Shown: positions 1-64,000 of the stretch, piece by piece
Position numbering within the stretch: position 1 is the first letter of the stretch
Layout of the letters: the number at the start of each line of letters is the position of its first letter
From: Asterias rubens
Taxonomy: Eukaryota
Assembly: GCF_902459465.1 (NCBI RefSeq)
Contig: NC_047070.1
Span: 16,368,001 to 16,432,000, forward strand
Direction of reading: 5' to 3'
DNA length: 64,000 nucleotides
Notes under the pieces: model-generated
The model's database searches: none
The model's input: the letters and a program-made list of their open reading frames with translations, nothing else
What the model was told of the DNA's origin: nothing
Program-made: the position numbers and the translations under genes

Positions 1-2656
1 AGGAAATGAAGCATCTCTATTGATCGACCATGTATGGTCCTTATTAGTGGGTCCTACTAAAAGCCGACAACACCGACAACAAGTCCAGAGCGCCGCCAAC
101 AAGTTTTAAATACCTCAAAAATGGCAAATAAACCATAGATATATTAGAACTATGTGTTTTCTGTAATATAAACATAAATTTAATGGAACAAAATTTACGA
201 AAAGTGTGAATTTTTAACCAGAAAAAACCCTCAACTTTCACGGAAAACGGTCGGACGCCATCTTGGCTTAAAACAGCTCAAATGAGATAATTAGAAAACA
301 TACTTGATGAACTACAAACAGATACTGCACCGTCCGACTCAGAGGCGCACCCCCGAAGGAGACATACCACGAGTCAACGTTGAATGTGTCTTAAAGGCAC
401 TGGATACTATTGGTAATGACTCACAATGATTATTAGCATAAAACATTACTTGGTAACAAGCAATGGAGAGCTATTGGTAGTATAAAACATAGTGAGAAAA
501 GGCTCCCTCTGAAGTGACGTAGGTTTTGAGAAAGAAGTAATTTCTCACTAATTCTGAGGTCTCGAAATCAAATTCGTGGAAATACTTCTTTCTCGAAAAC
601 TACGCCACTTTAAAGGGAGCCGTTTCTCACAATGGTTTATACTATCAACCTGTCCCCCTTACTCGTTACCAAGTAAGGTTTATGTTAACATTTATTTTGT
701 CCACAGCCTTTGAACTAAACATGTGTGCCGCCATCACATGTGCCGCCAATGCTACTGCACTTTGATTCTGCAATGCCCATGCGTTGCTTAGCTACCTGTG
801 AATTCTTCCGTCTCCATTGTTCATTAATTTATATGGTCACAGGTAAAAGCTTATTCAACCATTCGTAGTTATCAGAAACCTTTTTTGGGATGCCGTAATA
901 TTCCATAACGGAATTTTATGATGAGATGGGCTCCCTGCTTCAGTTTTGTTTTCCCCTCGGGAAAACTTGGTCTGATATAATTGTCTTCTAAACAAATAGC
1001 TTTGTGGTTTTAACGCAATTTGTGATAACGGAAATGGCATTGCTTGTTTTACATGATTTCTCCGAAATTTGACCCGAAGTATTATTCAATTTTAAACAGC
1101 TATATTTATATTCTAAGAAAAATATCATACAGGTTTGATAAAATTAAGGTATAAAGCATAAAATAAATGTATATAAGGCACTGGATATTATTGGTAATAC
1201 TGCTCAAAATAATGTATAGCATAAATACTGGACACGATACATGTGTATTGGTAATTTTCAAAAGACCAGTCTTCTCACTTGGTGTATCTCAACATGTGCA
1301 CACAATAACAAACCTGTGAAAATTTGAGCTAAATAAATTGGAGATTGGTCGTCGAATGTGCGAGATAATAATGAAAGAAAAAACACCATTGTCACACGAA
1401 GTTGTGTGCTTTATTTCAAGACCTAGAGATCTAATTCTGAGGTCTCGAAATCAAATTCGTGGAAAACTATTTCTTTCTCGAAAACTACTTCAGAGGAAGC
1501 CGTTTCTCACAATGTTTATACTAACAGCTCCTCATTATTCGTTTCCAAGTACGTTTTATGCTAATAATTAGTTTGAGTAACTACCAATAGTGTACACTGC
1601 CTTTAATTCACATTTTAGCCCGAATCTCTGATCTCTATTATACTGTCAGGGTTTATGCAGGAGCAACATGGACAAGAGCTGCAAGACATAGACACCTAAG
1701 ACGTCGACATACATGAGGAGGGCTACATCCTACACTGGATGAACACAGCCAACAATGATGAGTTCCCATCCTGTGCCTTTGGTGCTAGTCTTTGATTGTG
1801 ATGTCATTCAATAAAAGAATGGCTCTGCATGGGTGGGTCTCAGGCCATTAACTATTTTAAGCATAGCCCTCTAAACACATGCAAAGTAGGACATTTCATC
1901 GACCTTCTTATTGACTACGATTCAATCAAAATCTATTCAATTCAGTGCATCAATGGTTCACCCAGACCATTGCACAATGGTAGAAGGATAGTGTGGGAAG
2001 GAAAAGAAAACACTGTTTGCCCCGTTAGAGTTTCTTCCCATGAAGAAGTTGCCAGAACTGTACAAGCCTGTTCGAAGATTGTAAGTATAATCATACACGT
2101 AAACGGGGGAAATGCTGCTTGAATATCACAAGGGTATAGGATGCTGCCTAATCGGACAGTCGTTCTTTTGATTCAGCTGCATTTTTTTATGGTAAAGTTT
2201 GCAACCTAACATTCGTAAATTACACTCAAGATGGTTTATTAAAGTCTCAGATCAACAAATTCACTTTCAAGAAAGCATTAAGTGATGTATAATCTGCTTG
2301 TAATAACCTATCATCTGTTTTCATTCTGTCTTGTATATAATATGTAATTACCCTTTTGACTATGTTGCTCCATGGTGTATGCATGTAAATTTAGACGTTG
2401 TCTGCTCTCAAGTACTTATTACTCCGGCCCACAGATTTATTATTTTATGTATTGGATACACCAAGTGAGAATACTGGTCTTTGGCAATTACCAAAGGTGT
2501 CCAGTGCCGGCCTTCAAGCGTAAACGGGTTTGAAATCTCGCTACAAGCAGACTGGTTTATAGACTGAATTGACTCCTGGCGCAAGGACATTTGTTTGCTT
2601 GCACATGATGTGCCTCGTATTTATAAGCCTATACTGAAGATAGTTTGTTTTAATAA

Positions 2657-2856
2657 GCCCCTTTCACACGAGGGCAATTTAGCAAGGTTCCCTTGCTAAA
2701 TTGTAGCATGGTTGTAAAATTGTATGAAATGTACCTGTGTGTGAAATGGCAACAATGTTTGTCTACTGTCCAAGTTCTCTTATCAAACATTGCTACTTTT
2801 TACAGCCATGGTTAAATTGCGCAAGGGACCCCAGTCAAGTTGCTGCCGTGTGAATA
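2657..2856. mobile_element. MITE with TTCACACG termini
   Basis: ttcacacgagggcaattt...ccttgctaaatt / aaattgcgcaagg...ttgctgccgtgtgaa. Confidence 0.55.
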
Positions 2857-2884
2857 ACACACTACTGTCTCTTTGAATTTGGAA

Positions 2885-2950
2885 GTGTCGTGGTCGAGCG
2901 GTAAAAAACACCGAATTCAAACTCTAGTGTTTCTCATCAGCAGAGTGTGA
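2885..2950 (+). mobile_element. SINE head of the same family, cut by the assembly gap
   Basis: gtgtcgtggtcgagcggtaa...caccgaattcaaactctagtgtt aligns with 62366 onward. Confidence 0.65.
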
Positions 2951-3248
2951 NNNNNNNNNNNNNNNNNNNNNNNNNNNNNNNNNNNNNNNNNNNNNNNNNN
3001 NNNNNNNNNNNNNNNNNNNNNNNNNNNNNNNNNNNNNNNNNNNNNNNNNNNNNNNNNNNNNNNNNNNNNNNNNNNNNNNNNNNNNNNNNNNNNNNNNNNN
3101 NNNNNNNNNNNNNNNNNNNNNNNNNNNNNNNNNNNNNNNNNNNNNNNNNNNNNNNNNNNNNNNNNNNNNNNNNNNNNNNNNNNNNNNNNNNNNNNNNNNN
3201 NNNNNNNNNNNNNNNNNNNNNNNNNNNNNNNNNNNNNNNNNNNNNNNN
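2951..3248. other. Assembly gap (298 N)
   Basis: Run of N; it hides the 5' region of gene 1. Confidence 1.
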
Positions 3249-3372
3249 ATGCTTGTTGGACACCCGGAGTGTGGCTGTGATGAACCTAGATTTAGTCTAG
3301 ACTGAAATCAAAACAACACGGGACGTTTCGGTTGGTCTAATATTCAAACCTTGCTAAGTTGGAGTCTACAAT

Positions 3373-5310
3373 ATGAGTTTCACCCGGCGACTAAAACTTT
3401 CGCTAGTCATCCTCACTATTCTCACCATTCTTTGGTACATGTTATTTGGAATGGCCCCATCAGCGAAAGTCTTTGCCAACTCGTTTTTGGGAGCTGGTCA
3501 TAGTGATCATTCAAATATGCGAGAAGTGCTGTCACTAGAGTCAGGAATAAAACCGACCGTAGTCACTGATTCGTGGGTTAAGACAGAGGAAAACACGGCA
3601 TCTTTAAAGACGATGTTAGCCTTCCACCAACATCCAGAACGTTCCCATATGAACAGTTCCGTCATTAGTGGTGTAGTTGTTTTAGTCTCATCTATGCCAC
3701 AAAACACACAACTCCGCAATGTGATAAGAAGCACATGGGCAGATGCGAAGACTTCCCAAAGATTGGGACTAACAGTTGTTTTCACTATGGGTTCACCTAA
3801 AGAAGAAATCAGCGGGCTGACCGACGAGAGTAGTACTTACAATGACATACTAATAGGTAACTTTACTGACGAGGTTCGGGCGTCTACTTTGAAACTTCTT
3901 CTTGGGTTGACGTGGGTGGCGCAGAAGTACCCGGATGCAAAGTTTGTTTTGCTTGTTGATGACCACACATTCGTGAATACTGAAAGGTTGTTGGGGTATT
4001 TGAAATCTTTGAAAGGCGAGGAGCTGGTGAGGGCGTGGCACGGGAGGCGATCGTCTGCAACGATACCAGTACGAGACCCCAAAAGCGTTTGCTACGTGTC
4101 AAAGGAACTCTACCCTAGAAAGGCTTTCCCTGAGTATTGTACATCAGAAGCTGGTTTCATTCTCACCATGGACGCCGTGGATCTCATCTTAGAACATTCA
4201 CGTCACACACCCCTAGTAACCCTTGATGACGTCTTTGTGTCAATCATTGCTGAGAAGCTTTCCTTCAGACTCTTTGACAATCATGCTTTTACTTTGACCA
4301 AAGTAAGTCAAGACGGATGCTCGTTGGAGAGTGTTTTAACTGCCAGAATGTCCATTGAAAATGCCACAGACTTATTGGTGATTTGGAACCACGTTAAGAG
4401 TGGGAGTTGTAGCAGGCCAGACTGGTTCCCAGGAGATGGAACCAACGACAGATATTTCAAGCAGTGCCTCAAAACGGTGATAACACACGGTGATATTTGT
4501 TTTGAAAGAACAGGGGAGAAAAAAGATGTATTCCTGCTATTGCTTGTCAGCTCCTTACCGAGTCACTTCGAGCGCAGGCAGGCCATTCGGGAGACATGGG
4601 GAAAGCAGAGGGTGTTCTTCGGGAAACAAACCGTCTTGCTCTTCACACTTGCTACAGAGACAAAGAACACGGCCGAGATACAAAAGAAAGTCAACGAAGA
4701 GAACGAAAGACACGGAGACATCATCCAAGCAGAATTCAGAGAGTCCTTCCACAACCTCACCTTGAAAGTGGTCTTCGGATTGAAATGGGTGACCGAAAAC
4801 TGCCCTCACACAAAGTACTACTACAAAGGAGACGACGACATGTTTGTGAATATGAAAAACATTATAACATTGCTGAACAAGACCAGTGAGTCGAACAAGA
4901 GGAGATTGTTTGTGGGCAATAGAATGTTAAGAAGTCGTCCAGTAACTATAAAAAAGAGCAAGTATTATGTCCCCAAAACCCAGTTTAATGAGGCATATTA
5001 TCCGCCATATTGCTCAGGTGGTGGTTACGTCATTTCAGGGAACCTCATTCCGGAGATGTTTAAAGCGTCTCGATGGATTCATGTTATACCAATCGACGAC
5101 GCATATCAAGGCATGCTGGCCAAAAAGGTAGGCTTGCGGGTGACTCATAACAAACAGTTTCTTGTGTTACCGAGAAAAGGCAAGAAAACAAGTCCAAGCA
5201 AATGCTCTCTAGAGCAGTGCGTGGTGAAGCATTACAAACACTTACGCTCATCTGTGGACCTTCGTACAGCATGGAGTATATACACCAATGACTCTATTCC
5301 ATGCATTTAG
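3373..5310 (+). CDS. GT31 beta-1,3-galactosyltransferase 1-like protein with two tandem Galactosyl_T domains (cluster gene 1, 645 aa)
   Basis: Single-exon ORF with an N-terminal type II TM (LSLVILTILTILWYMLFGM). Two GT31 repeats: RNVIRSTW...VDDHTFVN...FPEYC...DDVFV and RQAIRETW...HGDIIQAEFRESFHNLTLK...KGDDDMFVN...YPPYCSGGGY...DDAYQG. Family is clear; one-to-one orthology is not. Confidence 0.93.
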   Translation: MSFTRRLKLSLVILTILTILWYMLFGMAPSAKVFANSFLGAGHSDHSNMREVLSLESGIKPTVVTDSWVKTEENTASLKTMLAFHQHPERSHMNSSVISGVVVLVSSMPQNTQLRNVIRSTWADAKTSQRLGLTVVFTMGSPKEEISGLTDESSTYNDILIGNFTDEVRASTLKLLLGLTWVAQKYPDAKFVLLVDDHTFVNTERLLGYLKSLKGEELVRAWHGRRSSATIPVRDPKSVCYVSKELYPRKAFPEYCTSEAGFILTMDAVDLILEHSRHTPLVTLDDVFVSIIAEKLSFRLFDNHAFTLTKVSQDGCSLESVLTARMSIENATDLLVIWNHVKSGSCSRPDWFPGDGTNDRYFKQCLKTVITHGDICFERTGEKKDVFLLLLVSSLPSHFERRQAIRETWGKQRVFFGKQTVLLFTLATETKNTAEIQKKVNEENERHGDIIQAEFRESFHNLTLKVVFGLKWVTENCPHTKYYYKGDDDMFVNMKNIITLLNKTSESNKRRLFVGNRMLRSRPVTIKKSKYYVPKTQFNEAYYPPYCSGGGYVISGNLIPEMFKASRWIHVIPIDDAYQGMLAKKVGLRVTHNKQFLVLPRKGKKTSPSKCSLEQCVVKHYKHLRSSVDLRTAWSIYTNDSIPCI

Positions 5311-5812
5311 TGCAAACTGTTACAAATACCATACAACTGCTTTTAAAGCTAACTTTGTATCCTGCTGGAGAGATTTTCTAATCAACATCTTTAGCTTCTG
5401 ACCCCTTCTTTGACATTGTACATTGTTCGTGCATTGTTTAAATCACTTCCGGGAAGTGTTTGCCTTGCACTTCCATTAATGTGTTGACTACAGTTACATG
5501 CATGCATCAGTCATCCTGAAAAGAAAGGAAGAAACTTTTTAGAGACCAATGCTAAGCACAATTGAAGGTGTTAATTGAGCAACGCAATGCTTATATTAAG
5601 AATCAATGGTTTGAGGTAATTTTTAATAAATTTTATAGGGTGTAGTTTTTATGCTTTTTAAAATTAAAATAGTGAACAAATTTTTAGAATTTTTTTAACT
5701 CAAAATACATGTGTTGTTTAAAGTTTCACCTTTTAATATTTATTATATTTACATTAATTGTATCCATATTACTCTGTATTATACACTATTCGCAACATTG
5801 AATAAAAAACAA

Positions 5813-5967
5813 ATAATGAATGTTTTTCATTCGTGCAATGGTGCGAATATGTTCATTCGTTGAAAGCTGGAATGTTCCATTCAACTCGGCTCCGCCTCGT
5901 TGAATAGAACATTCCATTTTCAACTCATGAACATATTCGCACCATTGCACTCATAAACATTCATTAT
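5813..5967. mobile_element. 155-bp hairpin MITE
   Basis: Whole element is an imperfect palindrome (ataatgaatgttt...aaacattcattat); absent from the homologous site at ~18440. Confidence 0.75.
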
Positions 5968-5972
5968 GTGTA

Positions 5973-6003
<31 letters not shown>

Positions 6004-6017
6004 AATCAAAATGCCTG

Positions 6018-6290
6018 CCAAATCGACGACGCTTATCAAGGCTTGATGGCCAAAAAGATAGGCTTGCGGGTGACTCATAACACATGGTTTTGTGTGTTTG
6101 GGAGAAAAGACAATTTAGGCCCCAAATCATATAAAAGTAGGCAAGACGAATTGAGAAAGATTTAAACTAAATAGTATCTAGAACAGTGTGGTGGCGCATT
6201 CTGTGGACTTTTTACACACAGCATGGAGTACATACACCAATGGTTCTATTCCATGCATTATGTCAATCGCTTCAAGTACAACTGCTTATT
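6018..6290 (+). pseudogene. Degraded partial duplicate of the gene 1 3' end
   Basis: Encodes QIDDAYQGLMAKKIGLRVTHN, then a decayed copy of the gene 1 last codons and 3'UTR (cagcatggagtacatacaccaatggttctattccatgcatt). Confidence 0.85.
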
Positions 6291-6291
6291 A

Positions 6292-6668
6292 AGGCAGTGG
6301 ACACTATTGGTAATTACTCAAAATAGTTATTAGCATAAAACTTCACTTGGTAATGAGTAATGGGGAGAGGTTGATAGTATAAAACATTGTGAGAAACGCT
6401 CCCTCTGAAGTGACGTAGTTTTCGAGAAAGAAGTAATTTTCCACGAATTTGATTTCGAGACCTCAAGTTTAGAAATTGAGGTCTCGAAATCAACCATCTA
6501 AACGCACACAACTTCGTGTGACAAGGGTGTTTTTTCTTTCATTAATATCTCGCAACTTCGACGACCAATTGAGTTCAAATTTTCACAGGTTTGTTTTTGT
6601 ATGCATATGATAAGATACACCAACTGAGAAGATTGATCTTTGTCAATTACCAATAGTGTCTTCTGCCT
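6292..6668. mobile_element. Kolobok-type MITE (family A), full length
   Basis: TIR aggcagtggacactattggtaatt / aattaccaatagtgtc..ctgcct, TTAA flanks, 5'-AG terminus. TTAA plus RR termini is the Kolobok signature. Confidence 0.75.
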
Positions 6669-7963
6669 TTAACACATTTGTTTACTGTCCAACTCTTGTT
6701 TAGTTTAATACCAGACTTGTTGTTAATTTAAGGAAGCCATTTGGGGTGGTTTTCCCCCCATCGGCGAGTCAGCCAGGTGCGATGGACGATGAAAGCAACC
6801 TACTCCCTTCCATTAAAATTGAATTATTGTTTTTAGAATTCTATTAAATGAACGTTGTGTATGGAATCATTGACCTCAAGTAGACCGTTTACAATAAAAA
6901 TTGCGCTTGTAAAAACTATTGCAGTTGGTGTATCTCAACATGCATACAATAAGATCCCCTGTGAACATTTAAGCTCAATTGGTTGTCGAAGTTGCGAGAT
7001 AACACGAAGTTGTGTGCTTTTAGATTGTTGATTTCGAGACCTCAAATTCTAAATCTGAGGTCTCGAAATCAATATCGTGGAAAATTACTTCTTTCTTGAA
7101 AACTATGTCACTTCAGAGGGAGCCGTTTCTCACAATGTTTTATACCATCAACATCTCCCATTACTCGTCACCAAGTAAGGTTTTAAGCTTACAATTATTT
7201 TGAGTAATTACCAGTAGTGTCCACTGCCTTTAAGTTAACTTTATTAAGTTCTTGTCAGTCGATTGTAGCGTCTGTTTCGTATTGTATGTTGTTTTGTGTA
7301 TACAGAAGCAAGTTGGGTGAGCGACTAGCCTTGGTCCTAAAACGCTTTACGAATCACTTAATTAATATTTTTTTTATATATTTATACTTTTTGGCAAACT
7401 GTCTCTGCAACATCTGGAAACGTTGGGCGCGGCATTGCTCAGGTCGTTAAGGCACTGGACACCTTTATTTATTGTCAAAGACCAGTCGTCTCACTTGGTG
7501 TTATTTCAAAATATGCATGAAATAACAAATCTGTGAAAATTTGGGCTCAATTGGTCATCGAAGTTGCAAGAGAATAATGACACAAAAGACACCTCTGTCG
7601 CACAACTTTGCGTGCTTTCAAATGTATAATATTGCTCGTTACCAAATAAATTTGTATGATAAAAACTATTTTGAGTAATTACCCAATAGGGTCCAGTGCC
7701 TTTAAAGAAAGGTAAACGGTCGATGTTAAGGCAAACTTAAAAAGGCTTAAAAGGCTAATTCCAATTACTAGAAACACTCTAGAGGGCGTATAGATTGTTT
7801 TCTTACATTTTATAAGTACTTTTTTTATATTTTTTTTAATAAAAAATATGCGTATATATTTTTTTTAAATCTTGCACTCGTTTTGTTTGATTGCGTTTGT
7901 AAATGTTAAAATGGTTACTGTGGGGCTCCAAAGTATCTGTTGGGTATATATATACTCATTATT

Positions 7964-8942
7964 AGCTCTGAAGAAGGTCCGGAATGGATCGAAAGCTAAG
8001 GCCATCTACCCTATTCATTATATATACTCATTATTATACATGTATATACTTGTAATGAGATCGTATATCATTAAGTGCCACTTATAGCTGCAGCTGTTGA
8101 CCACTTTGATTTGGTATTACCATGAAATGAGTACAAAAGTCAATTCAAATCTTTATGCAAATGTTTTAGTTACGCAAAGTTATTAACGTAATTTTTTGAT
8201 AATTTATTTTAAAATGGAGAGCACAAGGCCAATATTCGGCAGCTGTAAGAGTTATTCACGGAATTAATCACTGCTTTTAATTTTGTAATTTGTTTTGGTT
8301 CTTACTACACTGAGGACATTATTTATTCAAACTTAAAACAACTACCCACTTTACAAACATGCTGAAAAAGCCAATTCAGAAAAACAAAATCCCTGATTTG
8401 TATTTATATTCAACTACGAGGGGCCATCATCTTTTTGTATTAACACCGAAAGAAGCTCTGAAGAAGGTCCGGATTGGATCGAAAGCTAAGGCCATCTACC
8501 CTATTCATTATATATACTCATTATTATACATGTATATACTTGTAATGAGATCGTATATCATTAAGTGCCACTTATAGCTGCAGCTGTTGACCACTTTGAT
8601 TTGGTATTACCATGAAATGAGTACAAAAGTCAATTCAAATCTTTATGCAAATGTTTTAGTTACGCAAAGTTATTAACGTAATTTTTTGATAATTTATTTT
8701 AAAATGGAGAGCACAAGGCCAATATTCGGCAGCTGTAAGAGTTATTCACGGAATTAATCACTGCTTTTAATTTTGTAATTTTTTTTGGTTCTTACTACAC
8801 TGAGGACATTATTTATTCAAACTTAAAACAACTACCCACTTTACAAACATGCTGAAAAAGCCAAATCAGAAAAACAAAATCCCTGATTTGTATTTATATT
8901 CAACTACGAGGGGCCATCATCTTTTTGTGTTAACACCGAAAG
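7964..8942. repeat. Direct tandem duplication, 2 x ~489 bp
   Basis: Copies at 7964-8452 and 8454-8942; about four substitutions seen by eye. Confidence 0.92.
7965..8018 (+). mobile_element. 54-bp hammerhead-containing insertion with 18-bp target-site duplication
   Basis: Same sequence as 18015-18067 (reverse complement), flanked by tatatatactcattatta at 7947-7964 and 8019-8036. Confidence 0.65.
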
Positions 8943-11755
8943 GTCGGCCCCTGGAAAGGGTACGTCTTAAGACTACTATTGCATTGTACACACAAAATTC
9001 CCACACTCGCAAACTCGTAGTTGTATTAAGTGTGAAAACGTTCGAACCCCCATTCTATTTTGTTGCATTCCTGTGGAGACATCTTTTGTTCTTTCCATTG
9101 TCCATGGAGTTAAGAAACTCCCAGAGACTTTGTACGCCAAATTCATTGTGGAGCACCCACGTCTTAAGAATTCTCCTGTATAGAGACCCTCTTGGGTTCC
9201 AATTTCTCATGTGTTATTGGTCTCCATAAGGTAGTACATGAAATCACCTTTTCCCGTTCACACCCGGTTGTTTTTTATTTAAAAAGTGTTTCTTTAGAAC
9301 AATGAAGGCCGGAAGAAAACTATCCTGTCAGAAACACAACAACAAAGACGAAACAGCACCATTCCAGCCAGTCTTCAGAAAAAAACGTGAGTACATACTG
9401 TTTGTAAGTTCGAATATGAACACGTTTTGAATGCATGCAGTGACTGATTTTGAGTCTATGCAAACTCAGGCTAGCATAAAGGCACATATAGGGTTGGTGC
9501 AAGATCTGCTGTAAACATGTACTTGAACTCGACAGAATGTCTACTTATTTTTCCTTTCCTTATTTTTCCTTTTCGCAAACGCGCTGACAGTGAGGCCGCA
9601 TTTCACAGGGAGGAAGGAAGCAAGGACCTGTTCCTCAAATTGCAAGTTTATTTTGTAAAGTTTCCTGAGGGTATGGTCTCGAGAGCACTTCACTGCAGAG
9701 TCTTTTTTGCACTGTATTAAATTATTTGCTGAATAGGTTAAGTTATGACCTCCTTGCTAATGCAATGGACAATGTACACCACAATGACACGCATAACATA
9801 AAGCCAGTCGTGTATACACTTTGCATAAAATAAAAAAAACTGAATGAAATATGTACCTCAATAACAATACTGAAAGACAAGGCTCTGAAGTACCTACAAA
9901 TTCACATCAAAAGAAACCCTTATAGGATTGTGTACCATTGTTTTTAAGGCCAAATAATAAAACATGTCCCGTCCCTCATCTTTCTTTAAGGCCGCATATT
10001 CTCGTTGTTGTTGTTTTTATTTAATGATTATTTTCAAAAGGGAAATTGTTTAGGTGCATTACACTTACTAATCTTTTAAAAACTTGTACTACTATAAAGT
10101 AAGTATTTACTGGAGATTTGATGACCAATTTGAATTAAAATGATTGGCGGCCACCTTTACTAGAAAAATAGGAGAAGAAAAAAAACGAAAAAACTGGATG
10201 ACCTTAATGGCTGTGCGTAGGTGCTTTAAATTGGTTGTGCAATTTAATGAGTGACATAAAAATTGAAAGAATAGGCCTACATTTATATAAAGCCATACCA
10301 TAAAAACCCGACAACAAGAGGAGAGCAAAACGTATAATCAATAAAATAACACATAAAATAACATTACAATTTAAGAGGTTCACGATTCTACGTCATAGAT
10401 ATTTTAAATTAAAATTTGTGATTTTAAAACTAACACATTAATTAATTAACTGGGGTCAATCAAAAGCTATTTGATTGAGTTTAAAGGTGCTCATTTCAAG
10501 AGATGTTTCTCTGTGTGAATGCAAACTCGGAAGGTCCCCCTTTTTACAGGCACTGGACACAATTGATAATTTCTCAAAATAATTGTTAGCATAACAACTT
10601 ACTTTGCAACGAGGAATAGAGAGCTGTTGATAGTATAAAACAGAAAAGGAAAACTATCCACTGACGTTGGATTGTTGTATCCACTGCTCAATTTAAAATA
10701 GGGAGTCTCATGGCAGGTCGAGTTATTGCACCTCAAAAATAAAAACACCCCTATACAAAACACACCGGTATAATAACATAAATGTCTGAGCAGCTAACTT
10801 GAAAGTAATGTCATTTTCTTTTAAAGGGCCTTTATCATCCAAAATACCTCAAGTTAAAACTATACAACCCTCAAGGCTATAATTAGGACTTTGTTAGCCT
10901 ATACCCTCTTTTACTTAGACTTGTAAACATGTCGTTATTTGTAGTCGTGGATTGTTCTTGAGGCGTGTGTGTCACGAAAAAGAATGACGCTACGCTAAAT
11001 TGAACAGAGTGCTTAAGGAATTTGACTCGACCCAAAACGAAATTGAATGGCTGAATTCTGAATTTGAAACGTAGTAACAACTGGAAAAGAAAAACAGCTT
11101 TAATTCGAACGCATGAAAATTAAATTGACTGCTCATTTGCCGAATTTGACCGAGAAAACCTATACGTTTTTTTATTTTGAGTGTCACTAAAACGAGGCTT
11201 AAAGCCATTATACACTTTCGGTAAACAGTATTGTCCAAGTCCCACACTTCGTGTATCACAACTTCTATATAAAATAACAAACCTGTGAAAATTTAGGCTC
11301 AATCGGTCATCGGAGTCGGGAGAAAATAACGGGAAAACCCACTCTGGTTTCCGCGCGTTTCGCCGTGTCATGACATGCGTTTAAAATAAATCCGTAATTC
11401 TCGCTATCGAGAATTTATATCGTTTTACCGTTTTCTCAAAAAGTAAAGCATTTCATGGACTAATATTTCAAGAGATGTCTTTCACCATTACCTTCTGTAA
11501 ACCTTGTAAATAATTTGTAAATCTGTGAACTTTTTTTTTCCGTACCAAAAGTGTATAATGGCTTTAAAGAAAGCAACATAATTTGACCCCCTATTCTTTC
11601 ACTATTTTCTTGCAACTTCGATGACCAATAAGTGCGTCCAAATTTGCACAATGATTTGTTATTTTTAGTGCACATGTTAGGAAACACCAAGTGGGAATAC
11701 TGATCTTTGACATTAACCAAAGGTGTCCAGTGCCTTCAAGTATAATATTTGGATG

Positions 11756-13732
11756 TCATTCCGGACATTTAATGGAGATGTCTGTAAAATTTGTCCATGC
11801 TTTGCGGAGGGAATCGGCAGTTCCATATTTATGTGACACCATAGATTCCTGGAGGAAGCATTTGTGCATGTTTTTGCCTTCACTCCCGAATACTTTGAAT
11901 GCGCTATTGTGCGTTATGGGCACCCCTATCCTCTTGGCAAGGATACCGTGGTACGCGTCGTCGATCGGTATGATCGAAGTCCGTTGGGCTGCTTCATACA
12001 TTGCCGGAATGGTACTTCCTGAAATGACGTAACCTCCTCCGGAGCAATATGGCGGATAAAATTTCCCCCTGTATTGTTTTTTTGACACGTGGTACCTACT
12101 CTTAGCGTCGTCTATATGGATGCTTGTCCACATGGCGTTACCTATGAACATTGCCTTGTGTTTTTCTTTACTCAACTTTTCCAAGAATTGTATGATGTTT
12201 TTCATATTCACAAACATGTCGTCGTCTCCTTTGTAGTAGTACTTTGTGTGAGGGCAGTTTTCGGTCACCCATTTCAATCCGAAGACCACTTTCAGGGTGA
12301 GGTTGTGGAAGGACTCTCTGAATTCTGCTTGGATGATGTCTCCGTGTCTTTCGTTCTCTTCGTTGACTTTCTTTTGTATCTCGGCTGTGTTCTTTGTCTC
12401 TGTAGCAAGTGTGAAGAGCAAGACGGTTTGTTTCCCGAAGAACACCCTCTGCTTTCCCCATGTCTCCCGAATGGCCTGCCTGCGTTTGAAGTTACTCTGC
12501 AGGGAGCTAATCAGGAGCATTAGGAACACATCCCTTCTCTTGCCCTTCTCAAAACATACATCATCTTGGGAAACAACCTCCTTCAGACACTTCTCAAAGT
12601 ACTTGTGGTTGGATACGTTACTTGGAAGCACCAAATCTAACCTGGGGTCGACGCAGTTTCTTCTGCTCTCAGGGCTGCTTATGTTTCTGTAAACTTCAAA
12701 GAACGTATCAGCTTTTCGAAATCTCATTGCGGCTGTAAGAACATTTTCCGGGAGACAACCGCCCATTTTCAAATCGCTCTGTGTGAATGCATTGTTGTTG
12801 ACAAGTCTGAAAGAAAGCTTCTCAGCAATGATTGACACAAAGACGTCATCAAGGGTTACTAGGGGTGCGTGACGTGAATGTTCTAAGATGAGATCCACGG
12901 CGTCCATGGTGAGAATGAAACCAGCTTCTGATGTACAATACTCAGGGAAAGCCTTTCTAGGGTAGAGTTCCTTTGACACATAGTAAACGCTTTTGGGGTC
13001 TCGTACTGGTATCGTTGCAGACGATCGCCTCCCGTGCCACGCCCTCACCAGCTCGTCGCCTTTCAAAGACTTTAAATAGTTATTTACTGTTTCTGAGTTT
13101 ACGAACATGTGGTCACTGCCGTACATAACAAACTTTACGCCAGAGCATTTTCGAGCCGCCCACTTCAACCCGAGGAGGAGTTTCAAAGTAGAGGACCGAG
13201 TCCCCCCTCGAAAGTTCCCGAATAAAATATCATTGAAAGTTTCACTCTCGTTCGCAATAGGTCCTTTGAGCTTGTCCTCCGCTAGACCTACTACAAATAT
13301 AACTTTAAACCCATATTTTGTGTTAATCGTTGTGTTGGCCCAGGTGTCACGAATCACATGGCGGGTTTGGACTTTGTCTGGACTGGACGTTAAAAGGATT
13401 ACCACGGTCACACTGTCCTTAATATGCGGACGGACTCGGTTTAAGCATTCAGGCGCTATATCGAGAGTTAACACTTTCTTGAGGTATGCTGTGTTAACGT
13501 CAGTCTTATTCCACAGATTAGTCACGGTGGTCGGTCCAATTGTGGACTTATGGGAGGCGGTCAACTCGACCTGCAACCGAGTGGTGGCGACATCTTTGAT
13601 CGAGAAGGGAAGGACGTTAACTTTTGATTGATCCTTGATAAAGTTAGTGTAAATAAAGGCCGCAGTAGCGTGAAAGGCATAGATGCAGATTGCGACGAAG
13701 AGGGCGTATTTACGGCGGTTTTTTATAGCCAT
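11756..13732 (-). CDS. GT31 B3GALT1-like protein, two tandem domains (gene 2, 658 aa from the first ATG)
   Basis: The ORF-track start at 13819 is GTG; the first ATG is 13732 (MAIKNRRKYALFVAICIY, basic tail then TM). Motifs RHVIRDTW, YGSDHMFVN, RQAIRETW, KGDDDMFVN, YPPYCSGGGY, DDAYHG. Confidence 0.92.
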   Translation of the reverse strand: MAIKNRRKYALFVAICIYAFHATAAFIYTNFIKDQSKVNVLPFSIKDVATTRLQVELTASHKSTIGPTTVTNLWNKTDVNTAYLKKVLTLDIAPECLNRVRPHIKDSVTVVILLTSSPDKVQTRHVIRDTWANTTINTKYGFKVIFVVGLAEDKLKGPIANESETFNDILFGNFRGGTRSSTLKLLLGLKWAARKCSGVKFVMYGSDHMFVNSETVNNYLKSLKGDELVRAWHGRRSSATIPVRDPKSVYYVSKELYPRKAFPEYCTSEAGFILTMDAVDLILEHSRHAPLVTLDDVFVSIIAEKLSFRLVNNNAFTQSDLKMGGCLPENVLTAAMRFRKADTFFEVYRNISSPESRRNCVDPRLDLVLPSNVSNHKYFEKCLKEVVSQDDVCFEKGKRRDVFLMLLISSLQSNFKRRQAIRETWGKQRVFFGKQTVLLFTLATETKNTAEIQKKVNEENERHGDIIQAEFRESFHNLTLKVVFGLKWVTENCPHTKYYYKGDDDMFVNMKNIIQFLEKLSKEKHKAMFIGNAMWTSIHIDDAKSRYHVSKKQYRGKFYPPYCSGGGYVISGSTIPAMYEAAQRTSIIPIDDAYHGILAKRIGVPITHNSAFKVFGSEGKNMHKCFLQESMVSHKYGTADSLRKAWTNFTDISIKCPE

Positions 13733-15569
13733 GATGGCTAGTACTACAACTGAAAAAAATAATTGGCTTAAAAATGTGGGTTTTTTGTTTTGTCGTTCTT
13801 TAAAGGTAACATTTAACACTAGATTGCAAATATAGCTGCGAGGGCAACTTCAAAACGACACCCTTCAGGCTGTTGGTGCTGGGTTGTGTTGACTGTGTCA
13901 TGTGCCCACGGATATCAAGCTCTGCAACAGACACACAATAAATGTAAGTTATACCATGTTGTCTAGACTGAAAGTTCTACCATGTTGTCCAGAATGTGCA
14001 ACAAAAGTTTTTTTAAACACATTCATATTCATGTTATATCCCTAATTCACTCAAACTAGGGTTTCTTTCAAGCCTAAAAGCTCAAGTGACAAGATCTGGA
14101 CTCGAACCCACACTGAATTGATTAAAAACAACTGAGATTTACCTCTCTCAAAGAAAGTGCGACCCACCCCGGAAAAAACCCCCAACAAGACCACACACAC
14201 TAAAAGAAAAACACACGACAACGTATCAAACACCCAAACACCCCAACAAACAATAAACAAACAAACAAATAAACAAACTAACACACCAACACTAGAAAAC
14301 AAAAACATCCACAAAATGATAATTGACTTGACTAGGAAATTCGTCAATTTTATTATTTTTTCATTAACAGGTTGGGGATCCGGGAGATTTTGACTGCTTG
14401 CGGGATGACGGAAGATTGCCGTCAAATACGGGAGTCTTCCGCAAAATCCGGAAGAGTTGGCAGCTCTGCTAGTCCCAACTCTTTGTGAAATCGAGCCCTT
14501 GCATTGTAATGTACAAACAACATGGATCTGTACACGCTACTATTATAAACAATCACCGTTTCCTCGATATTGTCTTCACTTATAATTCATTCAGATAGTA
14601 TGAAAGGTACAAGAATTTGTTCAACCAAAAACAAATCCACCCGAAATTTAATTTCATTGAAAGCCTGCAACACCTATTAGAGTACTCAAACTCCCATAGT
14701 ATGTATGTTTCGGTGCATACAATATTAACGTTTTCAAGCAGTTCTGCACTAATTTCTCATCTTTAATTTCAGAACAATGTCACGATAACATAAATATACA
14801 TAAATTGGTCGAGTAAATAATAATAAAAATAATAAATCAATAACTAGGTCGCGAATGCGGAAGCATATTTTGCAAAATATAGCGTGCAGGGATAATAATC
14901 AAGCGTGAACTGTGTCCAGTTGACCAAACTCTACAACAGATATAACATGAACGTAAATTATGCTATGCGGTCTTGAATGAAACAACGTCTCGACATTAGA
15001 ATGTTGCAACTAAAATTAATATAGGTGCAGCAATGATGATAGTAAAACTAATCAAAATATTAATGATAGTTATATTTCATATGAGCAACTCAAGCGTTTA
15101 CCATTACTTAGCTTCCAGTAACTCGGTTTTGAATTTTTTAACTGATGAGAACCAGTTTTCGAGTCCACGAATTTGATTTCGAGACATCACAGTGAAATTT
15201 TGAGGTCCCAAAAACAAGCATCTGAAGGCACGCAACTTCGTGTGACAAGGGTCTTGTTCTTCCGTTATTATCTCGCAACTTCGACAACCAAATTCGTTAA
15301 GATACATCAAGTGAGAAGACTGGTCTAATAGTAAAAATTGGAACAAACTTCACTCTAAATCGAGTTTAAAGTATTCGTCTTTTACTCTAGAAAGAGTTGT
15401 CTACCAAATAGCTCTTTGCAAGAGTGGTATGGCGGACAAAACCAGTGTTTTTTCACTTATTTACGTTTTAGCGAACCTAGTCTACCCGTTAGTGAAATCT
15501 GTCAATTTATTCTTGTCCACCAAACTGTGCACAAGGAAACAAACACACAGAAATGTCACTATCTCGAAT

Positions 15570-15870
15570 TTTGTTTACGTCAAACGTGTGCGCTTACCTT
15601 GTCGTATGTAGCCAATTGGTGGTGGGCTAATTGTGACTACGATGGGTGAGTATGGCGACTATTTTCGGGGGAAATCCTCCACGGACTGAAAGCTTTTACC
15701 GCAGCTTCCTCGGCACGTATAAAATGGCAGTCTCTCTCTTAGAGTTTATGCATTTTGATTGGTCGAAGGCTAGGTCACGTTGAGTGCATTCTGGGAAAGA
15801 AAGACCATCTCCAGAACCAGCGATTAAATGGCCCCTGCAGGAGCATATGTGTACAAACTTGTATGCAATA
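15570..15870 (-). promoter_or_regulatory. Putative promoter and non-coding first exon of gene 2
   Basis: Module conserved three times, each upstream of a minus-strand GT31 gene. Donor gacaag|gtaag (exon edge 15598), aaaatggc (YY1-like) and CCAAT-like motifs. Matching acceptor tgttgcag at 13922. Confidence 0.55.
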
Positions 15871-16110
15871 GCATATCGTGAGGTGAACCGTCCAATCAAC
15901 GGTGTTGTTTTTAATAATTATTTTCGGCAAAGATTAAGGTGCCGTGTGCACCGTGCGCGCATAAATAGCCAGGCACGAACACACAACACGCATAGCATAT
16001 CGTGAGGTGAACTGTCCAATTAACGGTGTTGTTTTTAATAATTATTTTCGGCAAAGATTAAGGTGCCGTGTGCACCGTGCGCGCATAAATAGCCAGGCAC
16101 GAACGCACAA
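15868..16110. repeat. Tandem duplication, period 124 bp
   Basis: atagcatatcgtgaggtgaa... at 15868 and 15992. Confidence 0.9.
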
Positions 16111-17150
16111 CAAACCAACATAAGGCTAAAGATGGTATGTGCCTATCCCCTATGATGTTTTTGACAGAGCTCATAGTCTTTTGGTAGTTATTTTTTTGTT
16201 GTAAGGGCGGTCGGGAGGGGGTGTGGCTGTGTACAGGAGGAAAAGAGTGTGTTAAGCTAATTAAACCCTTGGGGGGGGGGGGGGCACCCTCTGCCACATT
16301 TCGGCATGGTTTACATCCAACAAACGTTAGTAGCACACATGCGTTTTTCGGATTGAAAAGTTTTCACAAGGCTCTCACAGCTGCATGTGAATAACGCCCT
16401 CTGTGTCGGTCCAAATTTCATTCTGGCTTTTCAACAATATTTCCCAAAACCCTACCATAAGGCAACAATGGTGCTTTTTAAAATTATTTTTCTGTAATTT
16501 CGATGACCAATTGAGTCAAAATGTTCACAGATTTGTCATTTTATGCATGTTCGGATACACCAAGTGAGAATACTGGTCTTTGACAATTACCAAACGTGTC
16601 CAGTTTCTAAAAACTCGTATATCTATTTGTTAACAATGTGTACCCTCCCGGAAAGGGACGCTATATACGACAGCGTGAAAGTTTGGCTGTTTTCTGTCAT
16701 TCTGCAAGTCATTATAGAAATATCCCTACATGGAAGCTAAAAACTTGTCTTTGGAATATTTGAGATATTACCTTTTGGGGGAATAAAGCAGCGTCAAATC
16801 TTTCAACAACTACGTGGCTTTGTGGGATAGGATTTCAATTCAATTCAATTCAATTCAGTTCAATTCACTTTATTTCCAAATCCAAACAAATAAACAAAAC
16901 AATAAGCAGTGAATAAATGACTATGTTTTACAAGCAAATGGAATAATGATAATACATGAAGTAATACTATAATACTACATTTACGAGCAAAGGCAAAATA
17001 TAAATTACGGAAAACAAAGCAAAAAAAACCCATACAGAGCACAAGGTGATGGAGTTGGAGGGGGCCCATAAAAAGCAAAGCTTGTCGAGTATGGACCCCC
17101 TAACGAAAGCAATAAAGCATAACAATGAGTTTTGGAATCTTTGGAGCTTA

Positions 17151-17299
17151 ACACAGGCACCGATAACGAGAACGAAGACGAGACGATAAAAATGCACGCC
17201 CTCGATTGGTTGAATCGTATTCTGAGTGGAGCAATTCAACCAATCGAGGGCGTGCATTTTTATCGTTCTCGTTTTCGTTCTCGTTGTCGGGGCCTGTGT
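17151..17299. mobile_element. Palindromic MITE
   Basis: acacaggc.ccga.aacgagaacgaa...aaaaatgcacgccctcgattggttgaat and its inverse. Confidence 0.75.
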
Positions 17300-17989
17300 G
17301 ACCGGGCCTTAAACAGATACAGGAAAAGAAGAAGAAGGAAGAAGAAGGACAGTGGAAAGAAAGAAAATGGGAAAGTTAGGACAGGTGTAAGGAGAAAGTG
17401 ATTCACAAGAAGAAAGAACAATGACCCAAGGATGAAGGGAAACCTTGAAAGATAAACCAACCTGAACAAAGAGGCTGTGAAACATACTCTGCTCTATGTG
17501 ATGTTTGAAGCTTTGCATAGTGTGCAAGGATAAGACTAAACTATGATGGTAAACTTGCGGGCACAAAGCAGGCAATGTTTTGGAAGGTGTGTTTTCTCTG
17601 AAAAGAGCCGGCTTAGTCTCGACGTTTCGAACAGTATACTCTGTTCGTATTCATGGGTGTACCCGCAAGTTGATCATTATTTATAGTTTATTCCAGACTC
17701 TACTCTACGTTACACGCTGTGTGCCGTATACATAAACGCCACAGCCAACAGCCTCCAACTGCAATAGTTTTTACAAGCGCAATTTTTATTGTAAACGGTC
17801 TACCTGAGGTCAATGCTTCCATACACAACATTCATTTAATAGAATTCTAAACACAATAATTCAATTTGAATGGAAGGGAGTAGGTTGCTTTCATCGTTCA
17901 TCGCACCTGGCTAAGACGGCCAGGATAAACAAAAGCGTACTACTACACTATGACCCAAAAGCCTGCTTATCCAATCCTCGAATGGTTAG

Positions 17990-18300
17990 ATACTATAAAA
18001 TAAACAAATATAAAATGAATAGGGTAGATGGCCTTAGCTTTCGATCCAATCCGGACCTTCTTCAGAGGCATAAAACAAGTACAAACAAATACATATCCAT
18101 TTATAGAAAAAGAGAGGGGGAAAGGGATTAAGGAAAGGATCCAGAAAGAAGCAGGAAAATAACAGCCAATCAAAGTTCCTATTTCAGAAACAATATTGGT
18201 GGCTATAAACCAATAGGAGTGAAGTGGCGAGGACAAAGGATGTTTAGAATGAAAGGAAGGGTTACTGGACCATAAAAGCGGTAAATGTATTGTTCGACAA
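17990..18300 (-). mobile_element. Penelope-like element terminal fragment
   Basis: Pyrimidine-rich tract ending in the hammerhead motif; present in only one arm of the inverted duplication. Confidence 0.45.
18031..18069 (-). ncRNA. Minimal type I hammerhead ribozyme motif (Penelope-like element associated)
   Basis: Minus strand GCCT-CTGAAGA-A-GGTCC-ggatt-GGATC-GAA-AGCT-A-AGGC. Stem I GCCT/AGGC, conserved core, 5-bp stem II, palindromic stem III AGCT, CUA cleavage triplet. Confidence 0.65.
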
Positions 18301-18395
18301 TCTTTTCTCCCAAACACACAAAACCATGTGTTATGAGTCACCCGCAAGCCTATCTTTTTGGCCATCAAGCCTTGATAAGCGTCGTCGATTTGGCA
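18301..18395 (-). pseudogene. Inverted copy of the same GT31 3' relic
   Basis: Reverse complement of 6015-6110 (IDDAYQGLMAKKIGLRVTHNTWF). Confidence 0.85.
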
Positions 18396-18403
18396 GGCAT
18401 TTT

Positions 18404-18435
<32 letters not shown>

Positions 18436-18937
18436 TAAACGTTTATTCAATGTTGCGAATAGTGTATAATACAGAGTAATATGGATACAATTAATGTAAA
18501 TATAACAAATATTAAAAGGTGAAACTTTAAACAACACATGTATTTTGAGTTAAAAAAATTCTAAAAATTTGTTCACTATTTTAATTTTAAAAAGCATAAA
18601 AACTACACCCTATAAAATTTATTAAAAATTACCTCAAACCATTGATTCTTAATATAAGCATTGCGTTGCTCAATTAACACCTTCAATTGTGCTTAGCATT
18701 GGTCTCTAAAAAGTTTCTTCCTTTCTTTTCAGGATGACTGATGCATGCATGTAACTGTAGTCAACACATTAATGGAAGTGCAAGGCAAACACTTCCCGGA
18801 AGTGATTTAAACAATGCACGAACAATGTACAATGTCAAAGAAGGGGTCAGAAGCTAAAGATGTTGATTAGAAAATCTCTCCAGCAGGATACAAAGTTAGC
18901 TTTAAAAGCAGTTGTATGGTATTTGTAACAGTTTGCA

Positions 18938-20149
18938 CTAAATGCATGGAATAGAGTCATTGGTGTATATACTCCATGCTGTACGAAGGTCCACAGATGA
19001 GCGTAAGTTTTTGTAATGCTTCACCACGCACTGCTCTAGAGAGCATTTGCTTGGACTTGTTTTCTTGCCTTTTCTCGGTAACACAAGAAACTGTTTGTTA
19101 TGAGTAATCCGCAAGCCTACCTTTTTGGCCAGCATGCCTTGATATGCGTCGTCGATTGGTATAACATGAATCCATCGAGACGCTTTAAACATCTCCGGAA
19201 TGAGGTTCCCTGAAATGACGTAACCACCACCTGAGCAATATGGCGGATAATATGCCTCATTAAACTGGGTTTTGGGGACATAATACTTGCTCTTTTTTAT
19301 AGTTACTGGACGACTTCTTAACATTCTATTGCCCACAAACAATCTCCTCTTGTTCGACTCACTGGTCTTGTTCAGCAATGTTATAATGTTTTTCATATTC
19401 ACAAACATGTCGTCGTCTCCTTTGTAGAAGTACTTTGCGTGAGGGCAGTTTTCGGTCACCCATTTCAATCCAAAGACCACTTTCAGGGTGAGGTTGTGGA
19501 AGGACTCTCTGAATTCTGCTTGGATGATGTCTCCGTGTCTTTCGTTCTCTTCGTTGACTTTCTTTTGTATCTCGGCTGTGTTCTTTGTCTCTGTAGCAAG
19601 TGTGAAGAGCAAGACGGTTTGTTTCCCGAAGAACACCCTCTGCTTTCCCCATGTCTCCCGAATGGCCTGCCTGCGCTCGAAGTGACTCGGTAAGGAGCTG
19701 ACAAGCAATAGCAGGAATACATCTTTTTTCTCCCCTGTTCTTTCAAAACAAATATTACCGTGTGTTATCACCGTTTTGAGGCACTGCTTGAAATATCTGT
19801 CGTTGGTTCCATCTCCTGGGAACCAGTCTGGCCTGCTACAGTTCCGTCCATTTAATTCCATATTTAAGCATTCCTGTCCTCTATCGAGAGTTAACACTTT
19901 CTTCAGGGATGTTGTGTTAACGTCAGTCTTATTCAACGTATTTGTCATGGTGGTCGGTCCAATTGTGGACTTTGTGGAGTTGGTCAACTCGACCTGCGAC
20001 CGACCGATGTCGACATCTTTGAACGAGAGTACATGTACCTTATGTACCTTAATGATGTCAATGTAAATAAGGGTCGCAACCATTGCCATAATGGAGTATG
20101 AGCATATTGCGAGGATGAGAACGTATTTGTGGTGGTTTGTTATAGCCAT
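18938..20149 (-). CDS. GT31 B3GALT1-like protein, single domain, chimeric (gene 3, 403 aa)
   Basis: First ATG at 20149 (MAITNHHKY; track start 20158 is GTG). TM and stem resemble gene 2. The catalytic domain from CSRPDWF onward is almost identical to gene 1 domain 2. Confidence 0.9.
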   Translation of the reverse strand: MAITNHHKYVLILAICSYSIMAMVATLIYIDIIKVHKVHVLSFKDVDIGRSQVELTNSTKSTIGPTTMTNTLNKTDVNTTSLKKVLTLDRGQECLNMELNGRNCSRPDWFPGDGTNDRYFKQCLKTVITHGNICFERTGEKKDVFLLLLVSSLPSHFERRQAIRETWGKQRVFFGKQTVLLFTLATETKNTAEIQKKVNEENERHGDIIQAEFRESFHNLTLKVVFGLKWVTENCPHAKYFYKGDDDMFVNMKNIITLLNKTSESNKRRLFVGNRMLRSRPVTIKKSKYYVPKTQFNEAYYPPYCSGGGYVISGNLIPEMFKASRWIHVIPIDDAYQGMLAKKVGLRITHNKQFLVLPRKGKKTSPSKCSLEQCVVKHYKNLRSSVDLRTAWSIYTNDSIPCI

Positions 20150-20355
20150 GGTAAGCACTAGTGGACAATAGTTTTTTATGTTTTTTTATGTTATATTCTC
20201 TTTAGAGGTCCCATTGAAAACTGCAGAGGGAGAAAGAGTGTTGCTGGAGGTCAACATCTCAATGCGATAAATCATGCGTGAACTGCATCCAGTAGGCAAA
20301 AAATCTGCAACCAACACACAATGATTGTAAGTTCTACCATGTATTCTTTAATTAA

Positions 20356-21019
20356 AGGCAGTGAACACGTTTGGTTATTGTCAAAGACCAGTATTCTCAC
20401 TTGGTGTATCCCAACATATGCATATATTAACAAGCCTGCGAACATTTTGATTCAATTGGTCATTGAAGTTGCAAGAAAATAAAAAAATGAAAACACCCTT
20501 ATTGTACAAAATTGTGTGCTTTTAGATAGGAATAAAGGGCTTCTGGCCAGAAGTCTTTTATTATTTTAGTGAGAAATGACCTCTTTCTAAAAAACTGTAT
20601 ACTACAGTAATTTTTTTGAGTAATTATTACCAAACGTGTACAGTACCTTTAAAGGCAGTGGACACTATTGGTAATTACTCAACATAATTATCAGCATAAA
20701 ACCTCACTTGGTAACGAGTAATGGGGAGAGGTTGATAGTATAAAACATTGTGAGAAACGGCTCCCTCTGAAGTGACGTAGTTTTTGAGAAAGAAGTAATT
20801 TTCCACGAACTTGATTTCGAGACCTCAAGTTTAGAACTTGAGGTCTCGAAATCAAGCATCTAAACGCACACAACTTCGTGTGACAAGGGTGTTTTTTCTT
20901 TGATTATTATCTCGACCAATTGAGCTCAAATTTTCACAGGTTTGTTATTTCATGCATATGTTGAGATACAACAAGTGAGAAGACAGGTCTTTGACAATTA
21001 CCAATAGTGTCCACTGTCT
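20356..21019. mobile_element. Two abutting family-A MITEs sharing one TTAA
   Basis: Copies at 20356-20648 and 20653-21019, joined by TTAA at 20649-20652. Confidence 0.75.
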
Positions 21020-21088
21020 TTAAGCTAACGCATTGGATCGTATGAATAAAAAGAAACAGGTTCACATTTAACTGCAATTTTTTAATGA

Positions 21089-21575
21089 AGGTTTTCTCGG
21101 CCAGTTTCGGAGAAAATGAACAGCCAATTTAATTTTCATGCGTTCGGATTAAAGCTATTTTGCCTCTACAGTTTTCTGCGTTTCAAATTCAGAATTCGTC
21201 CATTCAATCCTTTAGCACTCTGTTCAATCATTTTAAATTTCGTAAAGAGGCAATCAATTTTGCTAAATGAGGATTGGAGTAAGCACATCTGAAGAACTAC
21301 GAATAAACAGATAAACTGTACTAGGCAAATGAATTTGAATTGCTAAACACACGCCTCAAAGACACATCCTGTGAATTTGAATGCAATTTGCTGCAATTCG
21401 ATCATGACTTACGTAAATCGAATGAATGTTTTGTTAAATCAAATGACGTAACAGCACAATTTAACTAGTTCTAAAACGAAATTAAATGACCCTTTTAAGT
21501 AGCATTCGATTCCGCGCAAAATAGAATAGCATGGTGATTAAATTGTCTGCTCATTTGCCGAAATTGACCGAAAAA
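21089..21575. mobile_element. MITE with AGGTTTTCTCGG termini
   Basis: Inverted ends ggttttctcggccagtttcgg..aatgaacagccaatttaat / attaaattgtctgctcatttgccgaaattgaccgaaaaa; related half copy at ~10880-11162. Confidence 0.6.
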
Positions 21576-21973
21576 TAAATTTCCAAATTGTGAAAAACAT
21601 GCTGTAGATTGTACGCATCGATCTATTTTCTTTTCAATGCTAACATTTTAAAAAATTTTAAACTCCACTTATTTGATGCGTTTTATCATATATTTTGTCG
21701 TGTTTGAGTTTCAAGAGATAAACAAATCTGTCCCCTCTTCTTTTTGAGCAGCAAAGGATAAATAAACCAATCCCTTCCACTTTACAGCATTAATTTGAGC
21801 AGCAAAGATTATAAACATCTATCTCCTCCCCTTTTTGGTTAAGTTTGTGCACCCGATATTGACTTTGTTCTCTCGTAATTATTTTATGGATAAAAAAGCG
21901 TAATTAAAAAATAAATAAATAAAGGGCATTTATGAATGGAAGTTAAAGAGTATAGCGACGAGTTATTAAATGG

Positions 21974-22110
21974 CCCTTTAAAACCGTTCAGGGTGGAGGC
22001 CGTGGAATGAAGCGGACCAGGCCGTTATCGCACGACCACGACCCTTTAAAACCGTTCAGGGTGGAGGCCGTGGAATGAAGCGGACCGGGCCGTTATCGCA
22101 CGGCCACGAC
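21974..22110. repeat. Tandem duplication, period 68 bp, CpG-rich
   Basis: ccctttaaaaccgttcagggtggaggccgtgg... at 21974 and 22042. Confidence 0.9.
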
Positions 22111-22171
22111 CTGGCCAGTTTTAAACGGCCGTTGAATTGAAGAACTCGTCGCACACTCTTTTATTTACTTA

Positions 22172-22745
22172 TTGTTTTCATCAAACGTTGTATGCTTACC
22201 TTGTCTGTCGCCAATTGGTGGTGGGTTGATTGTGACTACGATGAGTGAGTATCGCGACTATTTTCGGGGTAAATCCTCCACGGACTGAAAGCTTTTCCCG
22301 CAGCTTCCTCGGCACGTATAAAATGGCAGCCTTTTCTTTTATTATCAAATATAACTTATCGCGTTTGAGAGTTTATGCACTCTGAATGGGAATCTAGTGA
22401 CATTGTGTTCACGTCACGTATTCAACTGCGAAAGAAAAAAGACTGCCTCAGTGAACTTGCAAATAAAAGGCCCCTGAACGAGCATATTATTTTTGTGAAC
22501 AAACTTGTATAGAAGGCTGTGGTTTTGATTCAATGAAATACAGTATGCTTATTGTCCTTGGTCTCTGATATATGTCAAACCAATGGAATAGGCTTCTGTA
22601 TCCTGTACTGCAACTTTGGTTAGCCTACTTTGTAGAAGACTGGATACTTTGGAGATTTCTCTGTTCCAATATATCGAACTATGTACAAACTTCTTCTGGT
22701 AGCGCCCTCTTTTGAATCCTCCTCCTCCAGCGCATGTTATTTCCC
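22172..22745 (-). promoter_or_regulatory. Putative promoter and non-coding first exon of gene 3
   Basis: Homologous module; donor gacaag|gtaagc (exon edge 22200); acceptor ggttgcag at 20305. Confidence 0.55.
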
Positions 22746-22959
22746 ATAAAGGGACAGAATCTGCGGGTACTCCCCCACATTAATTGGGCAGAGGATTAAA
22801 GTTAAAGAGTCAAAGAAGAGTTTTCTTTTATCGTTTAAAAACTGCCAGACTTTTTTGTGATTTTTAAACGTTTAGCATTTTGCACTGTATGCTTTGGGAT
22901 GTTAGTTCTGTGCACCCCTCTGCGAACATGAGAAATTCATTACACAGCAAATCCGGGAA

Positions 22960-23190
22960 TTATGTTTTGGTATACTGTTCTGGCACCCAGCCTCTGGCAT
23001 CCGGCCTCCTTGAGCTTGCGTTTATATGCTTAGTACAACACGGGAGTCACCCGACCAAAAATAAACCCTGTGCTATATCATTCAACGCAAATTCTCGAAA
23101 ATTGTTTTGGTTGTGTTCTGGAACCCAGCCTCTTCGACCCTGCATGCGTATACATGCTTAGTACAACACGGAAGTCACCCGACCAAAAGG
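22960..23190. repeat. Diverged tandem duplication, period ~140 bp
   Basis: gttttgg...ttctgg(c/a)acccagcctct...atgcttagtacaacacgg.agtcacccgaccaaaa occurs twice. Confidence 0.75.
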
Positions 23191-23862
23191 GAGGATCACA
23201 ACGGCGGATGGGCGGACAAAAGGTAATGAGTGAACCAATCCGGATAAACCACCTGCGAAACCGTCCAACGAGTCACTCTGCAACGCTCAGGCAGATTTCT
23301 AGGTAGGCCGAGGTGAGCATGCCCGCCTCTAACCAACCTGCAAGAGGCCCGTGTTCAACCGTGTACAGCCGATACAATATACAGGGTCAAACGTCCAACG
23401 CACTGCTTACCACAGAATTCTTCGCTTACGGAACCCTTGTAGAACACAACTATGTGATACGTAAGCGCAGAATTCCCCGGTAAGCAGAGCCATGGAATTG
23501 GGACCAGGTCTGACACGGCTCTGAGCTCAGAGCCGACTCAGAGCAGACCACACCCATCGCGCCACGAAATCAAGAATTCGAACAAATCGCTCTGTCTCCT
23601 ACTGAACCACCGGGCACCGTCTCAAGCAGCCAATCAGACGACTCGCTAGAGCGAGTTCGGAAGAGGCTTTTTGAAGTCTGGCAAACTGACGTCTGAAACG
23701 ACACAATCGTGTTGAATTCTATACCAGGATGCCATATCAATGGACCTTCTAATTTCAATCTAAGATGGTGCAGATTACCGCTTTTATTCTCTTTTTTTAT
23801 TTACCAGGGGCTTCGAATTGAAGTAATGCAACAATATGTTATGTTTAACCCTGTAGTAGACA

Positions 23863-23868
23863 TTTATT
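23863..23868 (-). terminator. Probable polyadenylation signal of gene 4
   Basis: AATAAA on the minus strand in a flank homologous to 29016-29021 (gene 5). Confidence 0.5.
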
Positions 23869-24393
23869 TCATCCAAAAAGTAAGCATGTTAAAAACAACA
23901 CAAAACACGACTAAAAAGATGCTTTAAACACTTAATTTTCGATTATAAACGATTCTTGTTTAAACAAAACATTGGCTTCATTAGCATAAAAACTTACTTG
24001 GTAACGAGCAATGGAGAGCTGTTGATAGTGTAAAACACTGTGATGTTAGGAACGGCTAATTAGAAGTGAAAAGAAAGTAATTTATCACTACAATATTTGA
24101 AGTTAACTTGAGACCTCACTTGAGGTCTAGAATCTAAGCATCTGAAAGCACAAAACTAGTGCGACAAAGGTGCAACTTCGCGCAATTTTCAGAGGTTTGT
24201 TAATTTTGCAAATGTTGAGAACCACCAGTTCATGTTCACCAAGTACACCAAGTACACCAGCTCTTCTCATTTGCAAGTTAGAAGACTGGCCTTAAACAAT
24301 AACACCAAAGGTGCCCAGTGCCTTTAAATCGGTTAATTTTAGACTGGCGTCTACAGTCGCTCAAGTTTTTGGTGTTCAATCACCTTTTATGTG

Positions 24394-26538
24394 TCACGAA
24401 ACCTCCGGGCAGTCCTCAGCTGGAGTGGTGTAGTTTCTCCATACTGCATTCAATATATTAGAGTTCTTAAACCCATGGACCACCATAACCTCTCTCAACG
24501 AACACCCGTCCGTCTTGGCACCCCAGTTTTTGAACCCCGGGTGGGCGACTGGCTTCACCCCTATTTTACTCATGAGAATACCCTGGTAGGCGTCATCGAT
24601 GGGTATAAAGGCAGTCTCCAGTGACTTACGGTACATCTGTGGAATGATGTCTGTTGACATGATGTACCCACCACCCGAGCAGTACGGGGGAAAGTATCGG
24701 CCACTGTACAGTCTTTCTGGCACGTAATACTTGGAGTTCTCACGAGTAACGCGGACACTTCTATGGAGTACACTCCCAAGGAAATACCTAGACTTTGCCA
24801 GTCCCTTGGCTCGGCTCTCCTTCAAGTGGGACACAATGCGATCGAAATTGACAAACATGTCATCGTCACCTTTGTACATGTATTTGGCGTGGGGGCAGTT
24901 TTGAGTCACCCACCGGAGTCCCATGACTACCTTGAGAGTTAAGTTATGGAAGGATTCGGTAAAGTCTGCTTGGATGATGTCACCAAACTTGTCGTCCTCT
25001 TGCTTGACTCGCTGCTGTATAAGTTTAACATCAGTCTGGGTGTGGCCCATCACGAATAAAAGTTTGATGTTCTCCCCCTGTCTCATCAAGTTACGCCCCC
25101 AAGTTTCCCGGATGGTACTACGCAGCTCAAAGTGTCTCGGCAACGTACTGATGAGTACGAGGATGAAAACACTCTCCTCGTTCCCAGCTTTGTCGTAGCA
25201 AATATCCGGATGGTTCAGCCGCATTTGGAGCGTCTTGTCCAAGTAAGGTAAATTGTCAATGTGGTTTTTGAGCACCAAACTCAAATCCGGATCGGGACAG
25301 TTCCGGCGGAACTCAGGATCGCTGAACTTCGTCCAGGTGCTCTGGAGTTGTTCCGCCGACCGTACACCCCGTGACGTGACGACTCTGTTGAGCTCACACG
25401 CATCCTTGGCCTGGTTACCGTAACTGAATGAGTTATCGTTCTTTATTAGAATGTTGGCTTTCTTGGCTAGAACTCCCATGTAGACATCTGGTAGTGGCAG
25501 GAGAGGCTCACCCCAAGACAAGGCTAAAAGTTCCCTGGCGGCATCCACGCTAAGCACGTAACCAGCCTCAATAGTGCAGAAGTCTGGATAACGAGTCTCT
25601 GGATAGAGCTTCCTCGATACATAGTACCGACTTCCTGCGTCGCGCTCTGGCATCTTCCCCTGAGTGAGTCGACCAATCCACATTTTCACACCGTCCTTTT
25701 CGTTTGTTTCTCGTAGAAGTTTGACAAGACGCTCGTAGATGATGAACATGTGATCATCACCGATGAAGACGTATTTGGCGGAGGGGCAATTTGACATCAC
25801 CCAGTCTATCCCGAGGAGCAGCTTCAAAGTGGAGTTACCCACACTGTCCGTGAAGCTTCCCATCAAGATATCGTCGTGCCGTTCATTCTCGAGGAACACG
25901 GCCGAGTTGACGGTACCGTCCGTCGGTTGACCGAGAACGAACAGCGTGAGTACTCCCATCTGATGCGCGTAGGCGTCGTTTGCCCACGTCTCACGGATCG
26001 CCATTCGGAAGTCTACTTCCGTTGGGCGTGTGGTGATGAGAGATACCATGAAGGCATCCTGACACTTCTTCTTATCGTGGCTGTGATCGAACACCGAATC
26101 CAGCACTCGATGGAAGAGGGCGCTATTCAAGCCCAAGTTGGGTGCCAAATTAGTTTGATTTCTCTTCATTTCGTCCACCGGACGTGCCCTACCACTTTCA
26201 CTATCTGATTTGGACTCGCTGCTACGATTCTGCACACTAGGAATATTATTGTCTATTCGCTTTGTGTCACTCTGTGATGCCTCCCCACCCATCCGCCTTA
26301 ACACCCCTTCAAAGTCTCGCTTATCTTTTCTATTCCTTCGCTCCATGTTCAACCTGTTCAACGTTGCGTCTGGTTCGTGATCCTGACCGTTCATGATGGT
26401 GACGTCAGCAGGGATGAATTTATCCATGTACACCAGCACGATCATAACCTTGGCTGCGTATATACACATAGTGAGAAGGAGATATAACTCCAGTTTTGAG
26501 CGTAGTGATGTCATACTTGGGCTGATATAGTTCAACAT
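24394..26538 (-). CDS. GT31 B3GALT1-like protein, two tandem domains (gene 4, 714 aa)
   Basis: TM (LYLLLTMCIYAAKVMIVLVYM), long stem, RMAIRETW/IGDDHMF/YPDFC/LPDVYMG, then RSTIRETW/KGDDDMFVN/FPPYCSGGGY/IDDAYQG. Confidence 0.93.
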   Translation of the reverse strand: MLNYISPSMTSLRSKLELYLLLTMCIYAAKVMIVLVYMDKFIPADVTIMNGQDHEPDATLNRLNMERRNRKDKRDFEGVLRRMGGEASQSDTKRIDNNIPSVQNRSSESKSDSESGRARPVDEMKRNQTNLAPNLGLNSALFHRVLDSVFDHSHDKKKCQDAFMVSLITTRPTEVDFRMAIRETWANDAYAHQMGVLTLFVLGQPTDGTVNSAVFLENERHDDILMGSFTDSVGNSTLKLLLGIDWVMSNCPSAKYVFIGDDHMFIIYERLVKLLRETNEKDGVKMWIGRLTQGKMPERDAGSRYYVSRKLYPETRYPDFCTIEAGYVLSVDAARELLALSWGEPLLPLPDVYMGVLAKKANILIKNDNSFSYGNQAKDACELNRVVTSRGVRSAEQLQSTWTKFSDPEFRRNCPDPDLSLVLKNHIDNLPYLDKTLQMRLNHPDICYDKAGNEESVFILVLISTLPRHFELRSTIRETWGRNLMRQGENIKLLFVMGHTQTDVKLIQQRVKQEDDKFGDIIQADFTESFHNLTLKVVMGLRWVTQNCPHAKYMYKGDDDMFVNFDRIVSHLKESRAKGLAKSRYFLGSVLHRSVRVTRENSKYYVPERLYSGRYFPPYCSGGGYIMSTDIIPQMYRKSLETAFIPIDDAYQGILMSKIGVKPVAHPGFKNWGAKTDGCSLREVMVVHGFKNSNILNAVWRNYTTPAEDCPEVS

Positions 26539-27126
26539 TTAAATCAGTATAACAACCTTCTCCAGTTGTATCAGTGTTAGCTTCTCATTTTAAGAGCTCC
26601 ATTGTAACACTGGCATCAGTTGTTAGGAATCTCCTGTAAAACACAGTGAAAATGAAACATCAACATTTAACAATTACAAAAAAATGCAAAGGAATGTCAC
26701 GGTATACTTTTTGTAAATGTCAAATACCAGTATATGACTTGGTGTTTCCCAATATATGCACAAAATATCCAAACATCTGAAAATCTGGGCTCATGTGTTT
26801 ATTTTGCATTGTTTTTACAATGCTATTGTTTGTTGTCTTTGGTGCAATGTAGGTCTCCACCGGGTGCTTGTTTTTATCATTGTTTCCCCGTGCAACTTCT
26901 ATGTTTTGTCATTCCCCTTTTCGGTGGTTTGTTTGTCTACTCCCTCTGTGTATTGTTATTGCTTGCTGGGTGTCAAAGTCCCTCCAAATATTGGGCCAAT
27001 TCTCCTGTATTTTCTGGTGTAATGTTTACACTCTGCAATTGTTTGATGTCCTTAGAGCAGTTGGTCCCTACCGGGTGCTTCAGTTTGTAACAATGTTTCA
27101 TCGTGCAATTTTTAAATAAATATTAT

Positions 27127-27385
27127 CCCCCTTTTTTGCTGTATATAAAATAGTATATTTTAAACTTGTCTTTATGTTTTGTATTAGCCAGTAGCATAGG
27201 AAACAAAGGGCCCTAGGCCTCAGTTGTTAGGTTAACTTGTTTAGTTCCTGGCAAAAGGTTTCCCCCTTTTTTGCTTTATACAAAATAGTATATTTTAAAC
27301 TTCTCTCTTTGTTTTTATTAGCCAGTAGCATAGGAAACAAATGGCCATAGGCCTCAGTTATTACGTTACTTGTTTAGTTCCTGGC
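27127..27385. repeat. Tandem duplication, period ~135 bp
   Basis: ccccttttttgct...aaaatagtatattttaaactt...ttagccagtagcataggaaacaaa...ttagttcctggc occurs twice. Confidence 0.85.
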
Positions 27386-27523
27386 ATGTGTTGCTGGCTC
27401 TATTGTATGTTCCCGTGTCCCTTTCATTATTGTCTAGCTCTGTTCTGTATGATTGTATTGTATGTTTGAATGCCGAATAAATAATAATAACAATAAAAAT
27501 AATCAAAGAAATTTAAAAAAGGG

Positions 27524-27790
27524 TCACATGATAAGGGAATATACGCTGACTACGATGGTGAGAGCGTATTTTCGACGGTTATTCATAGCCATGGGAAGTA
27601 CCAATTATTGGACAATAATTTCCTTAAAATGTGTTTTTCTTCTTTTCTCTTCAAAGGTTACAAAGAAAGCTGGGAAGGTCAATTCCACAATGGCATCAAT
27701 CAAGCGTAAACTGGGTCAATGCACAGTGAGCACGTGAGTTATACCATGTTGTCTTGAATCAAAGTTTCACCATGTTGTCTTAAACGAAAC
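27524..27790 (-). pseudogene. Relic 5' end of a gene 2/3-type GT31 exon
   Basis: ATG at 27592 gives MAMNNRRKYALTIVVSVYSLIM* (gene 2 is MAIKNRRKYALFVAICIY). The upstream flank agttataccatgttgtct matches 13947 onward. Confidence 0.8.
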
Positions 27791-28096
27791 TGCAAATTTG
27801 ACTAGAACAACAATAGCAACAACAACAACAATAACAACGAAAACAGCAACAACAACAACTTTAACATATACTGATATTCCAGCAAGAAAAGTGGTATTTC
27901 TCTCAATATATTGTAAATGGGAATAGCCATGTTGATTTACTATGACATCGCACATGACGTAGTACCGGGTATGTTTGCAAACCTAGTAAAAACTACACCC
28001 ACTACTCTATGTTGACCCCCCCCCCCCAAACCACACTCACGCAAATACAATTGTGTTTATTGGAACAAACATATCAGAAATTAATAATCTTGCATT

Positions 28097-28704
28097 TTGT
28101 TTTCGTCAAACGTTGTATGCTTACCTTGTCGTCTTTCGCCAATTTGTGGTGGGTTGATTATGACTACGATGAGTGAGTATTGCGACTATTTTCGGGTAAA
28201 ATCCTCCACGGACTGAAAGTTTTTCCCGCAGCTTCTTCGGCACGTATAAAATGGCAGCCTTTTCTTTTATTATCAAATATTACTAAACACGTTGGAGAGT
28301 TTATGCACTCTGAATGGGAATCTAGTGACGTTGTGTTCACGTCACGTATTCAACTGCGAAAGAAAAAATAAACCGCCTCACTGAACTTGAAAACAAGAGG
28401 CCCCTGAACGAGCATATTATTTTTGTGAACAAACTTGTATAGAAATCTGGAACTATGGTTTTTGTCACGAACTCAGTATGCCTATGTATTGTCCTTGGTC
28501 TCTATTGTAATATATGTAAAACAACTTTGTATCCTGTTCTGGAAATCTGGGTAGCCAACTTTGTAGAAGGTTGGGTACTTTTCGTACCCGCTGTGGCAGG
28601 GGATTATGGCCCCCGCAGATTCGGTCCCATAATGGCGATTTATGTACAAACTTCTTCTGATAGCGCCCTCTTTTGATTCCTCCTCCCCGCACGTTATTTC
28701 CCCA
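28097..28704 (-). promoter_or_regulatory. Putative promoter and non-coding first exon upstream of gene 4
   Basis: Homologous module, highly similar to 22172-22745; donor edge 28125; acceptor ttttacag at 26634. Confidence 0.5.
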
Positions 28705-29015
28705 CCCCCCCCCCCCCCAAAAAAAAAAGGGGGAGGGGGCTTCCCTTAAATATCACTTGCTGAGGTGCTGTAGTTTTTGAGAAGTGAGAAATACAAGTCA
28801 CGAAAGTTATACAGAACCACAGCAAGTAATATTTCACGGTTAGCTTTCTACTATCATTACCTTCAAATGGTGTAAGTTTAATGTTAATCTGTGTACATTG
28901 TGTTTTGTTTTGCAAAAAGCACACAAGTCCGTTAAACCTCTTACTCATAAACAATAACACTTTCACTAAACTTATTATTGGAGCAATGCAACAGTATGGT
29001 ATAGTAGACATTAAT

Positions 29016-29021
29016 TTTATT
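29016..29021 (-). terminator. Probable polyadenylation signal of gene 5
   Basis: AATAAA on the minus strand ~270 nt after the stop, conserved with the gene 4 copy. Confidence 0.5.
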
Positions 29022-29289
29022 TCATACAAAAAGTAGGCTGTTAAAAAAACATGGACGACTCGACCATTAGGCATGTTAAAAATAATACAAAACTAATAGG
29101 TGCTTTAAAATACTTAGTTTTCGTTTAAAAACGATTCTTATAAAAACATTACTTTGGCTTTGCAGTTTGTAAAAAAAAAAAAAAACTAAAGAGGCGCTAA
29201 CAAAATGCAGTTTAAAAGTCCTATTCGGTTTTTGTTTTTAGACTGGCGTCCACAGTCGCTCAAGTGTTTGATGTTCAATCATCTTTGTG

Positions 29290-31413
29290 TCACGAAACCT
29301 CCGGGCAGTCCTCAGCTGCTGGAGTGGTGTAGTTTCTCCATACTGCATTCATTGTATCAGAGTTCTTAAATCCATGGACCACCATAACCTCTCTCAACGA
29401 ACACCCGTCCGTCTTGGCACCCCAGTTTTTGAACCCCGGGTGGGCGACTGGCTTCACCCCTATTTTACTCATGAGAATACCCTGGTAGGCGTCATCGATG
29501 GGTATAAAGGCAGTCTCCAGTGACTTACGGTACATCTGTGGAATGATGTCTGTTGACATGATGTACCCACCACCCGAGCAGTACGGGGGAAAGTATCGGC
29601 CACTGTAGAGTCTTTCTGGCACGTAATACTTGGAGTTCTCACGCGTAACGCGGACACTTCTATAGAGTACACTCCCAAGGAAATACCTAGACTTTGCCAG
29701 TCCTTTGGCTCGGCTCTCCTTCAAGTGAGACACAATGCGATCGAAATTGACAAACATGTCATCGTCACCTTTGTACATGTATTTGGCGTGGGGGCAGTTT
29801 TGAGTCACCCACCGGAGTCCCATGACTACCTTGAGAGTTAAGTTATGGAAGGACTCGGTAAAGTCTGCTTGGATGATGTCACCAAACTTGTCGTCCTCTT
29901 GCTTGACTTGCTGCTGTATAAGTTTAACATCAGTCTGGGTGTGGCCCATCACGAATAAAAGTTTGATGTTCTCCCCCTGTGTCATTAAGTTACGCCCCCA
30001 AGTTTCCCGGATGGTACTACGCAGCTCAAAGTGTCTCGGCAACGTACTGATGAGTACGAGGATGAAAACACTCTCCTCGTTCCCAGCTTTGTCGTAGCAA
30101 AAATCCGGATGGTTCAGACGCATTTGGAGTGTCTTGTCCAAGTAAGGTGAATTGTCAATGTGCTTACTGAGCACCAAACTCAAATCCGGATCGGGACAGT
30201 TCCGGCGGAACTCAGGATCGCTGAACTTCGTCCAGGTGCTCTGGAGTTGTTCCGCCGACCGTACACCCCGTGACGTGACGACTCTGTTGAGCTCACACGC
30301 ATCCTTGGCCTGGTTACCGTAACTGAATGATTTATCGTTCGTTATTAGAATGTTGGCTTTCTTGGCTAGAACTCCCATGTAGACATCTGGTAGTGGCAGG
30401 AGAGGCTCACCCCAAGACAAGGCTACAAGTTCCCTGGCGGCATCCACGCTAAGCACGTAACCAGCCTCAATAGTGCAGAAGTCTGGATAACGAGTCTCTG
30501 GATAGAGCTTCCTCGATACATAGTACCGACTTCCTGCGTCTCGCTCAGGCATCTTCCCCTGAGTGAGTCGACCAATCCACATTTTCACACCGTCCTTTTC
30601 GTTTGTTTCTCGTAGAAGTTTGACAAGACGCTCGTAGATGATGAACATGTGATCATCACCGATGAAGACGTATTTGGCGGAGGGGCAATTTGACATCACC
30701 CAGTCTATCCCGAGGAGCAGCTTCAAAGTGGAGTTACCCACACTGTCCGTGAAGCTTCCCATCAAGATATCGTCGTGCCGTTCATTCTCGAGGAACACGG
30801 CCGAGTTGACGGTACCGTCCGTCGGTTGACCGAGAACGAACAGCGTGAGTACTCCCATCTGATGCGCGTAGGCGTCGTTTGCCCACGTCTCACGGATCGC
30901 CATTCGGAAGTCTACTTCCGTTGGGCGTGTGGTGATGAGAGATACCATGAAGGCATCCTGACACTTCTTCTTATCGTGGCTGTGATCGAACACCGAATCC
31001 AGCACTCGATGGAAGAGGGCGCTATTCAAGCCCAAGTTGGGTGCCAAATTAGTTTGATTTCTCTTCATTTCGTCTTCCGGACGTGCCCTACCACCTTCAC
31101 TAACTGATTTGGACTCGCTGCTACAATTCTGCACACTAGGAATATCATTGTCCAATCGCTTTGTGTCACTCTGTGATGCCTCCCCACCCATCCGCCTTAA
31201 CACCCCTTCAAAGTCTCGCTTATCCTTTCTATTCCTTCGCTCCATGTTCAACCTGTTCAACGTTGCATCTGGTTCGTGATCTTGACCGTTCATGATGGTG
31301 ACGTCAGCAGGGATGAATTCATCCATGTACACTAGCACGATCATAACCTTGGCTGCGTAGATGCACACAATCAGAAGGAGGATGAACTCCATTTTGGAAC
31401 ACAGTGACGTCAT
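29290..31413 (-). CDS. GT31 B3GALT1-like protein, two tandem domains (gene 5, 707 aa; close paralog of gene 4)
   Basis: Same motifs as gene 4; near-identical CDS offset by ~4899 bp. Confidence 0.93.
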   Translation of the reverse strand: MTSLCSKMEFILLLIVCIYAAKVMIVLVYMDEFIPADVTIMNGQDHEPDATLNRLNMERRNRKDKRDFEGVLRRMGGEASQSDTKRLDNDIPSVQNCSSESKSVSEGGRARPEDEMKRNQTNLAPNLGLNSALFHRVLDSVFDHSHDKKKCQDAFMVSLITTRPTEVDFRMAIRETWANDAYAHQMGVLTLFVLGQPTDGTVNSAVFLENERHDDILMGSFTDSVGNSTLKLLLGIDWVMSNCPSAKYVFIGDDHMFIIYERLVKLLRETNEKDGVKMWIGRLTQGKMPERDAGSRYYVSRKLYPETRYPDFCTIEAGYVLSVDAARELVALSWGEPLLPLPDVYMGVLAKKANILITNDKSFSYGNQAKDACELNRVVTSRGVRSAEQLQSTWTKFSDPEFRRNCPDPDLSLVLSKHIDNSPYLDKTLQMRLNHPDFCYDKAGNEESVFILVLISTLPRHFELRSTIRETWGRNLMTQGENIKLLFVMGHTQTDVKLIQQQVKQEDDKFGDIIQADFTESFHNLTLKVVMGLRWVTQNCPHAKYMYKGDDDMFVNFDRIVSHLKESRAKGLAKSRYFLGSVLYRSVRVTRENSKYYVPERLYSGRYFPPYCSGGGYIMSTDIIPQMYRKSLETAFIPIDDAYQGILMSKIGVKPVAHPGFKNWGAKTDGCSLREVMVVHGFKNSDTMNAVWRNYTTPAAEDCPEVS

Positions 31414-31780
31414 CTTGGGGACTGAGAATTTAAACCAGTATGATCACTTTCTCCCGTGTAAAGCTGTGATGACTACTCAGTCGTAGGGTTCAATCGTAGC
31501 ACTGGCACTGGTCGTTAAGAACTTTCTGTAACACACAATTAAAAACGAAACATAAATATTAACAAACTTACACAAAATACATAAAATACAAATAACAAAA
31601 TATAGAACTAACTGGACATATAGTTTTACAATCTCAGAGGCAAACAAACACTTTGTCGGTCTTGAGCTTAAAGGCCCTGGACATCTTTGATTTTGGTTGA
31701 AACTTATCTTCTCACTTGGTGTGAAATGAGCATTAAACCATACCGTTGTCTTGCCATAAACTTCAAAGCTTCCTCTTTAA

Positions 31781-32241
31781 AGGCACTGGACACCTTTGGT
31801 AATTATCAAAGACAAGTCTTCTCACTTGGTGTATCTCAACATATGCACAAAATAACAAACCCGTGCAACTTTGAGTACAATTGGTCGTCGAAGTTTCGAG
31901 AGAATAATGGTTTAAAAAAAACACCCTTGTCGCACAAGTTGTGTCCTTTCAGATGCCTTGAATTCGAGACTTCAACTGAGGTTTCGTATTCGATTCGAAA
32001 TTACTTCTTTCTCAAAAACTACATTACTTCAGAGGGAGCCCTTTCTCCCAATGTTTTGTATACAATCACCAGTTCACATTGCTCTTTACCAAGTAAGTTT
32101 TTATGTTTACAATTATATTTCGATGACAAATTGTGCTCACATTTTCACAAGTTTGTTATTTTGTACTCATGTTGAGACACACCAAGTGAGAAGACTGATC
32201 TTTCACCATTATCAATAAGATATTATTATTATCCGGTGTCT
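31781..32241. mobile_element. Family-A MITE
   Basis: ttaa|aggcactggacacc ... ccggtgtct|ttaa. Confidence 0.7.
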
Positions 32242-33647
32242 TTAAAAAAAATGAATTTAAACATCAGCACTTCTGGCAAAACACAACTTCCCTCAAAAAA
32301 TGTGTAACTTTAGTGCATGACACTTTATTTAAAATAACCAAATTTAGAATCCTTGATGTTTCATACCAACGTTGTTGTTCTTAAAGATAGCTTTAATAAT
32401 TATACAACAGGTGCTAAAGTATTGTCCACAATGCTCATGTGCTATATTCTTTTACATTTGCTATATCAAAGTACTACGTCGATATAGCAAAACAACGCTT
32501 TAATACCATACTTTTTAATTACTATAATTCATATTTTGTTATTTTAGTATTTGAGTATTTAGGGGCACTGGTCTCACTCACAGACAAGTGTTTCAGACAT
32601 AACTATTCATTACAACATCAATAGTATAATTTATGAAAGGACAACTTTTGTGATGTAATTTTTAATTTCCACCCATGTATCAAGCATACTATAGCAAGTT
32701 TTGTGTTCAAGTATTGTTTGAAGCTCACGTGTGGAGAAATAAATAGTAAACTTGGGGGTACAACCATGTGTAAATCTTTTAGGGTGATTGTTGGCTCTGA
32801 AACGAGCCGTTTGGTCTCGACGTTTCGAACATAATCTGCTCGTCTTCAAACTCAACGTCTTGCATAACCATGTACAATCATTGCAAAGAATATCTCAATT
32901 TGAATGATGGTTGTCTACAAATAATATTATTTACCTCAGCTTAAGTTTCTTAAGTCAAAGCTTATACATGTACATGTAGTTACATCCAGTCATAATAACT
33001 CCACAAGTCAATGGGTAAAGTTCATGTCGTAGAGGTGCAGTTGTAGCAGTGAGCTAGTCGTTCTCTACCTTCTATTCTCGGTCTACTCAACACCACACCG
33101 AAGTTCTCCGGCAGTAACTACAAACAGCAAGATCAGGAACATTTATGACCGAACAATGTTATAAAATACGATAGTTATATTTGATAGTGTTCTTTACGTG
33201 GCTTCGTTCAATGACGATGATACACAACCAGTAGACATCTTACAAGAAATTATTACTCGAGAAGAAAATGAGAATTCCACGTAGTCTGGCTTCTTTACCT
33301 CGGGTCACTGCTGTCCCACTGAAGTCACTTGGGAGACGTACCGTAGCTATTGTTATGGTAATATTACTCCACCCTGAATGAACAATACCCAGAAATATTC
33401 AGGCTCATGAAGGTTGTACGTACAGGGAGGACTGATCCCACGATTCAACACTGGCATTCTTTACCTTGCGGATTTCAATCGGTATAATTACGTAACCTGT
33501 ACTCTGATCAGTAGAGCGAACAGAACTTGTTCTTTTACCAATCCAACAGAGGGCGCTGTGAGGTAGTCATTGACCGCTGAAATAATCGGAGTGAAAAATT
33601 GATTGTGCGATTGATTGATAATGTGCGGTTGGCTTTGTAGAGCCTAT

Positions 33648-33813
33648 GGCCCTTTTCGAAACCACGGCTTTGGCTTTGGGTTCGGCTCAGGCTTGTTTGG
33701 CTCCTCCGCGGTTGTTTTGACAATTGCGCGCGTTTTGCGTACGCGCTCTCAGGGCTTAAGACGCGAGAATGGAGGTTGAAGACGGATCCGAAGCCGTGGT
33801 TGCGAAAAGGGCC
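33648..33813. mobile_element. MITE with GGCCCTTTTCG termini (Harbinger-like)
   Basis: TIR ggcccttttcgaaaccacggctt / aagccgtggttgcgaaaagggcc. Confidence 0.7.
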
Positions 33814-34522
33814 TTAATTGTATACAACCTTGCTTTTAAAAGAGCTTCATGAAATGTGGCTCTGTCCCTAAATCAGTTAAAAGACCAGACATTGTGTTAG
33901 TAGGGCACTATTCGAAAAGGAGAATGCTTTTTAAGACGTGCTTTGAGCGGTTGGCCCGTGTACAATCATGGAGCAATGGTACAATCTAACACATAACCCC
34001 CCCCCCCAATACAAATAATAATGGGGTAAGGACAAAACAGATGGGGCGTTGAAGGCAAACTAATCATTATTATTAAAAAGATAACGGACCCAAACACATT
34101 AAACCATTTTGTATTTTGTAATAATGAGCCAAGTGAGCTGAATACAAGCATCATTAACCGTCACCGTAGAGCAAGAATAATAGCAGCACATACAAAAAGT
34201 GCATAACGGTGTCTACAATGGAGTTTGAGTGTCATCGTAATGCATTTCGCAGCAGTCTTTTAGCTGACGAGGACTCCATATTAATAAAGTAGACGTAATT
34301 GATCATGATATTGTGTGCATTAACCGGCCTCTGTTTCCCCCTGACTAGACAAAGCTGTCTTCAGATTTTAATTTTCTCCAGGAGTCCAACACTATCGGTG
34401 GGAACTCGGAGTGCTGGATTGGAGAGGCCCGTCTGTACACATTGTTCATTAAGAGCCTAATGTCCAAGGTGATTTAGATCACTCAGGTGTACGGAACGAC
34501 CCAGCACTGACTCCCCCATCTT

Positions 34523-34524
<2 letters not shown>

Positions 34525-34563
<39 letters not shown>
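34525..34563. repeat. (TC)n microsatellite
   Basis: Pure tc dinucleotide run. Other microsatellites: (TATC)n ~5977-6003, (GATA)n ~18404-18435, (TTCAA)n ~16836-16866, (TTGA)n ~53925-53948. Confidence 0.95.
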
Positions 34564-34565
<2 letters not shown>

Positions 34566-35995
34566 ATTCAACCTCTAGATTGAAATTGCTTTTTGCCACA
34601 GTGGTTTTGGTTTAGTGGAGACGAACGTATTTAATTTGATGTACCAAGTCAATTAGTTTATTTCCCCGGCATAAACGTGTATAGTGCCTCTTGCCGCACG
34701 GTGTTTCTGTGCGCGAGAAGCAAAAAGACACGTCATGTAAAAATGTCAAGTAAGGCTTATCATCAAGATGTGGAAGCTGTGTGAAAAGTGTGCACATACG
34801 AAGCATTGAACCCTTTTATGCGTCTACAACACACGTTGTTGCCCTTCACCCCGCCCCTCTATGCAACTCACCACTCCCTATAACTCGCCCCTCCCCTAAA
34901 AAAAAAACACCCCCAAAATAACCACTACACATAAAAAACGGCACTCAGACGCGCCTTATGGGCTTTTTACATTATAACACCTCTTACAAAAAATTACAAA
35001 AAAATCTGCCATTTGATATGTCTTATTTTTAGTGGATACACGGTACATCCATAACAACAACATTCTGTAAAGACAAATCACAGGCATATTACTCGGGTAA
35101 AACCAAATGGTAAACCCCAAAGGAATACTTTTTATCACCAATGCAAATTTAAGATCTATTATTAAAACAAATATTGACTGCTTTTGGCGTGCTTTGCACT
35201 CGAACGAAGTAGTCAATATTTGCTTACTATGCGCAGCAACGCACGGACTGTTTGCACAGCACGCAGCAAGGTATGCCCCTATACAGAAAGGTCCGCATAG
35301 AACTCTAAATGTTTCATGTCTTTGTTATTTCTTTTATTGTTGTTTCCGAAAGGATTGGACGGAATTTTGATTCATCCACTGCCTGTATTTTTGTATAAAT
35401 GGTAAATTTTTAGTGTAACTTTTATATAACATAACTTTAGACACGTAAAACCAAAACGAATTTCACTGTACAAATATTTGCTTTTTACAAGTGACAATAA
35501 AACATTATTCTATTCTATGTTAAAATGTTCCGGATCATCAAGTTTCTTCGTTTTCAGATGACAATGACAGAGCCCTTTACACTGCTCTGTGTCGCCGCAC
35601 CGTCACTCTGTGTGGACATTCCTTTGAGCTGTACACTAACTTAAGGGAAATCCTACACTTCAATAGTGTAAAAAGACTGTGTGTACGTGTGTAAGTAAGT
35701 CCACATAGTGTTTTGAGTCCCTACATTTTGTGGACTTCTCTTGTTCTCATGTCCTTCCGGCTCTCTTTGAAAGAACATAGTTTTAGAGCAAGAGGTAATT
35801 TCTCACTCAGGTATTAAAAGACTTCGGACCTGAAGCCTTTTTTCGGCATCTGTAAAGCACACATTTTGTGCAACAAGGGTGTTTTTTCTTTCAGTATTCC
35901 CTTGCATTCTCGATGACTAATTGAGTAAAAGATGTCACAGATTTGTTTGTTTATGCATTTGTTGTGATACACTTAGTGAAAATACTGGTCTTTAA

Positions 35996-36371
35996 AGGCA
36001 GTGGACACTATTGGTAATTACTCAAAATAATTATTGGCATAAAACCTTTCTTGGTGACGAGTAATGGGGAGAGGTTGATGGTTTAAAACATTGTGAGAAA
36101 CGGCTCCCTCTGAAGTGGAGTAGTTTTCGAGAAAGAAGTAATTTTCCACGAATTTGATTTCGAGACCTCAGATTTAGTACTTGAGGTCTCGAAATCAACC
36201 ATCTAAACGCACACAACTTTGTGTGACAAGGGTGTTTTTTCTTTCATTATTATCTCGCAACTTCGATGACCGATTGAGCTCAAATTTTCACAGGTTTGTT
36301 ATTTTATGCATATGTTGAGAAACACCAACTGAAGGCTAGTCTTTGACAATTACCAATAGTGTCCACTGCCT
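35996..36371. mobile_element. Family-A MITE, full length, with duplicated right end
   Basis: ttaa|aggcagtggacactattgg ... ccaatagtgtccactgcct|ttaa; an extra terminal copy at 36381-36404. Confidence 0.8.
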
Positions 36372-36939
36372 TTAACAACTACCAAGGGTGTCCACTGCCT
36401 TTAACATTCGAATGCACTCACTGCTTTATATTGAACTAAGAAAATTAAACATATTTTTTACGTCACATCGTTATCGTTCGGTCAATTTAAATTTAAAACA
36501 TAGAAAAAGAAATAATAAGTCGTACAATCCGCCTTTAAAATGTAAAAATCGGTCAGATGGGGAGAGACGCAGTAATTTACTGTCTATATGTGTTACTCTT
36601 AATGACAGTAAGCTAGGCGCTCGTTTGTATCAGGCCGGTACTCGTCTGTAACTCCCACAACGGGGAAGTGCATACGAGTGTAACTGGTAACCTCTGGAAC
36701 GAAGCAGAGTGTGCATTCACCAGGGGCGAGATATTGCTCCGTCAGCGAACCGTGCTGTTGCTATATCTCCCAGGTGGCCTTTCATCATACCATAGAGCTA
36801 TACAGCCAACAGCTTACTACTCAGTAGTTGTAGAATAGAGGCGCAGCAAGTCTCGGTGTCACCTTAGTCACGGGCAAAGAGACGCTGCTCTCGTGAAGGT
36901 GTTCGCCGCTTTGGAGCGGCAGGGGATAACACAAAAGAG

Positions 36940-37071
36940 ATGGCGATCCATGGAGGACTGCGAGTCTTTGCGAAGCTTATAATCGTAACTGGAGCCACCC
37001 TTTTACTGCTGGGAATCATTGGGCTTGTGGTTGTTGCCCATTCAAATGATCACTACTGCGGCAAACAAGGG
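36940..37071 (+). CDS. ENTPD: NTPDase exon 1 (N-terminal TM)
   Basis: MAIHGGLRVFAKLIIVTGATLLLLGIIGLVVVAHSNDHYCGKQG then donor gtgagt; phase 0 matches exon 2. Confidence 0.75.
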
Positions 37072-40000
37072 GTGAGTGGTCATAAATTTCGTATACAATC
37101 ATTAAAAAAGTACCTTGATGTGATTTTGATAAACACCGGTCAAAAAAAATCACACAAAACGCTACATTGGCAGAGATGCCTATAGGTTCGCAACAAAAGA
37201 GCAAATCATTGAGGTTCTCAGGACAGATTTATGTGATTGAATACAAATTAAATTTTAGCTATTATTTACCAAATCATTTTCGTTGTCGATACCTTTGAAG
37301 TCTCTTACGTTATCACAATATTCTATTAAGTAAATATGCACAGAGCTACAGCCACGCCTAATGTACAACATTCTCATGCTGAGGCATACTCCACTCTAAC
37401 AACTCAGGGTCAGAATACTGAGGGGCCTGACTCGGTTTCAGGGTCCCAGTGCCTGACCCTTTTATTTGCCATACTGACTGTAGTGAAACTGGTTTATCAT
37501 TTTGTTTAACTCCGCAATCTTCGTCAGTTTGTTGACCCACCTCTGGGACATATTTAGGGTCATACCGATTTAGAAGTGGGTAGGCCACACGCGACCCGGA
37601 ATCCGGTCGATTCTATGCCGGGGGGTAAAGAGTGTAGTACACCAGCAAACTCTGGGTGCGTTCGTTTAGCTTCCCTGGGTCGACCCCGGTGTGTGGCGGT
37701 TTTTTTTTCCCAGGACGAACGTGGGTAATTATCTGCACACGTTCGTCCTGGAAGAAAACCCCGCCACACACCGGGGTCGACACAGGGAAGCTATACGAAC
37801 GCACCCTCTAGTAACTCTACGGTGTTGGGTTAACATTATGTGCGTATTGTTATCATGGTGGTTTCGTCATGCTAGAGACAACAGGTTCCGGGTCAAACAG
37901 ATTCACAAGTGGGTTAGGTCCCAAGGGATCCGGAATCCGTACATTCGTGCAACAAGGGTGTTGCTTTATTCTCTTGCAACTTCGATGACCAATTGAGTCC
38001 AATTTTCACAGATTTGTTACTTTATGCATATTTTGGGATACGCCAAGTGAGAAAACTGGTCTTTGACAATTTTACCAAATGTGTCCAGTGCCATTTGTGA
38101 CTTCTCATGCGCACGTAACATGGACACAATAACACCACAGAAAGTTTTTGTTTACCTTGGCAGTCTAACACCTTTAAACATGTATGAATCAGCACAAGCC
38201 ATGAGCTTATACAACATGATAACATTAAAGGCAGTGGACACTATTGGTAATTACTCAAAATAATTATTGGCATAAAACCTCACTTGGTAATGAGTAATGG
38301 GGAGAGGTTGATGGTATAAAACATTGTGAGAAACGGCTCCCTCTGAAGTGCCATAGTTTTCGAGAAAGAAGTAATTTTCAATTTGACGTAAGAATTACTG
38401 ACATGTCTGGAAATTAAATAATCACAAACTCCCAGGGCCCAATATTAAACAGAAGATTTACAGCTGAGCATTATATAATTATTGTTCAACGATGAAGTAA
38501 GAGGAGAACAAGTCCCAATTGAGAATCAGTCCCAAATAAAAACAGATCTCATATTTAAAATTTCTGGTTATAACTTTCTTGTGTTTTCCCTGTTTTTTTT
38601 TTATTTGCGCAAATCATCTTTAATATTAACGCGCTCAAAATTCCTGATGACAATTATCACTCAGGTGTTAACTCGGTTAACATTATTGGAGTTGGTTACA
38701 TTGCCGCGATCTACATACTCTCCCAAAACAAATGTTTCATAGATACAAACAAAACAATCAGAAACACCGATTCAATAAGTTAAAAAGCAAAAAGAAAGAA
38801 AAAAGAAACACATCTAAAAATGGGCGTAAAATAATATTGTGGCACAAAAACGTAAATCTGTAAGAATGTATTTCCTTCCTCAAACGCGGTTATATGCGGT
38901 CAGTCAGAGATTACACTATACTCAATAGTCATAAGCACCAGTGAAGTAATAATAATGTCGACTTCATATTGCCTATGGCTTACATCAACACTCAGTTATT
39001 ATTGATCTCGTGGAGAAGTAATAATAAAGCACCCTGACTAATATGACTGCAATAAAACGCTGATGACCGTGACAATCACCCAACTAATCACTCAATGTTA
39101 CCGGGGGGTGGGCTACTGGTAAACCACGCAGAAAGGTAACATACTGAGATATCCCAACGAATCAATATACATGTACTAGAAATTGCTTCTGAATTACTTG
39201 AACAGAACAGCGCCACAGAAGGGTACTACATTGCTAGAGAAATAGTGGGATCGTTTGGGTTGTTGACTTACGGCAAACCATACGATGTAAATGCATGTAC
39301 AGGACAGATTTGTGATTTTGGTTTTCTTCTTCCCCTGGAGGAGGAATTTGTTTCAAACTATAGGAAAGATGTGTACGTCGATGATTGCTTGAGATAGTGA
39401 TGTGGCCTTCAACTGTAGTAAGAATGATGTACGTTGAACACATGGGATAAGCTCTGCTTGCAAACAAACTATTAATTATGCCGACAAGAGGGAAGCCACA
39501 GAGCCCACTTTCATGCGCTTGTTATAAAGCATACAGAACGTAGCTTAGCACACTACTTACCAGAATGAGCTTACCAGTCAAGCATTCATGTCCAATAACT
39601 GGTATCCTACTCCTTTTTGCTACAGTACAAGCAAGAAGAGGCACCCGAATTCAAACACGAAACACCCAAAGGTCCCAAGTGGTTATTTTGCCAAAGGTGT
39701 GTTCTTTAATGTTTTAGTTTAAATAAAATCATGTTGATAAAAGACCCTTTATATCTGACGTCACAATCAACGACCATACTGAGGTCAGTGAAGACCTTTC
39801 ATTGGTTGAGAGTTGTGCGCTGTGCAGACACGCGTCGAGTTTCCACTGTTTGACATCAGGAGTGCGTTTTGGCGACCCCAACCAAAAACTATTTCGGTTG
39901 TTGGTCGTTGGTTGTGCTGTTCAGACTGAACGATAACCGAGTTGTGAGCTCGGTTACCGTATTGGTCATTGCGTCAGAAACATATTTTGGTTGGGGTCGC

Positions 40001-43000
40001 CAAAACGCATTCCAGGCGATGGCGACATGCACTCTATGACGTCACAAGATCCAAACAGTGCCCTCACCGAGGTCAACAAATGCCTTTGAAAGAACTGAGA
40101 TTGACCTTAACCCTGTGCATGCCCCAAGCAACTCGCATATCACCCAAAGCAAAATATGATGTTATAAATTGATTCCCTCTAGGGATTGATTTTTACAAAG
40201 CACGAAGATTCATCTTCAAGATGAGTTGTCAATATCGCCATAGTGATTGCGACTTCACACTTCGCGAAGCAATTAAGATTGATGCAAAGATCAATCTTGA
40301 GGCTCTGTTTGAAAACGGCCCCTGGGCAGAGCAGAGTTTTATTCTATAGCAACAACAAAACATGCGTAGAGCCTGGCTCAAACTTCCTGTCGCCTGCGAG
40401 GCGAATGCGCAGCGAGCTTCGGTGACGCACTAATCGGTACGCCCCCCCTTTCCAGTTGTGACGCAATTGCGCAATTATTGTGCCTTATAAAACGGGGCCG
40501 CCATGTTGATGAAATGTCTCACACCTTGCTCGTTTCGTGTATAGGCAAACATATTGACTGGTGTGTTTATCGAAAGCAATACACAGCCGTTCTTTCGAGC
40601 ACAAATCCCATGTTATCATGCATGTTATGAAATGATTCACGTAGGCGTTTTAAACAAAGAATCAAGATCATAAAGAACATCAAATCAACACTATTTAACC
40701 CTCCAAACACAGTGTAGATCAGCCCACCCCAATTCGGAATCGCCCACCTGGGTAGTATGAAACGTTTGCACTTAAGCACCTTGTTGAAGAATTATGTATA
40801 GGCCTATACTACATTCTACTTGCGGCTTTCAGCCATTGTCATACCATTTTCACTCTTACCTGTTCGTACCCAAGGGGGCCAAGTGTTTTGATCCCTATCC
40901 GTTATCCAGGGAGCACCTTCTCTACCAAGTTCAAAGTGTGAAATTTCGGATCAAACAGGTGCCGTGGAAGTTGTGTTGTTGTTTATGCTCAGCAGGGGCA
41001 CTCTGTGTGTTTGTCTTGGCTTGAAAATGTTTGATAGAAGGGCTTTCTCTTCCTTTGGGGGGTAGGTGGGCGGGGGAGTCTGCCTAGTGACCCAGATAAT
41101 GGGACCGCGTCTCACTGGGACATAGAATTCTGGTCAAGTCTGATCTCATTTTTAGTACATTGGGATGAATGGGTTCTACATGGTTCTACCATAGCTCCAT
41201 GGTTTACGAGCATGGCGTTGGAGTTTCTAGTAGGAGGTTAAGCTGCACGTTCAATGAACTTCAGAAAAATGTGTCGTAAAAATCCCACGTTTTTTAGCAT
41301 ACGTGAAGTTACAATTGTTCACGTCAGGTATGCACGTGCGCGCAGACGTCATACGCGAGCATAAAATGACCCCAAAGTGGCGACGTCACCCAGAAACAAC
41401 ACACTTTTTTGACGCTCACGTTCACGTATTTGCTCGCTAGTAGGCCCCCTACCTTTGATCTACTGGCTGATAGAACTCCTTCCTGGTTTCTGCTAATTGT
41501 GTTGCTTTGTTCTCTCTGCTTTTGTTCCTGGTGTTATTGAGTGCTGTTATTGCTTTTATGGGGTTTGTTCTAGATTTTTGTCTCGCCCTTGTTTTGTGTA
41601 TTGCTTTTTCTACAGGGCCCCAGGGAGAACCGCCTTTTTAAACTAATAGGGCTACCCAGTATAAATAAAACTTAACAAAAATAATAATCATACCCTTGCT
41701 CAACACCTTATAGAAACTTAATTGTCTTTGTAATGTAAAATTTGGAATAGAGTAAACTGTTACCATAAAGTGCTGACTTTCACAACTTTGTCATGTCCTA
41801 CTTCGTACTGCCAAAGCATCAGCGATGCCATTAACTGCGATTTGTTCATCCATTCGTCATCACCATTTGAGTCTCAGCAGCTGGAAGAAAGTGCTAAGAG
41901 AACTCATCAGTAGAGGATTTCATATCCTGAGGAACTGGATATACCATCTGGATGAAGAAGTTGCTTGTGTCCTTGCTCTATGCTTAAAGGCACATGACCC
42001 ATTTTGGTAATTGTCAAATACCAGTATTTTCACTTGGTGTATCTCATAAAAAGTATAAACTAACAAACATGTGAAAATGTTGACTCAATTAGTCATTGAA
42101 GTTGCAAGAATGAAAGAAAAAGCACAATTAATACATGTGCTTTCAGATGCCGAAAAAAAGGCTTCAGGTCTGAGATCTTTTAAAATATTTGAGTGAGAAA
42201 TTGCCTCTTTCGCAAAAACTACGTTACCTCAGAGGGAGCCGTTTCTCACAATGATTTATACCATCAATAGCTCTCCATTGCCAAGTGATTTTGTTTGCTC
42301 ACAATTATTTTGAGTACTGGTAATTACCGATAGTGTCCAGTACCGTTAAACAAACACAGCGTCAATTAAAGTCCGAGTGTTTTTCAGGGACACCGTCGAT
42401 AATGTTGAAGACAGCGATGTCTACTGATGAATTCACAAACAACATTCGTTCATTTAATCTTTCACAATTTTCTTGATCTTGATATTTTTACTGCACAAAT
42501 CGCCTCAGATGTAGCTGTTGACGTGCTGTCCCACGTGCATCGCTAAATTTTGCATTTGTCTAGCTTGATCTTAAACGCTTGGACATCTGCGTGGGCAGAA
42601 AGATTGCCTGTAGCAGTCCTTGTTTGTTTTGGGGGATTGGAACATTTAGTTCGTGAGATGAGCGTGTGAGTTTATGCTGATGTAGTTTAACTTGCAGGTG
42701 ACTGATGCTGTTTGGAGTGAGACCATGAACTTCCTTGTAGATTGTAACTAGACGTGATTTATTTCTGCGAACAGCCAGTTCGTCCCAGTTCAGTTAATTC
42801 AGCTCAAGTAAAAACAAGTGATCCTCTGTTTGTTTTGTTATCGCAAACACTGACGTGGACCCGGGCTTACTTGCACTGTACTTTCAGCTTTCCCAAACCC
42901 ACCGCGTCCCACCTTGATGCCACCTTGCCGAACCATGACGGGTGACATTTTGAGATGCGGGAAGTGCGGAACCGAAGTTGATGTAGACTACCTTTGTGCT

Positions 43001-46000
43001 TAAAGGAACTGGACACTATTGGTAATTACTCGAAATAATTGTTAGCATAAAAACTTACTTGGTAACGAGCAATGGAGAGCTGTTGATAGTATAACACATT
43101 GGGAGAAACGGCTCTCTCTGCCGAAACAACGTAGTTTTTAAGAAAGAGGTAATTTCTCACTCAAATAATTATTAAAATACCTTTGTTAGGCATCTAAAAG
43201 CACACACATGCAAGTTTTTTTTAAATATATTATTCTCTTGCCACTTTGGTGACCAAATGAGTCCAAACTAACACATTATTTTAATTTTATGCATGTTGTT
43301 TCAAACCAATACTTTTTTTTACCAGACACTCAGACGTGTTTCGGACAACCATAATCTCTTTCTGATTTGCACGCGTCATGTTTACAAAATTGAAAACGCA
43401 CGTGTAGAAATGTCCGTGTTTATCTCTCCCTGAATACTCGATCTCTATAGACTTCGGAATGGAAAACATGATAAGCCTCAATCGGCAAAGAACTCTCTTT
43501 AGGAAAAGGAGTGTTCTTAGCGCATTGTTACACTGTGCCAAAGGTGATGTTACTTGATCTAGACAATTAATTTTCTCTGCAAGTCTGCTGGGAATTAAGT
43601 ACTCAATCCCCAGTATTAGGTATCAAGCATCCCCAGGATATCACAAATGTTAGATAGATATCTCCCCGTCACAGACAGGAAACATTTACTTCATACTGAC
43701 TTGACAATAAGAGATACATACATTGTAGAAATAAAGCAAATAATTAGTCAATACATGCAATTCACACTGCTTGATTCCCTGAAAATGTATGTACATGTAC
43801 ATGAGTCAATATGTAGGAAAAAGTGAAACAAACAATGCTACTCTACTATTACAAATCATAACCATACCACCTATTTGCATAATGGAATATCCCACACAAT
43901 TATTTACTAAGAAAACATCTACAGACGGTACAATCGCATCATTTTTGTTGACTTATCCAAAACTCAATACAGAGATCTAGATTTAAACATTGATTATTAT
44001 TTGTGTCTCACGCTGATAACTATTAATAACAGACCCAGTGTGTGTATACATACTTCAAAGAATTTGTTTTTATTTTTCGGTAACTGTTGAAGGCCAGTTG
44101 TCTCACTTAATGTACTACAACATTATGCTTGAAGAACAAATTTGTGGACATTTGGGCTCAAGTGGTCATCAAGTTGCAAGAAAATAGTAAAAGAAAAAAC
44201 AAAATGTTTGCACAAATTTGTGTGGTTTTAGATGCATTAGAAACACGAAGCCTCTCAGATTCAAATATTTTAGTGAAAACAATTTACGTCTTTCTCAAAA
44301 TCTGCGTTACTTCAGAGAGAGTCGTTCCCCATAATGTTTCATACTTCCCAATAGCTCTCCATTGCTCATTACACCAAGTAAGTTTCTATGCTAATATTTT
44401 GAGTAACTACCAATAGCGTCAAGTACCTTTAAAGATAAAGCTTTTATAGCACTGTGAAATCATGTCTAGGTTCACCGACATACTGCTGGGAAATTCCAGC
44501 CGGACAACATCGCTGGCATAGCTGGGATAAAACGATCGTCAAATTTCACAAAAACACTTTATTTAGAGCGGTAAATGTATCGGAGTTCACAAACAGTTAC
44601 ATCGGATAGGTTATCCAAATATACTGTCATTTAGGAGAAAAATTAGAAGATGACATTTTCGAAATCTGGGTATTGATCTTGCACCGGCTCAGACTATTAA
44701 TGCCCGCCATTTTTAAGCAATTTTTATTCACGCAGTATATTATACTTCTGCCTCTCGCCCAGGTATTAGTTAAAAAGCAGAACTGAGAAGTCTCCCGAAA
44801 AATCCGAATATTTTACTCCGCGGTAGTAGAATAAAGCAAGAACAAACACTGCCTGAAGTAGATACACACATGGTGTTACCGCAAACCAAACATATTATTC
44901 ATACCTCACCATGCAATGCCTCAAATCCCATATCGGTTATTCAGTTAATTCAATTTAAATGTTCTGTTTTTTTCTTCTTTTTAAGTACGGTGTGGTTTTT
45001 GATGCCGGTTCATCACATACATCGATGGCAATTTACCAATGGCTTGGAGAAACCACAAATGGAACAGGAATTGCATCTGAAGTTGCTTATATCTCAGACT
45101 GTACTGAAGATGGTGAGGTTTTAATATTATATCAAAGTCTTATATAGCACATGTATCCACCGACAAGGTACTCAAGGTGCTTATTATATATACATTTACA
45201 CAGAAAGAGAGGTCGTTGAAAGTTATGAATTCTGAGACCCAATTAGTTAGCACCTTATAAGGGTTTACAAGGTGCTACGACGAATTCCGCAGCCATGTTT
45301 AGGAACACCGGCGAACCCCATCTCTTTTCGATAAGTGCACTGGGTTCTTTTTACATGCGTTACACAACACATGGGACCAACGGCTTTATGTCCAATCCGA
45401 AGGACGAAGCAATGGTTAAGCGTCACGGATGGAATCATGTTTTTTGTTGGTTTTTGTTATTTTTGTTTTTAACAATAGGGCCTTTAAAGGACCTTAAAGG
45501 GACTTTTAAGTTGTAAAACAAAAAGGAGGCTAGTGTTGAACAAGTAGGTCTACTTGTTTATTATTGTAAAGAAATTGTTAACTCTATAAAAATAAATATT
45601 GATAACTCTGAAACTAAATTGATAAATCTGAAAATCAAGTGATAGCACTGAACAAAAAGAATTGATTACTCTACTCCGTAATCCAGTAAATTATAAAACC
45701 AAAAAGTTATTCTTAATTTTTGTTTATTTTGCTGCGCATTTTTCTATGTAACACATAATATTGCATTGCATTTTTTTACCACTGACATTCCAATGCAAAA
45801 CATTGACAACGTTTATTATTTGATCAATTCATCAGACGCCATTTTGTTAAAAAATAAACGGACAAAATCCTTCCTGGGTTTTCCAGATTCTCCAGTTTAA
45901 TTAATAGAAGGGCATTTTCATTAGTAGCTATATCGTGTACATTATCTTCATGAACGACCTCGTTCATTAAAGAGAAGAGAACCGAAAAGTCATTTTGTTA

Positions 46001-49000
46001 AATTTTATGCCTTATAAAAAAAATACCAGTTGATCGTCCCCTCCCTCATCCGATTTTAAGGCCTCATATTCGTTTATTATATTTTTTTCTTTAAATACAC
46101 ACACACTCAAAAAATTGTGTATTTCTCGTAATCTTTTTTATATGTTAAGAACTTGTAACTACATAAAGTAAGTGGTGACTTTAAACTGAGGATATAGTGG
46201 CCAGTTTGAATTTAAATGCTTAGCAGCCACCTTTGAAATACATACAAAAATAAAAAATAAATAAAAGGCCATCATCCTCTTTCTTTAGATACCCGGACGA
46301 TCAACTATTTTTTTGTTTTACTTTGCCTACTGTATAAAGAGACGGTGACAAATTTGCCCTAATGGCTCGACAATCAAGTTGTATATACTTATCAATCTAT
46401 CCTCATTACAGTTCAAAGGGATTTGGTTAAAAGACTGCTTAGTTGACTAAATTATGTAGGATTTGTGTTTTGCAGGAATAGCGACCCGTCCTGATGACCA
46501 GGAGGCTATAGCCGCAGGCTTAGGGCAATGCCTCAACACAGCAAAGCTAGCTGTACCCGATTTCAGTCACGAGTATACCCCTGTTTATCTGGGTGCAACG
46601 GCGGGTATGAGGATGTTAGCGTAAGTATAGGGAGCGTGCGTTTAGCTTCCCTGGGTCGTCCCCGGTCTGCCCCGGTACGTTCGAATAGCTTTGACGGGGC
46701 TCACCCGGGGCATCCCCCAGTGCCCTGCTTGTGGAGTGGGTCACTTGGGGGTGACCCGAGGAGCATGCCGTCACCATGAGAGGGCGAGTGTGATCGTTCG
46801 ATTAGCTCTTGTCAGGGGCTCACCCGAGTGAGCACCGCGGGGTGGCTAAACGAGGATGGACTGCGGTTAGGTCGGGGATGTCATTTTGACATGAGCTTTC
46901 CAATAGATGCCCAAACAGTTCACTCCTATCACGTGTGCGATATAATTTAACTGTGTGTCGCTATGTGGAATGAATGTATGTCAAAGGTGAATGTACACGC
47001 TGGTCTGGAGGCAGGTCTCTGGCGTTATTCACGAGGCTCGAAGTGTGACGTCAGATGTTAGTCACAGTGTTGAGTGTTAGATTTATCCCCAACCCCATTT
47101 TTATATATATATATTCTAGATTTTCAAAATGTGACATATATTGTGTAACACTTTGTTTCTATATAGGTGGCTTCAAACCGTAACATTTTACATTTTCCCC
47201 ATGATATTTTCCAGTGAAACATTTCCAACCAAGACCGATACGATCATGAAAACAATCCGGAAGACTCTGGCTGACAGTCCGTTCAGCTTCGAGGATGAGC
47301 AGAAACAAGCTAGGATACTCACCGGGCAATCGGAGGGAAAGGACGGGTGGGTTTCCGCCAACTACCTCGCTGGCAATCTCGGAGTGGTAGGTTTCTATAC
47401 ACTAAAAGGTGTACATCTAATGTACAGTTCACTGAAATTTGTCCGTTTACGAGAAGATTCTGATCATATTCCAGAATTAATCATCACTAATTAGAGGGAT
47501 ACGATCAAAACAGGCCTGTTAGTGTGCGGCATGGAATAATGAACTAGACCCTACACCATGAGTATGCTAATTACATTTACGCATGCGTACATACACTCGT
47601 GGTTGGCAAAGGCCAGAACAGACTTGACCTAAATTTAAAACATTCCCGACAATACCCCCAATATGCATCCATTTTGTATAAAATATAAATGCACCATATA
47701 GATAATGGGAGTTTTACTTACTATTACAGGTGCCTGCTTCTGGTAGCAAAAGCAGTATCTTTTCACCGAGGAAACCTATTCCACCCAGGCCAACATTTGG
47801 TGCTTTAGATTTTGGAGGAGCGTCTTTACAAATCTCTTTCATACCGGAAGATCCGAGCAGTGTACCCACGAGCAATCTCGTCAAACTCCGCCTGTACGGC
47901 ACGGACTACCAAGTCTACACACACAGCTATTTGTGCTACGGAGCGAACGAGATACGAAGGCGATTTGAGGCATCTTTAGTAAAAGTAAAAAATAATGCTG
48001 TTTTTCCTTTAAATATTTGAACTTAAACCAAAATGAAAATCAGAATGTAATCTGACTTAACGGGACTACCAAGAGTTGCTGTCTTTCATATTGGTCCTTC
48101 CCGGTGTCATTATAGGGAAATAATAATGTCCACAATATGAAAAGGTTACATGTACTGATGGTGGATGATCGAGGGCGCTATCCAAATACTTGTGTAGGCT
48201 AAACAGTTCGCCGTATGGGGACAGAATCTCAGGAGGGGCGGGGGCGGGGGCGGGGGCGGGGGCGGGGGTGGACACAGAATCTCCTGTCATTACCGGCACC
48301 AATTTACATCAGTGTGTTTCTCGTACCACGAAAGTAGTGCGCTTTTGTCGTTTTGGCGATATATTTTAGCTGGTTTCCTACCTCATAAAGCATTCTCCTT
48401 TTACCCAGCCCACAGTGCCCTTCTTTGTGTTCGGAACATGAACTTTCCAAAAGTGACGTAATTTCCGTAATTTATTCAGGCTTATCACACACTGTATGTT
48501 TTGATTTTTCTTCATTATTGTTACACATGCGTCTATCAAGCTTCATTTTTATATTTGAATAATTCAGAACTCTGGTTACTCGAGTGTGTTATCGAATCCC
48601 TGTTCGCCCAGCGGTTACTCCTACACAGTGAGCGGGGCTGATATATGGAAAGCCCCTTGCAGCAGCGGCCCAGCGGACATGATGGATGACGCCATTTTTA
48701 CACTCAACGGGACAAGTGATCCAGACGGGTGTTATAATGCGACCAAGAGGCTGTTTGACTTCGGCGCTCCGTGTGCCGAGCCCCCGTGCTCCATCGACGG
48801 CGTGCACTCACCACTTCCCTTCGGATCGTTCAAGGTTTGTTTGTTGGTACTTATCAGTTTTGTCTCTGAAGAGCACGAACTCATACACGAGCCCCGACCA
48901 AATTGCATGGCTCTGCTTACCGTAAGCAAAGAATCGGCGCTTACGGAATCAGGGGACACTTAAGCCAATATAGACTGGTCCCCTTTTTTTATCATCAATG

Positions 49001-51175
49001 ATTAAGACAGGGATTGGCTTTATGTATAAACATGTACGTCGGATTTAGTTGTGAATCTTCAGGACCACGAATGCCACTTGAAATAAGTGGAAGTTCAAAG
49101 ATTATGGACGTGGGTTAAAAGGCAGATCTCTGGCGAAATTCACGAGACTCGAAGTGTGACGTCAGATGTTCAGGCTAAGAGTAGGCCTACTACAAAGGTT
49201 AGCGTGGAATGCTTGATTGTGTGCGCATGCGTGCTAGGCATACTACATAATATTACAAGCCGTTTATCAACCACACAGCTAGCACAGAAATTTGGGGTCT
49301 GCCCGATGTAAGTGGAGAATAGTGATCGCATGCGTCATATTTCGGCGGTGAGCGGAGCCACCGTAGAGCTGCTTTAGCACAAAAAGTCAAGCAATACAAA
49401 ACTATGCTTATGGAAATAAGATTACCAGTGAACCAAAACTGTCATGCCACATGTACAATTTGTGAGTGGTATCCTTCTCACTTATGCTAAGCAAGAATTT
49501 ATTTTGTAAGCAATATTTTCTGCTTAAGCAGCTCTATGAAACTGGGCACTGGTCGGTTGTTGGTTTCATCACACATCCCAAGACCGCCAACTTTTATGAT
49601 AAGCACAATCGTCTTTTAAAATAACTTTCAATATTAATTTTTGTTCTGCCTTTCAGGCCTTCAATGGCTTTGCTTATACTTCAAATGGTGTCGGCTTATC
49701 TTCAACTCCAACGCTACCTGCATTTCTGAACAAAACCCGGGAATATTGCACACTAACAATTGATGAGGTAAAACAAACAAGTGGAAATTTCCCCATAGTA
49801 ATAAAAAGTGTAGATCTGCCTGCCTGGGTTTAGGCAGCCCTAAGAAACTGAATTTAAACGGGATTTTACTCGCTTTTAGCGTATAAATTTTAACCCATTT
49901 CTGGGTTGTTTTGACACAGATTGCGGGTCAGTTTGATGCAGAAATGGGTCAAGCACAACATGGCCTAGACTTGACTCAAGTCCCAATCCAGTGCCATCGC
50001 CAGAAAACTGTTGTTTTGTGACGCCCCACATTTTGACGGCAAGCGCGCACTGCTTGCTATCGGGATTATTTGCTAGTAGTGTAGTTGGCGCGATATGCTT
50101 ATAATATTATAGGGACCTCTCACACGAGCACGGGACTTGAATCAAGTCTACACAGGACCCGGAATCTGCGTGATTTTTTATCCAGGGTGTTATTAAAGTG
50201 CGTACGTTATCGGGCATGTTTTCTCTCTTAGTTGGTAATTCTAGTCTATTTCTGGTTCTTTGGGGTTTTTCCAGCTCAACCGGCTACCGGAACAGTTTAA
50301 ATTCAAACTCAGGTTCTGCTTCCAGGGTATGTACATTCGAATCATACTTCTCGAAGCCTTCAAGTTTGAGGAGAGTAACTGGGATATGGAGTTCACATTA
50401 AAGGTAAACATATTTGTTATCTATATCAAGTAAATACCTGCAATTTGGCAATTTGTATTAAATAAATTAATATCAAACCAAATTGTCACTTGTTTTGTTT
50501 CTCGTGAGAGTGGAGCGGTGCATGTCAATAATGTTCACTACTTACACAAAAATATCGAAATTGTATTGACGTCTACATGTATATCGAAATATTGCATTGG
50601 CTGCTATATCGAACTTGCACTGTGGCTGCTATATCGAACTTGCACTGTGGCTGCTATATCGAACTTGCACTGTGGCTGCTATATCGAACTTGCACTGTGG
50701 CTGCTATATCGAACTTGCACTGTGGCTGCTATATCGAACTTGCACTGTGGCTGCTATATCGAAATTGCATTTGATGCTGAATAAAAGTTACAATATTTCG
50801 AAATTACATTGGATACTATATCGAAATTACAACGGCTAGGGCCTACTATATCGAAATGATATGATAGTTCAGTGCAGTCTAAGTACTGGTTGACTTTTGG
50901 TTGTGTTTTAAAATTAAAACTCTAAGGTAGTTTTGTTTCTTCCGATCTTTCAAAAGGTAAACAATGTACAGCTCGGCTGGTCGCTAGGCTACATGGTAGA
51001 CGCCACCAATCGGCTACCCGAGGAAAGGCCCTGTGTGGGACTCCTCCAAGCCAATATGATCGGTCTTCTCTTCATGTTGGTCATGATCAGCCTCTTAGGG
51101 TTGCTACTCGTTGTCTTAGGAGTCAAAATATCAGGCATGGCTTCACCTCCTTCATATCAAGCTGAAGTCGTTTAA
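36940..51175 (+). CDS. ENTPD: Ectonucleoside triphosphate diphosphohydrolase, CD39/ENTPD1-2-3-8-like cell-surface NTPDase, 9 exons, 518 aa
   Basis: Exons 36940-37071, 44986-45112, 46476-46620, 47215-47386, 47730-47984, 48568-48834, 49657-49767, 50275-50403, 50957-51175. All introns GT-AG with consistent phases; total 1557 nt. Apyrase regions DAGSSHT, GATAGMR, GQSEG..GW, DFGGAS, GWSLG. N- and C-terminal TM helices and the CD39-type cysteines are present. Exact subtype not determinable. Confidence 0.92.
37654..37806. mobile_element. Near-perfect palindromic MITE in NTPDase intron 1
   Basis: gggtgcgttcgtttagcttccctgggtcgaccccggtgtgtggcgg... and inverse, with tct on both flanks. Related copy at ~46630-46860. 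Confidence 0.8.
39859..40013. mobile_element. Palindromic MITE
   Basis: TIR ggagtgcgttttggcgaccccaaccaaaa / ttttggttggggtcgccaaaacgcattcc. Confidence 0.75.
42545..42803 (-). mobile_element. LINE (CR1/L2-group) RT C-terminal fragment, decayed
   Basis: Translates LNWDELAVRRNKSRLVTIYKEVHGL...TRSSH...(frameshift)KDCYRQSF, the typical LxWxxLxxRR...YK..GL...SF tail of non-LTR reverse transcriptases. Confidence 0.7.
44986..45112 (+). CDS. ENTPD: NTPDase exon 2 (ACR1)
   Basis: ttctttttaag|YGVVFDAGSSHTS...SDCTEDG|gtgagg. Confidence 0.93.
46476..46620 (+). CDS. ENTPD: NTPDase exon 3 (ACR2)
   Basis: tttgcag|...GQCLNTAKLAVP...TPVYLGATAGMRML|gtaagt. Confidence 0.93.
47215..47386 (+). CDS. ENTPD: NTPDase exon 4 (ACR3)
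   Basis: ttttccag|ETFPTK...ARILTGQSEGKDGWVSANYLAGNLGV|gtaggt. Confidence 0.92.
47730..47984 (+). CDS. ENTPD: NTPDase exon 5 (ACR4)
   Basis: ctattacag|VPASG...TFGALDFGGASLQISF...YTHSYLCYG...LVK|gtaaaa. Confidence 0.92.
48568..48834 (+). CDS. ENTPD: NTPDase exon 6
   Basis: aattcag|NSGYSSVLSNPC...GCY...CAEPPCSIDGVH..FK|gtttgt. Confidence 0.9.
49657..49767 (+). CDS. ENTPD: NTPDase exon 7
   Basis: tttcag|AFNGFAYT...REYCTLTIDE|gtaaaa; shorter than 60 aa so absent from the ORF track. Confidence 0.85.
50275..50403 (+). CDS. ENTPD: NTPDase exon 8
   Basis: tttttccag|LNRLPEQFKFKLRFCFQGMYIRIILLEAFKFEESNWDMEFTLK|gtaaac; resembles the CD39 YCFSGxYI...F...W segment. Confidence 0.85.
50581..50770. repeat. 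25-bp minisatellite, ~8 copies, in NTPDase intron 8
   Basis: Unit atatcgaacttgcactgtggctgct; degenerate atatcgaaat copies extend to ~50550 and ~50860. Confidence 0.93.
50957..51175 (+). CDS. ENTPD: NTPDase exon 9 (ACR5 and C-terminal TM, stop)
   Basis: ctttcaaaag|VNNVQLGWSLGYM...IGLLFMLVMISLLGLLLVVLGV...TAA. Confidence 0.92.
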   Translation, partial: VNNVQLGWSLGYMVDATNRLPEERPCVGLLQANMIGLLFMLVMISLLGLLLVVLGVKISGMASPPSYQAEVV

Positions 51176-51812
51176 CCTTTAAGAATTATCGAAAATTAGT
51201 ATCAAAATCTGAAATCCTTTTTACCGATTGAAAGACTATTTTTAATTTGAATAAATTAGAGAGTAATTTTTTTTGGCGATGAACAATGTAATGGGTAGTA
51301 ATTCTGGACAGTCTTGAAAGAAGATTGTTTGAAGTAATGCCCAATTTGTTTAAGTATATTTAATCTCAACTAAACTATTGACAACTCTGTCCATTCTAAG
51401 ATTTTTATCCATTGTAGAACAGCGCCCAGGTTACCATTAATTGGGCATTTCTTGTAAGAATTTTCATCCTGAAATATTATTTATTTAAAATATAAAGTTA
51501 AAAGAGGCTATAATTGGTGTTGCCAGGTAGTTAGCTTAAGTTAAAACTATATTTTGTGGAAAACTTTCGGTTTGTTCGGGTATCGAGTTCCAATCCTTTA
51601 GTTTTTCTGCAGTAACATGGTTGGGCTCAAGCTTGTTTTAAATTAAATAAGCTTTCCATTTACCAATATAAAGGAGACACGGTATACGGTAATTGAAGAC
51701 TCATTGTTTTAATAATGTATAAGACATAGGCCTTATTGAGAGGAATTGAGTAGATAATTCTTTATAGAAAGGACTGCGGTAGCACCATGTAATGATAAAT
51801 GAGTCTGGGTAG

Positions 51813-51960
51813 AAAGAACCGTTGTTTTCAACTCGACGTTTCCAGAAGACGATCAGAGCATACTGATCGAAACGTCAAGTTGAAACCAACGGTTCTTTTC
51901 AGAACCACCCCAGCCCATTTAGAGCTTATCATTACATGGTGTTACCGCAAACCTTTCTAT
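51813..51960 (+). mobile_element. Penelope-like remnant with variant hammerhead and terminal inversion
   Basis: CAGAAGA-C-GATCAG-agcata-CTGATC-GAA-ACGT-C at 51843-51876; 30-bp inverted arms at 51813-51842 and 51869-51898. Confidence 0.5.
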
Positions 51961-54900
51961 ATCTTATTTCCGACATTCAAAGTTTCAAATCCTACTTAGA
52001 TAGTTGTCCACACCTTTCACAGTTAGCGGGATAACCTAACGAAATCATCAAAGGAACTTGTACTGTGTGTACTCGTGGTTTCCCCCCCCCCTCCAATTTC
52101 CTCCTTGGTGTTTCCATTTTTACTTTGTACATACGTTGTAATGGTGTAAAAAATGTTGGTGGAAATTAAATCAACAAATTATTTGAATATCTGGAACTAT
52201 ATAGGTCTCTAACAGCCTGTTTTATCGGAGAATTGCTGTTGTTATTCCTTACTTGTTTTCTTCGCTAACAATCTTCCAAGTATGGTCGAAAATTACCAAA
52301 ATGAACTGATAAAAATAATATAGTATTAACTTATACAGTTCGGAGTCGCGTAAGTTTCATCTAAGGCCTGGGAGACCACAAATAAAAATGATTGTATAAT
52401 TTTGTTTTAATAACAAGACATTTGTTGATGTCAGAGTTGTGTAATTGCATGATAATAATAATGAAGACGGGTTTTTCCTTAACTTTGGCCGAATATGAAA
52501 TAGTGGATACTTTACAACGGCTGCGGCTGTTGCTAAGGGTTTTGCTGTAAGAAAGTCCTATACTCTAACGCATAATGACGCAGCGATACAGCCGTATGCC
52601 TACATGTGGTCCAAGCCGCAATTCTGTCACGGCCTTTTTAAAGATCATTTTCCACGGCAACCAGAACACATTATGGAAGCATGTTTGTTTTTAAAGTTTT
52701 CGTGTTTGGTTTGTTTGCCAACCCTTCAAATCTACGGGTCATCAAATCACAAACGCTTTTATTAATACGCCTGCGAGTGATTTTGTTCAACGCCTTTTTC
52801 AATGAATGAAAAATATGTTTTATACCTCAATGACATTTTGTGTGTGTGTATGGGGGGGGGGGAGTTTTGCACGTGTTTTTCCGTCCCGAACAAAGTGTGC
52901 GAGCACGTACGCCAAAAGCTTGAAATGTTGTGATGTCTTGTCAACACGAGTAAACTTGCTCGAGGTGCAACTCTTTATACAAGCCGACCCATTTCAAACT
53001 GAACACAAATACTGAGAGCCCATAAGTTACACCTAATTGGTGACCAGAATAAAACCGTCCGTCTAGCGTCAGACTCCAGACACTACTTGTTGTGAGATGC
53101 CTGAATGAAACTTTGGGAAGTGACCGTGAATCGTCCCAGTATCTGTACCGAGGATTTCAGCGACACCACGGCGGAGCAGTGATGGGGGCATTTCCATCAA
53201 TCCTCGTTGACTTTGGGAAATTCTCTTGATGTTTCCAAAGTCATTAACTGAAATTGATGCTTAATTATTATAAGTCGAATGCACCACCTCTCCACTGTGA
53301 TTGGACTCTACTTTGAAGATGGACAGCAACTCTGACGAGACTTATGGTTGCGCAAGCGATGGTCCAGCAGGTAATTTGTTTGTTGGTGGTTGTTTGTTTG
53401 TTTGTTTGTTTTTGTTTGTGTTTTTGTTTGGTTGTTGGGTGTTTATTGTGGTGTTTGGGTGTTTGTTTGTTTGTTGGTTTGTTTCTTTTGAAAACAATTT
53501 GTTTGAGGTAAATGTTTTTTAACATCACTTGTGCAATGACCAATGTGTACAGTACACAAAATCAAAGCCTCCTTCAAAAAACACATTGTCTCCCACTATG
53601 TAACATAGTTGTGATTCTGTCATTATTTTGGTTTAGTTCTATCGTCGTGGCCGTCTTGTGGTGTTTGTATTGTTTGTTTGTTGGGGTGTTGGGGTGTTGT
53701 TTGGTTTTGTTTTTTGCGTTTCGTTAATCCGTCTCGTTTTGATGTTATTGTTGTTACTATACGTATTGTTTTATAATTTAAATGATCTTATTACCTTCCT
53801 TTGTTTTATAAAGGCATCCCAGCTTACAAGCTTTGCTTTAATGGGCCATGCCTCCATACAGTTTTCAGTCTTGTTAAATCCTATTGTTTGTATTTGTATA
53901 TTGTGTTTGTATGGAAATAAATGTTGATTGATTGATTGATTGATTGACTTCACACGGAAAGTATTCACATTCAATTATTACTACTAGGCCTATAATAAAA
54001 CAAATTTTAATTTTTGGTTTCAATTAGAAAGACTTGAGAACAAAAGTTGTTGGTTCAATGAGTGTCGATCATTCCCCCATTCAATGGTTTTGAATTTTGT
54101 TTTAGCATAAATTGTAAGGAAGGCATTCAGTAATGGGCCCTGGCCAGAACTTACTGACCCGGTTCGGGCTTGCCCCATTCCCCCATTGTTAAACTAGTTC
54201 TGAGTCAGCCTGACCCATGAATGAATGGGTCAGCAGGCTACCTGATGGGACGGGATTCGAGTCATTTTGTGACCCGGGAGCTTTTAGACGATTCTTTGAC
54301 GGAATGTTTAGGCGTGGCGTTTTTACCAAGCCTTGGGTGAGCACAAACCTCTCCGGTGATTGAGCAAAGTTATTGAGTTATTTTAAACAATTATTTATTT
54401 CCCATTTGTATTCACCCTTAGCGATATTATAATGGGATTTGATAAACTGCATTGTGATGTAGGCCTAACCCATGGTGTTTCCACGAGCAAAGTAGGCCAA
54501 TCTATACTTTTTGGCCATTACTTTTTTTTTTTAATTAATAAATAATGTTTTCGTCAGGATTATGTATCTTTCTTTTCATTGGTCTGTTGCTGGTTTCTAG
54601 TTATTATTTCTGGTTTTTCAGTTGAGGCTATTCGCATGTCGTGCACCAAACTTCTGATGGCTTCGGTCGGATGAGAACTGGCTTAGTCCAAGGGCCTGGG
54701 CATTGCTTGGTCAATGTGACACTATGTAGGCCTAGCCCTACTACAAAGCGACATCGAAATCCTCAACCCAGTTACAATCGGATGCAAATAAATGACTGTT
54801 TCTTCTAAGATGGTCTGGAGCAGTTCTTCAATCGGCCCCCCCCCAAAAAAAAAAACAAAAAACTTTTATAAACGAACTATTTTCCACGCATCCACACTTT

Positions 54901-57658
54901 CAGGGGCGTACCCAGACATTTATATTCAGGGGGAGGGCAACCGTGGGCAAAGACATAACTTTCCATAATTCCTTTTTTTGAATTGCAACTTATCTCATTG
55001 TTCCGGCAGTGCGTTTCACAATTTAAGGGAAAATGTTAATTTTGAGATCTGTTACTAATGAATCGATTGCACAAGCAATAATCTTTTGTAAATTCAGAGA
55101 CACTTCACCAAATCAAATTTATGGGCACTTGAGTGAGCAGCAAACGTACCGTGCTGTGCCGTACCGTGCTGTGTCGTATCGTGCCCCTCGCAAAGAGCTT
55201 CTGATTTTAGATCGTGACATTTCCACTTTCCAGTAAAATAACAACAGGCATAGTTATGGTTCAACGAAACGAGGCCTGCTGCAAAAACAACAGAGACCGC
55301 CCGCCCGACCCCTCCGCCCCCTCCGCCCCGACCACCCCCCCCCCCACACAAGATAGCTGTCAACTATGTGACAACAGAGGGCGCACTCACCCGAAAGAAC
55401 ACCACACACGCAGGGCGGCGGCGAAAGATGAAAACCATCGATTTACTCCCAGACCAAAGTTGAATAATGACCTAAACTTTGCATCTGAAAAGGCATAAAA
55501 ACGGCAAAAATCCGGAGGTCAATACACCACGACACGTCGACGACACCGGCTTGAATTGTTGGACAAAGTTATTTTCGATCAATGTTTGTAAGCCACTAAG
55601 TAGCAGACGAGAAAAAGAGAATGTGTTGGGTGAGTGTGAAGGATTTATAAGTTGGAGGTGGGTGTGTAAAAACCAGACCGTCTCGGCAGTCAACCATCAC
55701 CATCTCAGTTTGGGTGGAGGTGGAGAATGGAGGAAGAAATTGGAGTGAGTAACTTTTTATTGCAAGTCTTGTTTTCTGGAGGATAATTTGGTTTACTATT
55801 CTGATGGACAGCTGCAGTTGGCAGAAAATTTGCAGTCATTTCTTGTTCGACATCTTGACTCTATATAAATCGTTTCATCAAATGGAATTAGCGAATGGCT
55901 GGACAGTTAGATGAACGGCGGTGAGATCTTGAAACCATGCGCAACACATAAACATATTTCATATGATTTCTTCTGGATGTTGGAATACACCCTCAACGAT
56001 TGCTATTTAAAGCAAACAATAATGATTGTACCTCTGTGAAACAATTGTGTGGATTGTTGTAATTCAATTCAATCTACATCATCATACATTGACATTGTAG
56101 GCCCTATCAATCTATTTACTTGCGAGCTCTTGTTTCTGGTCCAGATCTCCAATGCAATGGTTGGAAACAGAGTTGAGGAAATTTAAACCCAAGCCAGTTG
56201 TTCTCCACAGCTGAAGCGTGAAATCATCAACAAACACTTGCAGCAGTGGATTCGCTATTAACAATATCCGATAACCCATATCCAACAACAGTAACTACAC
56301 CAACCATCACCAACCCAGTGGGCGATCTAAATGGTCAATAGTACTACAATATAGTTTTCATTGGTCATAGAAGTCTCAAGGGGCTGTGATCTTCTGAAGA
56401 GAGTGATTCGGGTACAATTACACTGCTGCCAATCCACGTTGCCACAACTCTTTACAATATTTTGTTAGAGCACCAGTTCTAAGTAAATACCTAAGTACCA
56501 ATGTGTAACGCCTGTCAATCATTGAATCAGTAGGACTGGCCAGGAGTTATTGCCTGTTGTTGGGAAAAGATGTAATGAGGTAACGATGACAATTCAAGAC
56601 CCTGGCATGGTGGAATAATTCATGTATGTTTTCAGCATCACTAAACAGGGACTTCTGTGTATAGTCCTGTTTAATTGGTAGTCTGACCATTAAGAAAGGG
56701 AAAAGACACGTGTGCAGGAATATGTCTACGGTTCCCAGGCCACTGGCGAGATAAGCTGAAATCAGTGAGTAATAAAGCATAGCACCAGAAGGATCATTTA
56801 TGATACCAGGAGAAACGTGTGCCCAAAATTTGCAGTCTTCAATTCTTCACAGAGAAATGTTGTGTGTTATTTTAATGTGCTCTCTACTACATGGTGACTG
56901 TGGAGGATTGACTAAGTCAACAAGTGGAATTCTCTGATCATTTTCATCACACTGTACGGCTATTAGTGCCTCACTGCAGAGGGATGCAAGATTGTTTACC
57001 CATGGAAGCCGGCAATAAAAGAGCCATGTTTGCTGACACGTAACAAATACACAGTGGAATTATTTGTTTGGATACTCGTAGTTAAAGTATCACTGCATTT
57101 CACACGCACAACCAGATCATTCAAATCTCCAACAGATTTCAAGTGTTTAGGAACTTTGAAAGCGGTAAAACCATGGAATATATTCGGTCCATAGTTAACA
57201 ACAGTGTGAACAGTCAAACTATTTTGGGTGCGTGTAGCCTAAATCAAGGTTTCCAGATTTTAAAAGATTTGATAATGGTATTTAACTGACAGCCTTGGAA
57301 AGTGGCGGTAGCCATTTGATAACTTTATGGATCGTTGCCCGATACTAAAATGGAATTATTTATGATCGCCATTTAACTCTGAACGTGCAGTTACCAGGAC
57401 AAGTGATATTAAAAGGTCTCTTATCGTTCACTGCTGGACTCAATTTTGACATTTGGTTCGTTTGTGATGCACAGAAGGTTGTGTTATTCAAGTTCGGTTT
57501 CACAATGTGGTCGCTAAACATAAAAACAGGCGCAGCAACCAGGAATGGATTTAAATTCGTTGACGGAAAGTCGGCAGTGAAAACTATAAGCGGTGACCTG
57601 CTGCCGCGATGATGTAACAAATACTCTTTGAAAGAAAAACCTCACCACTTGCTCAAAG

Positions 57659-57902
57659 ATGAGTTTTCTCTTTGAGCCACTGCCGACTCTTCAAGAAGAT
57701 GAGGAGCTGGTGTCCATAACGGACATCTTGGGTCTTCGAAGAGGACGTCTGCGGGAGAACGAGATGTGGGCAGTGTGCAAGGAGACGATCTTGGCACTGG
57801 ACGCATTTAGGAGTGCTTCATTTGAGTTATTTAGTAAGCTGTATCTATGTCCAGATACTCTTGCGTTTGATAGCAGCAGTAGAGTTTGCTTCATCGACAC
57901 AG
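57659..57902 (+). CDS. KNDC1: KNDC1 (very-KIND) first KIND-domain coding exon; gene incomplete in window
   Basis: FEPLPTLQEDEELVSITDILGLRRGRLRENEMWAVCKE...LCPDTLAF...VCF closely matches the remembered KNDC1 N-terminus (FEPLPTLPEDEENVSLADIL...EAWAVC...PDTLAF...VCF). Donor acag|gtaaaa, phase 1. No further exon recognised before 64000. Confidence 0.82.
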
Positions 57903-58322
57903 GTAAAATTACAAACCATAATATTTTTGGGGGTTGAACAAAGAAAACATTGACTATATGTAGTGGGACGTGACCTCCGGATTAACGTGCCAGCAGGTTA
58001 ATCCGGAGGTTGCAGTACTGGCACGCTACTCGCTAGTAAATTTCTTTGTTCAACACAAAAACATTGTCAATATAAAAGTCAGATGCTCAGGGCCAAGTTC
58101 TTGTGCAAAATAATAATTATATTTTTTTTAAAGGATGTTCACAAAAACACTTCCAAAGACAAACTTTACCATATTTGAGCTGAGTTTGAGTTTTTTTTAT
58201 TAAATGTTGTAAATGGTGTATGTGATTGTTCCATCCAAACTTTAGGCTGTATCCGACTTGTCATAATGGTTACGGCTTTATCAATACTTCAAATGTCATC
58301 ATTGACTTCAGAACACCCTTAC

Positions 58323-58653
58323 AGGGTCTATGTAACATTTGTAGGACAAAAAACACAATGTCCACAGATTAACACTAACTTACACAGTTTGAAGATAATG
58401 ATAGTAGACAGCTTCCCTGAAAATATTACATGCTGAGGTGCTGTAGTTTTTGGGAAATGAGTAAAACAATGTCATGAAAATAATTTACGTCTCATGAGAC
58501 AAACGTATTTTCATTAATTTTTTTTACTCATTTCTCAAAAACTACAGCACCTCAGTAAGTAATATTCGGAGGGAAGCTTTCCACCATCATTATCTTCAAA
58601 CCCTGTAAGTTTAATGTAAATCTATGGACATTTTAAAAAAGTACCCAAATCCT
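58323..58653. mobile_element. Second Kolobok-like palindromic MITE family
   Basis: agg...cct termini with TTAA/TTAC flanks; internal inverted arms tgctgaggtgctgtagttttt / aaaaactacagcacctcag. Partial copy at ~28740-28935. Confidence 0.65.
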
Positions 58654-59340
58654 TTAAGAAACAACCACTACCAACATTCGTATGGTGATGGCCTTAAACC
58701 TTCCCAAACCTAACTGTAACCTATTCAACAAGACCTGTTTAAAGTCAAGAAGATTCCTGAACTTGAGATGATCAAAAACTACTTTAGAGGCCCACTGACT
58801 GATTGCACAATCAGACAGCTCTGTTCTAACTTACACTAGTTTGGACTGATCTCGACTATAATCGAGATGGTTGGGATGTTGTATTGTAGTGTTGGCCCAA
58901 TTTAAATGCATGGCCCTGCATACAGATTACCTAAAATCCCTGTTCACTTCATTAATTCTGCCATACATCTGCCGCAAACTTTAATCGTTTGAACAATGTG
59001 AACTGATTATGATTAAAAGTGTGAAAGCTGACAATGTAAGCTGGATACAAACTAAAATGACCTACTGGTGCTTAGCTGCAAAAATTGGTGAGGGCCATAA
59101 TGTTTGGACCCTAATATTCCTCAAAGATTATGACATATATGTAAGCTTTATGTGAAGATTGCCAATTATGGGTACACTTTTTATTACCAAGACACTAAAT
59201 GAAAAACAGATAAATATTTTGAGTCAACCCTTACACCACCATGTTTGAATACAAATTTCCACTCTTCAGGTGGACAGAATTAGATTATAAGCATTTTGTT
59301 TTGAATCCTGGAATTTTCAGAAACTCTCTTTCACTCACTC

Positions 59341-59700
59341 AACCAACCAGTCATTGATAAAAGTGTGCAGGAAATGTCTTGTTTTCTATTCCCTTAAAAC
59401 CATTCGCAAACATTGATGGTCCAAATATTATCCTTGATTCTTCACTGCTCTTTCTCAAAGCGACAGCAGATGACTGTATGGTCTTCTCTAAAGAGCAGTT
59501 TCTAAAAAAGAAAAAAAACTTGTGAAACCAACTAGTCATTGATGAAAGTGATTTATTTCCGTTCCCCTAAACCATATATTGATGGTCCAAATATTATCCT
59601 TGATTCTTTACTGTTTCTTCTCAAAACACCACCAGTTGACTTTATGGTCTTCTTAAAGAGCAGTTTCTGAAAAGAAAAAACCCAACGTTGTGAAATCATG
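59341..59700. repeat. Diverged tandem duplication, ~185 bp
   Basis: agtcattgat..aaagtg...attgatggtccaaatattatccttgattct...aaagagcagtttct occurs twice. Confidence 0.8.
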
Positions 59701-61351
59701 TTGTTTAAATTCTTCAGACGGCTGTTTGTGAAGTCTTACAATAGCGTCATCTCAACGGAGGCAATTAAAGTCATGTCCTTCAGTTGGGATTTATTCTGGA
59801 TTATCACTCCCTCTCCCAAACAACGGATCTCTCTTGTTTGTTAAAACCACAGCTGCAAATGAAGATATTAACGCCTGTCCTGCTCTATGCACCCCAGACT
59901 GACACATAACAAACCCCCCCTCTATAGATACACAAGGGCAAACTCTACCAGTGCTTTGGTCTAGTCAGAAAACCTGGCATGCCAGTTCAATACATAACCC
60001 TTTAATTATGCATAGCTGAAGCACGAACATTTGTGCAAAAAGGGTGGTTTTTTTTTTCTTCTTTCATTATTCTCTTGTATATTTGATGACCAGTTGAGTC
60101 GAGACTTTCACTGATTTTGTATTTGATGCGTACACTGTATGTTGGGATACATCAAGTGAGATGCTGGTCTTTTACAACTACCGAACGTGTCCAGTGCCTT
60201 AAGGCTGCACAGGGAACATTGCATACGTACATTGTATCTAGAGGGACACTTTACGTAGCGTGTAAAAGTGAGCAACTCTGCATTTAAGTGTTAAAAAAAC
60301 ACTTAAAGATCAGACATAGGCTTGTTGAAATTGTTGCTGGCTAGTTGGTGTCATATGTTTGAAGAATTTAAATAGTCCGCTGATTGAGTACTTGCCAGGT
60401 AGAGAAGTAGCGTTGTTAGAATTGTGTCTGGTACTTGGACTACTTGCCAATCGTACACCCAATGACTCCTTGGTGTAATGGTGTTTTAGTTTGGCATCTG
60501 GCCAGTGTCCAGTGGGCCACAGTTAATGGAGATTACTGGACTGGTATTCTCAAAGTATCTCGGATAGATCAGGGTTAGATTCTCTGCAGGGAAGAGTTTA
60601 AAATCAGAAGCAAAGTTGTTTTTCGAAACAACTTTGCTACGTAAGAATTCTTGAAGAAGTAAATGTGTTATTTGTTTTGAGGAAAAACGGCTAATCGTCT
60701 TAAAACCTTCCCCTGTTTCTTTGTGTTGGTAAACAGTTTGCAACTAGCTTTGTCTTGATTTGAAACTGTTCTCATTTACTCTATCCCCATTGCCTCCTGA
60801 CATGGAGACGGTTTCTACCTCGGAGTTTCTTAATGGGTGGGAGGAACTTATTCTCTACTACACTGACAGTATAGCAGAGATCACTGGTAGGAGACAGAGT
60901 TGTGCTTTTCAAGTTTCCCTTTCATAAGAATCTACAGTAACACTTCTTCCCATTGTCCAGGCTTGGGGATGCGTCTGATCCTATGTGACAAATTGTTGAC
61001 TTCCAAATTAAACCAAGTCCGCAGTCTCAAGTTTCAACCCTTATGCCCCCCACCTCAGTACTCTGATTAAGTCCGCTTAAGTGATCAGCCTTTCTTCTTA
61101 GTGCATTAGTCTCCATCCTCAGGTGTAAGCCGGTTGTTCCTGTGTTTCTAAGACGCTTAATCCCCGAACAAAGACAGGAAGCATATCAGTAGCCAGAGCA
61201 GTGATCCGGACAGTAGTTGGGCCATGTTGGACACTGGCATGTCCTCGTTAACTTATCAAGTACATGGCTTGATCAATATATGCCCAGAAAGGGATTTGGT
61301 GTGTGTGGACTTTCTTGAGAGCCTGATCAATAAATCTAGAGGCACTTCTTA

Positions 61352-61536
61352 GGCCAAATAAAACAAAATTATGTTTAGCGTCCTCCCTTTTGGGAAAAAA
61401 AGGAATAAGGGCCCTTTAAATACAAAAAATTTAAATGGCTGCTTGGAACAAAATGGTCATTAAGAAAGAAAAAAAAAGCAGTCTCTAAAAAGAAAGCGAG
61501 CGGGGATGCTAAACATGTTTTTGTTTTTATTTGGCC
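61352..61536. mobile_element. MITE with GGCCAAATAAAA termini
   Basis: ggccaaataaaacaaaattatgtttagc / gctaaacatgtttttgtttttatttggcc; related longer copies at ~9948-10278 and ~46040-46330. Confidence 0.65.
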
Positions 61537-62365
61537 ATATAGCAATGGTTTGTGAAGAAGTTTGTGAGAGGAAAAGTGCAATGAGCTTCTTCATTGAGTT
61601 TAATCCTTGCCCAGAGGGTCATGAAATATTCACACAATCAACACTTTTTGAGGAAGCGATAAAAGACTGTAGAGACAGCTAAATGTAAATGTCTACAGCC
61701 GTCGAAAAAATAACAAAAAAACTTTGAACAGTCGCTCATCCAAACACCCTGGCCTCATCCCTTTTTTGAAGCCACTTGTTGTTTTTCTTTGTCTTCCTGT
61801 TTTTGTTTTTATTCCCGAAAACTAAATTTGTCATGGATTTTGAATTCATCATGGCTTCACTCTTTCGAATGATTGATTTCATTCACCATTATTTTAGACT
61901 TTTAAGTAAAAAAAAAACAGTGATAATTTTAGTTAGGCTCTCTCCTTGAAAAAAAAGGCACAATGAGAGACACCCATCCACTCATTCTCTTTTTGAAAAC
62001 ACAATGCGATGAATGTACTTGTAATGGTTGGGCCCAATTTCTTAACGCCTGTATGCACAAAAACTTGTTAAGCATAGAAAACTCTTGCTTGTTTCAATTA
62101 AGGGAATAGAGTAGAGTGAAAGGGCTTCTAAAGGGGCAATATGTAGAGTGACAGAAATGGTGGCTGCATGAACCTTTTGAATTTCATCTTTGAGAGGACA
62201 TGGCCATTTTCATTTTCAGGGCACTTCCAATGGAAAATCCAAAAGTCTATGGGAAACTTTTGACGTGCCAAGTCCAATGCCAAGCCTCCATTTCCATTGC
62301 CTTCATGGTCTTGGTGCCTTTGAAACACAGTAGAAACTTACAATTTTCTCATACGCATTTGTGGT

Positions 62366-62672
62366 GTGTCATGGCCGAGCGGTTAAGAGCACCGGATTCA
62401 AGCTCTGGTGTTTGACCAGCATAGTGTGGGTTCGAATCCCTGCCGTGACACTTGCTACGTAAAATTGGGGAGGTAGTGCTTTCTGTTCTACCTGCCAGGC
62501 TTCGGACTGATGATACCCAAGCCTACATCCATATGGACTGTAAAAGGGCCAACCCTGTTTCAGCCCTAGGAGTAGGTGGCAACGACCTTTGAAAAATAAA
62601 ATTCGTAGCCCACACCTTGAAGTGGCCTTCAGGCCTGGTGTGTTTGGCGATGGGCATACAAATACAAAAAAC
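62366..62672 (+). mobile_element. tRNA(Leu)-derived SINE
   Basis: Head 62366-62451 has A box tggccgagcgg, a CAA-type anticodon loop, long variable arm and B box ggttcgaatcc, but an imperfect T/acceptor stem. Followed by a ~220-bp body and an A-rich tail. Confidence 0.7.
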
Positions 62673-64000
62673 ATATAGGTTGCCCTTTACCTTGGTGCCC
62701 TTGCCTTTTCAAAAACTAAGCATACAGGCCTGCACTTTTGAAAGTTGAAAGTCTGTTTGCTCTCTGATCGCAATTAGACAGTAGCTGCTATTTTCAACAC
62801 TTTTGGTTCACAAAAGCATCACATCATCACGGTTCAATGACTGCTTGGCTGGCACTGTGTTCCGGTTGCTAAGAAACTCATTCAACAAAGCTATAGAAAA
62901 GACCAAAATAACAACACTTTGTGTTGCACTCTTTTATGTTGGTACATCGATTCGGTCAACTTGAAATGCAGGTAACGGTGTCCTCCAGCAATTCTGCACA
63001 GCAAGAAATTTAGAGTGAACTTATTTTGTGCACACTGAATGCTAATATTGAGTTGCAAATCCTGTTTTCTTTGAGTAGTAATTGAAACATTTTGTAAAGC
63101 ATTTTGCTCGGCTATACAAGGGAAAACGTTCACTGGAATATAAGTGATGACAATGCCTTAGGGTTGGATCAGTAAACCCAGAGACAACTTGGCAAAATGA
63201 GTTGGTTTTCGATATTTTAACACCAATCGACCGTTTCTTTCTTTGATCCTACAGCCAAAGAAATATTGTCCCTAGCCTACATATTCCCCCTTAGAGTTGG
63301 TTTGATTGATGATGGCTTCCCCTCCCTTAGGTGACCTACAAGTTCAGAGTGATTCTCCTTTGTGTTGGAAGGCTGTTTTATTATCATCCAATTCTCGGAT
63401 TCAGTATCATGGGACATCTCTTCCGGTCGCCCATTGTTGAGGGAGCTAAGTCATGCCTTGACTCCAACCATTAAAATTAATAGCCTCATTTAGACTTTTG
63501 CTTTCATTACTGACTCCATGACCCTTTTAGATTTTTATTTAATTCAATTTCAGTTCAATTTCAGTTCAATTTGATTTATTTTACCAATTTACAGTGAAAG
63601 TTGTTTTCCTTGCGTGTACTAAAAACATTCAATTTGAAACGTACAACCACAATTCATTACAAATTACAAAACACAGCTCAATACTGACTACTACGTACAT
63701 ACAACAACTAAACAACTGGAATAATGCCCGGGTGGGATTCGAAACCAACAAGCATTGCCAATTCTAGAGCTGATGTTTTATTAATCACTAGGTAGCTGCA
63801 TGTAGAAGGAGTTAGAATCCTTTATTTTAGCAGCGGAAACCGCACAATTTTATGTTAAATTTGATGTCTTCTAATGTGTGTATAGCATTGTACAGTGTAT
63901 ACTCAGTACTTTCCTCAGTCTTGTGGAAACAATATCCATGGTCATATTTACTCAGGTGGGATTCGAACTCCCGACCTTTGCTAATACTTGCTTCTTGCCA

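What the first reader, a model, noticed from the sequence alone, without database searches (positions are those of the whole stretch)
3373..31413. Cluster of two-domain GT31 enzymes whose first domain is a conserved pseudo-catalytic or re-wired module
Seen: four genes carry two GT31 domains in one exon. Domain 2 keeps KGDDD and the C-terminal His (VKHY, VSHK, VVHG). Domain 1 always ends the motif in His (LVDDH, YGSDH, IGDDH), loses the preceding Lys and lacks the C-terminal His (LTARM, LTAAM, VTSRG). It keeps RxxIRxTW, the D(I)L.G.F.D..TLK segment and the cysteines, with no stops, even between very divergent paralogs. Established: in GT31/GT-A enzymes the DxD and C-terminal His bind Mn2+ and UDP-sugar. 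Inference: domain 1 is a selected non-catalytic acceptor-binding or regulatory module, or the shared D-to-H change re-creates a metal site with new chemistry. That would make these tandem or processive glycan-building enzymes, possibly a lineage-specific glycan or glycoside pathway.
Basis: partly seen in the sequence, partly recalled or inferred. Interest (0 to 1): 0.75.

Follow-up and report, generated by a model that had tools for sequence, protein, structure and literature searches.

The report
Sea-star tandem GT31 glycosyltransferase cluster
A sea-star gene cluster encodes membrane enzymes with two sugar-transferase domains, of which the second looks fully active and the first is an ancient, strongly conserved copy that has lost its metal-binding residues and probably now holds the sugar chain rather than building it.

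Summary
G1, G2, G4 and G5 each encode a type II membrane protein with two PF01762 (GT31) domains in one uninterrupted ORF. G3 is a paralog that lacks domain 1. RNA contigs show that G4 is transcribed and spliced, with its whole CDS in one exon.

Domain 2 (D2) is a canonical B3GNT2-like domain: KGDDD, GGG, IDDAY and the C-terminal His are invariant.

Domain 1 (D1) is B3GALT5-like, with three changes:
- The Mn-binding Asp is His.
- The Mn-binding His is Arg (Ala in G2).
- The donor-sugar contacts corresponding to Lys154 and Glu242 of B3GALT5, and the first G-loop Gly, are lost.

D1 keeps the uracil-binding pair, a basic residue at the alpha-phosphate position, the acceptor-stacking aromatics and the catalytic-base Asp.

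All echinoderm D1 domains form one clade, and the tandem architecture occurs in all five echinoderm classes. D1 is as constrained as D2 (Acanthaster vs Patiria omega 0.077 vs 0.066).

The His is not universal. Brittle stars have Asn, and other subfamilies have Glu, Lys, Ser or Val.

Best reading (about 0.6): D1 is a selected pseudo-glycosyltransferase that binds glycan or nucleotide in cis, as in B3GLCT. A re-wired active D1 remains possible (about 0.25). Neutral decay is refuted.

An earlier scan note (s1-150663, unchecked) reports another such gene 18 kb upstream of the window.

The parts
3373..5310 (+). G1: tandem-GT31 gene, 645 aa. Signal-anchor at residues ~8-27. D1 at nt 3625-4407 (VDDH 3955-3966, LDDVF 4222-4236, LTARM 4336-4350). 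D2 at nt 4408-5307 (KGDDD 4825-4839, IDDAY 5092-5106, VVKHY 5221-5235).
   Evidence: The A. amurensis ortholog P0018 is intact.
11756..13732 (-). G2: tandem-GT31 gene, 658 aa from the ATG at 13732. D1 at nt 12668-13432 (GSDH 13109-13120, LDDVF 12839-12853, LTAAM 12725-12739). D2 at nt 11759-12667 (KGDDD 12218-12232, MVSHK 11828-11842). This is the most degenerate D1 in the window: the first Asp is Ser and the C-His position is Ala.
   Evidence: The A. amurensis ortholog P0017 is intact.
18938..20149 (-). G3: 403-aa paralog lacking D1. Its N-terminus is G2-like and its D2 is 96-100% identical in DNA to G1's D2. It is intact in A. amurensis too.
24394..26538 (-). G4: tandem-GT31 gene, 714 aa. 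TM helix at residues 10-39 and a disordered stem at 40-135. D1 at nt 25294-26091 (GDDH 25750-25761, LPDVY 25480-25494, VTSRG 25366-25380). D2 at nt 24397-25293 (KGDDD 24859-24873, IDDAY 24586-24600, MVVHG 24472-24486).
24008..26632 (-). G4 coding exon as seen in transcript contigs: 94 nt of 5' UTR, the whole CDS, and the 3' UTR up to a repeat.
   Evidence: contigs of 2.7 kb in four runs
26633..28123 (-). G4 intron of 1491 nt, GT..AG on the minus strand, removed in transcript contigs.
   Evidence: table 5: the joint is seen in all four runs
28124..28272 (-). G4 5' exon joined to the coding exon, upstream of the annotated ATG. Its true 5' end was not determined.
   Evidence: tables 5 and 8
29290..31413 (-). 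G5: recent duplicate of G4 (96% aa identity), 707 aa. D1 at nt 30193-30990 (GDDH 30649-30660, VTSRG 30265-30279). D2 at nt 29293-30192 (KGDDD 29758-29772, MVVHG 29371-29385).
6019..6259 (+). Relic fragment of a D2 C-terminus downstream of G1.
   Evidence: tblastn, 51-80% identity to G1 residues 573-645
18195..18389 (-). Relic fragment of a D2 C-terminus downstream of G3.
   Evidence: tblastn, 48% identity to G1 residues 574-639
36981..46624 (+). Exons of a GDA1_CD39 (nucleoside-diphosphatase family) gene. It is the conserved neighbour of the G4 ortholog in Patiria and Acanthaster, which marks G4/G5 as the positional orthologs.

Best explanation
The cluster encodes Golgi-type (type II, signal-anchored) proteins built from two GT31 GT-A domains of different ancestry.

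D2 is a canonical B3GNT-like inverting beta-1,3-glycosyltransferase and is very probably Mn-dependent and active. This is inferred from motifs and not assayed.

D1 is an ancient module of single origin, related to B3GALT5 and brainiac-like enzymes. It has lost both Mn2+ ligands (Asp to His/Asn, His to Arg), the donor-sugar contacts (Lys154 and Glu242 equivalents) and the first G-loop glycine. It has kept the uracil-binding Asp/Lys pair, a basic residue at the alpha-phosphate position, the two aromatic residues that stack on the acceptor sugar, and the Asp that hydrogen-bonds the acceptor hydroxyls.

The most likely mechanism is that D1 no longer transfers sugar. Instead it uses the old acceptor/nucleotide cleft as a lectin-like binding site, acting in cis to hold or present the glycan substrate or product for D2. 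The inactive N-terminal GT-A domain of B3GLCT does this for its catalytic GT31 domain.

Shown here: the architecture, G4 expression, the single origin of D1, strong purifying selection on D1, and which residues are kept or lost.

Inferred: that D1 does not catalyse, what ligand it binds, and the sugar specificity of D2.
For: Architecture and expression:
- PF01762 occurs twice per protein.
- D2 best matches B3GNT2 (E 3e-51). D1 best matches B3GALT5 (E 1e-24 to 1e-34).
- The AF2 model has mean pLDDT 83 and pTM 0.70, with both domains and the linker confident.
- Foldseek top hits are B3GNT2 and B3GALT5.
- A spliced transcript carries the whole G4 CDS.

Distribution and origin:
- Intact two-domain orthologs exist in asteroids, echinoids, ophiuroids, crinoids and holothurians.
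- All 52 D1 tips form one clade (support 0.90), separate from the D2 clade.

Selection:
- Acanthaster vs Patiria: D1 omega 0.077, D2 0.066, stem 0.285.
- Holothurian pairs: dN is 0.10-0.15 for D1, 0.075-0.09 for D2 and 0.13-0.24 for the stem, with dS saturated.

Residue pattern:
- In G4 orthologs from all five classes, K239, R299, Y305, F320, T322, G326, D351 and R390 are invariant.
- The Lys154 equivalent is never Lys, the Glu242 equivalent is never acidic, and the first G-loop Gly is mostly Glu/Asp.
- In 80 canonical single-domain GT31 proteins these three positions are K in 74/80, E/D in 79/80 and G in 78/80.
- Base, alpha-phosphate and acceptor positions score 0.867 in conservation against a D1 mean of 0.483 (permutation p 1.5e-4). 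Metal, donor-sugar and ribose positions score 0.419 (p 0.73).

Precedent:
- B3GLCT has an inactive N-terminal GT-A domain that is required for acceptor binding (PMC13597200).
- COSMC and CHPF are GT31 pseudo-enzymes (PMC7185993, PMC8022947).
Against: - No biochemical data exist, so inactivity is inferred from motifs only.
- D1 is far less degenerate than the B3GLCT N-domain. It keeps the first two Asp of the DxD, the catalytic-base Asp, the full C-terminal segment and the uracil-binding pair.
- DxH is an active motif in GT27 and GT60. C-His is dispensable in several active GT-A families. GT14 replaces the metal with basic side chains (PMC7185993). The invariant Arg390 with Arg299 and Arg/Lys304 could do the same.
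- D1 is as constrained as D2, which is also what an enzyme would show.
- The sister 'brn-like' mollusc group also lacks the Lys154 equivalent yet keeps DDD and His, so that loss alone does not imply inactivity.
- The subsite classes in the permutation test were chosen after seeing the data.
Confidence: 0.6

Rival explanations
1. D1 is an active glycosyltransferase with a re-wired donor site. The site would be His-based like the DxH of GT27/GT60, or metal-independent like GT14, with Arg390, Arg299 and Arg/Lys304 neutralising the diphosphate. The protein would then be a bifunctional two-step or polymerising enzyme, analogous to LARGE1, CHSY and K4CP, that makes an alternating beta-1,3-linked glycan.
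For: - The correlated swap removes a negative charge (Asp to His/Asn) and adds a positive one (His to Arg, invariant across five classes).
- The catalytic-base Asp351, D261/D262, the uracil pair and the acceptor aromatics are retained.
- D1 omega equals D2 omega.
- DDH plus Arg also occurs in a hemichordate domain that keeps Lys154 and xED (P0052 and P0057 domain 2). It lies in a separate clade, so the pairing probably arose twice.
- The literature gives precedents for active DxH and for metal-free GT-A enzymes (PMC7185993).
Against: - Near-universal donor-sugar contacts are lost: the Glu242 equivalent is Pro/Gly/Ala in 12 of 12 orthologs, the Lys154 equivalent is hydrophobic in 12 of 12, and the first G-loop Gly is replaced.
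- The ribose-contact positions (Thr64 and Gln69 equivalents) and the Tyr128 equivalent vary freely.
- His is replaced by Asn in ophiuroids.
- G1/G2-type D1 domains do not conserve these sites: G1 has DDH/R, G2 has SDH/A and P0054 has NDN/G.
- Subfamily B D1 domains have N/P-D-E/N and Gly instead.
Confidence: 0.25
2. D1 is a purely structural or chaperone-like partner, a built-in COSMC/CHPF-type scaffold needed for folding, stability, dimerisation or Golgi retention of D2. It would have no ligand-binding role.
For: - The GT31 family repeatedly uses inactive paralogs as partners, such as COSMC and CHPF (PMC7185993, PMC8022947).
- The AF2 model gives a confident linker (pLDDT 88-96 for residues 400-440), which suggests a fixed D1-D2 packing.
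- D1 varies widely at metal and donor positions among subfamilies.
Against: - Former cleft residues (K239, R299, Y305, F320, D351, R390) are invariant across five classes and significantly more conserved than the D1 average. A pure scaffold would not need this.
- G3, which lacks D1, is kept as an intact ORF in both Asterias species. D2 can therefore exist without D1.
Confidence: 0.12
3. D1 is a decaying, neutrally evolving remnant, or the two-domain ORFs are annotation or assembly artefacts.
For: Short-range omega values between the window and A. amurensis are moderate (0.28-0.67) and rest on few changes.
Against: - D1 omega is 0.077 between valvatid sea stars.
- D1 is 45-50% identical between classes and shows no stops in 36+ orthologs.
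- The ORFs are uninterrupted in the raw sequence.
- A single transcript contig spans both domains.
Confidence: 0.02

Closest known systems
B3GLCT (human beta-1,3-glucosyltransferase, GT31): inactive N-terminal GT-A domain plus catalytic C-terminal GT31 domain (PMC13597200)
   Same: Same domain order in one polypeptide. The N-domain lacks a canonical DxD and the C-terminal His. The C-domain is a canonical GT31. In B3GLCT the inactive domain is needed for acceptor binding.
   Different: - The B3GLCT N-domain also lacks the xED base and the whole HV-3/C-His segment, and it is sterically closed to nucleotide. The echinoderm D1 keeps the base Asp, two DxD Asp residues, the uracil pair and a full-length C-terminus with Arg.
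- The two B3GLCT domains are each other's closest relatives. Here D1 (B3GALT5/brn-like) and D2 (B3GNT-like) belong to different GT31 clades.
- There is no detectable orthology. The PDB sequence searches returned only B3GNT2, B3GALT5 and B3GALT6.
Human B3GNT2 (PDB 6wmm, 7jhi) and B3GALT5 (PDB 8zwp), single-domain GT31 enzymes
   Same: D2 is about 31% identical to B3GNT2, with KGDDD, GGG, DD-type xED and C-His. D1 aligns end to end with B3GALT5 (E 1e-34). Both have the GT-A fold.
   Different: The human enzymes have one domain. D1 has His/Arg in place of Asp158/His285 and lacks the Lys154 and Glu242 equivalents.
C1GALT1C1 (COSMC) and CHPF/CHPF2, GT31 pseudo-enzymes acting with an active paralog
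   Same: A catalytically degenerate GT31 paralog is retained by selection as a partner of an active GT31.
   Different: Those act in trans as separate polypeptides. COSMC has lost both DxD and xED (PMC7185993). Here the partner is fused in cis and keeps the base Asp.
Bifunctional two-GT-A polymerases (LARGE1, CHSY1/3, E. coli K4CP)
   Same: Two GT-A domains sit in one type II or soluble protein. These give weak global Foldseek hits (ranks 31-50).
   Different: Both domains of those enzymes carry intact catalytic motifs and come from different CAZy families. Here both domains are GT31 and D1 lacks the metal ligands.
GT27/GT60 (DxH motif) and GT14 (metal-independent GT-A)
   Same: DxH replaces DxD in active GT27/GT60. 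GT14 uses basic side chains in place of the metal (PMC7185993). D1 shows a DxH-like motif and an invariant Arg at the C-His position.
   Different: These are different CAZy families with no homology beyond the fold. GT27 keeps the C-terminal His. Whether D1 binds metal or donor at all is untested.

Membership tests
CAZy GT31 / Pfam PF01762 Galactosyl_T | Significant match of each domain to PF01762 or to solved GT31 enzymes | tested here: met
   two stretches per protein, 262-277 bits against a cutoff of 23. D1 alone vs B3GALT5 gives E 1e-24 to 1e-34. D2 vs B3GNT2 gives E 3e-51.
CAZy GT31 / Pfam PF01762 Galactosyl_T | GT-A fold | tested here: met
   AF2 model with pLDDT 83. Foldseek TM (target-normalised) is 0.7-0.9 to B3GNT2 and B3GALT5.
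Catalytically competent GT31 (canonical) | DxD motif whose last Asp binds Mn2+ | tested here: not met
   This row is for D1, which has DDH / SDH. D2 meets it: KGDDD is invariant in all 38 family members.
Catalytically competent GT31 (canonical) | C-terminal His as second Mn2+ ligand | tested here: not met
   This row is for D1, which has Arg (G1, G4, G5) or Ala (G2) at the His285 position. D2 meets it: His688 is present in at least 90% of members.
Catalytically competent GT31 (canonical) | xED motif with catalytic-base Asp | tested here: inconclusive
   For D1, the base Asp is retained (D351, at least 90% of all D1). The preceding acidic residue is Pro in G4/G5 and Asp in G1/G2. D2 has IDDAY invariant.
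Catalytically competent GT31 (canonical) | Transferase activity with a UDP-sugar | not testable with these tools
   Needs an enzyme assay.
Two-domain GT-A enzymes with an inactive N-terminal domain (B3GLCT type) | N-terminal GT-A domain lacking metal ligands, fused to a canonical C-terminal GT31 | tested here: met
Two-domain GT-A enzymes with an inactive N-terminal domain (B3GLCT type) | N-domain lacks the catalytic base and the nucleotide site. Acceptor binds in the inter-domain cleft. | tested here: not met
   D1 keeps the base Asp and the uracil-binding Asp/Lys. Cleft geometry and acceptor binding are not testable here because no model coordinates were available.
Bifunctional tandem GT polymerases (LARGE1 / CHSY / K4CP type) | Both GT-A domains carry intact catalytic motifs | tested here: not met
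   D1 lacks the Mn ligands and the Lys154, Glu242 and G-loop equivalents.
Metal-independent GT-A (GT14-like mechanism) | No DxD. Basic side chains contact the diphosphate in place of the metal. | tested here: inconclusive
   Invariant R390, R299 and R/K304 sit at the C-His, Arg192 and Lys197 positions. Their geometry and function were not tested.

The most novel reading that the evidence does not exclude
D1 is a working, metal-independent or His/Arg-rewired GT31 domain. The coupled Asp-to-His/Asn and His-to-Arg swap would convert a Mn-dependent GT-A site into one that neutralises UDP with arginine. This pairing probably arose a second time in hemichordate multi-GT31 proteins. The echinoderm proteins would then be single-chain bifunctional beta-1,3 polymerases, a B3GalT-like domain plus a B3GnT-like domain, making a lineage-specific repeating glycan.
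Probability: 0.2. Interest if true: 0.78.

Novelty: new variant of a known kind. Interest (0 to 1): 0.5.

Why it matters
Pseudo-enzyme domains fused to active glycosyltransferases have only recently been shown to be functional. The B3GLCT structure was published in 2026.

This family offers a second and much less degenerate GT31 example:
- It is conserved across all five echinoderm classes.
- Its domain 1 is as constrained as the catalytic domain.
- It comes with natural variants that make it easy to test: G3 lacks D1, orthologs differ in His versus Asn, and paralogs differ in Arg versus Ala or Gly.

It could show how a GT-A active site is repurposed into a glycan-binding site. If D1 proves active, it could instead show how metal dependence is lost within GT31.

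All members are annotated 'uncharacterized' or carry automatic names. In the passages that my term searches returned, the GT31 survey (PMC8022947) lists no GALT-GALT architecture.

Tried and rejected
- Short-range dN/dS between the window and A. amurensis. There are only 3-14 changes per domain, omega is 0.15-0.7 for both domains, and gene conversion confounds it. It cannot separate D1 from D2.
- Holothurian pairs. Synonymous sites are saturated, so only dN could be compared.
- Foldseek of the whole model against the PDB. It finds single-domain GT31 enzymes. Global matches to two-domain GTs are weak (TM 0.2-0.25), so nothing can be said about domain arrangement.
- Model coordinates are not exposed to scripts. 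I could not measure the distance or orientation between the D1 pocket and the D2 site, or check where Arg390 points.
- RNA evidence for G1. RNA-labelled runs hold only 34% of its words, which could come from tracts shared with G2/G3. Runs holding 99% are of unknown type.
- Rfam at gathering threshold over the whole window gave no hits.
- Literature search for 'GT31' with 'pseudoenzyme' gave no papers.
- Internal tandem duplication as the origin of D1/D2 is rejected. D1 and D2 are 27-31% identical and fall in different GT31 clades, with single-domain proteins between them.

Full report
**Observation**

The window holds five long ORFs between 3.3 and 31.4 kb.
- G1 (3373-5310, +), G2 (11756-13732, -), G4 (24394-26538, -) and G5 (29290-31413, -) each contain two independent Pfam PF01762 Galactosyl_T stretches.
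- G3 (18938-20149, -) has one.
- Each protein starts with a hydrophobic signal-anchor.

An AlphaFold2 model of G4 was built on a 38-sequence family alignment. It has mean pLDDT 83 and pTM 0.70. It shows a TM helix at residues 10-39, a disordered stem at 40-135, then two confident alpha/beta domains joined by a confident linker. Foldseek places both domains with B3GNT2 and B3GALT5.

**Mapping to solved enzymes**

By sequence, D2 is closest to human B3GNT2 (E 3e-51) and D1 is closest to human B3GALT5 (E 1e-24 for G1, 1e-34 for G4). The B3GALT5 structure paper (PMC11969544) assigns these roles:
- Asp158 and His285 are the Mn2+ ligands.
- Asp243 is the general base.
- Asp126 and Lys134 bind uracil.
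- Thr64, Gln69 and Ser157 bind ribose.
- Tyr128, Lys154, Asp156 and Glu242 bind the donor galactose.
- Lys197 binds the alpha-phosphate.
- Trp198 and Phe213 stack on the acceptor.

Reading the HMMER alignment column by column gives the G4 D1 equivalents:

| B3GALT5 | G4 D1 |
|---|---|
| Thr64 | T169 |
| Gln69 | E174 |
| Asp126 | D231 |
| Tyr128 | V233 |
| Lys134 | K239 |
| Lys154 | I259 |
| Asp156 | D261 |
| Ser157 | D262 |
| Asp158 | H263 |
| Lys197 | R304 |
| Trp198 | Y305 |
| Phe213 | F320 |
| Glu242 | P350 |
| Asp243 | D351 |
| His285 | R390 |

The 'missing C-terminal His' is in fact an Arg, or Ala in G2.

**Expression and gene structure**

Transcript contigs from four runs of the same organism cover 24008-26632 without a break. 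They join across a 1491-nt GT..AG intron (minus strand) to an upstream exon at 28124-28272. G4 is therefore a spliced mRNA with a 5' exon upstream of the annotated ATG and the entire two-domain CDS in one exon.

G1 expression could not be settled.

**Distribution**

A full-length search found 36 relatives of 520-780 aa. Every named one is an echinoderm: Patiria, Acanthaster, Asterias amurensis, Lytechinus, Diadema, Amphiura, Antedon, Anneissia and Holothuria. All are 'uncharacterized' or carry automatic names.

A. amurensis has the syntenic cluster, with three adjacent G4-like genes (a fourth on the same chromosome) and orthologs of G3, G2 and G1. Synonymous divergence from the window is about 0.03-0.05, so the window comes from a close relative of that species.

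In Patiria and Acanthaster the G4 ortholog is single-copy and lies between a GDA1_CD39 gene and an actin gene. The window has GDA1_CD39 exons at about 37.0-46.6 kb. G4/G5 are therefore the positional orthologs, and G1-G3 are lineage-specific additions.

**Origin of D1**

An exhaustive search with D1 alone found 7023 GT31 relatives. I cut all domains out of 190 proteins with a family HMM, read their motif columns and built a tree of 289 domains.
- All echinoderm D1 domains form one clade (52 tips, support 0.90).
- That clade is distinct from the D2 clade, with single-domain proteins between them.
- Its sister is a mollusc 'brn-like' group that keeps DDD and His.
- D1 and D2 of the same protein are only 27-31% identical.

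The architecture therefore arose once, before the echinoderm classes split, from two different GT31 lineages and not by a recent internal duplication.

D1 branches are longer than D2 branches.

Multi-GT31 proteins also exist elsewhere. Hemichordates have 4-7 domains per predicted protein, and scallops and a centipede have them too. Several of these mix canonical and degenerate domains. I did not verify those gene models.

**Selection**

| Comparison | D1 | D2 | Stem |
|---|---|---|---|
| Acanthaster vs Patiria, omega (dS about 1.1-1.2) | 0.077 | 0.066 | 0.285 |
| Three holothurian sequences, dN (dS saturated) | 0.10-0.15 | 0.075-0.09 | 0.13-0.24 |

No ortholog has a stop.

Comparisons between the window and A. 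amurensis have too few changes to be informative. They are also confounded by gene conversion. G1 and G2 share two near-identical tracts, at CDS nt about 631-870 and 1210-1450, on a 50-60% background. G3 carries G1's D2.

**What is kept and what is lost in D1**

D2 has KGDDD, GGG and IDDAY invariant and the C-terminal His in at least 90% of family members.

In the G4 ortholog group, which spans five classes, the D1 pattern is as follows:
- Invariant: K239, R299, Y305, F320, T322, G326, D351 and R390.
- Nearly invariant: D261 and D262.
- Position 263 is His, except Asn in brittle stars.
- The Lys154 equivalent is never Lys.
- The Glu242 equivalent is Pro, Gly or Ala.
- The first G-loop Gly is usually Glu or Asp.
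- The Thr64, Gln69 and Tyr128 equivalents vary.

In 80 canonical single-domain GT31 proteins, Lys154 is K in 74, Glu242 is E/D in 79 and the G-loop Gly is G in 78.

A permutation test compared two sets of positions with the D1 mean of 0.483:
- Base, alpha-phosphate and acceptor positions score 0.867 (p 1.5e-4).
- Metal, donor-sugar and ribose positions score 0.419 (p 0.73).

These classes were defined after seeing the data, so this is descriptive support and not a blind test.

In the other D1 subfamilies the metal positions differ again, with N/P-D-E/N plus Gly, or T-D-S/V. The G1/G2 type is not even internally conserved: DDH/R, SDH/A and NDN/G.

**Interpretation**

The cleanest reading is that D1 ceased to be a canonical transferase before the echinoderm radiation. 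Selection has kept it as a binding module that uses the former acceptor and nucleotide subsites, working in cis with the active D2.

The closest precedent is B3GLCT. Its inactive N-terminal GT-A domain is essential for acceptor binding (PMC13597200). COSMC and CHPF are trans-acting GT31 analogues (PMC7185993, PMC8022947).

D1 differs from the B3GLCT N-domain in being much less degenerate. It retains the base Asp, two DxD Asp residues, the uracil pair and a full C-terminus.

For that reason I keep a substantial rival, that D1 is active with a re-wired site.
- DxH is the normal motif of active GT27 and GT60.
- C-His is dispensable in several active families.
- GT14 replaces the metal with basic residues (PMC7185993).
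- Asp-to-His/Asn together with His-to-Arg is the charge pattern expected for a shift to metal independence.
- The same DDH...Arg pair appears in a hemichordate domain that keeps Lys154 and xED. That domain lies in a separate clade, so the pairing probably arose independently.

What weighs against activity is the loss of Glu242, Lys154 and the G-loop glycine, together with the free variation at the ribose and Tyr128 positions.

The sugar specificity of D2 (a DD-type xED, as in B3GNTs) and any link to a specific echinoderm glycan are inference only.

**Novelty**

The concept of a pseudo-GT-A domain fused to an active GT31 is known, and so is GT31 gene clustering. Three things are new here:
- A five-class, single-origin echinoderm family of GT31-GT31 proteins.
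- A D1 that is as constrained as D2.
- A conserved, coupled replacement of both metal ligands.

In the passages my term searches returned, the animal GT31 survey lists X/GALT and FRINGE/X architectures but no GALT-GALT. No paper in the searchable library paired GT31 with 'pseudoenzyme'.

I rate this a new variant of a known kind, of moderate interest. It becomes high interest only if D1 proves catalytic.

Noticed in passing
window 18938-20149 (G3), with L001:1745-2956: G3 is an in-frame chimera: a G2-like N-terminus joined to a G1-identical D2, with D1 cleanly absent. It is intact at 403 aa in A. amurensis too. The two species' copies are unusually divergent (dN 0.078, dS 0.125, omega 0.63). 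It serves as a natural D1-deletion control.
   Followed up: partly
window 3373-5310 vs 11756-13732: G1 and G2 share two sharply bounded tracts of 96-100% DNA identity (G1 CDS nt about 631-870 in D1 and about 1210-1450 in D2) on a 50-60% background. This indicates gene conversion between inverted paralogs.
   Followed up: yes
window 23820-24190: A short element at the 3' end of the G4 transcript has word depths of 2,000-24,000 in the RNA-type runs, against 25-67 for the gene. Many different loose ends flank it. It is an abundant, transcribed interspersed repeat bounding the 3' UTR.
   Followed up: no
window 36981-46624 (+): A multi-exon GDA1_CD39 (nucleoside-diphosphatase family) gene lies next to the GT31 cluster. 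The same neighbour is conserved in Patiria and Acanthaster. Some enzymes of this family hydrolyse the UDP released by Golgi glycosyltransferases, so the linkage may be more than synteny.
   Followed up: partly
window 2951-3248: A 298-nt run of N lies 125 nt upstream of the G1 start codon. The G1 5' UTR and promoter are therefore unresolved. I left the gap untouched.
   Followed up: no
window 6019-6259 (+) and 18195-18389 (-): Short relics of a D2 C-terminus lie just downstream of G1 and G3. They are remnants of earlier duplications or rearrangements in the cluster.
   Followed up: partly
window 18031-18069: An earlier scan note proposes a minimal hammerhead ribozyme here. An Rfam search of the whole window at gathering thresholds returned no family. 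I did not run the more permissive search.
   Followed up: partly
P0047-P0053, P0057, P0059 (Ptychodera flava, Saccoglossus kowalevskii): Hemichordate predicted proteins carry 4-7 GT31 domains that alternate canonical (KDDD..ED..H) and degenerate versions. One domain has KDDH..ED..Arg in both genera. The gene models are not verified.
   Followed up: partly
L003:4677-17307 vs window 24394-31413: Copy number of the G4-type gene differs between close relatives. A. amurensis has three adjacent copies, with a fourth listed on the same chromosome, while this window has two. Patiria and Acanthaster have one.
   Followed up: partly
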